Source of the DNA: Candidatus Adlerbacteria bacterium
Lineage (GTDB): Bacteria; Patescibacteriota; Minisyncoccia; Phycocordibacterales; SBAW01
Length of the DNA: 49,560 nucleotides
Direction: 5' to 3'
NCBI GenBank assembly: GCA_037135035.1
Contig: JBAXLB010000001.1
Coordinates: 160,465-210,024 of the forward strand
Shown here piece by piece: positions 1-49,560 of this stretch. The position numbers were made by a program, and so were the translations under genes. Under the pieces are notes generated by a model. The model searched no databases. It saw nothing but the letters and a program-made list of their open reading frames with translations, and was not told the origin of the DNA. How positions within the stretch are numbered: the stretch's first letter is position 1; each line of letters begins with the position of its first letter.

Positions 1-1
1 T

Positions 2-439
2 GCACTTCTAAAGTTGTTTGAAGAGCCTGTCCAAGGGACTGTGTTTGTGGTACTTGTACCGCACGGGGCACTTCTTGCAACACTGCGTTCGCGCTTTTTA
101 GCGTATCCGGAAAAGTTAAAAGCCGCGGCTGGAAGTGGGGAGGCGAAAGAATTCCTTTCCTGGCCCTACAAAAAGCGGAGTGACTGGGTGACAGCGTTTG
201 TAAAAAATGATGAAGAAAATACGCGCGAATTGGCTCGCAGTTTTTTGAACGAATTGGAGGCTGTGTTGTATAAATCCCGACGCCTTGAAGGGGTCGGGAC
301 CCCGACCGAAGCGTCGGGGAAAGAAATACGTGAAGGGTTGCAAGACATTGCCCATTTCCGCGACTATTTGTCTGACAGGGCACCGTCGTTAAAGATGATA
401 CTTGAGCATTTTGCCGCAACGCTTCCATTAATTAAATAA
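2..439 (+). CDS. holB: DNA polymerase III delta'-like clamp-loader subunit, C-terminal part (truncated by window edge)
   Basis: Frame from nt 2 reads ALLKLFEEPVQGTVFVVLVP..LLATLRSR, matching the ALLKxxEEP...LLxTIxSR clamp-loader motif. Confidence 0.7.
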   Translation, partial: ALLKLFEEPVQGTVFVVLVPHGALLATLRSRFLAYPEKLKAAAGSGEAKEFLSWPYKKRSDWVTAFVKNDEENTRELARSFLNELEAVLYKSRRLEGVGTPTEASGKEIREGLQDIAHFRDYLSDRAPSLKMILEHFAATLPLIK

Positions 440-443
440 ACTC

Positions 444-1121
444 GTGACTCCCAAAAAATTAGAAGAACGCAAAGAGCGAATTTTAAAGCTGGACAGAGCT
501 CTCAAGAAACTATACCCAAACCCAACTATCGAATTGAACTTTAGCAATACGCTCGAGCTTTTAATTGCCGTACAACTTTCGGCACAGTCGACTGACAAAA
601 ACGTAAATAAAATTACTGAAAAACTTTTCAAAAAATACAAAACATTGAACGACTATGTCCATGCAGGGAAGACACAAAAAAACATAAACGAATTTGAACA
701 AGATATATTCGCATCCGGTTTTTACCGTGCAAAGGCAAAAAACATCCTGAGGGCTGTCAAAATGATTAAGAACGAGTTTGGTGGGGAAGTGCCACGCACT
801 ATTGAAGAGTTGTTGAAGTTGCCCGGTGTCGCGCGCAAGACAGCAACGGTTGTGCTTGCAACTGCGTTTGGGGTTGTTGCGGGTATTACTGTCGACACGC
901 ATGTTATACGGTTTGTGCAGCGGTACGACCTTTCAGACTTTAAAGACGCTGTGCGCATTGAGCGCGACTTGATACAACTTTTGCCAAAAAAAGAGTGGTC
1001 TACGTTTACACATCGGGTTATACACTACGGCCGTTACCTGGCCCCGGCCCGCGTATACGACACGTCCAAAGACCCTCTTGTAAAAATCTACCCTCCTGCT
1101 GCAGAGCGGTTTCGCACATAA
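444..1121 (+). CDS. nth: Endonuclease III (HhH-GPD DNA glycosylase), no Fe-S cysteine motif
   Basis: LLIAVQLSAQSTD, GFYRAKAKNI, HhH LPGVARKTA, VDTHV; GTG start. Confidence 0.93.
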   Translation: MTPKKLEERKERILKLDRALKKLYPNPTIELNFSNTLELLIAVQLSAQSTDKNVNKITEKLFKKYKTLNDYVHAGKTQKNINEFEQDIFASGFYRAKAKNILRAVKMIKNEFGGEVPRTIEELLKLPGVARKTATVVLATAFGVVAGITVDTHVIRFVQRYDLSDFKDAVRIERDLIQLLPKKEWSTFTHRVIHYGRYLAPARVYDTSKDPLVKIYPPAAERFRT

Positions 1122-1128
1122 AGTCACC

Positions 1129-1229
1129 ACGCACTATCTTACTTCTAAGAGTACACAATTTCCTTGCTAGGAAATTGCTCAGTCCTCGGGCCGTCGCCCT
1201 GTGGAGCCTCTTAAAAGCAAATAGTGCGT
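1129..1229. repeat. Intergenic palindromic element; its 58-bp core (1151-1208) is the exact reverse complement of 2053-2110 inside rseP
   Basis: Outer inverted repeat acgcactat/atagtgcgt; inner hairpins caatttcct-tgct-aggaaattg and gggc-cgtc-gccc. Confidence 0.9.
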
Positions 1230-1246
1230 TATGTTATGATACCTAT

Positions 1247-1798
1247 ATGGCATACGACTTTAAACCCTTCGACACACGTATTAAAGAAATTAGCGAACAC
1301 GTACAGCTTGAAATGGCCGGCATCCGCACGGGCCGTGCGGCACCCACTATCTTGGACGGCGTGCAGGTGGAAAGCTACGGCACTCGCATGCCGATAAACC
1401 AGGTTGCAAACATTTCTATCGAAGACGCCCGCACGTTGCGCATCACCCCATGGGATGCCAGTCAGGCTAAAGAAATTGAAAAAGCAATTGTGCAGGCAAA
1501 CCTGGGTATTTCTGTTGGGGCCGACGAAAAAGGCGTCCGCGTATTTTTCCCTGAACTAACGTCCGAGCGCCGTACGACACTTGTAAAATTGGCAAAGGAG
1601 CGCATTGAAGAAAGCAAAACCTCTCTGCGTGTTGCACGTGACGAAGTCTGGTCGGATATCCAAAAAAAGGAACGCGACGGCGAGATGCCCGAAGACGACA
1701 AGTTCCGTAACAAAGACGAAATGCAAAAAAAAGTCGATGCGGCAAACAAAGCATTTGACGAAGTGCTCGCACGGAAAGAAAAAGAAATTTCAGGCTAA
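1247..1798 (+). CDS. frr: Ribosome recycling factor
   Basis: IRTGRAAP, LRITPWD, FFPELTSERR, LARKEKEI; start moved to ATG 1247, 6 nt after TATGAT. Confidence 0.96.
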   Translation: MAYDFKPFDTRIKEISEHVQLEMAGIRTGRAAPTILDGVQVESYGTRMPINQVANISIEDARTLRITPWDASQAKEIEKAIVQANLGISVGADEKGVRVFFPELTSERRTTLVKLAKERIEESKTSLRVARDEVWSDIQKKERDGEMPEDDKFRNKDEMQKKVDAANKAFDEVLARKEKEISG

Positions 1799-1804
1799 TT
1801 TTGT

Positions 1805-2992
1805 ATGAGCCTGATTATCTTCATCCTTATACTGGTTTCCTTGATACTCGTGCACGAGTTTGGGCATTTTATAATTGCCAAAGCGTTCGGTATCCGTGTC
1901 GACGAGTTCGGTATTTTTTTCCCGCCGCGCATCTTTGCTATTAAATGGAGAGGCACAGAATATTCTTTAAATTGGTTGCCGTTTGGCGGGTTTGTTAAAA
2001 TCTTTGGAGAGAATGGCGAGCAGACAGACGTAGGGACTAGTATCGAGGGAGGGGCTCCACAGGGCGACGGCCCGAGGACTGAGCAATTTCCTAGCAAGGA
2101 AATTGTGTACCCGACACCGGTAGCTAGTCCCGTAGATTCTTTCGTGCACAAACCGCGCCCGGTACAAGCGGCTGTTATAGTCGCCGGTATTGTTTTTAAC
2201 TTAGCGTTTGCGTGGTTGATACTTTCGGCCGGGTACATGGTAGGTATCCCAACATCAGCCGACCACAAAGGTTTTGGTGTTGTACAAAACGCCCATGCAA
2301 CTATTGTCGATGTACTGCCAGGCTCGCCGGCAGACAAAGCGGGGCTAAAGGCGGGTGATGTGGTTGAAACTGTTATCACCGGCACGGCAAGCTTGCAGGC
2401 AGGCGCCACTGCAGAGGACGTGCAGCAGTTTATCGCAGCACACCAAGACGAAAGTATTGGCCTTACGGTAGGGCGGGGTAGTGCAGAAATAAGTGTCATT
2501 GCAGTACCAGTGGGAGGAATTGCCGAAGGCCACAAAGCACTTGGTGTTGCACTTGGCGACGTTGGTGTGCTCAAACTTTCTCTTTTTCCGGCACTTGGTC
2601 AAGGTGCACTGTTAGCTAAAGAAATTACTATTTCAACTGCAGCAGGGTTGCTTGGCTTTTTTGCACAAATTTTCCACGGCACAGCAGACTTTGCTGGTGT
2701 GAGCGGCCCTATTGGTATTGCGGGCATGGGCAGCACGGCAGTGCAGGAAGGAATTATCGCGACAATTATCTTGACCGCGCTTATCTCCATAAACTTGGCA
2801 ATTATTAACCTGCTCCCAATTCCTGGCCTCGACGGTGGCCGCCTGTTGTTTATTGTTATCGAAGCAATTACCCGCCGCCCAATTTCCCCGCGCTTTACAC
2901 TCGCGTTTACTCTTGCCGGTTTTGGCCTCCTCATTTTGCTGATGGTAGTTGTGTCGTATCACGACGTGCTCAACTTGGTGCGCCCGGTGTAA
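1805..2992 (+). CDS. rseP: Site-2 protease RseP (M50, PDZ) with a ~34-aa in-frame insertion
   Basis: HEFGH, LPFGGFVKI, PDZ SPADKAGLKAGD, NLLPIPGLDGG. Confidence 0.95.
   Translation: MSLIIFILILVSLILVHEFGHFIIAKAFGIRVDEFGIFFPPRIFAIKWRGTEYSLNWLPFGGFVKIFGENGEQTDVGTSIEGGAPQGDGPRTEQFPSKEIVYPTPVASPVDSFVHKPRPVQAAVIVAGIVFNLAFAWLILSAGYMVGIPTSADHKGFGVVQNAHATIVDVLPGSPADKAGLKAGDVVETVITGTASLQAGATAEDVQQFIAAHQDESIGLTVGRGSAEISVIAVPVGGIAEGHKALGVALGDVGVLKLSLFPALGQGALLAKEITISTAAGLLGFFAQIFHGTADFAGVSGPIGIAGMGSTAVQEGIIATIILTALISINLAIINLLPIPGLDGGRLLFIVIEAITRRPISPRFTLAFTLAGFGLLILLMVVVSYHDVLNLVRPV
2030..2134. mobile_element. MITE-like palindromic element inserted in-frame in rseP
   Basis: GTA-gggactag(2033-2040)...ctagtccc(2124-2131)-GTA: 8-bp TIR and 3-bp direct repeat, net 102 bp; contains the 58-bp repeat. 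Confidence 0.75.
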
Positions 2993-3041
2993 ATAAAAAA
3001 AGAAGACCCCGCTTTCTTCCGGAAGGAAGTTGCGAGGTCTT
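2993..3041 (-). terminator. Intrinsic terminator of cassette A
   Basis: Imperfect GC hairpin followed on the minus strand by TTCTTTTTTTAT; abuts rseP stop. Confidence 0.7.
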
Positions 3042-3062
3042 GAAGAATGAGTGGTAGTTGAT

Positions 3063-4085
3063 CTACCAGAGATTATCGTTGCCGAGACGTCCGTTGACGA
3101 TAGCGCACAGCTGATCCCAGCTCAACTTGGTGCGTTCCTCGGGCTCAAGAGGAGCCTTTTTGCTACCGCACAGGATGAGCCTTGTCCCACCGTTTTCGCC
3201 AGGGTGTGCATACCAGCCGCCGAAATACTTGTTCGGCCCTGTTGCCCGCAGGTCATGGCCGGCAGCATCGATGCCCCGTGCCTTGGCTTCGGCGATGCGG
3301 ATAGCACTGACGACGCTCAGCATTCCCTTCTCGACCGCGTTGGGAGCGTTGCGGTTGAGAGCAATGCCAACCTGGAAGTGCTTGCGCTTCAAGATCGTCC
3401 ACATTACGACGTCGGCGCCGTCTTCGAATGCGGCGTCACGCAATTGAGGATTTCCCCAGAGCAGACAGACGTTCATGCCGTTCTCTAGGGTGTAGCGCTT
3501 GCTGAGCTTGTGGAGATTCACGGCGCTCTGCAGACGTGACGTTTCTTGGTTGTAGAGGATGTCGAACATTTCGAACGCCCTCTGACAACATGTTCCCCAG
3601 TCGATTTCGTTCGACGTGTGGTCGCGGTGGTAGTTGGCCAGGCCGCGAAGTTGGTAGTGCAGTGACAGCCGGTCGACCTGTTCGGCTCGATCGGTTGCGA
3701 CCGTCAGCTTGATGAAGGGCCACAGGCCTTCATCCGTGTGGAAGCCGTAGTGCTCGCACATGAGCTTGAAGCTCGAAGTGTCCGTAAGGCCCTTGCCGTG
3801 TTGGTCTAGCGGTCCGCCTCCCGTGTCCATTTCCAGGACCCGGTGGCCGACTCTGTCCTCGTCCGGCAGCGGAACACCTGCGGGCAACAGGACAACTTTG
3901 TATTCGCTGTCTCCCACGATGAACCGAACGGCCTTCCACAAGCATGCGTAGGCGTCGGTGTCGGGGTGTCTGTGGGTGACAAGAATGAAGGGGAGGTCTT
4001 CATCGAGGTTGGGAACCCAGGCTTTCACCTTTGCTCTCAATCTCGCTTGTGCTTCATCGTACCGAAGCTGCAGGAGGGTCTCCAT
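3063..4085 (-). CDS. Cassette A: DHH/MYG1-like putative phosphoesterase
   Basis: LVTHRHPDTDA (HxxPDxD) and EMDTGGGPLDQH motifs; SD AAAGGA 7 nt upstream of ATG. Confidence 0.65.
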   Translation of the reverse strand: METLLQLRYDEAQARLRAKVKAWVPNLDEDLPFILVTHRHPDTDAYACLWKAVRFIVGDSEYKVVLLPAGVPLPDEDRVGHRVLEMDTGGGPLDQHGKGLTDTSSFKLMCEHYGFHTDEGLWPFIKLTVATDRAEQVDRLSLHYQLRGLANYHRDHTSNEIDWGTCCQRAFEMFDILYNQETSRLQSAVNLHKLSKRYTLENGMNVCLLWGNPQLRDAAFEDGADVVMWTILKRKHFQVGIALNRNAPNAVEKGMLSVVSAIRIAEAKARGIDAAGHDLRATGPNKYFGGWYAHPGENGGTRLILCGSKKAPLEPEERTKLSWDQLCAIVNGRLGNDNLW

Positions 4086-4141
4086 GCACGTATCCTTTCA
4101 ACAGTAGAGAGTGTGGCTAACACCCGGGAACAGCCTTTAGA

Positions 4142-4170
4142 ATAATAGCATGTTTAATATTAAAAGTCAA
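4142..4170 (-). promoter_or_regulatory. Sigma70-type promoter of cassette A
   Basis: TTGACT-17-(TGc)TATTAT. Confidence 0.8.
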
Positions 4171-4178
4171 TAGAGATC

Positions 4179-4218
4179 ATAAAAAAAGAAAGCCGCTCCA
4201 GGTGTTACTGGAGCGGCT
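4179..4218 (-). terminator. Intrinsic terminator of cassette B
   Basis: Perfect 11-bp stem agccgctccag/ctggagcggct, tail TTTCTTTTTTTAT. Confidence 0.85.
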
Positions 4219-4236
4219 GTAGTCGTGCCTTGCGGC

Positions 4237-4947
4237 TTAGCGCTTTTTGTCTTTCGCCTTGGGCTTGCGGTGCTGCATAGTCTTTTCGCCCTTGGCCAGA
4301 TTGACCACGTTCTCGGTCTCGCTGGCGATTGACCAGCCAGCCGCCAGGAGGCGGTCGAGTTGTCCGTCGCCAGTGGACTGACGTGCCGGCGCGGAAGGAG
4401 TATTTTTCTCCAGCACCGACGGCGTAGTGGTTTCGAGGGTCGGCATCTCGAGCTTCATCGCGGTGAGTGGTACGAGAACCACTGCACCCTTGAGATGCCC
4501 CGGCGTCTTGAACGTGGTCCAGTCCGCCTCGGCGTAGGGGATTAGCCTCTTCGCCTTATCGTTGAATCCGTAGAGCACGAAGATCGCGTGGGTCGCTGCG
4601 ATGTGCATAGACGTCGGCAGGAGGTCGACATAGACGAACTTACGCCCGTCCTCCATGTCCTTCTGCCAGATCTTCGCACGGGCGACGATAGTGTCGCCGT
4701 AGTAGGCTTCCAGCTCCTCGGCAGTTTCGCCGTGCACGAAGAAGTTGAGTATCCCCCCGTGCACGTTGTGCTTGAACTGGAGGAAGTGGATCGTCCGACC
4801 CGCATCCTCCACCGTGCTCCTGCGTGCTTCGAGCGGCACGGCGACCTGCACGACACTGCCCTCGTGCAAGAGTTTCCGGTCCAGAACGGGGACAGGAACG
4901 CGGGGTGACGAGGCTTCCGTCGGAGCGGCTGCATTTAAACCCGTCAT
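4237..4947 (-). CDS. Cassette B: hypothetical protein (236 aa)
   Basis: Long ORF with SD AAAGGA, own promoter and terminator; no family recognised. Confidence 0.75.
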   Translation of the reverse strand: MTGLNAAAPTEASSPRVPVPVLDRKLLHEGSVVQVAVPLEARRSTVEDAGRTIHFLQFKHNVHGGILNFFVHGETAEELEAYYGDTIVARAKIWQKDMEDGRKFVYVDLLPTSMHIAATHAIFVLYGFNDKAKRLIPYAEADWTTFKTPGHLKGAVVLVPLTAMKLEMPTLETTTPSVLEKNTPSAPARQSTGDGQLDRLLAAGWSIASETENVVNLAKGEKTMQHRKPKAKDKKR

Positions 4948-4999
4948 GGGTATTTCCTTTGAGTGTATGCCCGGCTAAAGGCGATGTACGGCCGAAAGC

Positions 5000-5028
5000 A
5001 CATTAACATAATACTTTAATAAAGTCAA
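5000..5028 (-). promoter_or_regulatory. Sigma70-type promoter of cassette B
   Basis: TTGACT-17-(TGt)TAATGT. Confidence 0.7.
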
Positions 5029-5079
5029 ATTATTTTACATCGTTTTGCACCAACAGTATTTTCCCCGTACAATGTCGGA

Positions 5080-6327
5080 ATGAAGCAATCTAAACTATTT
5101 GTAAAAACTCGCCGCGAGGCACCAAAAGACGAAGTTTCTAAAAACGCGCAGCTGCTTATCCGCGCAGGCTACGTACATAAAGAAATGGCGGGGGTGTATT
5201 CGTATCTGCCGCTTGGCCGTCGTGTGCTGCAAAAGGTAGAGCAAATAATCCGCGAAGAGATGGATGCCATTGGTGGGCAGGAAATCCGCATGGCAACACT
5301 GCACCCAAGCGAACCGTGGAAGCAAACAGGCGCATGGGACGGTGTTGATGTGTTGTTTAAAATAAACAGCCGAACTGAAAAAGAATATGCGCTCGGCCAA
5401 AGCGAGGAAGAAATTGTAACGCCGATAGCGCAGCAATATGTTACGTCATACAAAGACTTGCCCGTTGCTATTTACCAAATTGGGCAAAAGTACCGCGACG
5501 AGTTGCGTGCAAAAAGCGGCATCATGCGCGGACGCGAGTTTGGCATGAAGGACATGTATTCCTTCCATGCAACACAGGAAGATTTTGACCGTTTTTATGC
5601 AGTCGTTAAAGGCGCATATTTAAATGTCTATAAGCGCATGGGGTTAGTTGCAAAAGTAACCGAAGCATCGGGCGGCTCATTTAGCGAAAAAATTTCCTAT
5701 GAGTTTGAGGTACTTACCGACGCAGGCGAAGATGTTATTTTTTATTGCGAAAATTGCGACTTTTGTGTCGAAGACGAAATTGCAAAAATAAAACCGGGCG
5801 AGGCGTGTCCGCGCTGCTCCGTTGGTGTGCTTAAAGAAGCGAAGTCGGTGGAAGTTGGCAACGTGTTTGACCTGGGGCAGAAATATCCAAAAGCATTTAA
5901 CTTTACCTACAAAGCAGAAGACGGCACCGACCACCACCCAATTGTGGGCTGCTTTGGCATTGGTACCACACGTTTGATGGGAACCATTGTTGAAGTCTTT
6001 GCCGATGAAAAGGGAATTGTCTGGCCGGAGAGTGTCGCACCGTTCCGTGTGCACTTGATAGAAATTGCCAACGACAACGACGATGTAAAAAAAGAAGCAG
6101 CAGAGCTGTATCGCGAATTGAATGAAGCAGGTGTAGAAGTGTTGTGGGACGACCGCGACGCACGCGCAGGCGAGAAGTTTGCTGACAGCGAGCTGATGGG
6201 AATACCCTTGCGTGTAGTAGTTTCTGAAAAAACATTAGCTGCAGGTAAGTTCGAATGTGTGCACCGTGCAAGTGGCAAGACCGAACATAAAAGCATTACT
6301 GAACTGATAGGACACCTGACCGCATGA
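5080..6327 (+). CDS. proS: Proline--tRNA ligase (short form without INS editing domain)
   Basis: LLIRAGY, YSYLPLG, KYRDELRAKSGIMRGREFGMKDMYSF, EVGNVFDLG, GEKFADSELMG. Confidence 0.96.
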   Translation: MKQSKLFVKTRREAPKDEVSKNAQLLIRAGYVHKEMAGVYSYLPLGRRVLQKVEQIIREEMDAIGGQEIRMATLHPSEPWKQTGAWDGVDVLFKINSRTEKEYALGQSEEEIVTPIAQQYVTSYKDLPVAIYQIGQKYRDELRAKSGIMRGREFGMKDMYSFHATQEDFDRFYAVVKGAYLNVYKRMGLVAKVTEASGGSFSEKISYEFEVLTDAGEDVIFYCENCDFCVEDEIAKIKPGEACPRCSVGVLKEAKSVEVGNVFDLGQKYPKAFNFTYKAEDGTDHHPIVGCFGIGTTRLMGTIVEVFADEKGIVWPESVAPFRVHLIEIANDNDDVKKEAAELYRELNEAGVEVLWDDRDARAGEKFADSELMGIPLRVVVSEKTLAAGKFECVHRASGKTEHKSITELIGHLTA

Positions 6328-7373
6328 GCAAAATTCTTGACCGCCTTCTACCCTTTATATCAAACGATGTCGGCATCGACTTAGGCACTGCAAACACACT
6401 CGTGTATTTGCGGGGTAGGGGGATTGTGGTTAACGAACCGTCCGTTGTTGCCGTAAACCAAAAAACAGGCCAGGTGGTTGCTGTTGGCCGTACTGCAAAA
6501 GACATGTTGGGTCGCACACCTGGGCACTTGGTCGCCGTGCGCCCACTTGTCGATGGTGTTGTGTCGGACTTCGAAGCGACAGAAGAGATGATTGCGTACC
6601 TTATAAACCAAGCGCAGGGAGTGTCGCGCAAACTGCTCGGACCGCGCGCCGTGATTGGTGTGCCTGCAGGTATTACAAATGTTGAAATGCGCGCCGTAAA
6701 AGATGCCGCGCAAAACGCCGGCGCGCGCGAAGTGCATATTGTTGAAGAACCTGTCGCCGCAGCACTTGGTGTGCGCATGCCAATACGCGAAGCGGTCGGC
6801 AGCATGATTGTCGACATTGGCGGGGGCACAGTAGACATTGCGGTGCTTTCGCTTGGAGGCATTGTCCGTGCCAAAAACTTGCGCAGTGCCGGCGACAAAC
6901 TTAACCAAGACATCATTGGCTACGTGCGTTCGGAATTTAAAATTTTGATTGGTGAAAAAACCGCAGAAGAAGTGAAGATGGCAATAGGCTCGGTTATTGA
7001 AGGCGGCGAAAATCTGCAGGCAGTGGTGCGTGGCCGCGACCTCATTACCGGCTTGCCACGCGAGATTATTTTGACCGACCAGGACATCCGCGAAGCAATT
7101 TCGCAGTCTATAGACACACTTGTCGACTCAGTGCGCGAAGTGCTGGAAACAACGCCGCCCGAAATCCTTTCCGACATAATGCGCTCGGGTATTACACTGG
7201 TGGGCGGGGGTGCCCTGCTGAAAGGGCTCGACCAATTGTTAACGCAATGGCTTAAGGTCCCTGTGGTTGTTGCCGACGACCCACTCACTGCAGTTGCACG
7301 CGGCACGGGTGTGATTTTAGAAAATTTGGGGTTGCATCAAGATTTACTTTTGGAATATGGCGAAGACTTTTAA
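6324..7373 (+). CDS. mreB: Rod shape-determining protein MreB
   Basis: GIDLGTANT, EPSVVA, VDIGGGT, GGGALLKGLD. Confidence 0.97.
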   Translation: MSKILDRLLPFISNDVGIDLGTANTLVYLRGRGIVVNEPSVVAVNQKTGQVVAVGRTAKDMLGRTPGHLVAVRPLVDGVVSDFEATEEMIAYLINQAQGVSRKLLGPRAVIGVPAGITNVEMRAVKDAAQNAGAREVHIVEEPVAAALGVRMPIREAVGSMIVDIGGGTVDIAVLSLGGIVRAKNLRSAGDKLNQDIIGYVRSEFKILIGEKTAEEVKMAIGSVIEGGENLQAVVRGRDLITGLPREIILTDQDIREAISQSIDTLVDSVREVLETTPPEILSDIMRSGITLVGGGALLKGLDQLLTQWLKVPVVVADDPLTAVARGTGVILENLGLHQDLLLEYGEDF

Positions 7374-8106
7374 CACGGGTCGCGGCAGGAGGGGTGGTAT
7401 GGGTGGAGTATCTGCTGCCCTTGTGTGGGGAGTAGTGTTGCTGTGTGTGTTTGGTGCCGTAGTTTTTTGGCGTGCTTCGCTTGCTGGTTTTTTTTGGGAC
7501 GCACTGGTGCCTCTTCAACACTTTCGTAGTGCGCTTGGCGCATCGGACACTACACGCCTGCAGGCAGAACTTGCATCAACAACTGCGCATGTTGCCGACC
7601 GCGACGCGTTATACAAAGAAAATATAGAACTAAAAGCACGCCTCGGCCGCGACGCAGGAGTGCAAACTATTTTAGGTGGGGTCATTATGCGCCCGCCGGG
7701 CATACCGTACGACACTCTTATTATTGACGCTGGTGTAGCCGAAGGGGTTGCAGCGGGGCAGCTAGTCTACGCTGGAGGTACTTCGCTTATTGGCACCGTG
7801 GGCCAGGCATATGCGCACACTGCGCGTGTGGTGCTCTTTTCAACAGCAGGGGAAACATACGACGTACTCCTAAAAGGCTCGGTGCCTCTTACTATGCAGG
7901 GGCAGGGCGGCGGGTCGTTTGTGGGCCAAGTCCCTGCGGGTACTCCTGTTGCTGCGGGAGACACACTTGTCTTCCCTGGTGTGGCGAGTGGCTTTGCCGG
8001 AATCGTTGTAAAAGTCGACGCGCGCCAGGCCGAGTCGTTCCAAACAGTGTATGCGCGGCTGCCGGTAGACCCCCTTACATTGCGCTACGTTGAAGTTCGC
8101 AAGTAA
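7357..8106 (+). CDS. mreC: Rod shape-determining protein MreC
   Basis: N-terminal TM, coiled coil LYKENIELKARL, YDTLIIDAG; follows mreB. Confidence 0.85.
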   Translation: MAKTFNTGRGRRGGMGGVSAALVWGVVLLCVFGAVVFWRASLAGFFWDALVPLQHFRSALGASDTTRLQAELASTTAHVADRDALYKENIELKARLGRDAGVQTILGGVIMRPPGIPYDTLIIDAGVAEGVAAGQLVYAGGTSLIGTVGQAYAHTARVVLFSTAGETYDVLLKGSVPLTMQGQGGGSFVGQVPAGTPVAAGDTLVFPGVASGFAGIVVKVDARQAESFQTVYARLPVDPLTLRYVEVRK

Positions 8107-8111
8107 CCAGT

Positions 8112-8378
8112 ATGTTTCGCGACTCAAAACTTGTATCTGCCGCTGCAGTCCTTTTTATACTACTTGCCTTTTTATTTTCGTGGTGGCCGTTTGCCCTTGT
8201 TGGGGTAGTGCTTGCGGCACTCTGTGGCCGCGCTGTCACTGCAGTAGTGCTGGCACTTGTACTCGACTGTGCATACGGGGTACCAAGCGGATATGTACAC
8301 TTCATATTTTTCCCCTTCACGTTTTTGGCACTATGTATTGTGTGCGCGCGCGCAGTCCTTGCGCGGCATATGCGCTAG
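8112..8378 (+). CDS. Small membrane protein in the mreD position
   Basis: 88 aa, hydrophobic, between mreC and mrdA. Confidence 0.6.
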   Translation: MFRDSKLVSAAAVLFILLAFLFSWWPFALVGVVLAALCGRAVTAVVLALVLDCAYGVPSGYVHFIFFPFTFLALCIVCARAVLARHMR

Positions 8379-8393
8379 AAGCATACTGGAGTG

Positions 8394-10079
8394 ATGCAGT
8401 TTTTTAGACGAGGACGTAAAAAAACACTTCGGAGCGAAATACATCCGGACGAAATCCTCATCGACTCCTCTAGTGGTGCAGAATTTAACCGCGACCAGTT
8501 TGAAGGCCGTATAGAACAGCCTCTGTCGCGACGTTCGTTTTTTCTGGCAAGCGGGTTGGTGGCGTTGTTGTTGCTTGCCTATGTAGTACGCGCCGCCGAC
8601 CTGCAACTTGCACACGGTGCGGCGTATGCGGAACAAGCAAAAAATAACCAACTGACCGAGCAAACTATTTTTGCTGACCGCGGTATTATTGCCGACAGGA
8701 ACGGAGTCCCGCTTGCCTTTAACGAACGCGGCAGTGTTGCAGACGACTTTGCAAAACGCACCTACGCAAACTTTGCCGGTTTGGCGCACGCGGTGGGGTA
8801 TGTAAAAGCGCCGGCAAAAGACTCGTACGGCGTGTACTACCGCAACGCGTTTGTGGGCATCGACGGTGCAGAAAAAGCATTTAACGCACAGCTCGCGGGA
8901 CAGAACGGATTAAAACTTTCCGAAACGGACGCAAAAGGAAAAATTATTTCAGAAAGTGTAGTGCAGCCGCCGCAGGCAGGTGAGACCTTGACACTTTCCC
9001 TCGATGCAAAAGTTACCGAAGGTCTGTACAAAGCAATTTCTGCGCGTGTCGACTCTTCAAAATTCCAAGGAGGGGCGGGAGTTATTATCGATGTTGAGAC
9101 AGGTGAGATTTTGGCGATGACCAGCTACCCTGAATACAGCCAAAACGGCGTCGAAAATGGTGACGCCGCGGTGCTTAAAAGTTTAAATGCCGACACTCGC
9201 CAGCCGTTTTTAAACCGCGCGACAGACGGCCTGTATGCGCCGGGCTCTATCGTAAAACCGGTTATGGGCTTGGCTGCATTGCAAGAAGGGATTATCAGTG
9301 AGACAAAACAAATTTTAAGTACAGGCTCGATAAGCGTGCCAAACCCGTACGACCCAGCGCACCCGTCTATTTTTAAAGACTGGCGTGCAAACGGGTGGGT
9401 GGACGTGCAACAAGCAATTGCAGTTTCCTCCGACGTATATTTTTATGCAGTGGGCGGTGGATATAAAGACCAGGCGGGGTTGGGGATCGACCGCATCGAC
9501 AAATATTTGAGATTGTTTGGGTTTGGGCAGGACGCGGGGCTTGCCGGCTTTAGCGAGCAAGACGGCAATATCCCAACAATTGCCTGGAAGGTGGTTGCGT
9601 TTCCTAAAGACCCAACATGGCGTTTGGGCGACACGTACCACACGGCAATTGGCCAGTACGGTATGCAGGTGACACCTCTCCAGGCAGTGCGCGAGGCGGC
9701 AGCTGTTGCAAACGGTGGGACACTGCTAACCCCGACACTTACCGCAAGTAGCACGCCTGCCGGTACAAAAATACACATCGACCCGCACAACTTCCGCGTT
9801 GTACAAGAGGGTATGCGTATGGGTGTTACGACAGGTATTGCCCAGTCGGTAAAGTTTGACTTTGTGCATGTCGCGGCAAAAACCGGTACTGCGCAAATTG
9901 GCACACACAACCAGTATTTAAATTCGTGGATGATAGGATTTTTCCCGTACGAACACCCGAAGTATGCGTACGCTGTAGTGCTTGAACGTGGGCCCGCGGG
10001 GACATTGCAAGGTGCGCCTGCTGTGATGGCTACATTTTTACCGTGGATGAACGAAAACGCGCCGCAGTATTTGAAATAA
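8394..10079 (+). CDS. mrdA: Penicillin-binding protein 2 (class B)
   Basis: DRGIIADRNG, PGSIVK (SxxK), SSD, KTGTAQ; in the mre operon. Confidence 0.9.
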   Translation: MQFFRRGRKKTLRSEIHPDEILIDSSSGAEFNRDQFEGRIEQPLSRRSFFLASGLVALLLLAYVVRAADLQLAHGAAYAEQAKNNQLTEQTIFADRGIIADRNGVPLAFNERGSVADDFAKRTYANFAGLAHAVGYVKAPAKDSYGVYYRNAFVGIDGAEKAFNAQLAGQNGLKLSETDAKGKIISESVVQPPQAGETLTLSLDAKVTEGLYKAISARVDSSKFQGGAGVIIDVETGEILAMTSYPEYSQNGVENGDAAVLKSLNADTRQPFLNRATDGLYAPGSIVKPVMGLAALQEGIISETKQILSTGSISVPNPYDPAHPSIFKDWRANGWVDVQQAIAVSSDVYFYAVGGGYKDQAGLGIDRIDKYLRLFGFGQDAGLAGFSEQDGNIPTIAWKVVAFPKDPTWRLGDTYHTAIGQYGMQVTPLQAVREAAAVANGGTLLTPTLTASSTPAGTKIHIDPHNFRVVQEGMRMGVTTGIAQSVKFDFVHVAAKTGTAQIGTHNQYLNSWMIGFFPYEHPKYAYAVVLERGPAGTLQGAPAVMATFLPWMNENAPQYLK

Positions 10080-10096
10080 GTGGATAAAAACTTGCT

Positions 10097-10124
10097 TTGA
10101 CGTTTATCTAATTTCGGCTATACT
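10097..10124 (+). promoter_or_regulatory. Promoter of greA
   Basis: TTGACG-16-TATACT. Confidence 0.65.
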
Positions 10125-10169
10125 AATGCACGCCTCGATTACCTGCCTATTTCTTTTTAAAAACTATTT

Positions 10170-10631
10170 ATGACCGAAGAACTCATCTCGCAGGAAAAGT
10201 TTGAAGAATTAAAAAAAGAGCTGGAATTTTTACATACGACTCGCCGCAAAGAGGTGGCAGAACAGCTTGAATACGCTCGTTCGCTCGGAGACCTTTCAGA
10301 AAATGCCGAATACCAGGAAGCGCGCGAAATGCAGGCGTCTGTTGAAGAGCGCGTACAAAAACTTGAGGCAATTTTAAAAAACGCAAAAATTGTACACGCA
10401 GGTAAGAGTGACATTGTGGGCATGGGTGGCAATGTAACGGTGCAAAAGGTGGGCGCAGACGACAAACACACCTACATTATTGTTGGTGCTGAAGAGGCCG
10501 ACATGTTGGCAGGCAAAATTTCCTATCATTCACCGCTCGGTAACGCACTCCTTGGTAAAAAGAAAGGCGACGAATTTTCGTTCCATACCCCCAAAGGAAC
10601 ACAGAAATATAAGATACTAAAAGTAGAGTAA
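10170..10631 (+). CDS. greA: Transcription elongation factor GreA
   Basis: GDLSENAEY, ISYHSPLGNALLG. Confidence 0.97.
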   Translation: MTEELISQEKFEELKKELEFLHTTRRKEVAEQLEYARSLGDLSENAEYQEAREMQASVEERVQKLEAILKNAKIVHAGKSDIVGMGGNVTVQKVGADDKHTYIIVGAEEADMLAGKISYHSPLGNALLGKKKGDEFSFHTPKGTQKYKILKVE

Positions 10632-10632
10632 C

Positions 10633-10664
10633 AAAAAAGACCCCTCGCAAAAGGGGTCTTTTTT
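10633..10664. terminator. Bidirectional-type intrinsic terminator after greA
   Basis: aaaaaagacccct-cgcaaa-aggggtctttttt. Confidence 0.85.
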
Positions 10665-10680
10665 GTTTACAATGGTCTTC

Positions 10681-12135
10681 ATGTATGACGAGATGAGGGC
10701 GGAACGTTTGCGTAAGTTGGAGCTGCTGAAAGAAGCGGGGATGGAAGGCTACCCAGTGTCCACGGGGCGTTCTGTTTCGGGTGCAGAATTTTTAGAAAAG
10801 TTTGAAGAGCTCGTTTCTTCGGGCGGTACTGAAGTGCTTGCAGGTCGTGTGCTTTCCATACGTGGCCAGGGCGGCATTATATTTGCTGATGTTGCGGACG
10901 GTACAGCCCGCGTGCAGTTTGTGTTGGAAAAAGCAGAAATGGGGGACGAGGCTTTTGTACTTTTTGAAAGTGCCGTAGACCAGGGCGACTTTGTTGAAGC
11001 AACAGGAGTTGCATATTTGACCAAACGCGGCCAGCAGTCGCTCAAAGTTACTTCGTGGAAGATGCTTGCGAAGTCGTTGGCGCCACTACCAACCGAATGG
11101 TATGGCATCCAAGATACTGAACTAAAATTGCGTGAACGCTACTTGGATATATTGTTAAACGAAGACTTGCGCGACATGTTTATACGCCGCGGTGCGTTTT
11201 GGCAGGCGATGCGCAACTTCCTTTTGCAGAGAAAATTTTTGGAAGTAGAAACGCCAATTCTTGAAAATTCGCCCGGCGGTGCCGACGCGCGGCCGTTTAT
11301 AACCCACCACAACGCGCTCGACATGGAGGTGTATCTACGCATTTCCGCGGGTGAGCTGTGGCAAAAGCGGCTGCTTGTTGCCGGGTTCCCTAAAGTGTTT
11401 GAAATTGGTCGTATATTCCGTAACGAAGGTCAGTCGCGCGAACATTTGCAAGACTACACCCAGCTCGAAACATACGAAGCGTATAGCGATATGAAAAAGG
11501 GCATGCAGTTTATCCAAGACCTATACCGCCACATTGCGCAGGAAGTATACGGCAGGACACGTTTTACCGTGCAGGGGCACGAGTTTGACTTGGCCGACGA
11601 ATGGAAGGAAATTAATTTTTGCGAAATTATTAACGAGAAATTTGGCATCGACCCACTTACAGTTTCAAAAGATGATGCAATTGCTGCGGTACACGCACAC
11701 AAGATACAAGTAGGCGAGACGCTCAACAAGGCTCGAGCAGTGGACCACTTGTGGAAGAGTATCCGTAAAACAATTTCGGGTCCTGCGTTTTTGGTTGGTA
11801 TCCCTGTATACTTGGAACCGCTCGCAAAACGATCGCCTGAAAATTCGAATGTGGTAGAACGTTGCCAAGTTTTGTTGGCAGGTTCGGAGATGGGCAAGGG
11901 CTTTAGTGAGTTGAACGACCCACAAGACCAAACGGCGCGTTTTGAAGAGCAGCAAAAACTCCGCGACGGCGGCGACGACGAAGCACAGCGTTTGGACACC
12001 GACTACATCCGCGCGATGGAGTATGGCATGCCACCTGCTTTTGGTTTTGGCATGTCGGAGCGCTTCTTTGCATTCCTTGAAAATAAGTCTGCGTACGAAA
12101 CACAAATTTTCCCTCTCCTTCGTCCTAAAAATTAG
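10681..12135 (+). CDS. lysS: Lysine--tRNA ligase (class II)
   Basis: RERYLD, GGADARPF, YLRISAGELWQKRL, FEIGRIFRNEG, EYGMPP; start at ATG 10681. Confidence 0.96.
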   Translation: MYDEMRAERLRKLELLKEAGMEGYPVSTGRSVSGAEFLEKFEELVSSGGTEVLAGRVLSIRGQGGIIFADVADGTARVQFVLEKAEMGDEAFVLFESAVDQGDFVEATGVAYLTKRGQQSLKVTSWKMLAKSLAPLPTEWYGIQDTELKLRERYLDILLNEDLRDMFIRRGAFWQAMRNFLLQRKFLEVETPILENSPGGADARPFITHHNALDMEVYLRISAGELWQKRLLVAGFPKVFEIGRIFRNEGQSREHLQDYTQLETYEAYSDMKKGMQFIQDLYRHIAQEVYGRTRFTVQGHEFDLADEWKEINFCEIINEKFGIDPLTVSKDDAIAAVHAHKIQVGETLNKARAVDHLWKSIRKTISGPAFLVGIPVYLEPLAKRSPENSNVVERCQVLLAGSEMGKGFSELNDPQDQTARFEEQQKLRDGGDDEAQRLDTDYIRAMEYGMPPAFGFGMSERFFAFLENKSAYETQIFPLLRPKN

Positions 12136-12140
12136 TTTTG

Positions 12141-12176
12141 TATAAAAAAAGAAAACCGCCTTACGAGAAGGCGGTT
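12141..12176 (-). terminator. Intrinsic terminator of cassette C
   Basis: aaccgcctt/aaggcggtt stem, tail TTTTCTTTTTTTATA. Confidence 0.8.
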
Positions 12177-12189
12177 AGTGAGCGAGAAG

Positions 12190-12492
12190 TCAGGAAGTTT
12201 TGGCGGGTATAGTGCCAACTAAGAAAGCATCGGGGCAGTCGTTTTTACCGCCCTTGCTGGCTGAGATGATTCTATAGGCCTTTCCTCCTATTACTTCTAC
12301 CCAAGACCCTTGGGCCTTTTTGACCGCATCCTCGTAGGACAGGTCTGGTGCTACAACGCAGGCAGAACCTGCCTTTTTGTCGAACCAGGTGATCCCAGGT
12401 GCCGGAGGCGACTTACTGGTGGCGCTTATCGCGCTAGTAGCAGCCACGAAAATTACCGAAGCGATTAGTGTCAACTCTACAGCATCAGCCAT
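12190..12492 (-). CDS. Cassette C: hypothetical exported or membrane-anchored protein (~100 aa)
   Basis: Hydrophobic N-terminus LTLIASVIFVAA, two Cys; TTGACA at 12566-12571 lies only ~10 nt upstream of the longer ORF's ATG, so start 12492 is preferred. Confidence 0.65.
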   Translation of the reverse strand: MADAVELTLIASVIFVAATSAISATSKSPPAPGITWFDKKAGSACVVAPDLSYEDAVKKAQGSWVEVIGGKAYRIISASKGGKNDCPDAFLVGTIPAKTS

Positions 12493-12607
12493 CTCTAAGT
12501 TTTCCCTCAACAAAAAACGGAACGATTTTGTATCCTTTTTAGTTGTACTACGCATGGTTTACGTGTGTCAAATAAACGGTGAAGTTGGCGGCTTTATGAA
12601 GCTTTTA

Positions 12608-12676
12608 TGTGGATAACTTTATGCGGGGAAGTGGGGCAAAATGTCATATACTGGTGAGTAGTGGGATGAAGTGGGA
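12608..12676 (+). promoter_or_regulatory. mraZ upstream region: MraZ-box GTGGG repeats and one consensus DnaA box
   Basis: GTGGG at 12631, 12661 and 12671 (10-bp phasing); TGTGGATAA at 12608-12616. Confidence 0.7.
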
Positions 12677-12690
12677 TACCCGCGAACTGT

Positions 12691-13125
12691 ATGCTCATTG
12701 GCGAATATCTACATACTCTGGACAGCAAAAAGCGTCTTTCGCTTCCCGCAAAATTCAGGAAGGAGGTTGGCCGTAAAGTTGTCATTACGCGCGGTTTGGA
12801 TGCTTGTTTGTTTATGTTCCCTCAAAAGTCGTGGGACAAAATTGCAGAAAAGTTGGCGAACCTACCCATTGGCCAGGCAGACACCCGGGGTATGAGCCGC
12901 TTCCTGCTTTCTGGTGCGGTAGAGACAGATGTCGACAGTGCGGGCCGCATTTTGGTGCCAGACTTCCTTAAAGACTTTGCTGACCTACGTTCGCGTGTTG
13001 TTTTGGCAGGAGTTTCGGACCGTATTGAAATGTGGAACGAAAAAACCTGGGAAGAATATAAACGCCGCATTGAAAAGAGCGCTGACCAGATGGCGGAAAA
13101 AATGGGTGACTTAGGAATCCTTTGA
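12691..13125 (+). CDS. mraZ: Transcriptional regulator MraZ
   Basis: MLIGEYLHTLDSKKRLSLPAKFR, DSAGRILVP. Confidence 0.96.
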   Translation: MLIGEYLHTLDSKKRLSLPAKFRKEVGRKVVITRGLDACLFMFPQKSWDKIAEKLANLPIGQADTRGMSRFLLSGAVETDVDSAGRILVPDFLKDFADLRSRVVLAGVSDRIEMWNEKTWEEYKRRIEKSADQMAEKMGDLGIL

Positions 13126-13130
13126 AATAT

Positions 13131-14180
13131 ATGACTGCACATTCTTTTACTTCTGTTCGTGTCCGGAGCAGCCTCTTGCGAGAGGAGGGCAGCTCTGCCC
13201 GCGAGCAGAAGCAAGGGAAAGTAAAGAAGGAGGTAGCAAAAACCGAAGCGGAGTCCGGTTGCGGAGCCGAAGATCGACGCAGAGGGCTCCGCGAAGGTTC
13301 CCACACCAGCGTCATGGTAGAGGAAGTTTTGCAATATTTAGATGTTAAAAAAGGCCAACAGGTTCTTGATGCAACGGCAGGGCAGGGTGGTCATAGTGAC
13401 GCGATTTTAAAAAATACTCCTGGCTCCCGCGTGCTTGCACTCGACGCCGACCCTGTGTCGGTAGAGTTGGCAGAGAAGCGCTTGGCACAATTTGGCGAAC
13501 GTGCAGCAGTAGTTGAAGCAAATTTTGGCGATATTGAAAAAGTTCTCAAAAAGCAGGGTATTAAAACAATCGATAAAGCACTCTTTGACCTGGGGTGGAA
13601 CTCGGGCCAATTAGGGCTTGGGAGAGGTTTTTCATTCTTAGTCGATGAGCCGCTCGACATGAGCTACGGCACACAGTCTGCTTCAAGTTTTACTGCAGCC
13701 GAAGCGTTAAACGAATGGGAAGAAGAGACTCTCGCGAATGTTTTTTACGGCTATGGCGAAGAGCGCTACGCGCGCCGTATTGCCAAAGCAATAGTTCAAC
13801 GTCGCGAAACTAAGCCCTTTGCCACAACTCTTGAGTTGGTGGAAGTTGTGCGGGACAGCACGCCAAGTGCCTACCACCGCGGCCGCCTCCACTTTGCGAC
13901 ACGCACATTCCAAGGGTTGCGCATGGCTGTTAATGACGAACTTGGAGTTATAAACCGTGGGGTAACGTCCGCATGGGAGCACTTGTCGCCCGGCGGTCGT
14001 ATTGCGGTCATAACGTTCCATAGTATTGAAGACCGCGCGGTTAAGCGATTGTTTGCCGACTTTGTGAAAGGTGATGGACGTTTAGTGTTTAAAAAACCAC
14101 TGGTGCCATCCCGGGCCGAGGTTGTGGCAAACCCCCGAGCCCGCAGCGCCAAACTCCGCGTTATTGAAAAATCTCTCTAA
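13131..14180 (+). CDS. rsmH: 16S rRNA m4C1402 methyltransferase with a ~55-aa N-terminal insertion
   Basis: HTSVM, DATAGQGGHS, DLG, RGFSF, FQGLRMAVNDEL, TFHSIEDR, NPRARSAKLR. Confidence 0.95.
   Translation: MTAHSFTSVRVRSSLLREEGSSAREQKQGKVKKEVAKTEAESGCGAEDRRRGLREGSHTSVMVEEVLQYLDVKKGQQVLDATAGQGGHSDAILKNTPGSRVLALDADPVSVELAEKRLAQFGERAAVVEANFGDIEKVLKKQGIKTIDKALFDLGWNSGQLGLGRGFSFLVDEPLDMSYGTQSASSFTAAEALNEWEEETLANVFYGYGEERYARRIAKAIVQRRETKPFATTLELVEVVRDSTPSAYHRGRLHFATRTFQGLRMAVNDELGVINRGVTSAWEHLSPGGRIAVITFHSIEDRAVKRLFADFVKGDGRLVFKKPLVPSRAEVVANPRARSAKLRVIEKSL
13142..13300. repeat. Cluster of hairpins forming the non-canonical 5' part of rsmH
   Basis: Stem 13150-13160/13201-13211 enclosing cctct-tgcg-agagg and gggcag-ct-ctgccc; second hairpin gcggagcc/ggctccgc (13261-13292). 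Confidence 0.65.
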
Positions 14181-14185
14181 ATTAT

Positions 14186-14503
14186 ATGAACACTAAAAGT
14201 CTCGCTCTCTATCAAGTCTACCTCTCCCGCAGTATCGCACTGCTTGCCGGCGTGTGTGCGTTGTCGGTCTTTTTATACGGTACGTTTTTACTACTCGCAG
14301 TTGAACATACCGCCGCACGCACAGCGCTCGGGAAACAAGTGAGCGAAACAACTCTGCAGTTGAGCACGCTCGAAGCAGAATATCTTGCAAAAACAAAAGA
14401 GTTAACACGCGCCAGCGCAGTAACTCTTGGCTTTACTACACCAGTTGCTGTTGCCGCTGTGTTTGAAACGGGCGACGCGCGGTCACTTTCTCTACGACGA
14501 TAA
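14186..14503 (+). CDS. FtsL-like cell division protein
   Basis: Single TM plus coiled coil, ending LGF; between rsmH and ftsI. Confidence 0.6.
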   Translation: MNTKSLALYQVYLSRSIALLAGVCALSVFLYGTFLLLAVEHTAARTALGKQVSETTLQLSTLEAEYLAKTKELTRASAVTLGFTTPVAVAAVFETGDARSLSLRR

Positions 14504-16215
14504 TGAACAAACGGTTTCTTGGGAGGGTGCGGATGCTGACGCTCTTTTTTGTAACGGTCTCGCTCGTGCTTGTAGGCCGGCTTTATTTTTTGCAAATTGT
14601 GCGCGGTCCCGCATATACCACTCGTGCCGACGCCCAATTTACTGAACCTGCAACGTCTCTTCCTACCCGCGGTATTATATATTTTAGCGACAACGCAGGT
14701 ACAGAAATCGCTGCAGCAGTAATAAAAGACGGCTTTGCTATTGCAGTAAATCCTACCAAGGTCACCGACGCAGAAGCCTTGTGGACAGCTCTCCAGGGAG
14801 CCGTTACGCTTTCGCACGACGCATTTATAGCAAAAGCAACTAAGTCGGGAAGCCAGTATCAACTGGTGGCGCAGCATTTAAGTGGTGATGTTGGTGAGGC
14901 GCTCCAAGCAAAACAACTTCCTGGACTTATTGTGCAGCAAGACAGATGGCGTTCGTATCCGGGGGGTTCGCTTGCCGCCCAAGAAATTGGGTTTGTTGCC
15001 TACAATGGAGGTGACAGCCAGGAAGGCCGCTACGGGCTGGAGCGCCAGTACAACCAGACACTTGAACGCAGCGCCCAAGACCTGTACAAAAACTTTTTTG
15101 TCGAACTCTTTGGTGGGGTCAAGTCGGTGCTTGAAGGCGCTCCCCAAGAAGGCGATATCATCACTACGATAGAGCCGTCGGTACAAAGCGAACTCGAACG
15201 ACAGTTGGCACTGTACGACAGCACATGGCACCCAAAACTTGCGGGCGGCATTATCATGAACCCACAAAATGGCGAAATATATGCGATGGCTGTAGCGCCG
15301 ACGTTTGACCTCAATGCGTTTAACTTGCAAACTAACCCGCTTGTATACGCAAACCCACTTGTGCAAAACGTGTACGAAATGGGTTCGATTTTTAAACCGC
15401 TTACAATGGCAGCCGGTATAGACTCGGGCGCGGTGACAGAAAATACTACCTACAACGACACAGGTTTTATAACAGTTGATGGAAAAAAGATCTCGAACTT
15501 CGACTTTAAAGCGCGCGGAGTGATACCGATGCAACAAATTTTGAGCCAGTCGCTAAACGTCGGTGCATCGTTTGTTGCCACACGCATGGGCTCATCAACG
15601 ATGCGTAACTATTTCCTCGACCACTATGGACTAGGGTCAACGACAGGCATCGACATGCCAGGGGAAGTCCGCGGTATTGTCGGCAACTTGTCGTCGCCCC
15701 GCCAGGTCGAATATGACACAGCGTCGTTTGGGCAAGGTATCGCCAACACTCCTGTTGAAACAGTGCGTGCGCTTGCAACGCTTGCAAACGGTGGCTACTT
15801 GGTAACCCCGCACTTGGTCCGTGCAATACGCTACACGGTTGGTATCACCAAACCAATTTCACTCCCAGAAAAAGTGCAGGTACTAAAACCAGAAACGTCT
15901 ACCACCGTAAGTCGTATGCTTACTGCTGTTGTCGACACGGCACTCGCTAAAGGGGAAGACAAGATAGAGCATTACAGTGTGGCGGCCAAAACGGGCACAG
16001 CCCAAATTGCAAACCCTTCGGGTGGGGGCTACTATAGCGACAGGTTCCTGCACAGTTTTGTTGGGTATTTCCCGTCGTACGACGCAAAATTTATTGTATT
16101 TTTGTTTGCAGTAGAACCTGTCGGCGCGCCGTATGCGTCGACTACACTTGCACCTCCTTGGCACGAACTAACGCAGTTTCTTATCAACTATTACAACGTC
16201 CCTCCTGACAGATAG
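14503..16215 (+). CDS. ftsI: Peptidoglycan transpeptidase FtsI/PBP3
   Basis: RGIIY, RSYPGG, YEMGSIFK, SLN, KTGTAQ; dcw position. Confidence 0.9.
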   Translation: MNKRFLGRVRMLTLFFVTVSLVLVGRLYFLQIVRGPAYTTRADAQFTEPATSLPTRGIIYFSDNAGTEIAAAVIKDGFAIAVNPTKVTDAEALWTALQGAVTLSHDAFIAKATKSGSQYQLVAQHLSGDVGEALQAKQLPGLIVQQDRWRSYPGGSLAAQEIGFVAYNGGDSQEGRYGLERQYNQTLERSAQDLYKNFFVELFGGVKSVLEGAPQEGDIITTIEPSVQSELERQLALYDSTWHPKLAGGIIMNPQNGEIYAMAVAPTFDLNAFNLQTNPLVYANPLVQNVYEMGSIFKPLTMAAGIDSGAVTENTTYNDTGFITVDGKKISNFDFKARGVIPMQQILSQSLNVGASFVATRMGSSTMRNYFLDHYGLGSTTGIDMPGEVRGIVGNLSSPRQVEYDTASFGQGIANTPVETVRALATLANGGYLVTPHLVRAIRYTVGITKPISLPEKVQVLKPETSTTVSRMLTAVVDTALAKGEDKIEHYSVAAKTGTAQIANPSGGGYYSDRFLHSFVGYFPSYDAKFIVFLFAVEPVGAPYASTTLAPPWHELTQFLINYYNVPPDR

Positions 16216-16246
16216 TCAGTCCGGTACAGACGACTAACCTCATTGT

Positions 16247-17554
16247 ATGCGCACACTCTTTAAAAAATGCATCGTCTATGTTCTAACGCTGGAAGCGCGG
16301 CTTGTCGTACGCAAGTACAAGCCGCACATTGTGGCAGTCACCGGGAGTGTGGGCAAAACATCTACGAAAGATGCTATTTACAGCGTCCTTGCCGAAAATG
16401 CTCATGTGCGCAAAAGCGACAAAAGTTTTAACAGCGAAGTTGGGTTGCCGCTGACCATACTCGGGTGCCCAAATGCGTGGAGTAACCCGCTGCGATGGCT
16501 ACAAAATATTGTCGACGGGCTTATTTTAATTATCTTCAAAACTACTTACCCTGAATGGTTGGTGCTGGAAGTGGGTGCAGACAGACCTGGCGATATTAGT
16601 TCGCTCGCAGCGTGGTTACCTGTCGACATTGCGGTGATAACCAGGCTGCCGGAAGTTCCTGTGCATGTCGAATTTTTTGACTCGGCTGATGCGGTTGTTG
16701 CAGAAAAAGCGTCGCTTATTAACGCGCTCAAAAAAGACGGGACACTGGTGGTCTACGCCGACGACAACCGCAGAGACATACTGGTACAAAAAGCACAGGC
16801 ACGCGGGGTGCGTATTGTGACATTTGGCCTGCTCGACACGGCCGACGTGTATGCGTCGGGTTTTTCAGTTGTGCGTGAAGAGGGTGGCAATAACTGGCCC
16901 ATTGGTATGGAGTCGCATATAACAGCGGGCGGTATAAGCGCACCGGTGTCGACGCTCGGTATACTTGGCTCACACATGGTGTTGCCGCTTGTCGCAGCGG
17001 CTGCCGTAGGTAGTGCGGTAGGGAAGACCTTGCCTGAAATTGCAGAAGCGCTTAGCCACTACGCGCCACCACACGGCCGTATGCGTCTGCTTCCTGGTAT
17101 TAAAGACACACGTATTATTGACGACACGTACAACTCGTCCCCGGCCGCGGTTGTGGCTGCACTTGATGCACTAAAACTTATTGCGCCACGAGGTCGCGTT
17201 ATTGCAGTGTTTGCCGACATGCTCGAACTCGGACGGCATTCGGTGGAAGAACACAGAAAAATAGGTGCATACGCTGCAGGTATTGTCGACATACTAGTAA
17301 CAGTCGGTTTCCGTGCGCGTGACGCGGCAAGTGGTGCACTTGATGCAGGGCTTGCTGACGGGAATATATTTCAATACGAAGATGCCGACAAAGCAGGGGA
17401 GGAACTTGCAGCAATGCTCGCACCCGGCGACATTGTTTTGGTAAAAGGTTCGCAAAGTATGCGGATGGAAAAAACAGTTGAACACTTGATGCTCAACCCC
17501 GAACGCGCAGGCGAGCTGTTGGTCCGGCAGGAGCTGAACTGGAAAAACCGCTAG
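16247..17554 (+). CDS. murF: UDP-MurNAc-tripeptide--D-Ala-D-Ala ligase
   Basis: VTGSVGKTSTK, SFNSEVGLPLT, DDTYNSSP, DMLELG, LVKGSQ. Confidence 0.88.
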   Translation: MRTLFKKCIVYVLTLEARLVVRKYKPHIVAVTGSVGKTSTKDAIYSVLAENAHVRKSDKSFNSEVGLPLTILGCPNAWSNPLRWLQNIVDGLILIIFKTTYPEWLVLEVGADRPGDISSLAAWLPVDIAVITRLPEVPVHVEFFDSADAVVAEKASLINALKKDGTLVVYADDNRRDILVQKAQARGVRIVTFGLLDTADVYASGFSVVREEGGNNWPIGMESHITAGGISAPVSTLGILGSHMVLPLVAAAAVGSAVGKTLPEIAEALSHYAPPHGRMRLLPGIKDTRIIDDTYNSSPAAVVAALDALKLIAPRGRVIAVFADMLELGRHSVEEHRKIGAYAAGIVDILVTVGFRARDAASGALDAGLADGNIFQYEDADKAGEELAAMLAPGDIVLVKGSQSMRMEKTVEHLMLNPERAGELLVRQELNWKNR

Positions 17555-17829
17555 TTTGCTATTTCTAAATGTTTTTCGATGTGCGTAATGCGTCGGCTGT
17601 GGTCGACAAGCACTTCTGCATCTGCATCAAATGCTTTTGAAAGTGGTTTTAATGTTTCCTGTATATTTTTTATTTCAGCGTGCAGTCCTTTGATTTCAGA
17701 ACGGACTTCGCCCACTTGTTCACCTAGAGTAGTGACCTGGCCAGTAACCAGAGCAAATTGTTTAGCAATAGATTCAAATTGGTTGACCACCAATTCTTGA
17801 AATTTTTCTTCAGTGAGTTTCTCCGACAT
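17551..17829 (-). CDS. Hypothetical small coiled-coil protein
   Basis: 92-aa heptad-like ORF; TGaTATAAT 6 nt before ATG. Confidence 0.7.
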   Translation of the reverse strand: MSEKLTEEKFQELVVNQFESIAKQFALVTGQVTTLGEQVGEVRSEIKGLHAEIKNIQETLKPLSKAFDADAEVLVDHSRRITHIEKHLEIAN

Positions 17830-17929
17830 AGAATAATTATATCACGGCCAATAATTGGCACATCTTTTTACGTAAAGACTGGAAAAACCCCTGAACGTAT
17901 TGTAAGGTTTGGAGGTTAGATACAACTAC

Positions 17930-18001
17930 GGCCCTATCGTCTAACGGTTAGGACGGAAGCTTCTCAAGCTTTAAATCGGGGTTCGATTCCCCGTAGGGTC
18001 A
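17930..18001 (+). tRNA. tRNA-Glu (anticodon CTC); CCA not encoded directly after the discriminator
   Basis: Acceptor GGCCCTA/TAGGGTC, D arm GTCT..GGAC, anticodon arm GAAGC-TTCTCAA-GCTTT, T arm CGGGG-TTCGATT-CCCCG. Confidence 0.95.
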
Positions 18002-18051
18002 TGCCAATAAAGAGTTCAAATTAGAAATACCCAATTTGGTACACTGGGTGT

Positions 18052-18699
18052 ATGAGTCAAAAAACAATTCTCGGTATAGGATCTTTACTTATTCTTATTG
18101 CTCTCGGCGCATACGGCTATACACACTACACGTCGCCGGCGTCGACTACAGTTTCAAACGCAGATGACTCGGCAATACGTGCTGTGGTAGAAGACTACGG
18201 CAAAACACTCGGGGAAGATCGGCTCGACATTGTGTCTGTCACACCGCGGGTTTCGGGGAAAGCATTCGAGTCCTACCAGGTAGAAGCGAATATGGTGGTG
18301 ATGGACGCGTCGCAAGGAGGTGGGGAAGCACCTGTTGGTGTCCAACCACTTTCGCTCACGGTTGAAAAACAGGGGAGTGCGTGGGTAATAACAGCATTTA
18401 CCAAAGGCGCATACAGCGAACTCCCGCACAGCCAAACCATTGTAGGTTTTTGGGAATGTTTGCCACACAAAAACACGAGCGGTCCGCAAACTATGGAATG
18501 TGCGTTTGGCATAGCTCGTGACCAAAGTGACGGACACTATGCAATAGACACGTCATTGATGTCGACGTACCCAGTCGACTTTCCAACGGGCACCAAAGTG
18601 CAGGTGACAGGTATTGTCACGCCGGCCAACCAATTAAGCAGTGTGCAAAAATATGACATCGACGGCGTTATACGTGCCACAAGTATTGTAAAAATATAA
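18052..18699 (+). CDS. Hypothetical membrane-anchored extracellular protein
   Basis: N-terminal TM; C-terminal beta-rich domain with CLPH...ECAFG Cys pair. Confidence 0.8.
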   Translation: MSQKTILGIGSLLILIALGAYGYTHYTSPASTTVSNADDSAIRAVVEDYGKTLGEDRLDIVSVTPRVSGKAFESYQVEANMVVMDASQGGGEAPVGVQPLSLTVEKQGSAWVITAFTKGAYSELPHSQTIVGFWECLPHKNTSGPQTMECAFGIARDQSDGHYAIDTSLMSTYPVDFPTGTKVQVTGIVTPANQLSSVQKYDIDGVIRATSIVKI

Positions 18700-18737
18700 A
18701 AAGAAAAAGCGGTTGGATTTTTAGGTCCTTCCGCTTT
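18697..18737 (-). terminator. Intrinsic terminator of cassette D
   Basis: aaagcgg...ccgcttt stem, tail TTTTTCTTTTTA overlapping the neighbour's TAA. Confidence 0.7.
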
Positions 18738-18745
18738 CAATACTT

Positions 18746-19006
18746 CTAGTAACGTCGCCGTCTGTGCGGGTAGTACGTGACGTACGCCGGGGCCGGGTAG
18801 TAGACCACTGGTGCAGGAGTGATATACGCCGACTGGTAGTACGTCACTCTGTACTGTGGCGGTGGCGGTGGAGCCGGAGCCACATCGTACACGACCGTCC
18901 TCTGCGGAGGGGGTGCGTCGTACATCACCGCTGGCCTGACCTCATAAATGGCGCACCCACCGAGGGCTACCGGCAGTATCAGGCAAGCCAAAAGAACTTG
19001 TCGCAT
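18746..19006 (-). CDS. Cassette D: small Pro/Tyr-rich putative lipoprotein
   Basis: Signal MRQVLLACLILPVALGG-C (lipobox-like), poly-Pro and YYP repeats, basic tail; SD GGGAG. Confidence 0.7.
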   Translation of the reverse strand: MRQVLLACLILPVALGGCAIYEVRPAVMYDAPPPQRTVVYDVAPAPPPPPQYRVTYYQSAYITPAPVVYYPAPAYVTYYPHRRRRY

Positions 19007-19036
19007 GTACGTCTCCCAAGATGAGAATCCTATAAA

Positions 19037-19065
19037 ACTATAGGACTTTTTTAACTCTTAGTCAA
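19037..19065 (-). promoter_or_regulatory. Promoter of cassette D
   Basis: TTGACT-17-TATAGT, one base after the yqeY stop codon. Confidence 0.8.
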
Positions 19066-19066
19066 C

Positions 19067-19519
19067 TTAGGCAAACATGCCGTCGATTACCTCTTTGACG
19101 ACGTTGCCGTCGGCTTTTCCTTTCAAGTCTTTCATCAGCATACCCATCAGTTGGTTTGCTTTTGTTTTGTCAGTTATGCCAAGCTCTGCAGCTTTTGCAG
19201 TGGCGAGTACCTGCACATCTTCCTTACTCATCAGCGCAGGCAGGAAGCTGTCTAGAATAACCAGTTCTTCTTTTTCTTTGTCGGCCAAGTCGGCGCGGCC
19301 GCCTTTTTCAAACTGTTCGATAGAGTCTTTGCGCTGTTTTGCACCGCGGCGGATAAGTGCGTTTAAGTCGTCTTCGCTCAACTCGTCGGTTGGTTTTTTA
19401 CCCTTGGCAACAAGTTCGTTTGTGGCGTTTGAAAGTAGACCACGTAGTACCGAGAGGCGGACTTCCGCGCGCGCCTTCATCGCTGCTTTTATCTGCTCTC
19501 TAAGTTCAAGGTGGGTCAT
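19067..19519 (-). CDS. GatB/YqeY domain protein
   Basis: IKAAMKAR, KQRKDSIEQFEKGGRADLADKE, LKGKADG. Confidence 0.93.
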   Translation of the reverse strand: MTHLELREQIKAAMKARAEVRLSVLRGLLSNATNELVAKGKKPTDELSEDDLNALIRRGAKQRKDSIEQFEKGGRADLADKEKEELVILDSFLPALMSKEDVQVLATAKAAELGITDKTKANQLMGMLMKDLKGKADGNVVKEVIDGMFA

Positions 19520-19566
19520 ATGCAGGTAATACTACCAAAAAAACCTTTCGTGATAAACTGCTTGCT

Positions 19567-20667
19567 ATGACGCAAATACTTATAGGGCTGTTGATACTTA
19601 TAGCACTCGGCAACGGTGCATTTTTATACATGTTGTGGAAAAAAGGCCAGGAGCCTGCTGCTGTGCCTCCAACCGACACGCAGGGGATGCTGTTGCTCCA
19701 AAACCAACTTGCAGAGCTTACTCGTGCGATGGACAGCAAACTAGGCGAAGGTACCAAGACAATGTCCGACTTTATGTCGAGCCAGACAAACCAGGGCCAC
19801 CAGTTGATGAGCACTATTACCAAACAAGTGCAGGAACAGTTGCTTGAAGTGGTTAAGGGTGTGACAGAAACAAAAGAGTCGACCAAGCAAGTCTTTGTTA
19901 TCGCCGAACAGCTAAGCAATTTAGAAAAAGTATTAAAAAATCAAAAACAGCGCGGTAACTTGGGCGAGGCCAGCTTGGAACTTGTGATGAGCAACATCTT
20001 GCCCCCGGGCGCGTATGCGATGCAGTTTGAGTTCCCAGGAGGGGAGACAGTTGACGCGATAATCCGCACAAAAGAAGGTTTTATCCCTGTGGATGCAAAA
20101 TTCCCGCTCGAAAACTACACTCGTATCCACGACGAAAAAGATGACGACCGCCGTAAGGAATTTGAAGAGGCATTTAAGCGCGACCTAAAAAAGCGTATCG
20201 ACGAAACGAGCAAATATGTGCGCCCCAAAGACGGCACACTGCCCTTTGCCTTTATGTATATTCCGGCCGAAAGCATTTATTACGACCTATTGAACGACGG
20301 CATAGGCGCGGTAAATACCCGGAGCCTACTGGATTACGCGCAGAATGAGAAAAAGGTAATTATTGTCTCACCCACAACATTTGCCGCATACCTACAGTCG
20401 GTGCTGTATGGCTTTAAAGCATTTAAAATTGAAGAGCAGGCAAAAGATATTGCTAAGAACGTCGAGGCTCTGGGGCGGCATATAAACGCATACCAGGACT
20501 ATTACAAGAAGCTGGGAGCAGCGCTTTCCACCACCGTTAACCACTTTAACGCCGGCACCAAGGAATTGGGCAAGATCGAAAAGGACGTGCTCAAAATTGA
20601 CGCATCGGCTGATATTGCAATAGACATTGCCGTTATCGACCGGCCACTTATAGAGGGGAAGGATTAA
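19567..20667 (+). CDS. rmuC: DNA recombination protein RmuC
   Basis: KQRGNLGE, VDAKFPLENY, FAFMYIPAESIY, VSPTT. Confidence 0.93.
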   Translation: MTQILIGLLILIALGNGAFLYMLWKKGQEPAAVPPTDTQGMLLLQNQLAELTRAMDSKLGEGTKTMSDFMSSQTNQGHQLMSTITKQVQEQLLEVVKGVTETKESTKQVFVIAEQLSNLEKVLKNQKQRGNLGEASLELVMSNILPPGAYAMQFEFPGGETVDAIIRTKEGFIPVDAKFPLENYTRIHDEKDDDRRKEFEEAFKRDLKKRIDETSKYVRPKDGTLPFAFMYIPAESIYYDLLNDGIGAVNTRSLLDYAQNEKKVIIVSPTTFAAYLQSVLYGFKAFKIEEQAKDIAKNVEALGRHINAYQDYYKKLGAALSTTVNHFNAGTKELGKIEKDVLKIDASADIAIDIAVIDRPLIEGKD

Positions 20668-20701
20668 AAAAAGAAAAGGCCGGACTTCTTCGTCCGGCCT
20701 T
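20665..20701 (-). terminator. Intrinsic terminator of cassette E
   Basis: 10-bp stem aaggccggac/gtccggcctt, tail TTTTCTTTTTTTA overlapping the rmuC stop. Confidence 0.85.
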
Positions 20702-20709
20702 GGGTCTGG

Positions 20710-21156
20710 TTAAACTTTGCTTGCCTCGTCGAAGAGAGACTCGACCAGCTTTGTGTATTGAGGTGCCCAGTCTCGAATGATAGTCAGAGTGTGGACCGCC
20801 TCGCGGTCTTCACGAATGAGGCGAAGGAGCTCGGCACGACCTTTTTGGGCCAGCTCTCGGCCTATCCTCGACCCAAACCACCGCCCACCGAAGGTGCAGA
20901 CGATGAGGATCACTGAAATGAGGCCCACCACGAACCACAGGTCATTCGTGGGGTCTGTGAGGAAGGTAGGCTTCCATTTGAGCGTTATCGCCCCGATGAA
21001 AACTAGTGCGATCACCATGCCGAACAAAGCCCCTTTTGCAGCGTTCTGCTCGTTAATGCTGATTGAGGAGAACAGCCGCTTCAGTTCCACGGACCTGTTT
21101 TGAACCTCCTGTAGAGCCGCTTGCCTCATCTTGGCATTGGCGTCGATATGTACCAT
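20710..21156 (-). CDS. Cassette E: hypothetical two-TM membrane protein
   Basis: Two hydrophobic segments; SD AGAGGA; TTGACC(21230-21235)-17-TACAAC. Confidence 0.75.
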   Translation of the reverse strand: MVHIDANAKMRQAALQEVQNRSVELKRLFSSISINEQNAAKGALFGMVIALVFIGAITLKWKPTFLTDPTNDLWFVVGLISVILIVCTFGGRWFGSRIGRELAQKGRAELLRLIREDREAVHTLTIIRDWAPQYTKLVESLFDEASKV

Positions 21157-21280
21157 GGAGTCCTCTTTTCTCGGTTGAAGGAGTCGAGGGACGTACCTCT
21201 GGCGTAGTTGTACCTATAAAAATAAGCCAGGTCAACCTGACTTGCATAAAAAGCTCTTTTTAGGTATATTGTTTCGGTCT

Positions 21281-21619
21281 ATGGCAACTAAAGAAATGGC
21301 AAAGGAGTTCGCAATAATCGAGACCGGAGGCAAGCAATATCTTGTCGCGGAAGGCGATACCCTTAAGATCGAAAAACTGATGGGCGACCACAAAGTGGGC
21401 GACTCAGTTGCGTTCGACAATGTCCTCCTTGCTCAACATGGCGAGGACACAACCATCGGCACCCCTTATATTAAGGGTGCAAAAGTCTCTGCAGAAATTT
21501 CAAAAATCTCTCGTGCAAAGAAAGTCGTAGTTATTAAATACAAAGCAAAGAGCAACTATTTTAAAAAGCGCGGCCATCGCCAGCCATTTTTTGAGGTAAA
21601 AATCTCAAGCATCAAATAA
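21281..21619 (+). CDS. rplU: 50S ribosomal protein L21
   Basis: FAIIETGGKQYLV, IGTPY, KRGHRQPF. Confidence 0.97.
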   Translation: MATKEMAKEFAIIETGGKQYLVAEGDTLKIEKLMGDHKVGDSVAFDNVLLAQHGEDTTIGTPYIKGAKVSAEISKISRAKKVVVIKYKAKSNYFKKRGHRQPFFEVKISSIK

Positions 21620-21646
21620 TCCGCCATTCGGCGGGTTTTTTGTTTT
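21618..21646 (+). terminator. Terminator after rplU
   Basis: ccgcc-attc-ggcgg followed by T tract. Confidence 0.7.
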
Positions 21647-21691
21647 AGAAAAAGAAAGACCGCCTAATGGAAGAGGTCTTCCGTAGGCGGT
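21647..21691 (-). terminator. Intrinsic terminator of cassette F
   Basis: accgccta...taggcggt stem, tail TTTCTTTTT. Confidence 0.8.
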
Positions 21692-21698
21692 GTTGGTT

Positions 21699-22190
21699 TC
21701 AGCCGAGCTGGCGGTAATAGGATTCCGGGTAGTGATCCGGTTCTTCGAGGAAGTCCTCGCACTCAAATTGGCGGCCGACGAAAATTGTCTGTTGAACCGA
21801 GTGGTCCACGACGGCATAAGCGCCGTCGGTGCACTTGAGAATAGTGCATTCGTCGGGGTCCCAATACTCCAGTGCCCAGTCGGGGCAGACGAAGCCGATT
21901 TCCGGCCCACTCTGGCGCGTGTGCTTCTTGCCGTCGACGAGAGTGACCTCGGCGTTAGCGGGAATGGTTGCGTCGTGGGTCTGCCCATTCGGCAAGGTGA
22001 CTCGGATGTATCCGGAGTGCTTGTCGGCGAAGTAGACCTCGATTTCGCCGTGTCGCTTGTACGACCTCTTCTGACCCGCTTTCAGGGATTGCTTGATCCC
22101 ACCGAGTCGGAGCACGACTTCGTTCTTGGCGACGTAGAGGTTGGGATAGCGGCCGAGCAGGATCGGACCCGCAAATTCTGGCAGTGCCAT
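21699..22190 (-). CDS. Cassette F: hypothetical protein (163 aa)
   Basis: SD AAAGGA 6 nt before ATG 22190; TTGACT at 22255-22260; no family recognised. Confidence 0.7.
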   Translation of the reverse strand: MALPEFAGPILLGRYPNLYVAKNEVVLRLGGIKQSLKAGQKRSYKRHGEIEVYFADKHSGYIRVTLPNGQTHDATIPANAEVTLVDGKKHTRQSGPEIGFVCPDWALEYWDPDECTILKCTDGAYAVVDHSVQQTIFVGRQFECEDFLEEPDHYPESYYRQLG

Positions 22191-22267
22191 GATCTTTCCT
22201 TTGGTTTCTGCACGGAACGTGTGCCACAGGCAAATCAGCACGTATTTATTTAAAAGTCAATAGAAGG

Positions 22268-22885
22268 CTAATTTCGAGATGAAAGAGCGCTTGCGATAGT
22301 GTCGGGGTCGGCGTATTCGAGCTCGGAGCCCGTTGAGAGGCCACGGCCAAGGGAGGAAACGCGGAAGTTGAGACCTTCTGAAATTGGGCGGATTTTTTCC
22401 TGGAGTATCAGCCGTGTGTGATCGCCTTCGGTTGTTGCTGAAAGACCCAAAATAAGCTCGTTCAGTTCGAGCTTTGATGCCTCTGCTTCGATACGGCGGA
22501 GTAACTCCTGCATACGCACGTGGCGCTCTGGCTGCTCGCTTGCGAGTGGTATCGTGCCACCAAGCACAAAGTACAGCCCACGGAAGCCGCTATGCTCGAC
22601 ATTTTCTATATCGGCATCTTTCTCTACCACAAAGAGTGTTGCAGCGTCACGTTTTGCATTACCGCAAATGTTGCACAGGCCGCGTTCCTCTTCATTTTTT
22701 ACAAACCAGCGATAGCACTTTTTGCATTGCGCGGTTTCGGTCCCCAAGTGGCGTATACTTTCAGCCAGGTCGCTGCGGAACCCGGCTTGTTCGGCAAGTA
22801 AAAATTGCACAAAACGGCGCGCCTGGCGGGGGCCAATGCCGGGGAAGCGTTCAAATAAATCTGTAAGTCGGTCGAGTGGGTTCAC
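22268..22885 (-). CDS. recR: Recombination mediator RecR
   Basis: FPGIGPRQARR, CxxC..CxxC, YFVLGG, TTEGDHT, GSELEYAD. Confidence 0.95.
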   Translation of the reverse strand: MNPLDRLTDLFERFPGIGPRQARRFVQFLLAEQAGFRSDLAESIRHLGTETAQCKKCYRWFVKNEEERGLCNICGNAKRDAATLFVVEKDADIENVEHSGFRGLYFVLGGTIPLASEQPERHVRMQELLRRIEAEASKLELNELILGLSATTEGDHTRLILQEKIRPISEGLNFRVSSLGRGLSTGSELEYADPDTIASALSSRN

Positions 22886-22891
22886 GATAAT

Positions 22892-24268
22892 TTAAAAGTC
22901 CGCAACGCCAGTGTCGAAGGCGCCGAAGTCGGTTTTTTCAAGCGACTGGAAGCTAGTGCGCTTGTCATCGAAGTACAGCTCGACCATACCGACCGGGCCG
23001 TTACGATGTTTTTCGATCAAGATTTCAGCGATGTTTGGCCGTTCACTTTCTTTGTTTGTTTTGTCGTCGCGGTGGATAAACATAACGACGTCTGCGTCTT
23101 GTTCAATAGAGCCAGAGTCGCGCAGGTCAGAGAGACGCGGTTTGCCGCCGCGCTGCTCCACAGCACGCGAGAGCTGCGACAGGGCAATAACGGGCACATC
23201 GAGTTCGCGCGCCAAGTTTTTAAGCGAGCGCGAAATTTCTGTCACTTGCTGCACCATAGAGTCGGACGCACGCGCAGTTGTGGGCGCCAAGAGCTGCAAG
23301 TAGTCGACAACAATTAAGTCGAGCCCGCTATCGCGTTTTAGACGACGTGCAACCGAGCGCATTTTTAAAATGTTGTTGCCTGGCTGGTCGTCGATAAAAA
23401 TTGGTGCACGCGAAAGGCGGTCGTACGCATCGCGGATGCGGTCAAAGTCTTCTTGGTCGGTGATGCGGCCGGTACGCAAATTCCACGAGTTCACTTTTGC
23501 CTCGGCGGCCACCATACGGTCGACAAGTTGCTGTGCGCTCATTTCGAGCGAGAAAAAGCCTACCGTTGTGCCATGTTGTATGGCGCTCTGGCGCGCAATG
23601 TCGAGTGCAAGGCTGGTTTTACCCACGGAAGGCCGAGCTGCCAAAATAATGAGGTCCGACTTTTGGAAGCCTGCGAGCATTTTGTCGAGTTCGGCAAACC
23701 CTGTGCGTACACCGCGCAGCTCGCCTTTGTTGTCCTGCAAACGCTCAAAGTTTTCCCACGCGAGCGCGAGCGTTTCTTTAAGAGATGTAAATTTGGAAAG
23801 GGAAGGGCTTTCGGTTACTTGGTAGATTTTTTTCTCTGCTTTGTCGAGTGTTTCGTCGATGTCGCCGCTTTCGTCAAACCCAAGTTCGGCAACAAATTCG
23901 CCCGCATCAATAAGTGAGCGGAGCATAAACTTTTTTTGTACTTGCTCGGCGTAGTGCTTTGCGTTGGACGCTGCCGGTACGTCGGAGACAAGTTCGGCCA
24001 GGTAGGTGACGCCGCCGATACTCTCGAGCGCTTTGTCGTCGGAAAGGCGCGAGCGAACGCTTTCAATATCTATCGGTTCGTTTTTGCTAAAGAGCAGCAG
24101 CATGGCACGGTAAATGATGCGGTGCTTTTCGCTGTAAAAGGCGTCGGCCGAAAGTACTTCGGTACTTTCGCTCATACCTTCGGGGCGGATCATAAGCGCA
24201 CCCAGAAGAGCCTTTTCAGACTCTACTGTTTGCGGAGGCATGCGCAGCTTGTCGTCTCTTTTTACCAT
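22892..24268 (-). CDS. dnaB: Replicative DNA helicase
   Basis: AARPSVGKT, FSLEMS, VVDYLQL, ALSQLSR, LRDSGSIEQDAD. Confidence 0.98.
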   Translation of the reverse strand: MVKRDDKLRMPPQTVESEKALLGALMIRPEGMSESTEVLSADAFYSEKHRIIYRAMLLLFSKNEPIDIESVRSRLSDDKALESIGGVTYLAELVSDVPAASNAKHYAEQVQKKFMLRSLIDAGEFVAELGFDESGDIDETLDKAEKKIYQVTESPSLSKFTSLKETLALAWENFERLQDNKGELRGVRTGFAELDKMLAGFQKSDLIILAARPSVGKTSLALDIARQSAIQHGTTVGFFSLEMSAQQLVDRMVAAEAKVNSWNLRTGRITDQEDFDRIRDAYDRLSRAPIFIDDQPGNNILKMRSVARRLKRDSGLDLIVVDYLQLLAPTTARASDSMVQQVTEISRSLKNLARELDVPVIALSQLSRAVEQRGGKPRLSDLRDSGSIEQDADVVMFIHRDDKTNKESERPNIAEILIEKHRNGPVGMVELYFDDKRTSFQSLEKTDFGAFDTGVADF

Positions 24269-24343
24269 CCACTACAGAGTACCTTTTTTATGCGCTGCCT
24301 CCAAAAGGACAGCCCCGTGGACAAAAAGGGGATAGTTCCGGGC

Positions 24344-25765
24344 TTATTTTTGAGTAATTTCTTGCCCTTCTGCGCCGTCTTTAACCGCAAACCCCAGCGC
24401 TTCTATTTTTAGTCTAAGTTCGTCAGCAAGAGTAAAATTTTTTGCTAGGCGAGCATTACCACGTTCTTTTAAAAGTGTATCTAGTTCGCCTTTAGGTTCA
24501 ACTGCAAGTTTTTTGGGGGGACGCGCTTCAGCAAAACCCAATCCTAGTACTTCATCAACTTTTTTGAGGGTTGATTTATTAAGTGTAGGCAAGTGCTGCC
24601 AGACAAGCGCAAGTGCTTGTGCGGTGCCTAAGTCGTTTGCAATACATGCATAAAACTTTTGCAAAAATTCTTTGTCTAGTTCGCCCTCTTTCATTTCTAA
24701 ATATGCGCGGGTGAGCCGTGCAAGTGCGGTGTTGGCGCCTTCGAGCGCGTCCCAGGTAAAGTTCATAGGCGAACGATAGTGCCCGGTCAAGTACCAGTAA
24801 CGCAACGCACGGGGGGAAAACCCACGGTCCATAAAACCTTTTAGTGTAATAGCGTTACCAACAGACTTGCCGATGCGCTTAGACTCGATGGTAATAAATT
24901 CGTTATGCATCCAATAACGAACAAATTGTTTTCCTGTTACTGCTTCGGCTTGTGCGATTTCGTTATTGTGATGGATAGAAATATGGTCGATACCTCCAGT
25001 GTGGATGTCTATCTGTTTTCCGAGCAAGGTAAAGATCATCGCGGTGCATTCAATGTGCCACCCCGGGAACCCGAGCCCCCAGGGCGACTTCCACCCAACC
25101 TTGTTGTCAGACTTCCACAATATAAAGTCAGCAGGATTTCGTTTTTCCGGATTTATTTCGAGCCGGGCACCCGCCTCCTGTTCGACTGCGTTTATACCAC
25201 CAAGTTTGCCGTAGCCTGCAAATTTTTTTGTATCAAAGTAAACACCGTCGCTCGCCCTATATGCGTACCCCTTTTGTTCGAGTGTGCTAATGAGTGCTAT
25301 CTGTTCTGGGACATAGGCGCTTGCGCGAGGGAAGGTTATGCGTTTTGTCTCGACGCCAATAGAAGTAAGGTCTTCCAAAAAAGCTTCCGCGTATCTCTCG
25401 GCCAAAACGTGCATGTTCTTCATGGTCAATGCAAGCCCTTCGCGTTTGAGGCCTTTTGTCATTTTGTCTTCGCCTTCGTCAGCGTCGGAAATTAAATGGC
25501 CGAAGTCGGTAATATTTATGACCTGTTTAACGTTGTAGTGCCACACGTCGAGTGTGCGGCGCAGCGTGTCAGCAAAAATATACGACCGCAAGTTACCTAT
25601 AGTTGCATAGTCGTACACGGTAGGGCCGCAGTTGTACATCTTTACCTCTTTTGCGGAAAGGGGAGTAAACGCCTCCAGCGTGCCCGAAAGCGTGCTGTGG
25701 AGCATAAGTGGCGGCAGGTCTGCCGACCCAGCCGTGGGTTTGGTTCGTTTCAGAAATGAAAACAT
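24344..25765 (-). CDS. cysS: Cysteine--tRNA ligase
   Basis: MYNCGPTVY, NITD, DFILWK, GFPGWHIEC, DIHTGGID, HYRS. Confidence 0.96.
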   Translation of the reverse strand: MFSFLKRTKPTAGSADLPPLMLHSTLSGTLEAFTPLSAKEVKMYNCGPTVYDYATIGNLRSYIFADTLRRTLDVWHYNVKQVINITDFGHLISDADEGEDKMTKGLKREGLALTMKNMHVLAERYAEAFLEDLTSIGVETKRITFPRASAYVPEQIALISTLEQKGYAYRASDGVYFDTKKFAGYGKLGGINAVEQEAGARLEINPEKRNPADFILWKSDNKVGWKSPWGLGFPGWHIECTAMIFTLLGKQIDIHTGGIDHISIHHNNEIAQAEAVTGKQFVRYWMHNEFITIESKRIGKSVGNAITLKGFMDRGFSPRALRYWYLTGHYRSPMNFTWDALEGANTALARLTRAYLEMKEGELDKEFLQKFYACIANDLGTAQALALVWQHLPTLNKSTLKKVDEVLGLGFAEARPPKKLAVEPKGELDTLLKERGNARLAKNFTLADELRLKIEALGFAVKDGAEGQEITQK

Positions 25766-25771
25766 GTAAGT

Positions 25772-26683
25772 TTAGAGCCAGTCTTTATATTTAAAATAGG
25801 CAAAGCACGCGCAGGCAACGACCGCCATACCGCCTGATACTATCCAAAAATCGTATTGGTTGCCAATGATAGGCATGTGCTGCGCGTTCATCCCAAAAAG
25901 CCCTGCGATAAACGACAGCGGCAAGAAAAAGAATGTGAGCACCGTAAACGTCTTCATTATTTCATTTTGTTTTGTCGACAAGAGCGAATTATTTGTCTCG
26001 CGCAGCTCTGTTAGGGAGTCGTGCAAGTTTAGTAAGGTGCGTCGAATACGTTCGTACGCGCCTTCCAGGTTGCGCAGATGGTAGGAAAATTCTGAACCAA
26101 ACATACGTGTGCCGACCGGCTCAAACGACTTCAGCATTTCTTCGTGCGGAGCAAGCGACTGTTTAAAGTCGTGTATGGTGCGGCCCACTTTGGAAAGTTC
26201 TGCAACCATGCGGCGTTCGTCGCCGCTAAAAATATGCCCTTCAATATCTTGTAGGCGGCGGTGCACGTTGCTACAACCATTTTCGAGGGCTTGGTAGAGA
26301 TTGCGCACCATAGAGATAAACAAATGGCCTCCGTGAGAGGTTGCCGTGTCTGTCCCCAGCACGCCGGCAACTTCAAATGCTTTTGCAAATGAATGGAGCG
26401 GGTCGACATTTTCGTACCGCGTGGTTATCAAAAAGTTTTTACCAATCAAAAAATCTATCTCCTGTTCGGGAGTTTGGTGCATGCTCCGCATAATAGGGAA
26501 ATGCAAAATGACATATATAACGTCGCCGCGTTTTTCTACCTTGGGTTTGTAGGAGGGGAGTAAAAGCTCTTCAGCAATAAGGGGGTCTATGCCAAATTCG
26601 TGCATTAAGCCGCGCACTTCTGCCGGCGTTGGCGAAACGCAGTCTATCCACACGAGATTCTCGCGCACGTATCTCGTCAACAT
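25772..26683 (-). CDS. corA: CorA-family Mg2+ transporter
   Basis: NEIMKTFT, GLFGMN signature, two C-terminal TMs. Confidence 0.9.
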   Translation of the reverse strand: MLTRYVRENLVWIDCVSPTPAEVRGLMHEFGIDPLIAEELLLPSYKPKVEKRGDVIYVILHFPIMRSMHQTPEQEIDFLIGKNFLITTRYENVDPLHSFAKAFEVAGVLGTDTATSHGGHLFISMVRNLYQALENGCSNVHRRLQDIEGHIFSGDERRMVAELSKVGRTIHDFKQSLAPHEEMLKSFEPVGTRMFGSEFSYHLRNLEGAYERIRRTLLNLHDSLTELRETNNSLLSTKQNEIMKTFTVLTFFFLPLSFIAGLFGMNAQHMPIIGNQYDFWIVSGGMAVVACACFAYFKYKDWL

Positions 26684-26749
26684 ATAGAAATAGTATAGCA
26701 CCACAAAATCGCATCCAATATTCCATTTGTGATATACTGACAGCCACGT

Positions 26750-27979
26750 ATGACATCATCTAAATGGAAGGCAGCAGCGGTACTTGTAGCAATTGTCGGA
26801 GCATTTTATGTAGGTGTCTCGATGCACCAACAGAGCGTTTCTGCGGCGGGTGGCATTACAACGAATGTAGTTTCTAGCACAAGCCAACCAACAGACGTAG
26901 ACATGAAGCAGTTTTGGACTGCATACCAACTGCTTAACAGCAACTTTGTGATGGTTCACGCATCAAGCACATTCCCAACAGAGCAAGAACAAATATACGG
27001 CGCAATTGCCGGCCTAACACAGAGCTTTAACGACCCCTACACTGTCTTTTTCCCACCGTCCGACGCGACGGTGTTCCAGCAGGACATCAGCGGCTCATTT
27101 GGAGGCGTTGGTATGGAAATAGACAACAATGCATCGGGGCAGCTGGTGGTTGTTTCTGCACTTAAAAATACTCCAGCAGAACGTGCGGGTATACAGAGCG
27201 GCGACATTATCGTGGCCATTGGTGCAACAAGTACGGCAAACATCCCTTCCGACCAAGCCGTTAAAATTATTCGCGGACCCATCGGGACAACGGTTACTCT
27301 CAAAATACAACGCGTAGGGGAAGCAAAACCTCTGAGCGTTTCAATTGTTCGCGACACTATCAATATCCCAGTTCTCGACACACACAAACGTGACGACGGG
27401 ATATTTGTTATCAACCTCTACAGCTTTTCAGAAAATTCTGTTGACCTCTTCCGCGCTGCGCTGCGCCAGTTTATACAGTCGGGAGACACCAAGCTTATCC
27501 TCGACCTACGTGGCAACCCAGGCGGGTACCTAGACGCGGCAGTTAACATGGCAAGCTACTTCTTGCCAGTTGGCGACACGGTGGTGACAGAAGACTTTAA
27601 GGGCAAACAAGACAATGTCGACCATCGCAGTCTTGGGTACAACATCTTCCAAGGTAATTCGAACTTTAAAATGGCAATATTGGTAAACCAAGGCTCCGCG
27701 TCGGCGTCAGAGATTTTGGCAGGTGCTTTGCAACAACACGGAGTGGCAAAACTTGTGGGTACGCGTAGTTTTGGGAAAGGCTCGGTGCAAGAGCTGATGG
27801 ACTTAGGTGGTGGAGCAGAACTTAAGGTCACTATTGCTCGCTGGCTGACACCAAACGGTAGCTCAATTTCAGACGGCGGTTTGCAGCCCGACATCCAAGC
27901 TGCACGCAGCCTGGACGACGTAAAAGCAGGCAACGACCCGCAAACAAACGCAGCGGTTCTGTATTTGCTCAACAACTAA
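26750..27979 (+). CDS. S41 carboxyl-terminal processing protease
   Basis: [33 protein letters not shown]. Confidence 0.95.
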
Positions 27980-28001
27980 TACCAGTGTAATTTCTCCGGA
28001 T

Positions 28002-28442
28002 ATGAAAGTACTATTCTTGAAAGATGTACGAGGTGTTGGACGCGCTATGGAGATTAAAAATGTGGCCGACGGCTATGCGGTTAACTTTCTCTTTCCTCAA
28101 AAATTTGCCGAACCTGCAACAGAAGAAACAGTTAAGCGGGTAGAATCACAAAAAAAAGCAGCAGAAGATGCAATAAAAAAAGAAGAAGATATTCTCGACA
28201 AAAAAGTTTTGTCGCTCAAAGGTAAAAAAATTACCATCACTGCCAAGGCAACTGAAAAAGGCGGCCTCTTTAAATCTATTGTTACAAAAGACGTTGCAAA
28301 AGCTATTTTGGGCGAACACGCCTTGCAGATACCTGAAAACTCGATAACTCTTACTCCTACAAAAACAGTGGGGGAACACAAAATAGTGCTTGCAAGTAAA
28401 AATCAAAAAGTGGATATGACTCTTGTTGTTGTCGCGGCATAG
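28002..28442 (+). CDS. rplI: 50S ribosomal protein L9
   Basis: [26 protein letters not shown]. Confidence 0.95.
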
Positions 28443-28456
28443 TATACTGGGTGTAC

Positions 28457-28900
28457 ATGATACAAAAAGTAGTTGTGTTTTTTGACAAGCTTGAAGACCG
28501 CGTGCGTGCGCGTTTGAGCCATTGGCCTATTCTCTATTCGTTTATTGGGGGCGTTGGTATCGTCTTGTTTTGGAAAGGTGTCTGGGAAATGGCAGAATAC
28601 TATCCTATTTTGTTTGGCTTCCCGTCGGTATTGATAGGGCTCGTGATACTACTTTCTACTGGCCTGCTCGTGTCATTTTTTATAGGTGACAATATTATTT
28701 TGTCGGGCCTCAAGCACGAAAAAAAGGTCGTGGAAAAAACAGAAACAGAAGTGCAGTCGGAAAAAAACAGCATATCCGATGTATTGGCAAAACTTGAAAC
28801 AATAGAAAAAAAGCTGGAAGCGTTTCAAAAAGCAAAAAAGCCCCGCAAAGGGCCTGTTGCTGCAAAAATAGAAAAAATAGAAGAAGTGCTTACGCAGTAA
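28457..28900 (+). CDS. Hypothetical membrane protein
   Basis: Two TM segments, [11 protein letters not shown]-terminus, charged C-terminal coiled coil. Confidence 0.8.
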
Positions 28901-29168
28901 CCACGTCGACAGCTGAGCGAGTTGTCTTTTTGCCGTTGAAGTTTATTTTACGGACGTTGCGGAATGCTACGACGCCTTCTTTGATAGCAAAAATGGTGTG
29001 GTCCTTACCGAGGCCGACGTTTCGGCCTGGCATCATTGCCGTGCCGCGCTGGCGTACTATGATGTCGCCGATTTTTGCCTTTTGACCGGCATAGAGTTTA
29101 ACACCCAAATATTTTGCATTTGAGTCATTGAGGTTTTTCGCTGTTCCGCCTGCCTTTTTTGATGCCAT
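28890..29168 (-). CDS. rpmA: 50S ribosomal protein L27
   Basis: [34 protein letters not shown]. Confidence 0.97.
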
Positions 29169-29252
29169 AAGGTTGTGCAGAGATAGTACCAAAAAGGCAG
29201 GTTTTAGGCAAGTTTTATTGCCTGGGACTGCATAACAACGTATTATTGAGGC

Positions 29253-29849
29253 ATGTTAGTTGTAGATATTGAAGCCAGCGGATTGGATGCGAAGGTAAAC
29301 TCCATTGTAAGCATAGGCGCTTTAGACCTGGACCACCCGGAACACCAGCTGTACGAAGAATGCCGGGTTTGGGACGGCGCCCATATAGAAGACGAGGCTC
29401 TGGAAGTAAACGGCTTTACCCGCGAGCAAATAACCGACCCTACAAAGCAAAGTGAGGCCGACTTGGTCCACAAGTTTAAAACCTTTGCTGAGGGGGTTGC
29501 CGAGCGCACCTTGGCTGGGCAAAATGTGTCGTTTGACCGCGACTTTTTGCAGGCAGCAGCTGCCCGTGCAGGCCACACCAGCTGGCCGTTTGCACACCGC
29601 ACTATAGACACCCATACCCTGTGTTTTATGCATATGGTTAAAAGGGGAGTGACACCCCCTGTAGACCCGGAAAAGCACCATTCCAGCCTTAACTTGGACG
29701 CTGTGCTCAACTACTGTGGCATTCCAAGCGAACCGCAGCCCCATAACGCCCTTACGGGGGCAAAGTCGCATGCGGAGGTTATCTCCCGTTTGCTCTACGA
29801 CAAAAAGCTGCTCCCAGAGTTCGAAGCGTTTGAAATCCCTTGGATATAA
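29253..29849 (+). CDS. DEDD-family 3'-5' exonuclease
   Basis: VVDIEASG (ExoI), GQNVSFD (ExoII), HNAL (ExoIII). Confidence 0.85.
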
Positions 29850-29928
29850 GCCAAAAAAACCTTATATAACAACATTTTTTATCGTCAAGGCGATATCCAC
29901 AGGAAGTGATGGGGAAGGGGGTTTATAT

Positions 29929-30025
29929 GTCAATACCCTCCTATTGACCCCTTGACATATTTTTGATAATGTATTGTTTAGTCGGCGGTCGAGCCGGCTT
30001 TTTTCGTGCCCGGCATACCGCCGGC
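29929..30025 (+). promoter_or_regulatory. Promoter with overlapping inverted repeat and a GC-rich leader hairpin
   Basis: gtcaata-N6-tattgac (29929-29948); TTGACC-17-TAATGT; hairpin gtcggcggt...accgccggc (29981-30025). Confidence 0.55.
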
Positions 30026-30061
30026 CGTACCACTTAACCCTAACCCTATGCCACTACATTC

Positions 30062-30496
30062 ATGCCTCTTACTCTTGGCCTCGCTCTGGCGCTCTCTGCG
30101 GCACTAGGAACAACCCCCGCAACCACTACGACGCCAGTCCCAACTATCATGTCGCCTCAGGCACAGACAGTTCGGGAGTATGTACAGACCTACTTTGCCG
30201 ATGAGCCTATTATGGTGGACATCGCGCAGTGCGAGTCGCATTTTCGCCAATACAACAAAAGTGGAGCCGTCTACCGTGGCGTCCAAAATAACCAGGACGT
30301 TGGGGTGATGCAGATAAACGAGCGCTACCACTTAAACACTGCCGTGAAGATGGGCTTTGACCTGTACAGCCTTGAAGGCAATACCTCCTATGCGCGCTAT
30401 TTGTACGACAAAGAAGGTACCACGCCGTGGGCATCGTCCGAGCCGTGCTGGGGCAAAACAAAGAACGCAAAGTTGCTTGCTCTCGCAGGTAAATAA
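30062..30496 (+). CDS. Secreted lysozyme-like/lytic transglycosylase (SLT-like) protein
   Basis: Signal peptide, IAQCES, GVMQIN, ARYLY..GTTPW. Confidence 0.8.
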   Translation: MPLTLGLALALSAALGTTPATTTTPVPTIMSPQAQTVREYVQTYFADEPIMVDIAQCESHFRQYNKSGAVYRGVQNNQDVGVMQINERYHLNTAVKMGFDLYSLEGNTSYARYLYDKEGTTPWASSEPCWGKTKNAKLLALAGK

Positions 30497-30514
30497 AGTT
30501 TGATTCTAAGAGCA

Positions 30515-30548
30515 CAAAAACCACTCCACTAAAAAGGGGTGGTTTTTG
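30515..30548. terminator. Terminator after the SLT-like gene
   Basis: aaaaaccactcc...ggggtggttttt. Confidence 0.75.
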
Positions 30549-30582
30549 CTATATAAAAATAGGGAAGTCAGTTCCCCATTTT

Positions 30583-30617
30583 TTAAAAAGAAAATCGCCA
30601 GCATAGGTAGCTGGCGA
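30583..30617 (-). terminator. Intrinsic terminator of cassette G
   Basis: tcgccagc/gctggcga stem, tail TTTTCTTTTTAA. Confidence 0.8.
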
Positions 30618-30629
30618 GGAAAAGGTGAA

Positions 30630-30830
30630 CCCTGGGACTGTTGGGAATGAGTTTGGGGCCCACGACTCCTCGGGGTCTTGAGGAGGTGTGGCATTCATTC
30701 CAAACCATAGCGATACGAGGGATCGCATATGTTGTCCCAGGGCCTGCTGGAAACTCGCCGGACGGAGAGGGCTGTCAGGGACGAGCGCAGCAGAACGGTC
30801 TGTCAATATCCTATACCTTGCCGTACAGGA
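30630..30830. ncRNA. Candidate structured non-coding RNA or ssDNA element (family unknown)
   Basis: Nested stems ccctgggac/gtcccaggg, ggaatga/tcattcc, ctcctc/gaggag, gcgat/atcgc, ctgctg/cagcag; no convincing ORF. Confidence 0.45.
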
Positions 30831-30831
30831 G

Positions 30832-31137
30832 TCAATCCTTCTTTTCAAGGTCCTTAAAGTACTGTTCTCTCAGTCTGGCGACTTCTCTCACCACCTCTTT
30901 GGCTGCGCCTATGCGCATGCATGCAAGACCTGTTGGCGCAGACAATAGAAGGATTGCTCCGGCTGCAAGTAATGCAGTTTCTAAAGGACTGTTTAGAGAC
31001 GTGTAAGCAAAGTAAAAACAAATGCCCCATAGCACGTAGAGGATCCTTCGAACCCTACGCCAAAACTTGAGCTCGAGCTCTGCCTCGTATCGCCTTTCAA
31101 AAGGTTCTGCAAGAACTACCTGAATCTGAGTAGCCAT
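30832..31137 (-). CDS. Cassette G: hypothetical two-TM membrane protein (101 aa)
   Basis: SD GAGGT 5 nt before ATG 31137; ctaTTGACC-16-(TGc)TACTGT at ~31181-31211. Confidence 0.7.
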   Translation of the reverse strand: MATQIQVVLAEPFERRYEAELELKFWRRVRRILYVLWGICFYFAYTSLNSPLETALLAAGAILLLSAPTGLACMRIGAAKEVVREVARLREQYFKDLEKKD

Positions 31138-31740
31138 AACGGACCTCACGAACTTCATCCACGGGAATGTGGTTAAAATTACAGTAGCAGATGAAAATGG
31201 GCGGTCAATAGTTTCCTTAATGGCAGTTTTTATCTGAAAATAATAGGGAAGTGACTCCCCCAGTAAAAGGTAAATTTTTTTAACAAGAATTTGGTGCATA
31301 TTTTTCTGCAATATATGCCAAACAAGAGAGACTAAATAGACAGACTATTTTCAAACATATTTTTGTGGGGAAGTGACTCATAGGAGATGTACAGTGCGGC
31401 ACGTAACCGCACAGCGTGTTCAAAGCAATCCTAGTCTTCTAGGCTAATATGAGTCGCAAAAGATATATTGTGCGACGTATAGTTATTAATTCCCTTCAAC
31501 CACATATAGCCACGGCTCAATCACAACGGCCAGTACTACTACCCTGCCGCTAAATATTCTTGGCTAAGGAACCGTTGCAACCTAACTAATTAAATAAAAT
31601 ATATGTCAGAAAAAACTCTTGGAAATAATTCTGTAAAAATTAGGGGAGTCTCCCCTACCGTTTCTGTTAAATTATAATTAATTTGCGTCTTTTATTTTTT
31701 ACGCTAGTATCAAGTTGTTGAGTTCCGGGAGGATTTTATC

Positions 31741-31971
31741 ATGCAGCTTGTTGCTCTCCAGCGCGTTCAAATCCTGAGCGTTAACGGCCATACGACAAAT
31801 ACAAGCGTCGTCGAATGTCAGCGACAGGGGTGCAACTATACATCCCCAGTGAGTGAGAGCGTTATATGTTCTGTCTATTTTGGTAACGGCGAATGGCAGA
31901 CGTATCTTATGTGTTCTCATACATGTGTGATGGAGATCCTGACTCCACCGGCCAAATGTGATGTGCACTAA
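31741..31971 (+). CDS. Cassette H: small Cys-rich hypothetical protein, possibly Zn-binding
   Basis: GGGAGG SD; CxxxxC...CSxxC; TTGCGT-16-TAGTAT upstream. Confidence 0.65.
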   Translation: MQLVALQRVQILSVNGHTTNTSVVECQRQGCNYTSPVSESVICSVYFGNGEWQTYLMCSHTCVMEILTPPAKCDVH

Positions 31972-31982
31972 AGCTTCGGTCT

Positions 31983-32012
31983 ACCCACCACTCACAGGTG
32001 GGTTTTCTTTTT
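31983..32012 (+). terminator. Intrinsic terminator of cassette H
   Basis: acccacc/ggtgggt stem, tail TTTTCTTTTT. Confidence 0.8.
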
Positions 32013-32023
32013 GAACGTTTAAA

Positions 32024-32173
32024 TTAGAAAGGTTTTTCGCCGCGGATAAGGCGAATCAAGACCATGATAATTGCGATAACAAGCAGTACGTGCACAAACC
32101 CACCAATGGTGTAGGACGTTACAACACCCAAAAGCCACAATATCAATAAAGTGACTGCAATGGTATACAACAT
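32024..32173 (-). CDS. lmo0937-family small membrane protein (49 aa; absent from the ORF track)
   Basis: Translated by hand: MLYTIAVTLLILWLLGVVTSYTIGGFVHVLLVIAIIMVLIRLIRGEKPF. Confidence 0.9.
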   Translation of the reverse strand: MLYTIAVTLLILWLLGVVTSYTIGGFVHVLLVIAIIMVLIRLIRGEKPF

Positions 32174-32271
32174 GAATTTTAATTTAGTAAGTAAATAGCT
32201 ACACGTACGATGACGGGCTCATGCGCCGCTTATTACCAACTTTTACAGAGCGAAAGGTGTAGAATGGCCCT

Positions 32272-32925
32272 ATGCAAAACTATGCCGCCCAACTTAACGC
32301 TGTCCTTTCGCCCGCAGAAACAAAGTTATTTAAACGCCTCTCTTCTGCGAACAAAATACAGGACTTTTTAGATGAAATGCCGATTAATTTCGAATACAAA
32401 GGTGACACTATTTATTCGCCCCGGCAGGTAGTTGCACAAGGCAAAGCACACTGTATTGAAGGCGCACTGTTGGCTGCGGCGGTGCTTGCCTACCACGGTC
32501 AGCGGCCGCTCTTGCTCGACCTGCAGACCCTCCCCTACGACGACGACCATGTGCTAGCCCTGTTTAAGGAGCATGGCTACTGGGGCGCTATAAGCAAAAC
32601 AAACCACGCTATTTTGCGCTGGCGCGACCCGGTGTACAAAACAGTTCGCGAACTTGCGATGTCGTTTTTCCACGAGTACTACATGGACGACGGTGTCAAA
32701 ACCCTCCGTGCCTTTTCTCGTCCGTTTGACCTGCGCCGTTACGCGCCCGGAGACTGGGTTGTGTCGGAGGCTCCTCTTGAGCGTATTGCAGAAGAGTTGG
32801 ACGACTCGCCCCACTTCCCTATTTTGCAGGGCATAACTAAAAAATCGCTTCGCAAAGCATCATCTGCTGAATGTAAGATACTAGACGTTGTCGAATGGGA
32901 GTCAGAAAAAAAGAAACTGCTCTAG
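32272..32925 (+). CDS. Conserved hypothetical protein with transglutaminase/papain-like Cys-His motifs
   Basis: AHCIEGALLAAA, DDDHVLALF, WGAISKTNH. Confidence 0.7.
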   Translation: MQNYAAQLNAVLSPAETKLFKRLSSANKIQDFLDEMPINFEYKGDTIYSPRQVVAQGKAHCIEGALLAAAVLAYHGQRPLLLDLQTLPYDDDHVLALFKEHGYWGAISKTNHAILRWRDPVYKTVRELAMSFFHEYYMDDGVKTLRAFSRPFDLRRYAPGDWVVSEAPLERIAEELDDSPHFPILQGITKKSLRKASSAECKILDVVEWESEKKKLL

Positions 32926-32935
32926 TGCTACTGCG

Positions 32936-33709
32936 TTAGTTTTTAAACCCAGTACCGCGTTTAAACAAAACGAGTGCAGTGACAGCAAGTACGAGGGTGA
33001 TCCCTATAAGGAGCGTAAAGCTTGTTGCAATTGAAACGTCGCTAAACCCTAGGAAGCCGTACCGGAAGGCATTAACTATGTAGAGTATTGGGTTAAACAA
33101 CGATACGGCACGCCAAAACGGTGGAAATTGGTCGATGGAGTAAAAGATACCGCCCAAGTATGTCAGTGGCGTCAGCACAAACGTTGGCACAATAGAAATG
33201 CCGTCAAAGCCTTTTGCAAAAATCCCGTTCACAAGTCCCGCAAGCGAAAACATGACCGAGGTAAGCACTACTGCGCACAACAACACCGCAACGTTATAAA
33301 TTATCAGGTGTGTGAAAAAGAGCGAGACTATAAGCACGAGTGTTCCAACAAGGAGTCCTCGCATTACCCCACCACTTACATAGCCGGCAATAACAACCCA
33401 GTCGGGTGTTGGCGAGACAAGTACTTCGTCTAAGTTGCGCTGCCACTTAGCAAAATAAAAAGTTGAAACGGTGTTCATGTACGAGCTGGTGATAACCGAC
33501 ATCATAATGAGGCCCGGCACAATAAACTGCATGTAACTAAAGCCGTGTATAGCTTGCAACTGCGAGCCTATAAACGAACCAAAGACAATAAAATACAGGC
33601 CTGTTGTGACAACTGGCGGGAGCAGAGTCTGGCTCCAGATGCGCACCATGCGCACAAACTCTTTGCGCAGCATAGTGTAGTAGGAAATCCAAATTTTTGC
33701 CGGGCTCAT
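32936..33709 (-). CDS. ABC-2 type transporter permease (YadH-like)
   Basis: QTLLPPV, YMQFIVPGLIMM, LTPLTYLGGIFYS, NAFRYGFLG. Confidence 0.92.
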   Translation of the reverse strand: MSPAKIWISYYTMLRKEFVRMVRIWSQTLLPPVVTTGLYFIVFGSFIGSQLQAIHGFSYMQFIVPGLIMMSVITSSYMNTVSTFYFAKWQRNLDEVLVSPTPDWVVIAGYVSGGVMRGLLVGTLVLIVSLFFTHLIIYNVAVLLCAVVLTSVMFSLAGLVNGIFAKGFDGISIVPTFVLTPLTYLGGIFYSIDQFPPFWRAVSLFNPILYIVNAFRYGFLGFSDVSIATSFTLLIGITLVLAVTALVLFKRGTGFKN

Positions 33710-34452
33710 ATCGTTTTATTGTTACTGTCTTGGATAATATCCACGTAAATATTTTCGAGCTTTTCTTTGCCGTTAGCTTCGAGTAGTTTGTGCATCGTCT
33801 CATGAAGCTTTACTTCCCCTTTGTTGATTATGGCAACGGTGCGGCAGAGTTCCTCCGCCTCTTCCAAGTAGTGGGTCGTCAAAATAATGGTTGTGCCTTC
33901 GGCGTTCATACGGCGCAAAAAATCCCACATGCCGCGACGCATTTCGATGTCTACCCCGGCTGTCGGCTCGTCCAAAATAAGGAGCTTGGGTTTGTGGATG
34001 AGTGCGCGCGCTATCATCAAGCGGCGCTTCATACCGCCAGAGAGTTGTTGTGACGGGCTGTCCTTCTTTTCCCAAAGACCGAGTTCTTTTAGTATCGGCT
34101 CTGCGTCTTTAATTGCTTGTGCGCGTGGGATGCCGTAGTAACCCGCCTGTACGGTAATGATGTCGATAACTTTTTCAAAAATATTGAAGTTAAATTCCTG
34201 CGGCACCACACCAATGTAGGTTTTTGTTTTGTCGCGGTCAGTGTCCAGCGAGTTGCCGAATATTTTTACTTCACCGCTGCTTTTAGTTGTAAGGCTCGTT
34301 AAGATGCTGATGATAGTCGACTTGCCTGCGCCGTTGGGGCCAAGTAACGCAAAAAAGTCACCCTCGGCAATTTCCAAGTCAACACCTTTGAGGGCTTCTA
34401 CTCCTGTCTTGTACGTTTTGCGAAGATTTTTTATTGAAACAGCGTTTGTCAT
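33706..34452 (-). CDS. ABC transporter ATP-binding protein (YadG-like)
   Basis: GPNGAGKST, LSGGMKRR, LILDEPT, TTHYLEEAE. Confidence 0.95.
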   Translation of the reverse strand: MTNAVSIKNLRKTYKTGVEALKGVDLEIAEGDFFALLGPNGAGKSTIISILTSLTTKSSGEVKIFGNSLDTDRDKTKTYIGVVPQEFNFNIFEKVIDIITVQAGYYGIPRAQAIKDAEPILKELGLWEKKDSPSQQLSGGMKRRLMIARALIHKPKLLILDEPTAGVDIEMRRGMWDFLRRMNAEGTTIILTTHYLEEAEELCRTVAIINKGEVKLHETMHKLLEANGKEKLENIYVDIIQDSNNKTI

Positions 34453-34557
34453 GAAGGCTACAGTATACCATATCCGACTTGTGCAGGCTCAGGTATCAAA
34501 AACCCCCTCATGCCACAAAGACAGGAAGGGATTTTTGGTGCACAAAAACAGCGTCGA

Positions 34558-34776
34558 CTACATGCAAGTACGGCAGTCTTTTTTGTGGCCAATAGCAATC
34601 CAAATTGCCGAGAGACCTACCAAAACATAGACGAGCCATTCCACCTGCGGCCATGAGCCGAGGATCATTTTAACAACGTTCCAGTCTGCACCAGCAAAAC
34701 CACCGAGTCCAACAAGGCCCCAGTTAAGTCCGCCGATAACGAGCAAGAGTAACGAGACCCTGTGAAGTGCTTTCAT
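34558..34776 (-). CDS. DUF378-family small membrane protein
   Basis: LLVIGGLNWGLVG, VYVLVGLSA. Confidence 0.88.
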   Translation of the reverse strand: MKALHRVSLLLLVIGGLNWGLVGLGGFAGADWNVVKMILGSWPQVEWLVYVLVGLSAIWIAIGHKKDCRTCM

Positions 34777-34885
34777 AGAAAATTTTGAGAAATTATTTTA
34801 TACGGCTCGACCCCTGTATGCCAGGATCCGTACCATCTAGTATAACCCTCCATAGACCCTGCAAAGGGTCTCGTGGGGATAAGGG

Positions 34886-36139
34886 CTAGAATGCCGGCAA
34901 GTACGACAGTGGGTTTAAGTACGCGTTAAGTGGTGCAATGGGGATAAACGCGGTGGCTCCGCTGTTGCAGGTGTATTGCTTAAATGTCACGGCACTTGAG
35001 ACATACACGGTCATATGCAAGTGTGGCCCGGTTGCATAGCCGGTGTCGCCAGAATAGCCCAGTATGTCGCCCGTTGTTACACGTTCCCCCTTGGTGGCCG
35101 TAATGCTGGAAAGATGCGCGTACAGCGATGTAAGGCCGTTGTCGTGGCGCACAAGTACCCACTTGCCGTACTGGCAGTATTTAACGGCACCTTGGTTTAC
35201 TTCCTGCACGGTACCCGACAGCGCGGCGTGTACCGGTGTGCCAATTGATGCACGGAAGTCTACCCCGTTGTGGCCGCTTCCGTTGTACCCACCAGACTTT
35301 GCAAAGTCGGTTTTGCCAAAATATTGTGTAACAGCAACACTGTCGAGTGGCCAGGCAAGTATGCCTTTTTCAGGGTCTGGGGCGCTTGAGGTATTTGCAG
35401 ACCCAAGGCCTTTGGCGAGTTGTATCAACGTGGCTTCGAATGACTTTTCTTCAGCTTGTTTTTGGGCGAGTAAACTTTGGTAGCCAGACTCTTTATTTTT
35501 TGTTTGGACCAGCAGTTGGTTTTGTGACTCCTTTGTGATACTTAAACTTGTTTTTTGTTCAGCCAAGTTTTGTTTTAAACTTGCGAGGTCGGCGCGTTTT
35601 TGTTCGGCCGATGTTTTATTTGCAGCCAGTGTTCCTTTTAAATTCAATAATTCGGTAATTTTATTTTGGAGCCCACTCCGTACTGCCTCAAGTGTTGTTG
35701 CAGAGTCAAAAAAAGACGACAGTGTTCCCCCACCGAGCAGGGTCAGTGCGAGCGGTTCGTCATCGAGGGTCTGTAATTCTTGCAAAGAGTCTTTTACTTG
35801 CATCTCGACCTGGCTTATTTCGCTGGTAGTTGTTGAAATAGTGCCCGCGAGCGTTTTAATCTGCCGGTCTCTCTGTGCAATTTGTGTACTGGTGAGAGTA
35901 ACGCTTTTAGTTATTTTTTGAATATTTAAATTGAGTGCATCTATAGCACTCTGGAGTGTCTTTTTTTGTGCACTGGTTGTGGTGAGCTGGTTTTGGAGTT
36001 GCGCAATTTCTGCACGTAGCTGCGCTATTTGTGCAGTGCCTTGGTCAATCTGCGCTTGCACCGGGTCGGTTGTAGTTGAGGTTGCAGCGTGCGCTACGTT
36101 ACCAAAAAAAAGGAGAAAGGAAAGTACCAAAGGAAGCAT
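34886..36139 (-). CDS. M23 peptidoglycan endopeptidase with long coiled coil
   Basis: Signal peptide, coiled coil, HNGVD, YAHL, TGPHLH. Confidence 0.92.
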   Translation of the reverse strand: MLPLVLSFLLFFGNVAHAATSTTTDPVQAQIDQGTAQIAQLRAEIAQLQNQLTTTSAQKKTLQSAIDALNLNIQKITKSVTLTSTQIAQRDRQIKTLAGTISTTTSEISQVEMQVKDSLQELQTLDDEPLALTLLGGGTLSSFFDSATTLEAVRSGLQNKITELLNLKGTLAANKTSAEQKRADLASLKQNLAEQKTSLSITKESQNQLLVQTKNKESGYQSLLAQKQAEEKSFEATLIQLAKGLGSANTSSAPDPEKGILAWPLDSVAVTQYFGKTDFAKSGGYNGSGHNGVDFRASIGTPVHAALSGTVQEVNQGAVKYCQYGKWVLVRHDNGLTSLYAHLSSITATKGERVTTGDILGYSGDTGYATGPHLHMTVYVSSAVTFKQYTCNSGATAFIPIAPLNAYLNPLSYLPAF

Positions 36140-36148
36140 CTCCTTAGT

Positions 36149-37480
36149 TTAAAGCATGGAGCACGCTTTCTCAATGCGTTCAAGCGTTTTTTTACGACCC
36201 AGGAGCCCTGCAAGCGTGAAAGGGTCAGGAGATTTTTCTTTTCCTGACAGGGCTACACGCATAGGCCACAACACAGACGCCCTTCCCTGTTCTGTTGCGT
36301 AGGGGAAAATAGCTTCTTTGACGCTCTCTGCGCTGAAGGGTTCATGGTTCAAAAGTAACTCCACTACCTTGGTAAGGTTAGTTTTAACTGCCGCCGCATC
36401 GGCCTTTGCTCCCTGCAACAAAAGTTCGCCTGTGGGCGCTGGAATAGTATCTTCCATAAAAGAAAATTCTCCACCCTTCAGGTAGTCGGCAGCTTCCCCA
36501 AATGTTTGCGCGCGATTTCTAAGCTCTACTCCAATTTGAGGAAGATAGGATGGAGTAGTATCGCCTCTCTCTGTCATGAACAGGCTAAGTCTGTCAACAA
36601 ACTCCTGCATCGGTAGAAGTTTCAAGTATTCATGGTTGAACCAGCGAAATTTTTCTATATCAAACACCGCGCCCGCCTTGTGCATGCGCTCGAAGCTAAA
36701 AAGTTTAATAAGTTCGTCCAGTGAAAATATTTCGCGCTCTCCTCCGGGGTTCCATCCAAGCAGTGCGAGATAATTTATCATTGCTTCTGGCAAAAAACCT
36801 TGTGCGCGATACTGCTCTACCGACGCCGCGTGTTTGCGCTTGGAAAGCTTTGTGCGGTCAGGAGCCAATATGAGCGGAAAGTGCGCGTACGTAGGACGTG
36901 TATATCCAAGCGCTTCTAAAATCAGTATCTGGCGTGGGGTGTTCGAAATATGCTCTTCTGCGCGCAAGACATGGGTTACACAGGAGTCGCCGTCGTCCAC
37001 GACTACTGCAAAATGGTACAGAGGGTCATCTATAGAGCGAGCAATAACGAAGTCTCCATGTTCGGTCGTGTCAAAACTAACCTCTCCCCGTATAAGGTCA
37101 GTAAAAGTAATTATGGTGTTAGGGTTTCTCAAGCGCACTACTTCAACCTCTTCTGTCGGGTCATCTTTTTTTGGCTCGCGTGATATATACGCCTTGTCTT
37201 CTGCTACCAGTTTTTGCAGAAGTTCTTTGTGGCGTTCGATATGTTCTGACTGTCTATATTTTGCATCAGGCTTGAGGCCACACCATTCAAAGTCATTCCA
37301 TATAGCATCAACCCACTCCTCTTTATTGCGCTCGCGGTCGGTGTCCTCTATTCGGACAAAGTATGTACCTTTGTTTTGTTTGGCAAAAATATAATTAAAT
37401 AAAGCCGTACGGACGGTTCCGATGTGCATTTGTCCAGTGGGAGACGGTGCGATGCGTGTAATTATTTTTTCAGGATTCAT
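36149..37480 (-). CDS. gltX: Glutamate--tRNA ligase
   Basis: RIAPSPTGQMHIG, RIEDTD, THVLRAEEH, KLSKR; start at ATG 37480. Confidence 0.96.
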   Translation of the reverse strand: MNPEKIITRIAPSPTGQMHIGTVRTALFNYIFAKQNKGTYFVRIEDTDRERNKEEWVDAIWNDFEWCGLKPDAKYRQSEHIERHKELLQKLVAEDKAYISREPKKDDPTEEVEVVRLRNPNTIITFTDLIRGEVSFDTTEHGDFVIARSIDDPLYHFAVVVDDGDSCVTHVLRAEEHISNTPRQILILEALGYTRPTYAHFPLILAPDRTKLSKRKHAASVEQYRAQGFLPEAMINYLALLGWNPGGEREIFSLDELIKLFSFERMHKAGAVFDIEKFRWFNHEYLKLLPMQEFVDRLSLFMTERGDTTPSYLPQIGVELRNRAQTFGEAADYLKGGEFSFMEDTIPAPTGELLLQGAKADAAAVKTNLTKVVELLLNHEPFSAESVKEAIFPYATEQGRASVLWPMRVALSGKEKSPDPFTLAGLLGRKKTLERIEKACSML

Positions 37481-38597
37481 GGGAAAGCGCGATGTCGAGC
37501 AATGCGTTAGCGACGGTGCGGGCAGCGTCCGCGCGGCCAAACCCGCGTGCGGCGGTGCTCATAGTACGAATAAGTTCGGGGTTTTGCAAAATACGGTCGA
37601 CCTCCGACACTAAAAGCCCACGGGTGAGGTTGCTCTGTTCTATCACGGTCGCTGCTCCCGAGCGTGCATAGGCATACGCATTTTGTGTTTGGTCGTGCGA
37701 AATAGCTTCTGGTATTGGGATAATGATAGACGGCAGGCCCCATACCGCGATTTCAAAAATAGTAGACCCTGCGCGCGAGATAACCAGCGTTGCTGCACCC
37801 GCTATCATGCGCATTGCAAGGTCATTTAAATAGGGGAATATTTTGTATCGGTCGGCATAGGGCGAGTTAAGTAGTGCAACTTTTGCACGCGACTCGACCT
37901 CTTTCAAGTTGGCGTGCCCTGTTTGGTGGACTATCTGATATTTTTCCAAGAGTTGCGGCAAACTGCCAAGTACCACGTCGTTGATAGTTTCTGCCCCCTG
38001 TGAGCCGCCGGTGATGTAGATAATAGGTAGGTCTTTGCTTAATTTTAAAAATTCGTGTGCGCCTTCACGTGCCGGCACAAGCGCCGCTTTGCGAATGGGG
38101 TTACCGGTAAAGGCAACACGCCCTCCGGGGAAGTATTTTTCTGCGTCGGGGTAGGACACTGCAATTTTTACTGCAAACTTCCCCGCCCACGCGTTGACCC
38201 TCCCCGGGTTTGCGTCGGACTCGTGTATAACAACCGGTATCCGGAACAGGCGTGCTGCAAGCAGCGTTGGGAAGCTGCCATAGCCACCTTTACCAAACAC
38301 GACGTCAGGATAGAGAAAGAACATACGGACAAGCGAGCGGGCCACTCCCCATGCAATTTTAAAGTAGTCGACAAAGTTTAAAAACGAAAAATAGCGGCGC
38401 ATTTTACCTGCGGCAGTTGGGACAAATATAATTTCATTCGCGACAAGCATTTCTTTGTCGTACGGGCCCGGTGCTGCAAAATAGATGTTTGGTTCGAGAA
38501 GCCTCCTTTCGCGCACAAGGTCATGCAGTGCCTCGGTCACTGCAATAATTGGGTAAAAATGTCCCCCGGTAACGCCGCCTGTTAAAAGTATTTTCAT
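37470..38597 (-). CDS. murG: Lipid II GlcNAc transferase MurG
   Basis: GGVTGGHFYP, KGGYGS, HESD, TGNPIR, GGSQGA, ISRAG. Confidence 0.95.
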   Translation of the reverse strand: MKILLTGGVTGGHFYPIIAVTEALHDLVRERRLLEPNIYFAAPGPYDKEMLVANEIIFVPTAAGKMRRYFSFLNFVDYFKIAWGVARSLVRMFFLYPDVVFGKGGYGSFPTLLAARLFRIPVVIHESDANPGRVNAWAGKFAVKIAVSYPDAEKYFPGGRVAFTGNPIRKAALVPAREGAHEFLKLSKDLPIIYITGGSQGAETINDVVLGSLPQLLEKYQIVHQTGHANLKEVESRAKVALLNSPYADRYKIFPYLNDLAMRMIAGAATLVISRAGSTIFEIAVWGLPSIIIPIPEAISHDQTQNAYAYARSGAATVIEQSNLTRGLLVSEVDRILQNPELIRTMSTAARGFGRADAARTVANALLDIALSHES

Positions 38598-39694
38598 GAT
38601 TTTTTGCTGCGCATATTTCTCGAAATATTTAATATGATACCTACTTCTGCCAAAGAGAGCGCGAGCGCGGTGCCTCCGTGCGACACAAAAATAAGAGGGA
38701 CTCCAACAAGTGGCACAAGCGCCAAGGTAGATGCAATGTTGAAAAATGATTGTCCCACAATGAGTATAACAAGCCCCACGGCGACGAGTCCACCAAATGC
38801 GTCGGGTGCTCGTGCGGCAATGCGCAGGCCTAATATACAGAACCCCGCAAATAGGAACACCAACAGGGTGCTTCCGACAAAACCAAATTCTTCTCCTGCA
38901 ACTGCAAAAATAGAGTCGCCTATAGGCTCGGGCAAGTAGGAAAATTTTTGTATGCTCTGGCCAAACCCACGCCCGGTGAACCCGCCAGAACCCACAGCAA
39001 TAAGCGACTGTTGCACTTGGTAGCCTGTGCCCCGAGGGTCTGCCGACTGGTCGAGGTACGTCTCTAGCCGCTGCGCAACGTGAGGGTAGACAAGTGCGGC
39101 GCCAGCAATGGCAGCAACCCCGACTCCTGCAAGTAGTAGTAGGTGTGTGATGCGCCCTCCTGCGGCAAAGAGCATGCCGGTAGACGCCATGCCTAAAATA
39201 ATAACGCCCGCAGTATTTGGCTGGAGTATAAGTATCGTTGCGGCACTACCGGCAATAAACATGAGTGGGAGTATGCCGCCCCGCAGTGTGTCGGTTGCCT
39301 TAAAACGCGCAGCGTAGACTGCCGCCAAAAAAAGTACCGTTGCAAACTTGAGCACTTCTTCGGGCTGGAAGGAAAAATGACCTATCACTATCCACCGTGC
39401 GGCACCTTTAAGCGAAAGGCCAATATGGGGCACAAACGTGAGCAGCGTAAGGCATAGCGCAAAACCAAACATGTACGGTGTGTAGGGCCTCCAAAATCGG
39501 TAGTCGACACGGGAAAAAAAGACAAGCAACACAGTGCCACAGACAAACCCAAGCAGTAGTTGGCTTACAGCAACAGAGGTAAACGACGCGCCGTCACGTG
39601 CAAGTAACCCGAGTGCCGCAGAGGTAAAAATAAGTAGACCAAACACAACTAGCGCGCAGAGTGTCAGGAAAAATGGTGTGTCTATCTTTTTCAC
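38594..39694 (-). CDS. ftsW: SEDS protein FtsW
   Basis: GAARWI, FQPEE, YQVQQS, LPEPIGDSIFA, FVSHGGT; between mraY and murG. Confidence 0.88.
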   Translation of the reverse strand: MKKIDTPFFLTLCALVVFGLLIFTSAALGLLARDGASFTSVAVSQLLLGFVCGTVLLVFFSRVDYRFWRPYTPYMFGFALCLTLLTFVPHIGLSLKGAARWIVIGHFSFQPEEVLKFATVLFLAAVYAARFKATDTLRGGILPLMFIAGSAATILILQPNTAGVIILGMASTGMLFAAGGRITHLLLLAGVGVAAIAGAALVYPHVAQRLETYLDQSADPRGTGYQVQQSLIAVGSGGFTGRGFGQSIQKFSYLPEPIGDSIFAVAGEEFGFVGSTLLVFLFAGFCILGLRIAARAPDAFGGLVAVGLVILIVGQSFFNIASTLALVPLVGVPLIFVSHGGTALALSLAEVGIILNISRNMRSKKS

Positions 39695-40746
39695 AGCAGC
39701 GCGACGCTCATGCCTATAATTGCCGCAAGCACACCCACTATCCAGTAGCGCATGGTTACTTTGTATGCGGGCCAGCCAATAGCTTCAAAATGGTGGTGGA
39801 GCGGTGCAATTTTTAAAAACTTTTTTCCAAATATTTTTTTGCTCAAAATTTGCAATACGTTGGAGGCAACCGTTGCAACAAGTGGGAGCGCGATAATTGG
39901 TAGCACGGTGATACCCCTACCCCCGTCGAGTGTGTCGGTCAAAAATGCGATAACAACAAGTGCAAGGGTGAGCCCCATGGTGCCGGTTTCTGAAAGGTAA
40001 AAGCGTGCGGGCGGAATGTTAAACCACAAAAATGCGAGCAAGCCGCCTGCAATAGCTCCCGAGAGTGCCGCGATGTCCATCTGGTTTTGGAAAAATGCGA
40101 TACCTGCGTACGCGGCAAAAATTGTTGAAAATATTCCTCCGGCCAAACCGTCGATACCGTCGATAACGCCGCCCGCATATATAAAGAGTGCCACAAGAAC
40201 AAAAAATGGGATGAACCACACCCCAAGCGACACTGGTTGCAGGAGAAATGGGAACGAAATTGCTGCCACTCCCAATTTTTCGTAAAACCACCAGGCACAC
40301 AGCAGTGCTATGGCGGCAACAATAAGTAGACGTATACGTAGTGGCAGCCCCGACTTGCCCTTTACTTCAAACAGGTCGTCGAGCAGGCCTACAAGTGCGC
40401 CCGCGACAAGTGCCGCAAGTGGCACCCATGTTTGATTGCGGCTGATAAATGACAGTGCGCCAAAGGCATCAGGAAATAGTACAGAAAGTATGGAAAGGAG
40501 GCCTGCGGTCAACAGCACACTCCCCCACACTACGACACCGCCAAAACGCGGTGTGCCCGAGTCGCGGCTTTCGTGTAAACGGTTAAATGTCTCGGCCGGT
40601 GTACCGTCAAACGCAACCTTCCCCGCTTTTGGTTTCCACATTTTCCGGCTGTATAAAAAGTGCGCCAAAAAAGGCGTGATGCCGATGCCAAATAAAAAGG
40701 CAATGGTCGTTGGTATAAAAATGCGCATGACGTCGGACATCATCAT
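39691..40746 (-). CDS. mraY: Phospho-MurNAc-pentapeptide transferase
   Basis: TPRFGG, GLLDD, DGIDGL, FNIPPA, APLHHHFE. Confidence 0.93.
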   Translation of the reverse strand: MMMSDVMRIFIPTTIAFLFGIGITPFLAHFLYSRKMWKPKAGKVAFDGTPAETFNRLHESRDSGTPRFGGVVVWGSVLLTAGLLSILSVLFPDAFGALSFISRNQTWVPLAALVAGALVGLLDDLFEVKGKSGLPLRIRLLIVAAIALLCAWWFYEKLGVAAISFPFLLQPVSLGVWFIPFFVLVALFIYAGGVIDGIDGLAGGIFSTIFAAYAGIAFFQNQMDIAALSGAIAGGLLAFLWFNIPPARFYLSETGTMGLTLALVVIAFLTDTLDGGRGITVLPIIALPLVATVASNVLQILSKKIFGKKFLKIAPLHHHFEAIGWPAYKVTMRYWIVGVLAAIIGMSVALL

Positions 40747-41663
40747 AGAGAAGTTTGTGTACTTTGTGCATCACGCACCGCTTGGATAAGTTTTTTCATG
40801 TCGTCAAACCGAGCGTCTTCCGTCGAGCCAAGTACAACAGCAACAAGCGGGTGCCCTATTGCTATGTCAAATACTACTGCCAAGTTGCCGCCGGCCAGGT
40901 CGGTAAAACCGGTTTTTGCTGCAACAACTCCAGGCACGCCTGCGAGCGGTAGTGCCGTTGCAGCAGCCTTTAGCGTGCGTGTGCCGTCTTGTATAGACAC
41001 ATTTGGCTGGGTTGTAAGCCCAAAGTAGTCTGGGTAATTTTGAAACAAGTGTGCAGCCAGGCGTGCGACATCAAATGCAGAGCCGTACGCCCCCGCAGTA
41101 CCGGCACTCTCGTCCAAACCGGTTGGGTTTAAAAAATACATGTGTGGCAGGCCGAGTGTTTTTGCACGTGCGTTCATAAGGTCGAGATAATTGTCGCCCA
41201 AACTTGCGGCTGCAGCTGCCATCGCGTCGTTTGACGATGCAATAAGGCCAATTTTAAGCAAACTGGAAAGCGGCACGGTGTCGCCTGCTTTAAATCCCCA
41301 GTCTCCTTCGGGTGCCAAGTCTGCTGCGGTTATCTGTACCGAGCGGCCAGTGTTGCCTCCTTCGAGCACAGTAGTTGCGGTCATCAACTTAGTAAGCGAT
41401 GCAAGTGGGAGCGGGGCGCTGGAGTTTTTTGAAAATAAAATTCTCCCGTCGGTTGGGTCATAGACTATCGCTGCTTTTGCGATAAGTGTGTTTGTATCGA
41501 GCGAGATTGATGCAGGAAAAAGTGCCACAGCCGCCACTTGTTGGCCAGGGGTTATCTTTTGCAACATCGAAACTGCGCCGACGCCGCTGCCAAATGCGAC
41601 AGCAGACAAAAGTATGGCTCCCAGGGCCGAAAAAACCGTATGATGTAGAGTTATTGTTTTCAT
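40743..41663 (-). CDS. D-alanyl-D-alanine carboxypeptidase (S11)
   Basis: ASLTK (SxxK), SSN, NPTGLD, KTG. Confidence 0.9.
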   Translation of the reverse strand: MKTITLHHTVFSALGAILLSAVAFGSGVGAVSMLQKITPGQQVAAVALFPASISLDTNTLIAKAAIVYDPTDGRILFSKNSSAPLPLASLTKLMTATTVLEGGNTGRSVQITAADLAPEGDWGFKAGDTVPLSSLLKIGLIASSNDAMAAAAASLGDNYLDLMNARAKTLGLPHMYFLNPTGLDESAGTAGAYGSAFDVARLAAHLFQNYPDYFGLTTQPNVSIQDGTRTLKAAATALPLAGVPGVVAAKTGFTDLAGGNLAVVFDIAIGHPLVAVVLGSTEDARFDDMKKLIQAVRDAQSTQTSL

Positions 41664-42232
41664 GCGGGTTCTTCTGTGGGCACTAAAAGCTCTTGTGCGC
41701 GGTAGGCAGTTTCAAGCGTGCGCAATTTTTCTTGCACGGACACATAGTCGGGCAGCTCGTCTTTGTGTGCGACTCCCAATTCTGCAAGTAGTTCTGTTGT
41801 GGGTTCGTACAAAAATGACCGTTCGTCTTTTGGGTTAGAAATTTTGCGAACGAGCCCGCGCATCAACAGTGTACGTAATGTTTGTGACGAATTTACACCG
41901 CGGATAAAGTCTATCTCGCTACGCGAGAGCGGCCCGCGGTATATTACTGCGGCAAGTGCCTCGAGCCCTGCTTTGCCTATGTCGCGCGAATATTCTTCCT
42001 TACGGATTTTCTCTACAAGCTCTGCCGCAGCTGGTGCGGTGCGGAGCTCGACAACTTTTCCATCGTCAACGAGCACAATCCCTCCCCTTGTCCGTGCACG
42101 TAGCGTTGCTAATGCCACCTCGACCATGTCTAGTTCGGCGCCCATTGCTTTACAGAGTTCGGCACGCGTAAGAGGCCTGCCCAAACTAAACAGCAACCCT
42201 TCAATTTGTATAGCTAGAGCGTTTTCATTCAT
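41660..42232 (-). CDS. scpB: SMC-ScpAB subunit ScpB
   Basis: IEGLLF, LEALAAVIYRGP, IDFIRGVNS. Confidence 0.93.
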   Translation of the reverse strand: MNENALAIQIEGLLFSLGRPLTRAELCKAMGAELDMVEVALATLRARTRGGIVLVDDGKVVELRTAPAAAELVEKIRKEEYSRDIGKAGLEALAAVIYRGPLSRSEIDFIRGVNSSQTLRTLLMRGLVRKISNPKDERSFLYEPTTELLAELGVAHKDELPDYVSVQEKLRTLETAYRAQELLVPTEEPA

Positions 42233-42965
42233 AAGACGGTACCGACACAGAGTCCGACTCTAGCACGATGTCGCTAAAGTGTTCGCCCTGGTTTGCTTTG
42301 ATTATACCCTGCTTCACCAGCTCAAGCAGTGCTAAAAAGCTGATGATAATTTCGTGCCGCGCATGCGCACTTGCCTGTTTGTTCATGCCGGCAAATTCTT
42401 TAAACGAAAGCCGGAACGCGCTTGAAACACGCGCCGCCATCTGGGTGATCATCTCTTCAATAGAGACAATTTTTTTAACGGCAACTTTTGGCAACACGAG
42501 CGACTTGGGGAACCCGACAATAAGTGTCTGCGCAGCACCTAACAGAGATTCTTTTGTAATAGACGCGTCAAATAAAAACATCGGCTCGGGTGCGGGCGCA
42601 GAACCTTCGTAGAGTGCCGGACTTTTTGTAGCTTCTCCGACACTGCGTGCGGCGTCTTTTATAAGTTGGTACAGTGCCAAACGATATTCGAGCTCTTTAA
42701 TGTCGCGCGACTCTTCTTCCGAGAGTGCGAGCGTTGGCAAGAGCGAACGCGACTTTATCAAAAGCAGCGTTGCGGCAAGGGTGACAAATTCGGCTGTCTC
42801 CCCCACGGGCAGCTCTGTGTGTGCAGAAATGCGAGCGATATATTCGTCACACACTGCAGCAAGCGACACATCGCTAATATGGAGTTTGCGTTTTTCTATC
42901 AACTCAAGCAGGAGCTCCAAAGGCCCTTCAAAAACCTCAGTTTTTACGTGCGGGCGTGTTTGCAT
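42225..42965 (-). CDS. scpA: SMC kleisin ScpA
   Basis: FEGPLELLLELI, LLLIKSRSLLP, FLALLELVK. Confidence 0.93.
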   Translation of the reverse strand: MQTRPHVKTEVFEGPLELLLELIEKRKLHISDVSLAAVCDEYIARISAHTELPVGETAEFVTLAATLLLIKSRSLLPTLALSEEESRDIKELEYRLALYQLIKDAARSVGEATKSPALYEGSAPAPEPMFLFDASITKESLLGAAQTLIVGFPKSLVLPKVAVKKIVSIEEMITQMAARVSSAFRLSFKEFAGMNKQASAHARHEIIISFLALLELVKQGIIKANQGEHFSDIVLESDSVSVPSYE

Positions 42966-43032
42966 TTCCCACATTTTACACCATACTGCGCTAATTTGAC
43001 AGGGTGCAATAATAGTGGCAACACCGGGCTTT

Positions 43033-44409
43033 TTATTTTATATAACTTTCGACAAGAGCTAGAAGGAGACGTACCGGGGCACCAACCGCACCTTTGGAGA
43101 GGAATTCGGCAGGGTGAGATGTCATGCGCGGTGCCATGTCGATGTGTGCCCACGGGCAGTCTAGGTCTTTGGCAAACTCGCGCAAAAACATCCCGCCCGC
43201 AATAACTCCCCCTTCGCGGCTGTTGCCCGCAGTCGAAATGTTGGGTACGTCGCCAAAATGGCCTTTGGTCATCTCTTCGTATTCTTCCCATAGTGGGAAC
43301 GGCCAGACATAATCGCCAGAAATTTCACCAAGTTCGCGCAGCGTATCTTCCAACTGCTGGTCGTTTGCCATAACGCACGACGCTTGCGTGCCAAGGGCTA
43401 CAAGTGCAGCCCCCGTGAGTGTTGCCACGTCTACGACAACCGCAGGGTTATATTTTTTTGCATACGTAATACCGTCGGAGAGGATAACGCGGCCTTCGGC
43501 GTCGGTGTTAAGTACTTCAATTGTGCGGCCCGACATCGAGCGCAGCATGTCGCCCGGGCGCACGGCATTTTGCCCCGGCATGTTTTCCACTGTTGGGATA
43601 AGTCCTACAACATTACTTTTCAGTTTTAACTTTGCCGCAAGTGCCACCGTGTGCAGCACAGCGGCGCCTCCCGACATGTCCATGTGCATTTCGTACATAT
43701 GGTCGCCCGGCTTCAAGTTAAGCCCGCCTGAGTCGAAGGTGACGCCTTTGCCAACAAGTACAACGGGAGCTTGCGACTTAGGAGCGCCCCAGTATTCGGC
43801 AATAACAAACTGAGGCTCGTTGTCTGAACCTTTGCCAATGCCAACAACACCGCCCATCCCAAGCTTTTCCATTTCCTTCCGGCCGAGCACGATTACTTTT
43901 GTACCGGCTCCTTTTAAAACTTTTTTTGCGAGTGCACTAAATTGCTTTGGTGTTAAGTCACCGCCTGGAGTATTGCTAAGCTCGCGTGCTGCATTAACCT
44001 CTTCCCCTGTCCAGTGGCCAACTTTTGCCCCCTCGATTCCTTCTTTAGAAATATTCGGCAAGCAGACAACGTCAACACTTGCAAAGCCGTCCTTCGGTGT
44101 GCGCTTGTATGTGTTGTGTTCGTAGCCCGCCATCACAAACGAAATGGCACTTACCTTCCCAACTTCTTTGTCAGAAAATTCTTTTGGTGCGAGTGACTTC
44201 AAATCCTTAAAATCGACAGCAATAGACTTGATGCGGTTTTGCTTCGCGACCGCAACAACTTTGCGTGTAAACAATACAAATTTCCGGCGGTTCAGATTCT
44301 TTTCCTTTCCGTATCCAATAGAAAGTATTTTTCCATCAAAACGGTTCAAACTACCTTCAATAAACTCTACTCGTACCGCATTTTTCTCCGCAGTTGGCTG
44401 AAATTTCAT
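43033..44409 (-). CDS. pepA: Leucyl aminopeptidase (M17)
   Basis: GKGVTFDSGGLNLK, DMSGG, NTDAEGR, DVATLTG. Confidence 0.95.
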   Translation of the reverse strand: MKFQPTAEKNAVRVEFIEGSLNRFDGKILSIGYGKEKNLNRRKFVLFTRKVVAVAKQNRIKSIAVDFKDLKSLAPKEFSDKEVGKVSAISFVMAGYEHNTYKRTPKDGFASVDVVCLPNISKEGIEGAKVGHWTGEEVNAARELSNTPGGDLTPKQFSALAKKVLKGAGTKVIVLGRKEMEKLGMGGVVGIGKGSDNEPQFVIAEYWGAPKSQAPVVLVGKGVTFDSGGLNLKPGDHMYEMHMDMSGGAAVLHTVALAAKLKLKSNVVGLIPTVENMPGQNAVRPGDMLRSMSGRTIEVLNTDAEGRVILSDGITYAKKYNPAVVVDVATLTGAALVALGTQASCVMANDQQLEDTLRELGEISGDYVWPFPLWEEYEEMTKGHFGDVPNISTAGNSREGGVIAGGMFLREFAKDLDCPWAHIDMAPRMTSHPAEFLSKGAVGAPVRLLLALVESYIK

Positions 44410-44522
44410 AAGCTAGCGAGTGAGAGAAATAAAGCTCGCTTTAATTTCCGAGCGAGCGACGGTTATATGAGACGAAGTGCTCATATATTTATTCTAGCTC
44501 TATTCTTGGGTTTTTTGGAGAC

Positions 44523-44582
44523 TTGACAAACAGTATGAATGAGAGTATAATTATAAAGGTTTACAACGAGCAATTTAGGAGG
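44523..44582 (+). promoter_or_regulatory. Consensus promoter and SD of cassette I
   Basis: TTGACA(44523-44528)-17-TATAAT(44546-44551); AGGAGG 44577-44582. Confidence 0.9.
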
Positions 44583-44587
44583 CCCTC

Positions 44588-44887
44588 ATGGCTCGCTTGA
44601 TCCTTTCAATCATCGCCGCTTCTTTCTTCTCAGCAACCGTCGCGTCGGCACAGAGTTACGAAGTGCCGAAGATGAACTATACAGGGCTCTGGAGGCTCTG
44701 CAAGGACGAGGCCAATCCCGACAATTGTCGGAATATGGTCGAGCGGATGTCGCTGGCAAGCCCCGCGTACGATAAAGCTGCGAAGACGCTCAACGGCGTC
44801 GTCAAGGCTTCGGACGAACTCAAAGCGGCGAACGATGAGTTCAAGGCGCAGTATCCCAACTTGTGGGACCGGCGCTACAGCAAGTAG
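44588..44887 (+). CDS. Cassette I: small secreted hypothetical protein
   Basis: Sec-type signal MARLILSIIAASFFSATVASA-Q, Cys pair, helical C-terminus. Confidence 0.8.
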   Translation: MARLILSIIAASFFSATVASAQSYEVPKMNYTGLWRLCKDEANPDNCRNMVERMSLASPAYDKAAKTLNGVVKASDELKAANDEFKAQYPNLWDRRYSK

Positions 44888-44892
44888 AATTT

Positions 44893-44943
44893 AGCCCACC
44901 AGGGCTGCGGAAAACCCTCCGCGGCGTGGTGGGTTTTCTGTTT
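44893..44943 (+). terminator. Intrinsic terminator of cassette I
   Basis: cccacca...tggtggg stem, tail TTTTCTGTTT. Confidence 0.75.
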
Positions 44944-44967
44944 GTATAATCTTGCTACAATTGTCGC

Positions 44968-45528
44968 ATGTCAGGACTTACTTTACTCACTATAGGCAAA
45001 ACACATTCTGGTAAAAGTACATTTGCAAAAGAAATTGCTACCTCTATTCCAAACTCGGTAATTTTAGAGACTGATACAATCGCATTGTTTTTGCGTTCAC
45101 ACTATCTCTCGCTTCATTCTCTCGATCTCGACCACAAAGGCAGTTTTTCAGACCCGTCTCTTAAGTTTTTGGTTTACTGCACTATTTTAGAATTTGCTTT
45201 AAAGCAAGGCTCGAACTGTATTTTGAGTAATTCAAATATGTACGAAAATGGACGTAAACAAGTGCTCGATATTATCAAGAAGTATCCGGGGAAAACGATA
45301 GGCGTGTATTTTAATTATCCAGAAGAAGTGCTTTTTGAACGCGTAAAAAATTCACAGAGAGATACCAAGGTGCTTAGTGTCTCCAAAGATTTTAACGAAC
45401 TTATTGTAAAACAACGCGAGCGTTTCCAACCGCCTAACCCATCTGACTTTGACTACTTTTTTGAAGTCACAAACCCAGACCAATTGTCTGAAATTTCTAA
45501 AGAGATTATTGAATTATATAAGCAATAG
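44968..45528 (+). CDS. P-loop kinase-like (AAA_33-type) ATP-binding protein
   Basis: Walker A GKTHSGKST near the N-terminus, RxxxR lid-like segment. Confidence 0.8.
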   Translation: MSGLTLLTIGKTHSGKSTFAKEIATSIPNSVILETDTIALFLRSHYLSLHSLDLDHKGSFSDPSLKFLVYCTILEFALKQGSNCILSNSNMYENGRKQVLDIIKKYPGKTIGVYFNYPEEVLFERVKNSQRDTKVLSVSKDFNELIVKQRERFQPPNPSDFDYFFEVTNPDQLSEISKEIIELYKQ

Positions 45529-46782
45529 AATTTTTTCTGCAGTTTCTTTACCACTTGCCAGAGCTGCTTCGACAGTACCGTTGTCGTGACCTTGTGTTAA
45601 TGCTTCGCCAGCGAAATATAGTTTATTAGCAACAGGTTTTCGAAGCTCGGCTATTCCCTCTTCACTCCAAGGCGTTGCATAGCTGTACACCCCTTGCGCA
45701 TACGGGTCGGCAGGCCAATTAATAATTTTATAGTTGGTGAGTTGCTCTTTCAATTCACTAAGCGAAATTTTAAAAATATTCGAAAGCGACTGCAGCGCTG
45801 CATCCAAAATTTGCTCATCTGAAAGTTTCGACATTTCCAACGCTTGTGGTCCTGGCAACCATCCTGTCAGGACAGGTCGCTCTTCTGGATATTGAGTCCA
45901 CCACGTTGGAACTTTTTCGCTACTCAACATAAAAAATAAACGTTCGAATATTTGCTCTCGTACACCTGTCCACCATTTTGTTTTAAAACGCAAAAGCATT
46001 TTTATCACCGCACCGTATCCCATCTTTTCAACCGCAGCGAGTTTTTCTGGTATGGCAGGAGTGTAGGAAATCTGCGACACCAAGGGTAGTGGTACAGTGA
46101 GTATCACCTTGTCGGCTTTATATTCGACGCCGTTAGCTGTAGTTACCTTAACGACCGAACTTGTATGGTCAATCGATGTGACACATGTATTGAAATGAAA
46201 TTCAACTTTGTGTGTTTCGGCTTCTTGTTGGAGATAACGTAGTATGGGTCCGTATCCTTCCTTAATGTTCATTTGCATCCAAGTCGAAGAATCAAGCATT
46301 TCTTCGCGGAGGCCAAACGTGCTGGCGCGTGCTATGTCAGCTGCATCGTACCCTTCTGTCCAACGACACACAAAATCCCACAGTGCTGCGTGCGTGTCTT
46401 TAGGAAAATTCTTTTTCAAGAATTCTTCTACAGAAATATCTTCTGTAAGTTCGCGAAGTTTTTGTTCAAGTTGTGGGTCGTGTGGCGCAGCCCCTGCGAC
46501 TTTTGTGGGCTCTCCATCGCGAACATTCCACCATTCTGTTGGATGCGTTAGCGTAAGGCCTAACTCTTGTGCGAGTGCCTTTGTAACTGGTGCTTTCCCA
46601 TGAATAAATTCAGCACCACCCATTGCTTCGTATCCAAAATCACTTTCTGATAATGGATATATACGCCCGCCAATCCTATCGCGCGCTTCTAAAATAATTA
46701 TTTTTTTACCTGCCCGGGCAAGTTCTCTAGCAGCCATCAAACCTGCTGCACCCGCGCCGACGATTACAACATCTGCATTCAT
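45514..46782 (-). CDS. Flavin-containing amine oxidase family protein
   Basis: GAGAAG, LEARDRIGGR, GAEFIHG, WPADPYAQGVYS, FAGEA. Confidence 0.92.
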   Translation of the reverse strand: MNADVVIVGAGAAGLMAARELARAGKKIIILEARDRIGGRIYPLSESDFGYEAMGGAEFIHGKAPVTKALAQELGLTLTHPTEWWNVRDGEPTKVAGAAPHDPQLEQKLRELTEDISVEEFLKKNFPKDTHAALWDFVCRWTEGYDAADIARASTFGLREEMLDSSTWMQMNIKEGYGPILRYLQQEAETHKVEFHFNTCVTSIDHTSSVVKVTTANGVEYKADKVILTVPLPLVSQISYTPAIPEKLAAVEKMGYGAVIKMLLRFKTKWWTGVREQIFERLFFMLSSEKVPTWWTQYPEERPVLTGWLPGPQALEMSKLSDEQILDAALQSLSNIFKISLSELKEQLTNYKIINWPADPYAQGVYSYATPWSEEGIAELRKPVANKLYFAGEALTQGHDNGTVEAALASGKETAEKILLLI

Positions 46783-46785
46783 TTA

Positions 46786-48117
46786 CTATTCTTTTGTTTC
46801 AGTTTCCGACAAGGGCATGTCGATACGGCTCATGTCACGGGGGAACATGGTTGCTTCGCGGATATTTTTGAGGCCAAGGATTTGCATAGTTAGACGTTCG
46901 GCACCAAAGGAAAAACCCCCTTCAGGCGGGACGCCATAACGGAAGGCTTCCAAAAACATTTCAATTTTCTTTGGATCCATCTCCCACTTTTCGACATGGT
47001 CCATAAGCTGGGCAAAGTCGTTTATGCGTCGTCCGCCCGAAAGCCACTCTATCCCGCGGCACAAAAGGTCCATCCCTTCGTTAACCTCCGGTTTTTCGGG
47101 GTTTGGATAAACATAAAAAGGTCGGTCACGCGTTGGGTACCCATAGACGTACACAAAGTCCGAGCCAGTTTCTGTTTTTATAATTTCACAAAGGTTGCGC
47201 TCCTGCTCGGGGTTGAGGTCCTTGCCGAACGGAAGACCGAGTTTGGTAAAGGCTTCGTTCAACGTCAGAGTCGGTGTTTTTTCTATCATCGTAGGCAGAG
47301 TTGCGTCCAAAAATTTGAGCTCTTCGCTGCAACGCAACTCGAGTTGGCCTAATATGTAGCGCACCGTTGCCTCGGACATGTCGCGGACATCTTCCCACGA
47401 CTCAATAAAGCCCATCTCGGCGTCGAGGCAGACTATTTCGGTCAGGTGGCGTGTGGTGACGCTGGGTTCTGCGCGGAATACTTTGTTGACCGAAAAAACA
47501 CGCTCAAACGCGGTCATCATTATTTGCTTGTAGAGTTGTGGAGACTGGGTAAGAAATGCTTTTTTGTCGAAATATTTTACTTCAAAAACTTCGGCACCAC
47601 CTTCGGCTGTGGCTGGGGTGATAACTGGAGATTGGAATTCAAAAAAGTCTTGTGACTTCATGTATTCGCGGAAGGAGTCGATGATAACTGCTTGTACCTT
47701 AAAGATTGCTTGCAAGCGCGGGTGGCGTAGCGTGAGCGCACGGTGGTTAAGCTCTGTGGGTAGGTCGAGGTTGTATCCGTCAACAGACATGTCAAAGGGT
47801 AGCGGTTCGGCCTTTGCCAACACAACAAGCCCGGTTACTTCCAGTTCGATAGTACCGTTCCCTACTTTTGCATTAACATTTTTCTCGGGGCGAGCATTTA
47901 CTTTGCCCTGCACCTCTACAACATATTCGTTGCGAGTTTCTTTTGCAGTTTCAATTGCAGCCGAACTTGGCAGCACAACTCCTTGCACGGTGCCGCTTCG
48001 GTCGCGGAAATCAAAAAACACCATCTTACCCTGGTCGCGCCGAACGCTAACCCAGCCTTTAATGGTTACTTCTTCCCCTGTCTTTCCTTCCAATTCTCCA
48101 ATGAGTGTTCGTGTCAT
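46786..48117 (-). CDS. aspS: Aspartate--tRNA ligase, archaeal/eukaryote-like short type (probably non-discriminating)
   Basis: OB fold, EGGAEVF, QSPQLYKQ, FRAE, LSGGRRI, YGVPPEGG; 443 aa, no GAD insert. Confidence 0.9.
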   Translation of the reverse strand: MTRTLIGELEGKTGEEVTIKGWVSVRRDQGKMVFFDFRDRSGTVQGVVLPSSAAIETAKETRNEYVVEVQGKVNARPEKNVNAKVGNGTIELEVTGLVVLAKAEPLPFDMSVDGYNLDLPTELNHRALTLRHPRLQAIFKVQAVIIDSFREYMKSQDFFEFQSPVITPATAEGGAEVFEVKYFDKKAFLTQSPQLYKQIMMTAFERVFSVNKVFRAEPSVTTRHLTEIVCLDAEMGFIESWEDVRDMSEATVRYILGQLELRCSEELKFLDATLPTMIEKTPTLTLNEAFTKLGLPFGKDLNPEQERNLCEIIKTETGSDFVYVYGYPTRDRPFYVYPNPEKPEVNEGMDLLCRGIEWLSGGRRINDFAQLMDHVEKWEMDPKKIEMFLEAFRYGVPPEGGFSFGAERLTMQILGLKNIREATMFPRDMSRIDMPLSETETKE

Positions 48118-48121
48118 AAAT

Positions 48122-49066
48122 TTAAAGTGTTACTCCAACTTTTTTTCGTACGTCTTCCATTTTCTTTGCTGCATATTCTTTTGCTTTGGCGCTTCCCTCT
48201 TCTATAACTTTTATAACGTCGGCGTCAGTTATACTGTTTCGTTTTTCACGCATAGGAGCGATAAAGTTCTCCAAATCTTCGATAAGCATCTCTTTTAAGA
48301 TTTTGTAACTACCTTTGTTTGTCTCATATATGGGACTAAGCTCGTCTTCGCTGCGCAAAAGTTTGTGTATCGCATATACATTTTCTGGCCGCTCGCCAGA
48401 CGAGTCTGTCACAATGCTCATGACAGCTTTTGTAATTTCTTCTTTTGTGCCAAACAATGGAACAATATTGCCATAACTCTTACTCATTTTCTTTCCGTCG
48501 GTGCCGGGTACAACTGCAATTTCTTTCTGGATTAATTCTTTTGGCTCGGTAAATGTTTGGCCATAGGTGTTGTTGAATTTAGATGCGGCCTCACGTGCAT
48601 ATTCAATATGCTGGCGTTGGTCCTCGCCCACAGGCACTACGTCAGTGTCGTAGAGCAAAATATCGGCAGCCATAAGCATGGGGTAGGTAAACAACCCTGC
48701 ATTTGCCTCAAGCCCTTTCGCAACTTTGTCTTTGTACGCGTGGCCAAGCTCCAAAAATGGCACGGTCACCAAGCAATCAAAAATCCAGGCGGCCTCGGTG
48801 TGTTCGCTTACGCGCGATTGTTGAAAGATAGTGGCTTTGTTTGGGTCGACACCCACAGCCAAGTAGTCGCGTACAACATTAAAGATACTTTCGCGTACAA
48901 GCTTCGGGTCTTTCAGTGACGTCAGCGCATGGTAGTCAGCTATCATCAAAAAACTTTCGTACTCTTCGTACATTCCTAAAAATGGTTTGAGTGCGCCAAA
49001 ATAGTTGCCTATATGCAACGTACCGCTCGACTGCAGCCCCGTCAAAAGTCGTTTTTTGTCTGACAT
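48122..49066 (-). CDS. trpS: Tryptophan--tRNA ligase
   Basis: HIGNY, YPMLMAADIL, VPVGEDQ, KMSKS. Confidence 0.97.
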   Translation of the reverse strand: MSDKKRLLTGLQSSGTLHIGNYFGALKPFLGMYEEYESFLMIADYHALTSLKDPKLVRESIFNVVRDYLAVGVDPNKATIFQQSRVSEHTEAAWIFDCLVTVPFLELGHAYKDKVAKGLEANAGLFTYPMLMAADILLYDTDVVPVGEDQRQHIEYAREAASKFNNTYGQTFTEPKELIQKEIAVVPGTDGKKMSKSYGNIVPLFGTKEEITKAVMSIVTDSSGERPENVYAIHKLLRSEDELSPIYETNKGSYKILKEMLIEDLENFIAPMREKRNSITDADVIKVIEEGSAKAKEYAAKKMEDVRKKVGVTL

Positions 49067-49181
49067 TATGAAGATACTATAGCAAAAAAAGCCCTACAGT
49101 GCGCGAATGGAAACCTATTGACGCAGGTCTATGATTATGTTAAAAATTACATCGGCAAGTCCGCCAAAATTGCGAGGAATA

Positions 49182-49385
49182 ATGACAAATTGTGAGCGTG
49201 TAAAAACCTTCATGACTCCCCTCACCAAGGATGAGTCTTCCTGTGAAGTGGTCGATTCCAAGATCAACAGGTGGATCAAGGACGCCGCCCCCGAAGGCAA
49301 AGCCGGTATCCTGGTGAAACAAATCACCACGACCATCGTCGGCAGTCAGCTCATCACCCAGCTTCTCTATGAGCTCAAGAATTAG
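49182..49385 (+). CDS. Cassette J: small hypothetical protein (67 aa)
   Basis: ctaTTGACG(49118-49123)-17-TAAAAA; GAGGA before ATG 49182. Confidence 0.65.
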   Translation: MTNCERVKTFMTPLTKDESSCEVVDSKINRWIKDAAPEGKAGILVKQITTTIVGSQLITQLLYELKN

Positions 49386-49400
49386 AGTTCGTCAACCCGC

Positions 49401-49438
49401 CCGCCCCAGCAACGATGATTGGGGCGGTTTTCTTTTTT
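49401..49438 (+). terminator. Intrinsic terminator of cassette J
   Basis: ccgcccca/tggggcgg stem, tail TTTTCTTTTTT. Confidence 0.8.
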
Positions 49439-49450
49439 ACAGTCTTTGCA

Positions 49451-49560
49451 CTATATCCCCTCTTCTTTTAATTTTTCTACCAGGGCTTTTGCAGAACGAG
49501 AGAGTTTTTGTGGGAGTGTGATTTTGACGCGGACAAACAGGTCGCCGCGTTTGCCGTGGC
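49451..49560 (-). CDS. dnaJ: DnaJ-type chaperone, C-terminal end (truncated by window edge)
   Basis: Reverse strand reads HGKRGDLFVRVKITLPQKLSRSAKALVEKLKEEGI*. Confidence 0.75.
   Translation of the reverse strand, partial: HGKRGDLFVRVKITLPQKLSRSAKALVEKLKEEGI

Follow-up and report, generated by a model that had tools for sequence, protein, structure and literature searches.

Single-gene units with their own expression signals and their turnover between conserved operons of a Candidatus Adlerbacteria genome

The window, a stretch of 49,560 nucleotides from a Candidatus Adlerbacteria (Parcubacteria/CPR) genome, contains ten small one-gene units flanked by housekeeping genes, including rseP/proS, lysS/mraZ, rmuC/rplU, recR, pepA and dnaJ. 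An earlier note read them as self-expressing orphan modules, acquired and dispersed across the chromosome by a mobilising enzyme encoded elsewhere, which raises the question of what these units are and how they come to occupy their sites. The analysed genome (G000; 660 kb, 94% complete) was compared with G050 (87-96% nucleotide identity, core proteins 95-100% identical), G015, G021, G007, G042, G056 and G124.

Anatomy and cargo of the ten units

Promoter scanning, hairpin energies and sequence inspection confirmed ten units, each consisting of a small ORF preceded by a predicted -35/-10 promoter and a purine-rich Shine-Dalgarno (SD) motif and followed by a GC hairpin. Unit A (2993..4173, minus strand) carries an ORF of 340 aa (4085..3063) behind the SD AAAGGA, with a predicted promoter at 4142-4170 (TTGACT-17-TATTAT, with TG), a conserved leader element, GGCTGTTCC.GGGTGTTAGCC, and a predicted terminator at 3003-3041 (tail CTTTTTTTAT). 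Unit B (4179..5030, minus strand) encodes 236 aa (4947..4237; SD AAAGGAAA) between a predicted promoter at about 5000-5028 (TTGACT-17-TAATGT) and a predicted terminator at 4191-4218, whose tail, TTCTTTTTTTAT, recurs in unit C (12141..12573, minus strand; predicted terminator 12154-12176). The 100-aa product of C (12492..12190) has an N-terminal hydrophobic helix, and its predicted promoter lies at about 12542-12571 (TTGACA-18-TACAAC). Unit D (18697..19066, minus strand; SD GGGAGA) encodes a Pro/Tyr-rich product of 86 aa (19006..18746) with the lipoprotein-type signal LGGC, its predicted promoter and terminator being placed at 19037-19065 (TTGACT-17-TATAGT) and 18705-18738. Unit E (20665..21237, minus strand; SD AAGAGGA) encodes 148 aa with two hydrophobic helices (21156..20710); its predicted promoter, at about 21207-21235 (TTGACC-17-TACAAC), stands back to back with the rplU promoter, and the tail of its predicted terminator (20672-20707) overlaps the rmuC stop codon. 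Unit F (21647..22263, minus strand; SD AAAGGAAAG) encodes 163 aa (22190..21699), with the -35 TTGACT at 22255-22260, a spacer of 17, a weak -10, TGATTT, and a predicted terminator at 21659-21691 (tail CTTTCTTTTTCT). Unit G (30583..31211) encodes 108 aa (31158..30832) with two hydrophobic helices by eye, and combines the -35 TTGACC at 31203-31208, a spacer of 16 and the -10 TACTGT with a 3' UTR of about 200 nt and a hairpin at about 30596-30616 (tail ATTTTCTTTTTAAAA).

The remaining three units are on the plus strand. Unit H (31681..32012; SD GGGAGGA) encodes a Cys-rich product of 76 aa (31741..31971), has a predicted promoter at 31682-31709 (TTGCGT-16-TAGTAT) and a predicted terminator at 31983-32003 (tail TTTCTTTTTG), and converges on a 49-aa ORF of the lmo0937 family (32024-32173, minus strand). 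Unit I (44521..44944; SD AGGAGG) encodes 99 aa with a signal peptide (44588..44887), its predicted promoter at 44523-44551 (TTGACA-17-TATAAT) matching at 12 of 12 positions and its predicted terminator at 44893-44935 (-30.7 kcal/mol) ending in the tail TTCTGTTTG. Unit J (49115..49439; SD GAGGAA) encodes 67 aa (49182..49385), with a predicted promoter at 49118-49146 (TTGACG-17-TAAAAT) and a predicted terminator at 49401-49427 (tail TTTTCTTTTTTAC), and runs head-on toward the C-terminal end of dnaJ, where the window stops.

Hairpin energies range from -11.9 to -30.7 kcal/mol (computed for nine units, the G hairpin being read by eye), and the tails follow the form stem-T(3-5)-C-T(5-7), typically T4-C-T5, with TTCTGTTT in I. 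The SD motif is at the proper distance from the start codon in all ten units. The parts described in the earlier note thus stood throughout, as did the head-on orientation toward a resident gene in eight of the ten; corrected were the strand of G, which is minus, and the start codons of C, F and J, whose ORFs begin later because the longest frame enters the promoter. Genome-wide, intergenic DNA has nine times the density of promoter-like sites (at least 10 of 12 positions matched) that coding DNA has, and terminator-like sites in the first 20 kb number 46 against 26.4 ± 5.2 in shuffles.

The description of the cargos as orphans is borne out in family libraries. NCBIfam yielded zero matches for cargos A-I (nine tested, J lying outside that batch), PADLOC gave no match for the unit cargos, and PHROGs matches had E values of at least 4.6e-4; the sole Pfam result among the unit ORFs was a borderline match of A to ChrB_C (E 2.7e-5). 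Compared with ChrB_C/MYG1-like clusters in the Atlas, A scored 0.97 on features with a TM of 0.66, which points to that fold family. Overall the word orphan is too strong, as relatives of A, B and F exist: of 79 further genomes from the genus, 12 encode a homologue of A, B has four relatives among 5.8 billion proteins, all named Adlerbacteria by their sources, and F has 66 distant phmmer matches (best 40% identity), most of them in a C-terminal domain some 55 aa long. A word-based search with E returned its own cluster alone. The search for phage homologues that the earlier note suggested found nothing close to A, B or F in viral contigs. The dN/dS values of A, B, D and E are 0.33-0.42 (D 0.36) against 0.00-0.14 in core genes, and in G050 the reading frames of A, D, E and G are unbroken (that of G being 106 aa there), indicating that these are real genes.

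Expression signals of units and core genes

The 686 genes of G000, from a home-made caller, were divided by tblastn against the congener G021 into 450 found and 236 not found; "conserved" therefore denotes a single congener and this caller, with short genes harder for tblastn. Strong terminators follow 65 of the 236 genes not found and 62 of the 450 found (p 1.9e-5), promoters matching at least 10 of 12 positions precede 23 and 17, and both signals occur together in 20 and 10. Among the strong terminators, the unit-type tail TTCT[TG]TT marks 33 of 65 against 4 of 62 (p 1.7e-8), and genes with this tail after a strong terminator were designated class 2 (n = 37). Automatic flagging as SD-bearing and class 2 caught only four of the ten units (B, F, I and J) at the chosen thresholds, so the genome-wide counts are rough.

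A strong SD precedes 62% of the 37 class-2 genes but 4% of 443 conserved genes (background 3.5%), and 41-59% versus 2% when start codons were chosen blind to the ribosome-binding site. Conversely, a leaderless-type -10 box, located 5-9 nt upstream of the start codon, is found in 0% of class-2 and 33% of conserved genes (background 3%), with no -35 signal above random at the latter promoters. From these boxes, the core genes of G000 are predicted to be mostly leaderless, and their terminator tails read T6-G rather than the T4-C-T5 of the units. The promoter, SD and tail pattern is thus far rarer on core genes.

Codon usage separates the two groups as well, in agreement with the AAG and C-ending preference noted earlier. 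Units A, B, D, E, F, I and J have a GC3 of 0.67-0.77 (conserved-gene median 0.496, 95th percentile 0.586) and AAG shares of 0.50-0.89 versus 0.28; neither is core-like. Class-2 genes average 0.61 versus 0.50 (p 5e-10), and among variable genes GC3 is 0.60 with an SD and 0.45 without. High expression does not explain the unit values, because the ribosomal-protein operon has a GC3 of 0.53 and a GAG share of 0.21. The split is repeated in G021, a congener of 58% GC (tail 22/72 vs 3/45; strong SD 64% vs 4%), where class-2 genes lack a distinct composition (GC3 0.76 vs 0.77), so that a foreign origin would be visible only in a low-GC host.

The SD motifs stand in genomes whose 16S 3' end lacks CCTCC (CCUCC), as observed in all 27 readable genomes of the order, G000 included, and in G021. 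We know of no reader of SD motifs in a lineage whose 16S has no anti-SD, and the order-wide loss counts against the preferred interpretation of SD-led units given below. G124, from another family of the same order, has an SD in none of its ten class-2 genes and in 24 of 411 genes overall, against a background of 4.5%. The available part of Tsurumaki et al. (2022, RNA 28:1041, PMC9297842) reports anti-SD loss in part of the Parcubacteria, a condition like that of G000, G021 and the 26 other genomes of the order; that part does not describe a minority class of SD-led genes in such genomes.

Turnover at the unit sites

Alignment with G015, G021 and G007 reveals a syntenic backbone interrupted by unit-sized indels. 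Of the seven breaks against G050, five coincide with units (A, F, H, I and J), a sixth is next to G and the last corresponds to a different small ORF. The length of the rseP-proS interval varies from 53 bp (G021) through about 1.4 kb (G015) and 2.1 kb (G000) to 10 kb (G007). The rmuC-rplU interval, site of E, is empty in G015 (53 bp) and in G021 is occupied by a different cargo whose tail is of the same type; in G000 and G021 alike, the tail directly adjoins the rmuC stop codon, though hairpin and cargo differ. Unit B is absent from G015, the indel spanning exactly tail to -35. Unit D is present in G050, absent from G015, G021 and G007, and its ORF is partly replaced in a G050-like strain. In G050, 2.3 kb of unlike DNA takes the place of unit F, the breakpoints lying at the tail on one side and at the -35 on the other; in G015 the F site is 81 bp. 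In place of H, G050 has 1.16 kb with other ORFs, one followed by a hairpin and TTTCTTTTTT. Unit I is missing from G015, where pepA directly adjoins the amine oxidase gene, and from G050, where all of 44410-46787 is lost with it. At the J site, G050 has 68 bp with nothing but a hairpin, the arms of which are similar to the flanks of J. The earlier note had anticipated empty sites and sites with differing cargo, and such sites are seen at rseP-proS, rmuC-rplU, F, H, I and J.

Units A and B instead keep to one site. A lies between rseP and proS in all nine relatives with the locus inspected (conserved synteny being limited to A, in 12 of 79 genomes, and B, in three), and its nine orthologues retain promoter, SD and terminator at 27-58% protein identity; B adjoins A in G050, G042 and G056, all three genomes having it. 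The preservation of position, SD and tail type at 27% identity suggests long residence with selection on the signals and not recent import. The A protein is 43-45% identical to that of G050, against 99% for the neighbouring proS, and closer to those of G042 (59%) and G056 (57%), which argues for allele exchange. In C, promoter and terminator are near-identical to G050, and the ORF body is partly alignable (about 55-60% nucleotide identity by eye). Dispersal as such was not seen, no cargo having been observed at a second site. The view of discrete modules that are gained, lost and replaced holds; the proposed mechanism of dispersal is not supported.

Origin of the units

The explanation preferred here, on a slight balance of probability, is that the units are monocistronic accessory modules from a GC-richer gene pool common to Adlerbacteria, entering by recombination with no dedicated integrase. 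Its observed part comprises anatomy, class distinction, turnover and site fidelity. The units would belong to a genome-wide class encoding small, mostly membrane, secreted or unknown proteins between conserved operons, whole modules entering, leaving or being exchanged at fixed hot spots and, in A and C, the ORF being exchanged or hyper-diverged within a conserved promoter/terminator frame. Two grammars would then coexist: a -35/-10 promoter, a leader of 30-120 nt, a GGAGG-type SD, a hairpin with T4-C-T5 and GC3-rich codons in the units, and -10-only promoters, leaderless mRNAs without SD, 16S without anti-SD and T6-G tails in the core. Entry may proceed by homologous exchange via conserved flanks or frames, or by short-homology or illegitimate insertion of taken-up DNA; the exchange would take place at operon boundaries, and survival beside essential operons may be limited to insulated units. 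Against this explanation stand the apparent long residence of A, the undistinguished composition of class 2 in G021 and the lack of close viral-contig relatives of A, B and F, and no donor of the modules was found.

The units could alternatively form an endogenous expression class, conditional small envelope or secreted proteins on leadered, SD-bearing, strongly terminated transcripts, in which fast diversifying evolution and easy loss alone would yield the patchy distribution. We regard this as possible but unlikely. It accommodates the nine diverged A orthologues with retained site and signals, the conserved frame around the diverged C ORF, the signal peptides or hydrophobic helices in at least five cargos (C, D, E, G and I) and the unremarkable composition of class 2 in G021; it fits poorly with the unit GC3, which high expression cannot account for, with the gain or loss of entire units and the presence of unrelated cargo at one site, with an A allele nearer to distant species than to a 99%-identical relative, and with the SD-free class 2 of G124.

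Far less probable is a dedicated cassette system, in which the hairpin with TTTTCTTTTT would serve structure-specific recombination (as an attC-like site or the target of a hairpin-recognising enzyme), single-gene cassettes with their own promoters being integrated and excised by an enzyme whose gene lies elsewhere. All ten units keep the structure but not the stem sequence of the hairpin, next to a short motif that is conserved, indel edges fall at tails, the tail adjoins the rmuC stop codon in two genomes despite different hairpins and cargo, and J seemingly sits between the arms of a hairpin intact in G050. However, the hairpins look like intrinsic terminators, being perfect GC stems (about 14-44 nt) with T tracts behind them, A and B are faithful to their site, no cargo was seen at two sites, and the units have neither common flanking repeats or att-like sites, sharing only generic promoter and tail motifs, nor a second core site at the promoter end. 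The 94%-complete genome contains one tyrosine (Xer-like) recombinase, at another locus and 82% conserved in G021, and no Y1/HUH transposase was found in it; a dedicated chromosome-wide acquisition machine is without support. The units do resemble integron cassettes as exchangeable single-gene modules ending in a hairpin more conserved in structure than in sequence, but each has its own predicted promoter, they are dispersed and not arrayed, their hairpins are terminator-like without attC core sites, and no IntI-type integrase lies beside them.

That several short ORFs are spurious frames between chance promoter- and terminator-like sites in AT-rich spacers is scarcely credible. In favour of this reading, promoter-like sites in the first 20 kb do not exceed shuffles when nine matches out of 12 suffice (18 vs 15.1 ± 3.6), C, D and H were missed by the gene caller, and the called unit ORFs score 0.17-0.32 per codon on dicodons (mostly 0.35-0.83 in conserved genes), but those scores follow from the atypical GC3-rich codon usage, and intact ORFs, dN/dS, correctly spaced SD motifs and class-level statistics holding in two genomes all speak against it.

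The units have partial parallels among known systems. Phage morons, reportedly described by Hendrix and colleagues as promoter-gene-terminator units inserted between phage genes, are likewise single genes with their own promoter and terminator (predicted for the units) between two unrelated genes, of atypical composition, unknown function and patchy presence among relatives; the unit flanks, unlike theirs, are housekeeping genes and not prophage, and A, B and F lack close viral-contig relatives. Chromosomal hot spots or islets of horizontal transfer, which Oliveira, Touchon and Rocha are said to have described between conserved core-gene pairs, are matched by turnover concentrated at few intervals and by one core-gene interval holding 0 to 10 kb of differing content per species. 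The islets here differ in that each is one very small transcription unit, in a genome of 660 kb, and in a common expression grammar unused by host core genes. In line with the preferred explanation, short direct repeats occur at the A 3' end, around an insert at 17551 and around G, where imperfect copies of about 50 nt lie on both sides (30542-30592 and 31226-31289), the right copy falling within a 130-bp stretch missing from G050.

Anatomy and composition of the units

The anatomy of the ten single-gene units is real and marks a distinct class of genes with fast turnover. The units are A (2993-4173), B (4179-5030), C (12141-12573), D (18697-19066), E (20665-21237), F (21647-22263), G (30583-31211), H (31681-32012), I (44521-44944) and J (49115-49439). 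The parts listed in the earlier note are present in all ten: a -35/-10 pair spaced by 16-18 nt, a purine-rich Shine-Dalgarno (SD) motif 5-12 nt 5' of an ATG, a single ORF and, at the end, a GC hairpin with a T(3-5)-C-T(5-7) tail. A tail that contains the motif TTCT[TG]TT is termed class-2 here. Two points of the first description are corrected. Unit G lies on the minus strand, and its ORF (108 aa, 31158..30832) is intact in a close relative. The starts of C, F and J are moved to internal ATGs because their longest frames overlap their own promoters. The 3' ends, located by an energy-based hairpin scan, are predicted intrinsic terminators, with a GC-rich hairpin and U tract 3' of the stop codon on the same strand; predicted energies range from -11.9 to -30.7 kcal/mol in nine units, and the tenth, G, has the same features as judged by eye. 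Eight of the ten units converge head-on on a resident gene, as noted earlier, but this bias is not a general rule, since the SD and class-2 units of the whole genome comprise 10 convergent and 12 co-directional cases (all genes, 29% convergent). The sequence CTATTGAC, considered as a unit-specific extended -35, occurs in 6 intergenic and 5 coding positions, too few to tell.

No leader is common to all units; one is shared by A and B and loosely by I, and a genome scan for it returned mostly noise. The A and B element (4085-4173 and 4948-5030; ...GGCTGT.C...TTAGCC..CA.ACTC) shows higher cross-species conservation than the protein of either unit, and may represent a shared regulatory RNA or a binding site for a protein. 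An Rfam scan of the window recovered tRNA-Glu alone, which leaves the hairpins and the gap at 31.3-32.3 kb without a match to a known RNA family.

The host genome comprises 660 kb in 13 contigs at 48.8% GC, in which a custom dicodon model called 686 genes (89% coding), and the window is the final 49.6 kb of contig C1, its end interrupting the dnaJ C-terminus on the minus strand. Pfam agrees with the names previously given to the resident genes for the RseP-type M50 protease, ProRS, MraZ, YqeY, RmuC, L21, RecR, GreA, the M17 aminopeptidase, the amine oxidase and two aminoacyl-tRNA synthetases, with a weak match for SLT, and NCBIfam confirms the 49-aa lmo0937-family ORF. Contigs from four DNA sequencing runs were compared over 12100-32099: runs X2 and X3 are at least 99% identical in most pieces with the covered units present, X5 covers unit F at about 96% identity, and X7 has joints as in the close relative G050, may come from the same population and is thus not independent.

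The codon preference reported by eye for the units is borne out by GC3 values of 0.67-0.77 in seven of them, compared with a median of 0.496 and a 95th percentile of 0.586 in conserved genes, and by an AAG share of 0.50-0.89 versus 0.28. The ribosomal-protein operon differs (AAG 0.50, GAG 0.21, GC3 0.53), so high expression does not by itself account for the unit bias.

Among the unit products (cargos), that of A belongs to a wider family without a name, with a ChrB_C/MYG1-like fold, some clusters of which are labelled viral in the Atlas, a lead only. The product of F has 66 distant matches, mostly to its C-terminal domain of about 55 aa, and a word-based search returned no cluster for E and F besides their own. 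For B, all Atlas feature scores are below 0.8 and the predicted model is poor (pLDDT 0.45), so no family was assigned. By eye, C, D, E, G and I seem to encode membrane or secreted proteins. PADLOC gave no match for the ten cargos and NCBIfam none for A-I, and three weak PHROGs matches of unknown function (E 4.6e-4 to 5.4e-3) were given no weight. Scans of A, B and F against viral contigs found no close relatives; such single-protein scans detect close relatives only, and the units may still be of phage origin. For one unit protein, the source records of the nearest homologues carry the name Candidatus Adlerbacteria.

Turnover of the units among relatives

Cargos C-J were compared with the relatives G015, G007 and G050 and with the whole genome of the congener G021. 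In tblastn comparisons, backbone synteny is kept in G015, G021 and G007, and the unit ORFs are absent from all three, save a 28%-identical A in G015. The empty or variable sites anticipated for dispersed cassettes are present: the rseP-proS interval measures 53 bp in G021, about 1.4 kb in G015 (A only), 2.1 kb in the host and 10 kb in G007, and G015 has empty sites at rmuC-rplU (53 bp) and rplU-recR (81 bp). Different cargo also occurs at the same sites, with other small ORFs of G021 at rmuC-rplU and rplU-recR; one of them is followed by hairpin-TTTTTCTTTTT abutting the rmuC stop, as E does in the host. The indel of unit B relative to G015 spans the tail to the -35. In G007, the interval occupied by A and B in the host holds about 10 kb of other DNA (L016-L017, G007:C26:12007-22076).

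G050 is 87-96% identical in nucleotides, with core proteins 95-100% identical. Its alignment breaks at the ORF of A, at 17547-17927 (which holds a 92-aa ORF), at F (replaced by 2.3 kb), at 31215-31345, at H (replaced by 1.16 kb with another ORF bearing a class-2 terminator), at 44410-46787 (unit I, a kinase-like ORF and the amine oxidase gene) and at J (where the site is 68 bp). For unit C, the promoter and terminator align and the ORF body is only partly alignable. Whole-unit indels affect B, E, F, I and J. The dN/dS values against G050 are 0.37 for A, 0.33 for B, 0.36 for D and 0.42 for E, compared with 0.00-0.14 for ten resident genes.

The 92-aa ORF (17551-17829, minus strand) is missing from G050, G015, G021 and G007. 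Core-like codons and the lack of a class-2 tail make it an insert of a different kind from the units. Its flanks carry a 15-nt direct repeat (17538-17552 and 17878-17892) copying the 3' end of the upstream 435-aa ORF (16247-17554), for which no search gave a name. Two further observations concern aminoacyl-tRNA synthetases. The AsnRS/AspRS-type and TrpRS/TyrRS-type genes (46787-49057) share just 76% DNA identity with G050, where identity is 87-96% elsewhere, and look like core genes imported by recombination. The class II LysRS gene (lysS, 10663-12135) is flipped relative to its neighbours in G021 and G070; among 24 other genus genomes searched, its best match has an E value no better than 1e-7 in 14 and there is no match in 4 more, so many congeners may use an alternative LysRS.

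Two sets of expression signals and the missing anti-SD

CPR bacteria have tiny genomes. When the 686 genes were compared by tblastn with the whole genome of a single congener, G021, 450 had a match there and 236 had none. A strong terminator follows 65 of the 236 genes not found in G021 versus 62 of the 450 found, a promoter matching at least 10 of 12 positions precedes 23/236 versus 17/450, and both occur together in 20/236 versus 10/450. Terminators after conserved genes read AAAC-stem-GTTTTTTGTTT, with the T run first broken by G after 5-6 T in 22/62, and those after variable genes read stem-TTTTCTTTT, with the run first broken by C after 3-5 T in 26/65. The motif TTCT[TG]TT is found in 33/65 variable-gene versus 4/62 conserved-gene terminators (p 1.7e-8). 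A strong SD precedes 62% of 37 class-2 genes versus 4% of 443 conserved genes (background 3.5%), and 41-59% versus 2% when starts are chosen blind to the ribosome-binding site. Conversely, a -10 box lies 5-9 nt 5' of the start in 33% of conserved genes versus 0% of class-2 genes (background 3%). The commonest upstream 5-mers are AGGAG, GAGGA and GGAGA in class-2 genes and GTATA and ATACT in core genes, where the pattern persists less than 40 nt from the upstream neighbour; a -35 is not above random in the leaderless core promoters. The GC3 of class-2 genes is 0.61 (p 5e-10 against conserved genes), and variable genes have a GC3 of 0.60 with a strong SD (n=49) versus 0.45 without (n=187). Strong SD and class-2 tail combine in 23 genes, none of which is found in G021. 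The unit signals are not the ordinary signals of the host genome.

The congener G021 (58% GC) repeats the split in tails (22/72 versus 3/45, p 0.002) and in strong SD (64% versus 4%), without the class being compositionally distinct there. In 400 kb of G124 (37% GC), which belongs to a different family within the order, the core likewise looks leaderless (35% of genes), and no SD and class-2 class was seen, with SD in 0/10 class-2 genes.

The 3' end of the host 16S gene (G000:C7:7122-8583) reads ...GGAACAAUUCAAUU, given also as ...GTGGAACAATTCAATT, and contains no CCTCC (CCUCC); the single copy nearby lies about 420 nt past the 16S end, within the terminator hairpin after a tRNA. The 16S of G021 is likewise without it. 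Among 28 loci examined (L066-L093), 3' ends were readable in 27 genomes of the order including the host, and CCTCC is absent in 27/27, the conserved ending being ...GGAWYAWUUCAA.... Canonical SD-led initiation pairs a GGAGG-type motif 5-12 nt 5' of the start with CCUCC at the 16S end; here the motif is present on the units and its 16S partner is absent. The unit SD thus has no known reader, since CCUCC is lacking from the 16S of the host, of G021 and of the order. In core genes, a GTATACT-type -10 box lies 5-9 nt 5' of the start codon, also within apparent operons. Judging from these signals, most mRNAs of the lineage seem to be leaderless. A published study (PMC9297842) describes anti-SD loss in a Parcubacteria subgroup. 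In the library searched, no paper was found to tie Parcubacteria or Patescibacteria to leaderless genes, and judged by title none treats SD signals on horizontally acquired accessory genes of this kind.

Nine other genomes supply A orthologues that are 27-58% identical; the SD purine core stands at the right distance in 8/9 of them with varying flanks, and this conservation suggests that the unit SD may be functional. If so, an SD-like element still acts on ribosomes that have lost the anti-SD, which would bear on initiation after that loss, a question that the ten units make directly testable. If the signals are import fossils, they offer a simple marker of recently acquired genes in uncultured symbionts and a handle on their DNA-exchange partners. 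In the host, the flexible part of the genome can be distinguished from the core by predicted expression signals alone, the core being leaderless and SD-free and the swappable genes textbook-like.

Proposed mode of exchange

The units match a hot spot of horizontal transfer or genomic islet in that content varies between the same core-gene pair at rseP-proS and the rmuC-rplU, rplU-recR, pepA and dnaJ sites behave likewise. Like a phage moron, each joins promoter, ORF and terminator in one insertable unit, but the flanks are housekeeping genes syntenic with four congeners, not a phage or prophage. The favoured mechanism is that insulated modules would be exchanged by recombination at operon boundaries, out of a GC-richer pool. 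Homologues of A occur in 12/79 other genus genomes, and A is more similar to G042 (59%) and G056 (57%) than to G050 (45%), which speaks for replacement of the A allele at a fixed site. Short direct repeats, all different in sequence, lie on either side of G, where they measure about 50 nt and copy the adjacent terminator region, of the 17551 insert (15 nt) and of the 3' end of A (15 nt, exact), and fit recombination at short homologies. The exact repeat at A (2968-2982 and 3120-3134), in which the rseP 3' end equals the antisense of the A C-terminal codons, brackets the A stop and terminator with an estimated chance expectation of about 0.002; it may be a footprint of placement or replacement of the A 3' end.

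A broader proposal is that Adlerbacteria would join, within a single 660-kb genome, a leaderless, SD-free language for the core to a classical one (-35/-10 promoter, GGAGG, T4-C-T5 terminator) kept for exchangeable small accessory modules. Its conserved promoter and terminator frames would act as homology arms for interspecies cargo swap, a cassette system free of recombinase, and the SD-like element would be read by a factor other than an anti-SD, because selection keeps it in orthologues 27-58% identical. Taken as a whole, this combination is improbable.

The chromosome-wide dispersal of modules by an enzyme encoded elsewhere, as first proposed, finds no support. A lies between rseP and proS in 9/9 loci inspected, with B adjoining it in 3, and no cargo was seen at a second site, C-J having been compared with G015, G021, G007 and G050. 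Dedicated cassette machinery is likewise unsupported: the units have no sequence repeats in common and no second sites, and the genome's sole PF00589 tyrosine recombinase lies on another contig and is conserved in G021 at 82% identity. An integron has adjacent IntI and attI with tandem promoterless cassettes, whereas the units are dispersed, each has its own promoter, and the PF00589 protein is encoded on another contig. An attC site forms an imperfect palindrome in which core sites are paired (R''/L''...L'/R') and some bases are extrahelical; in the unit hairpins, GC stems of about 14-44 nt are nearly perfect and run straight into the T tract, and neither unit end has a shared core site. A transposable element or MITE would bring terminal inverted repeats, target-site duplications, several related copies or a transposase, but the units share no sequence, the differing direct repeats flank only G, the 17551 insert and the A 3' end, and Y1, the sole transposase family searched, was not found in the genome.

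Two other elements lie near the units. Three copies of a GGGAAGTGACTC hairpin module (30561, 31246 and 31368) lie in or near the gene-poor stretch at 31215-31680, which also contains a 35-nt piece (31447-31489) that is 94% conserved in G015 and G012; there is no Rfam match, and these elements may be relics of former units or part of an unknown RNA. Immediately 5' of the pepA start, at the left edge of the 2.4-kb segment absent from G050, lies a 62-nt element (44407-44468) that has GCGAG/CTCGC half-sites. It recurs at C1:109589-109642 (83%), 5' of proS in G050, where its orientation relative to the gene is the same, and about 5 times in G021 and about 10 times in G010; it may act as a portable leader/attenuator or represent a small repeat element.
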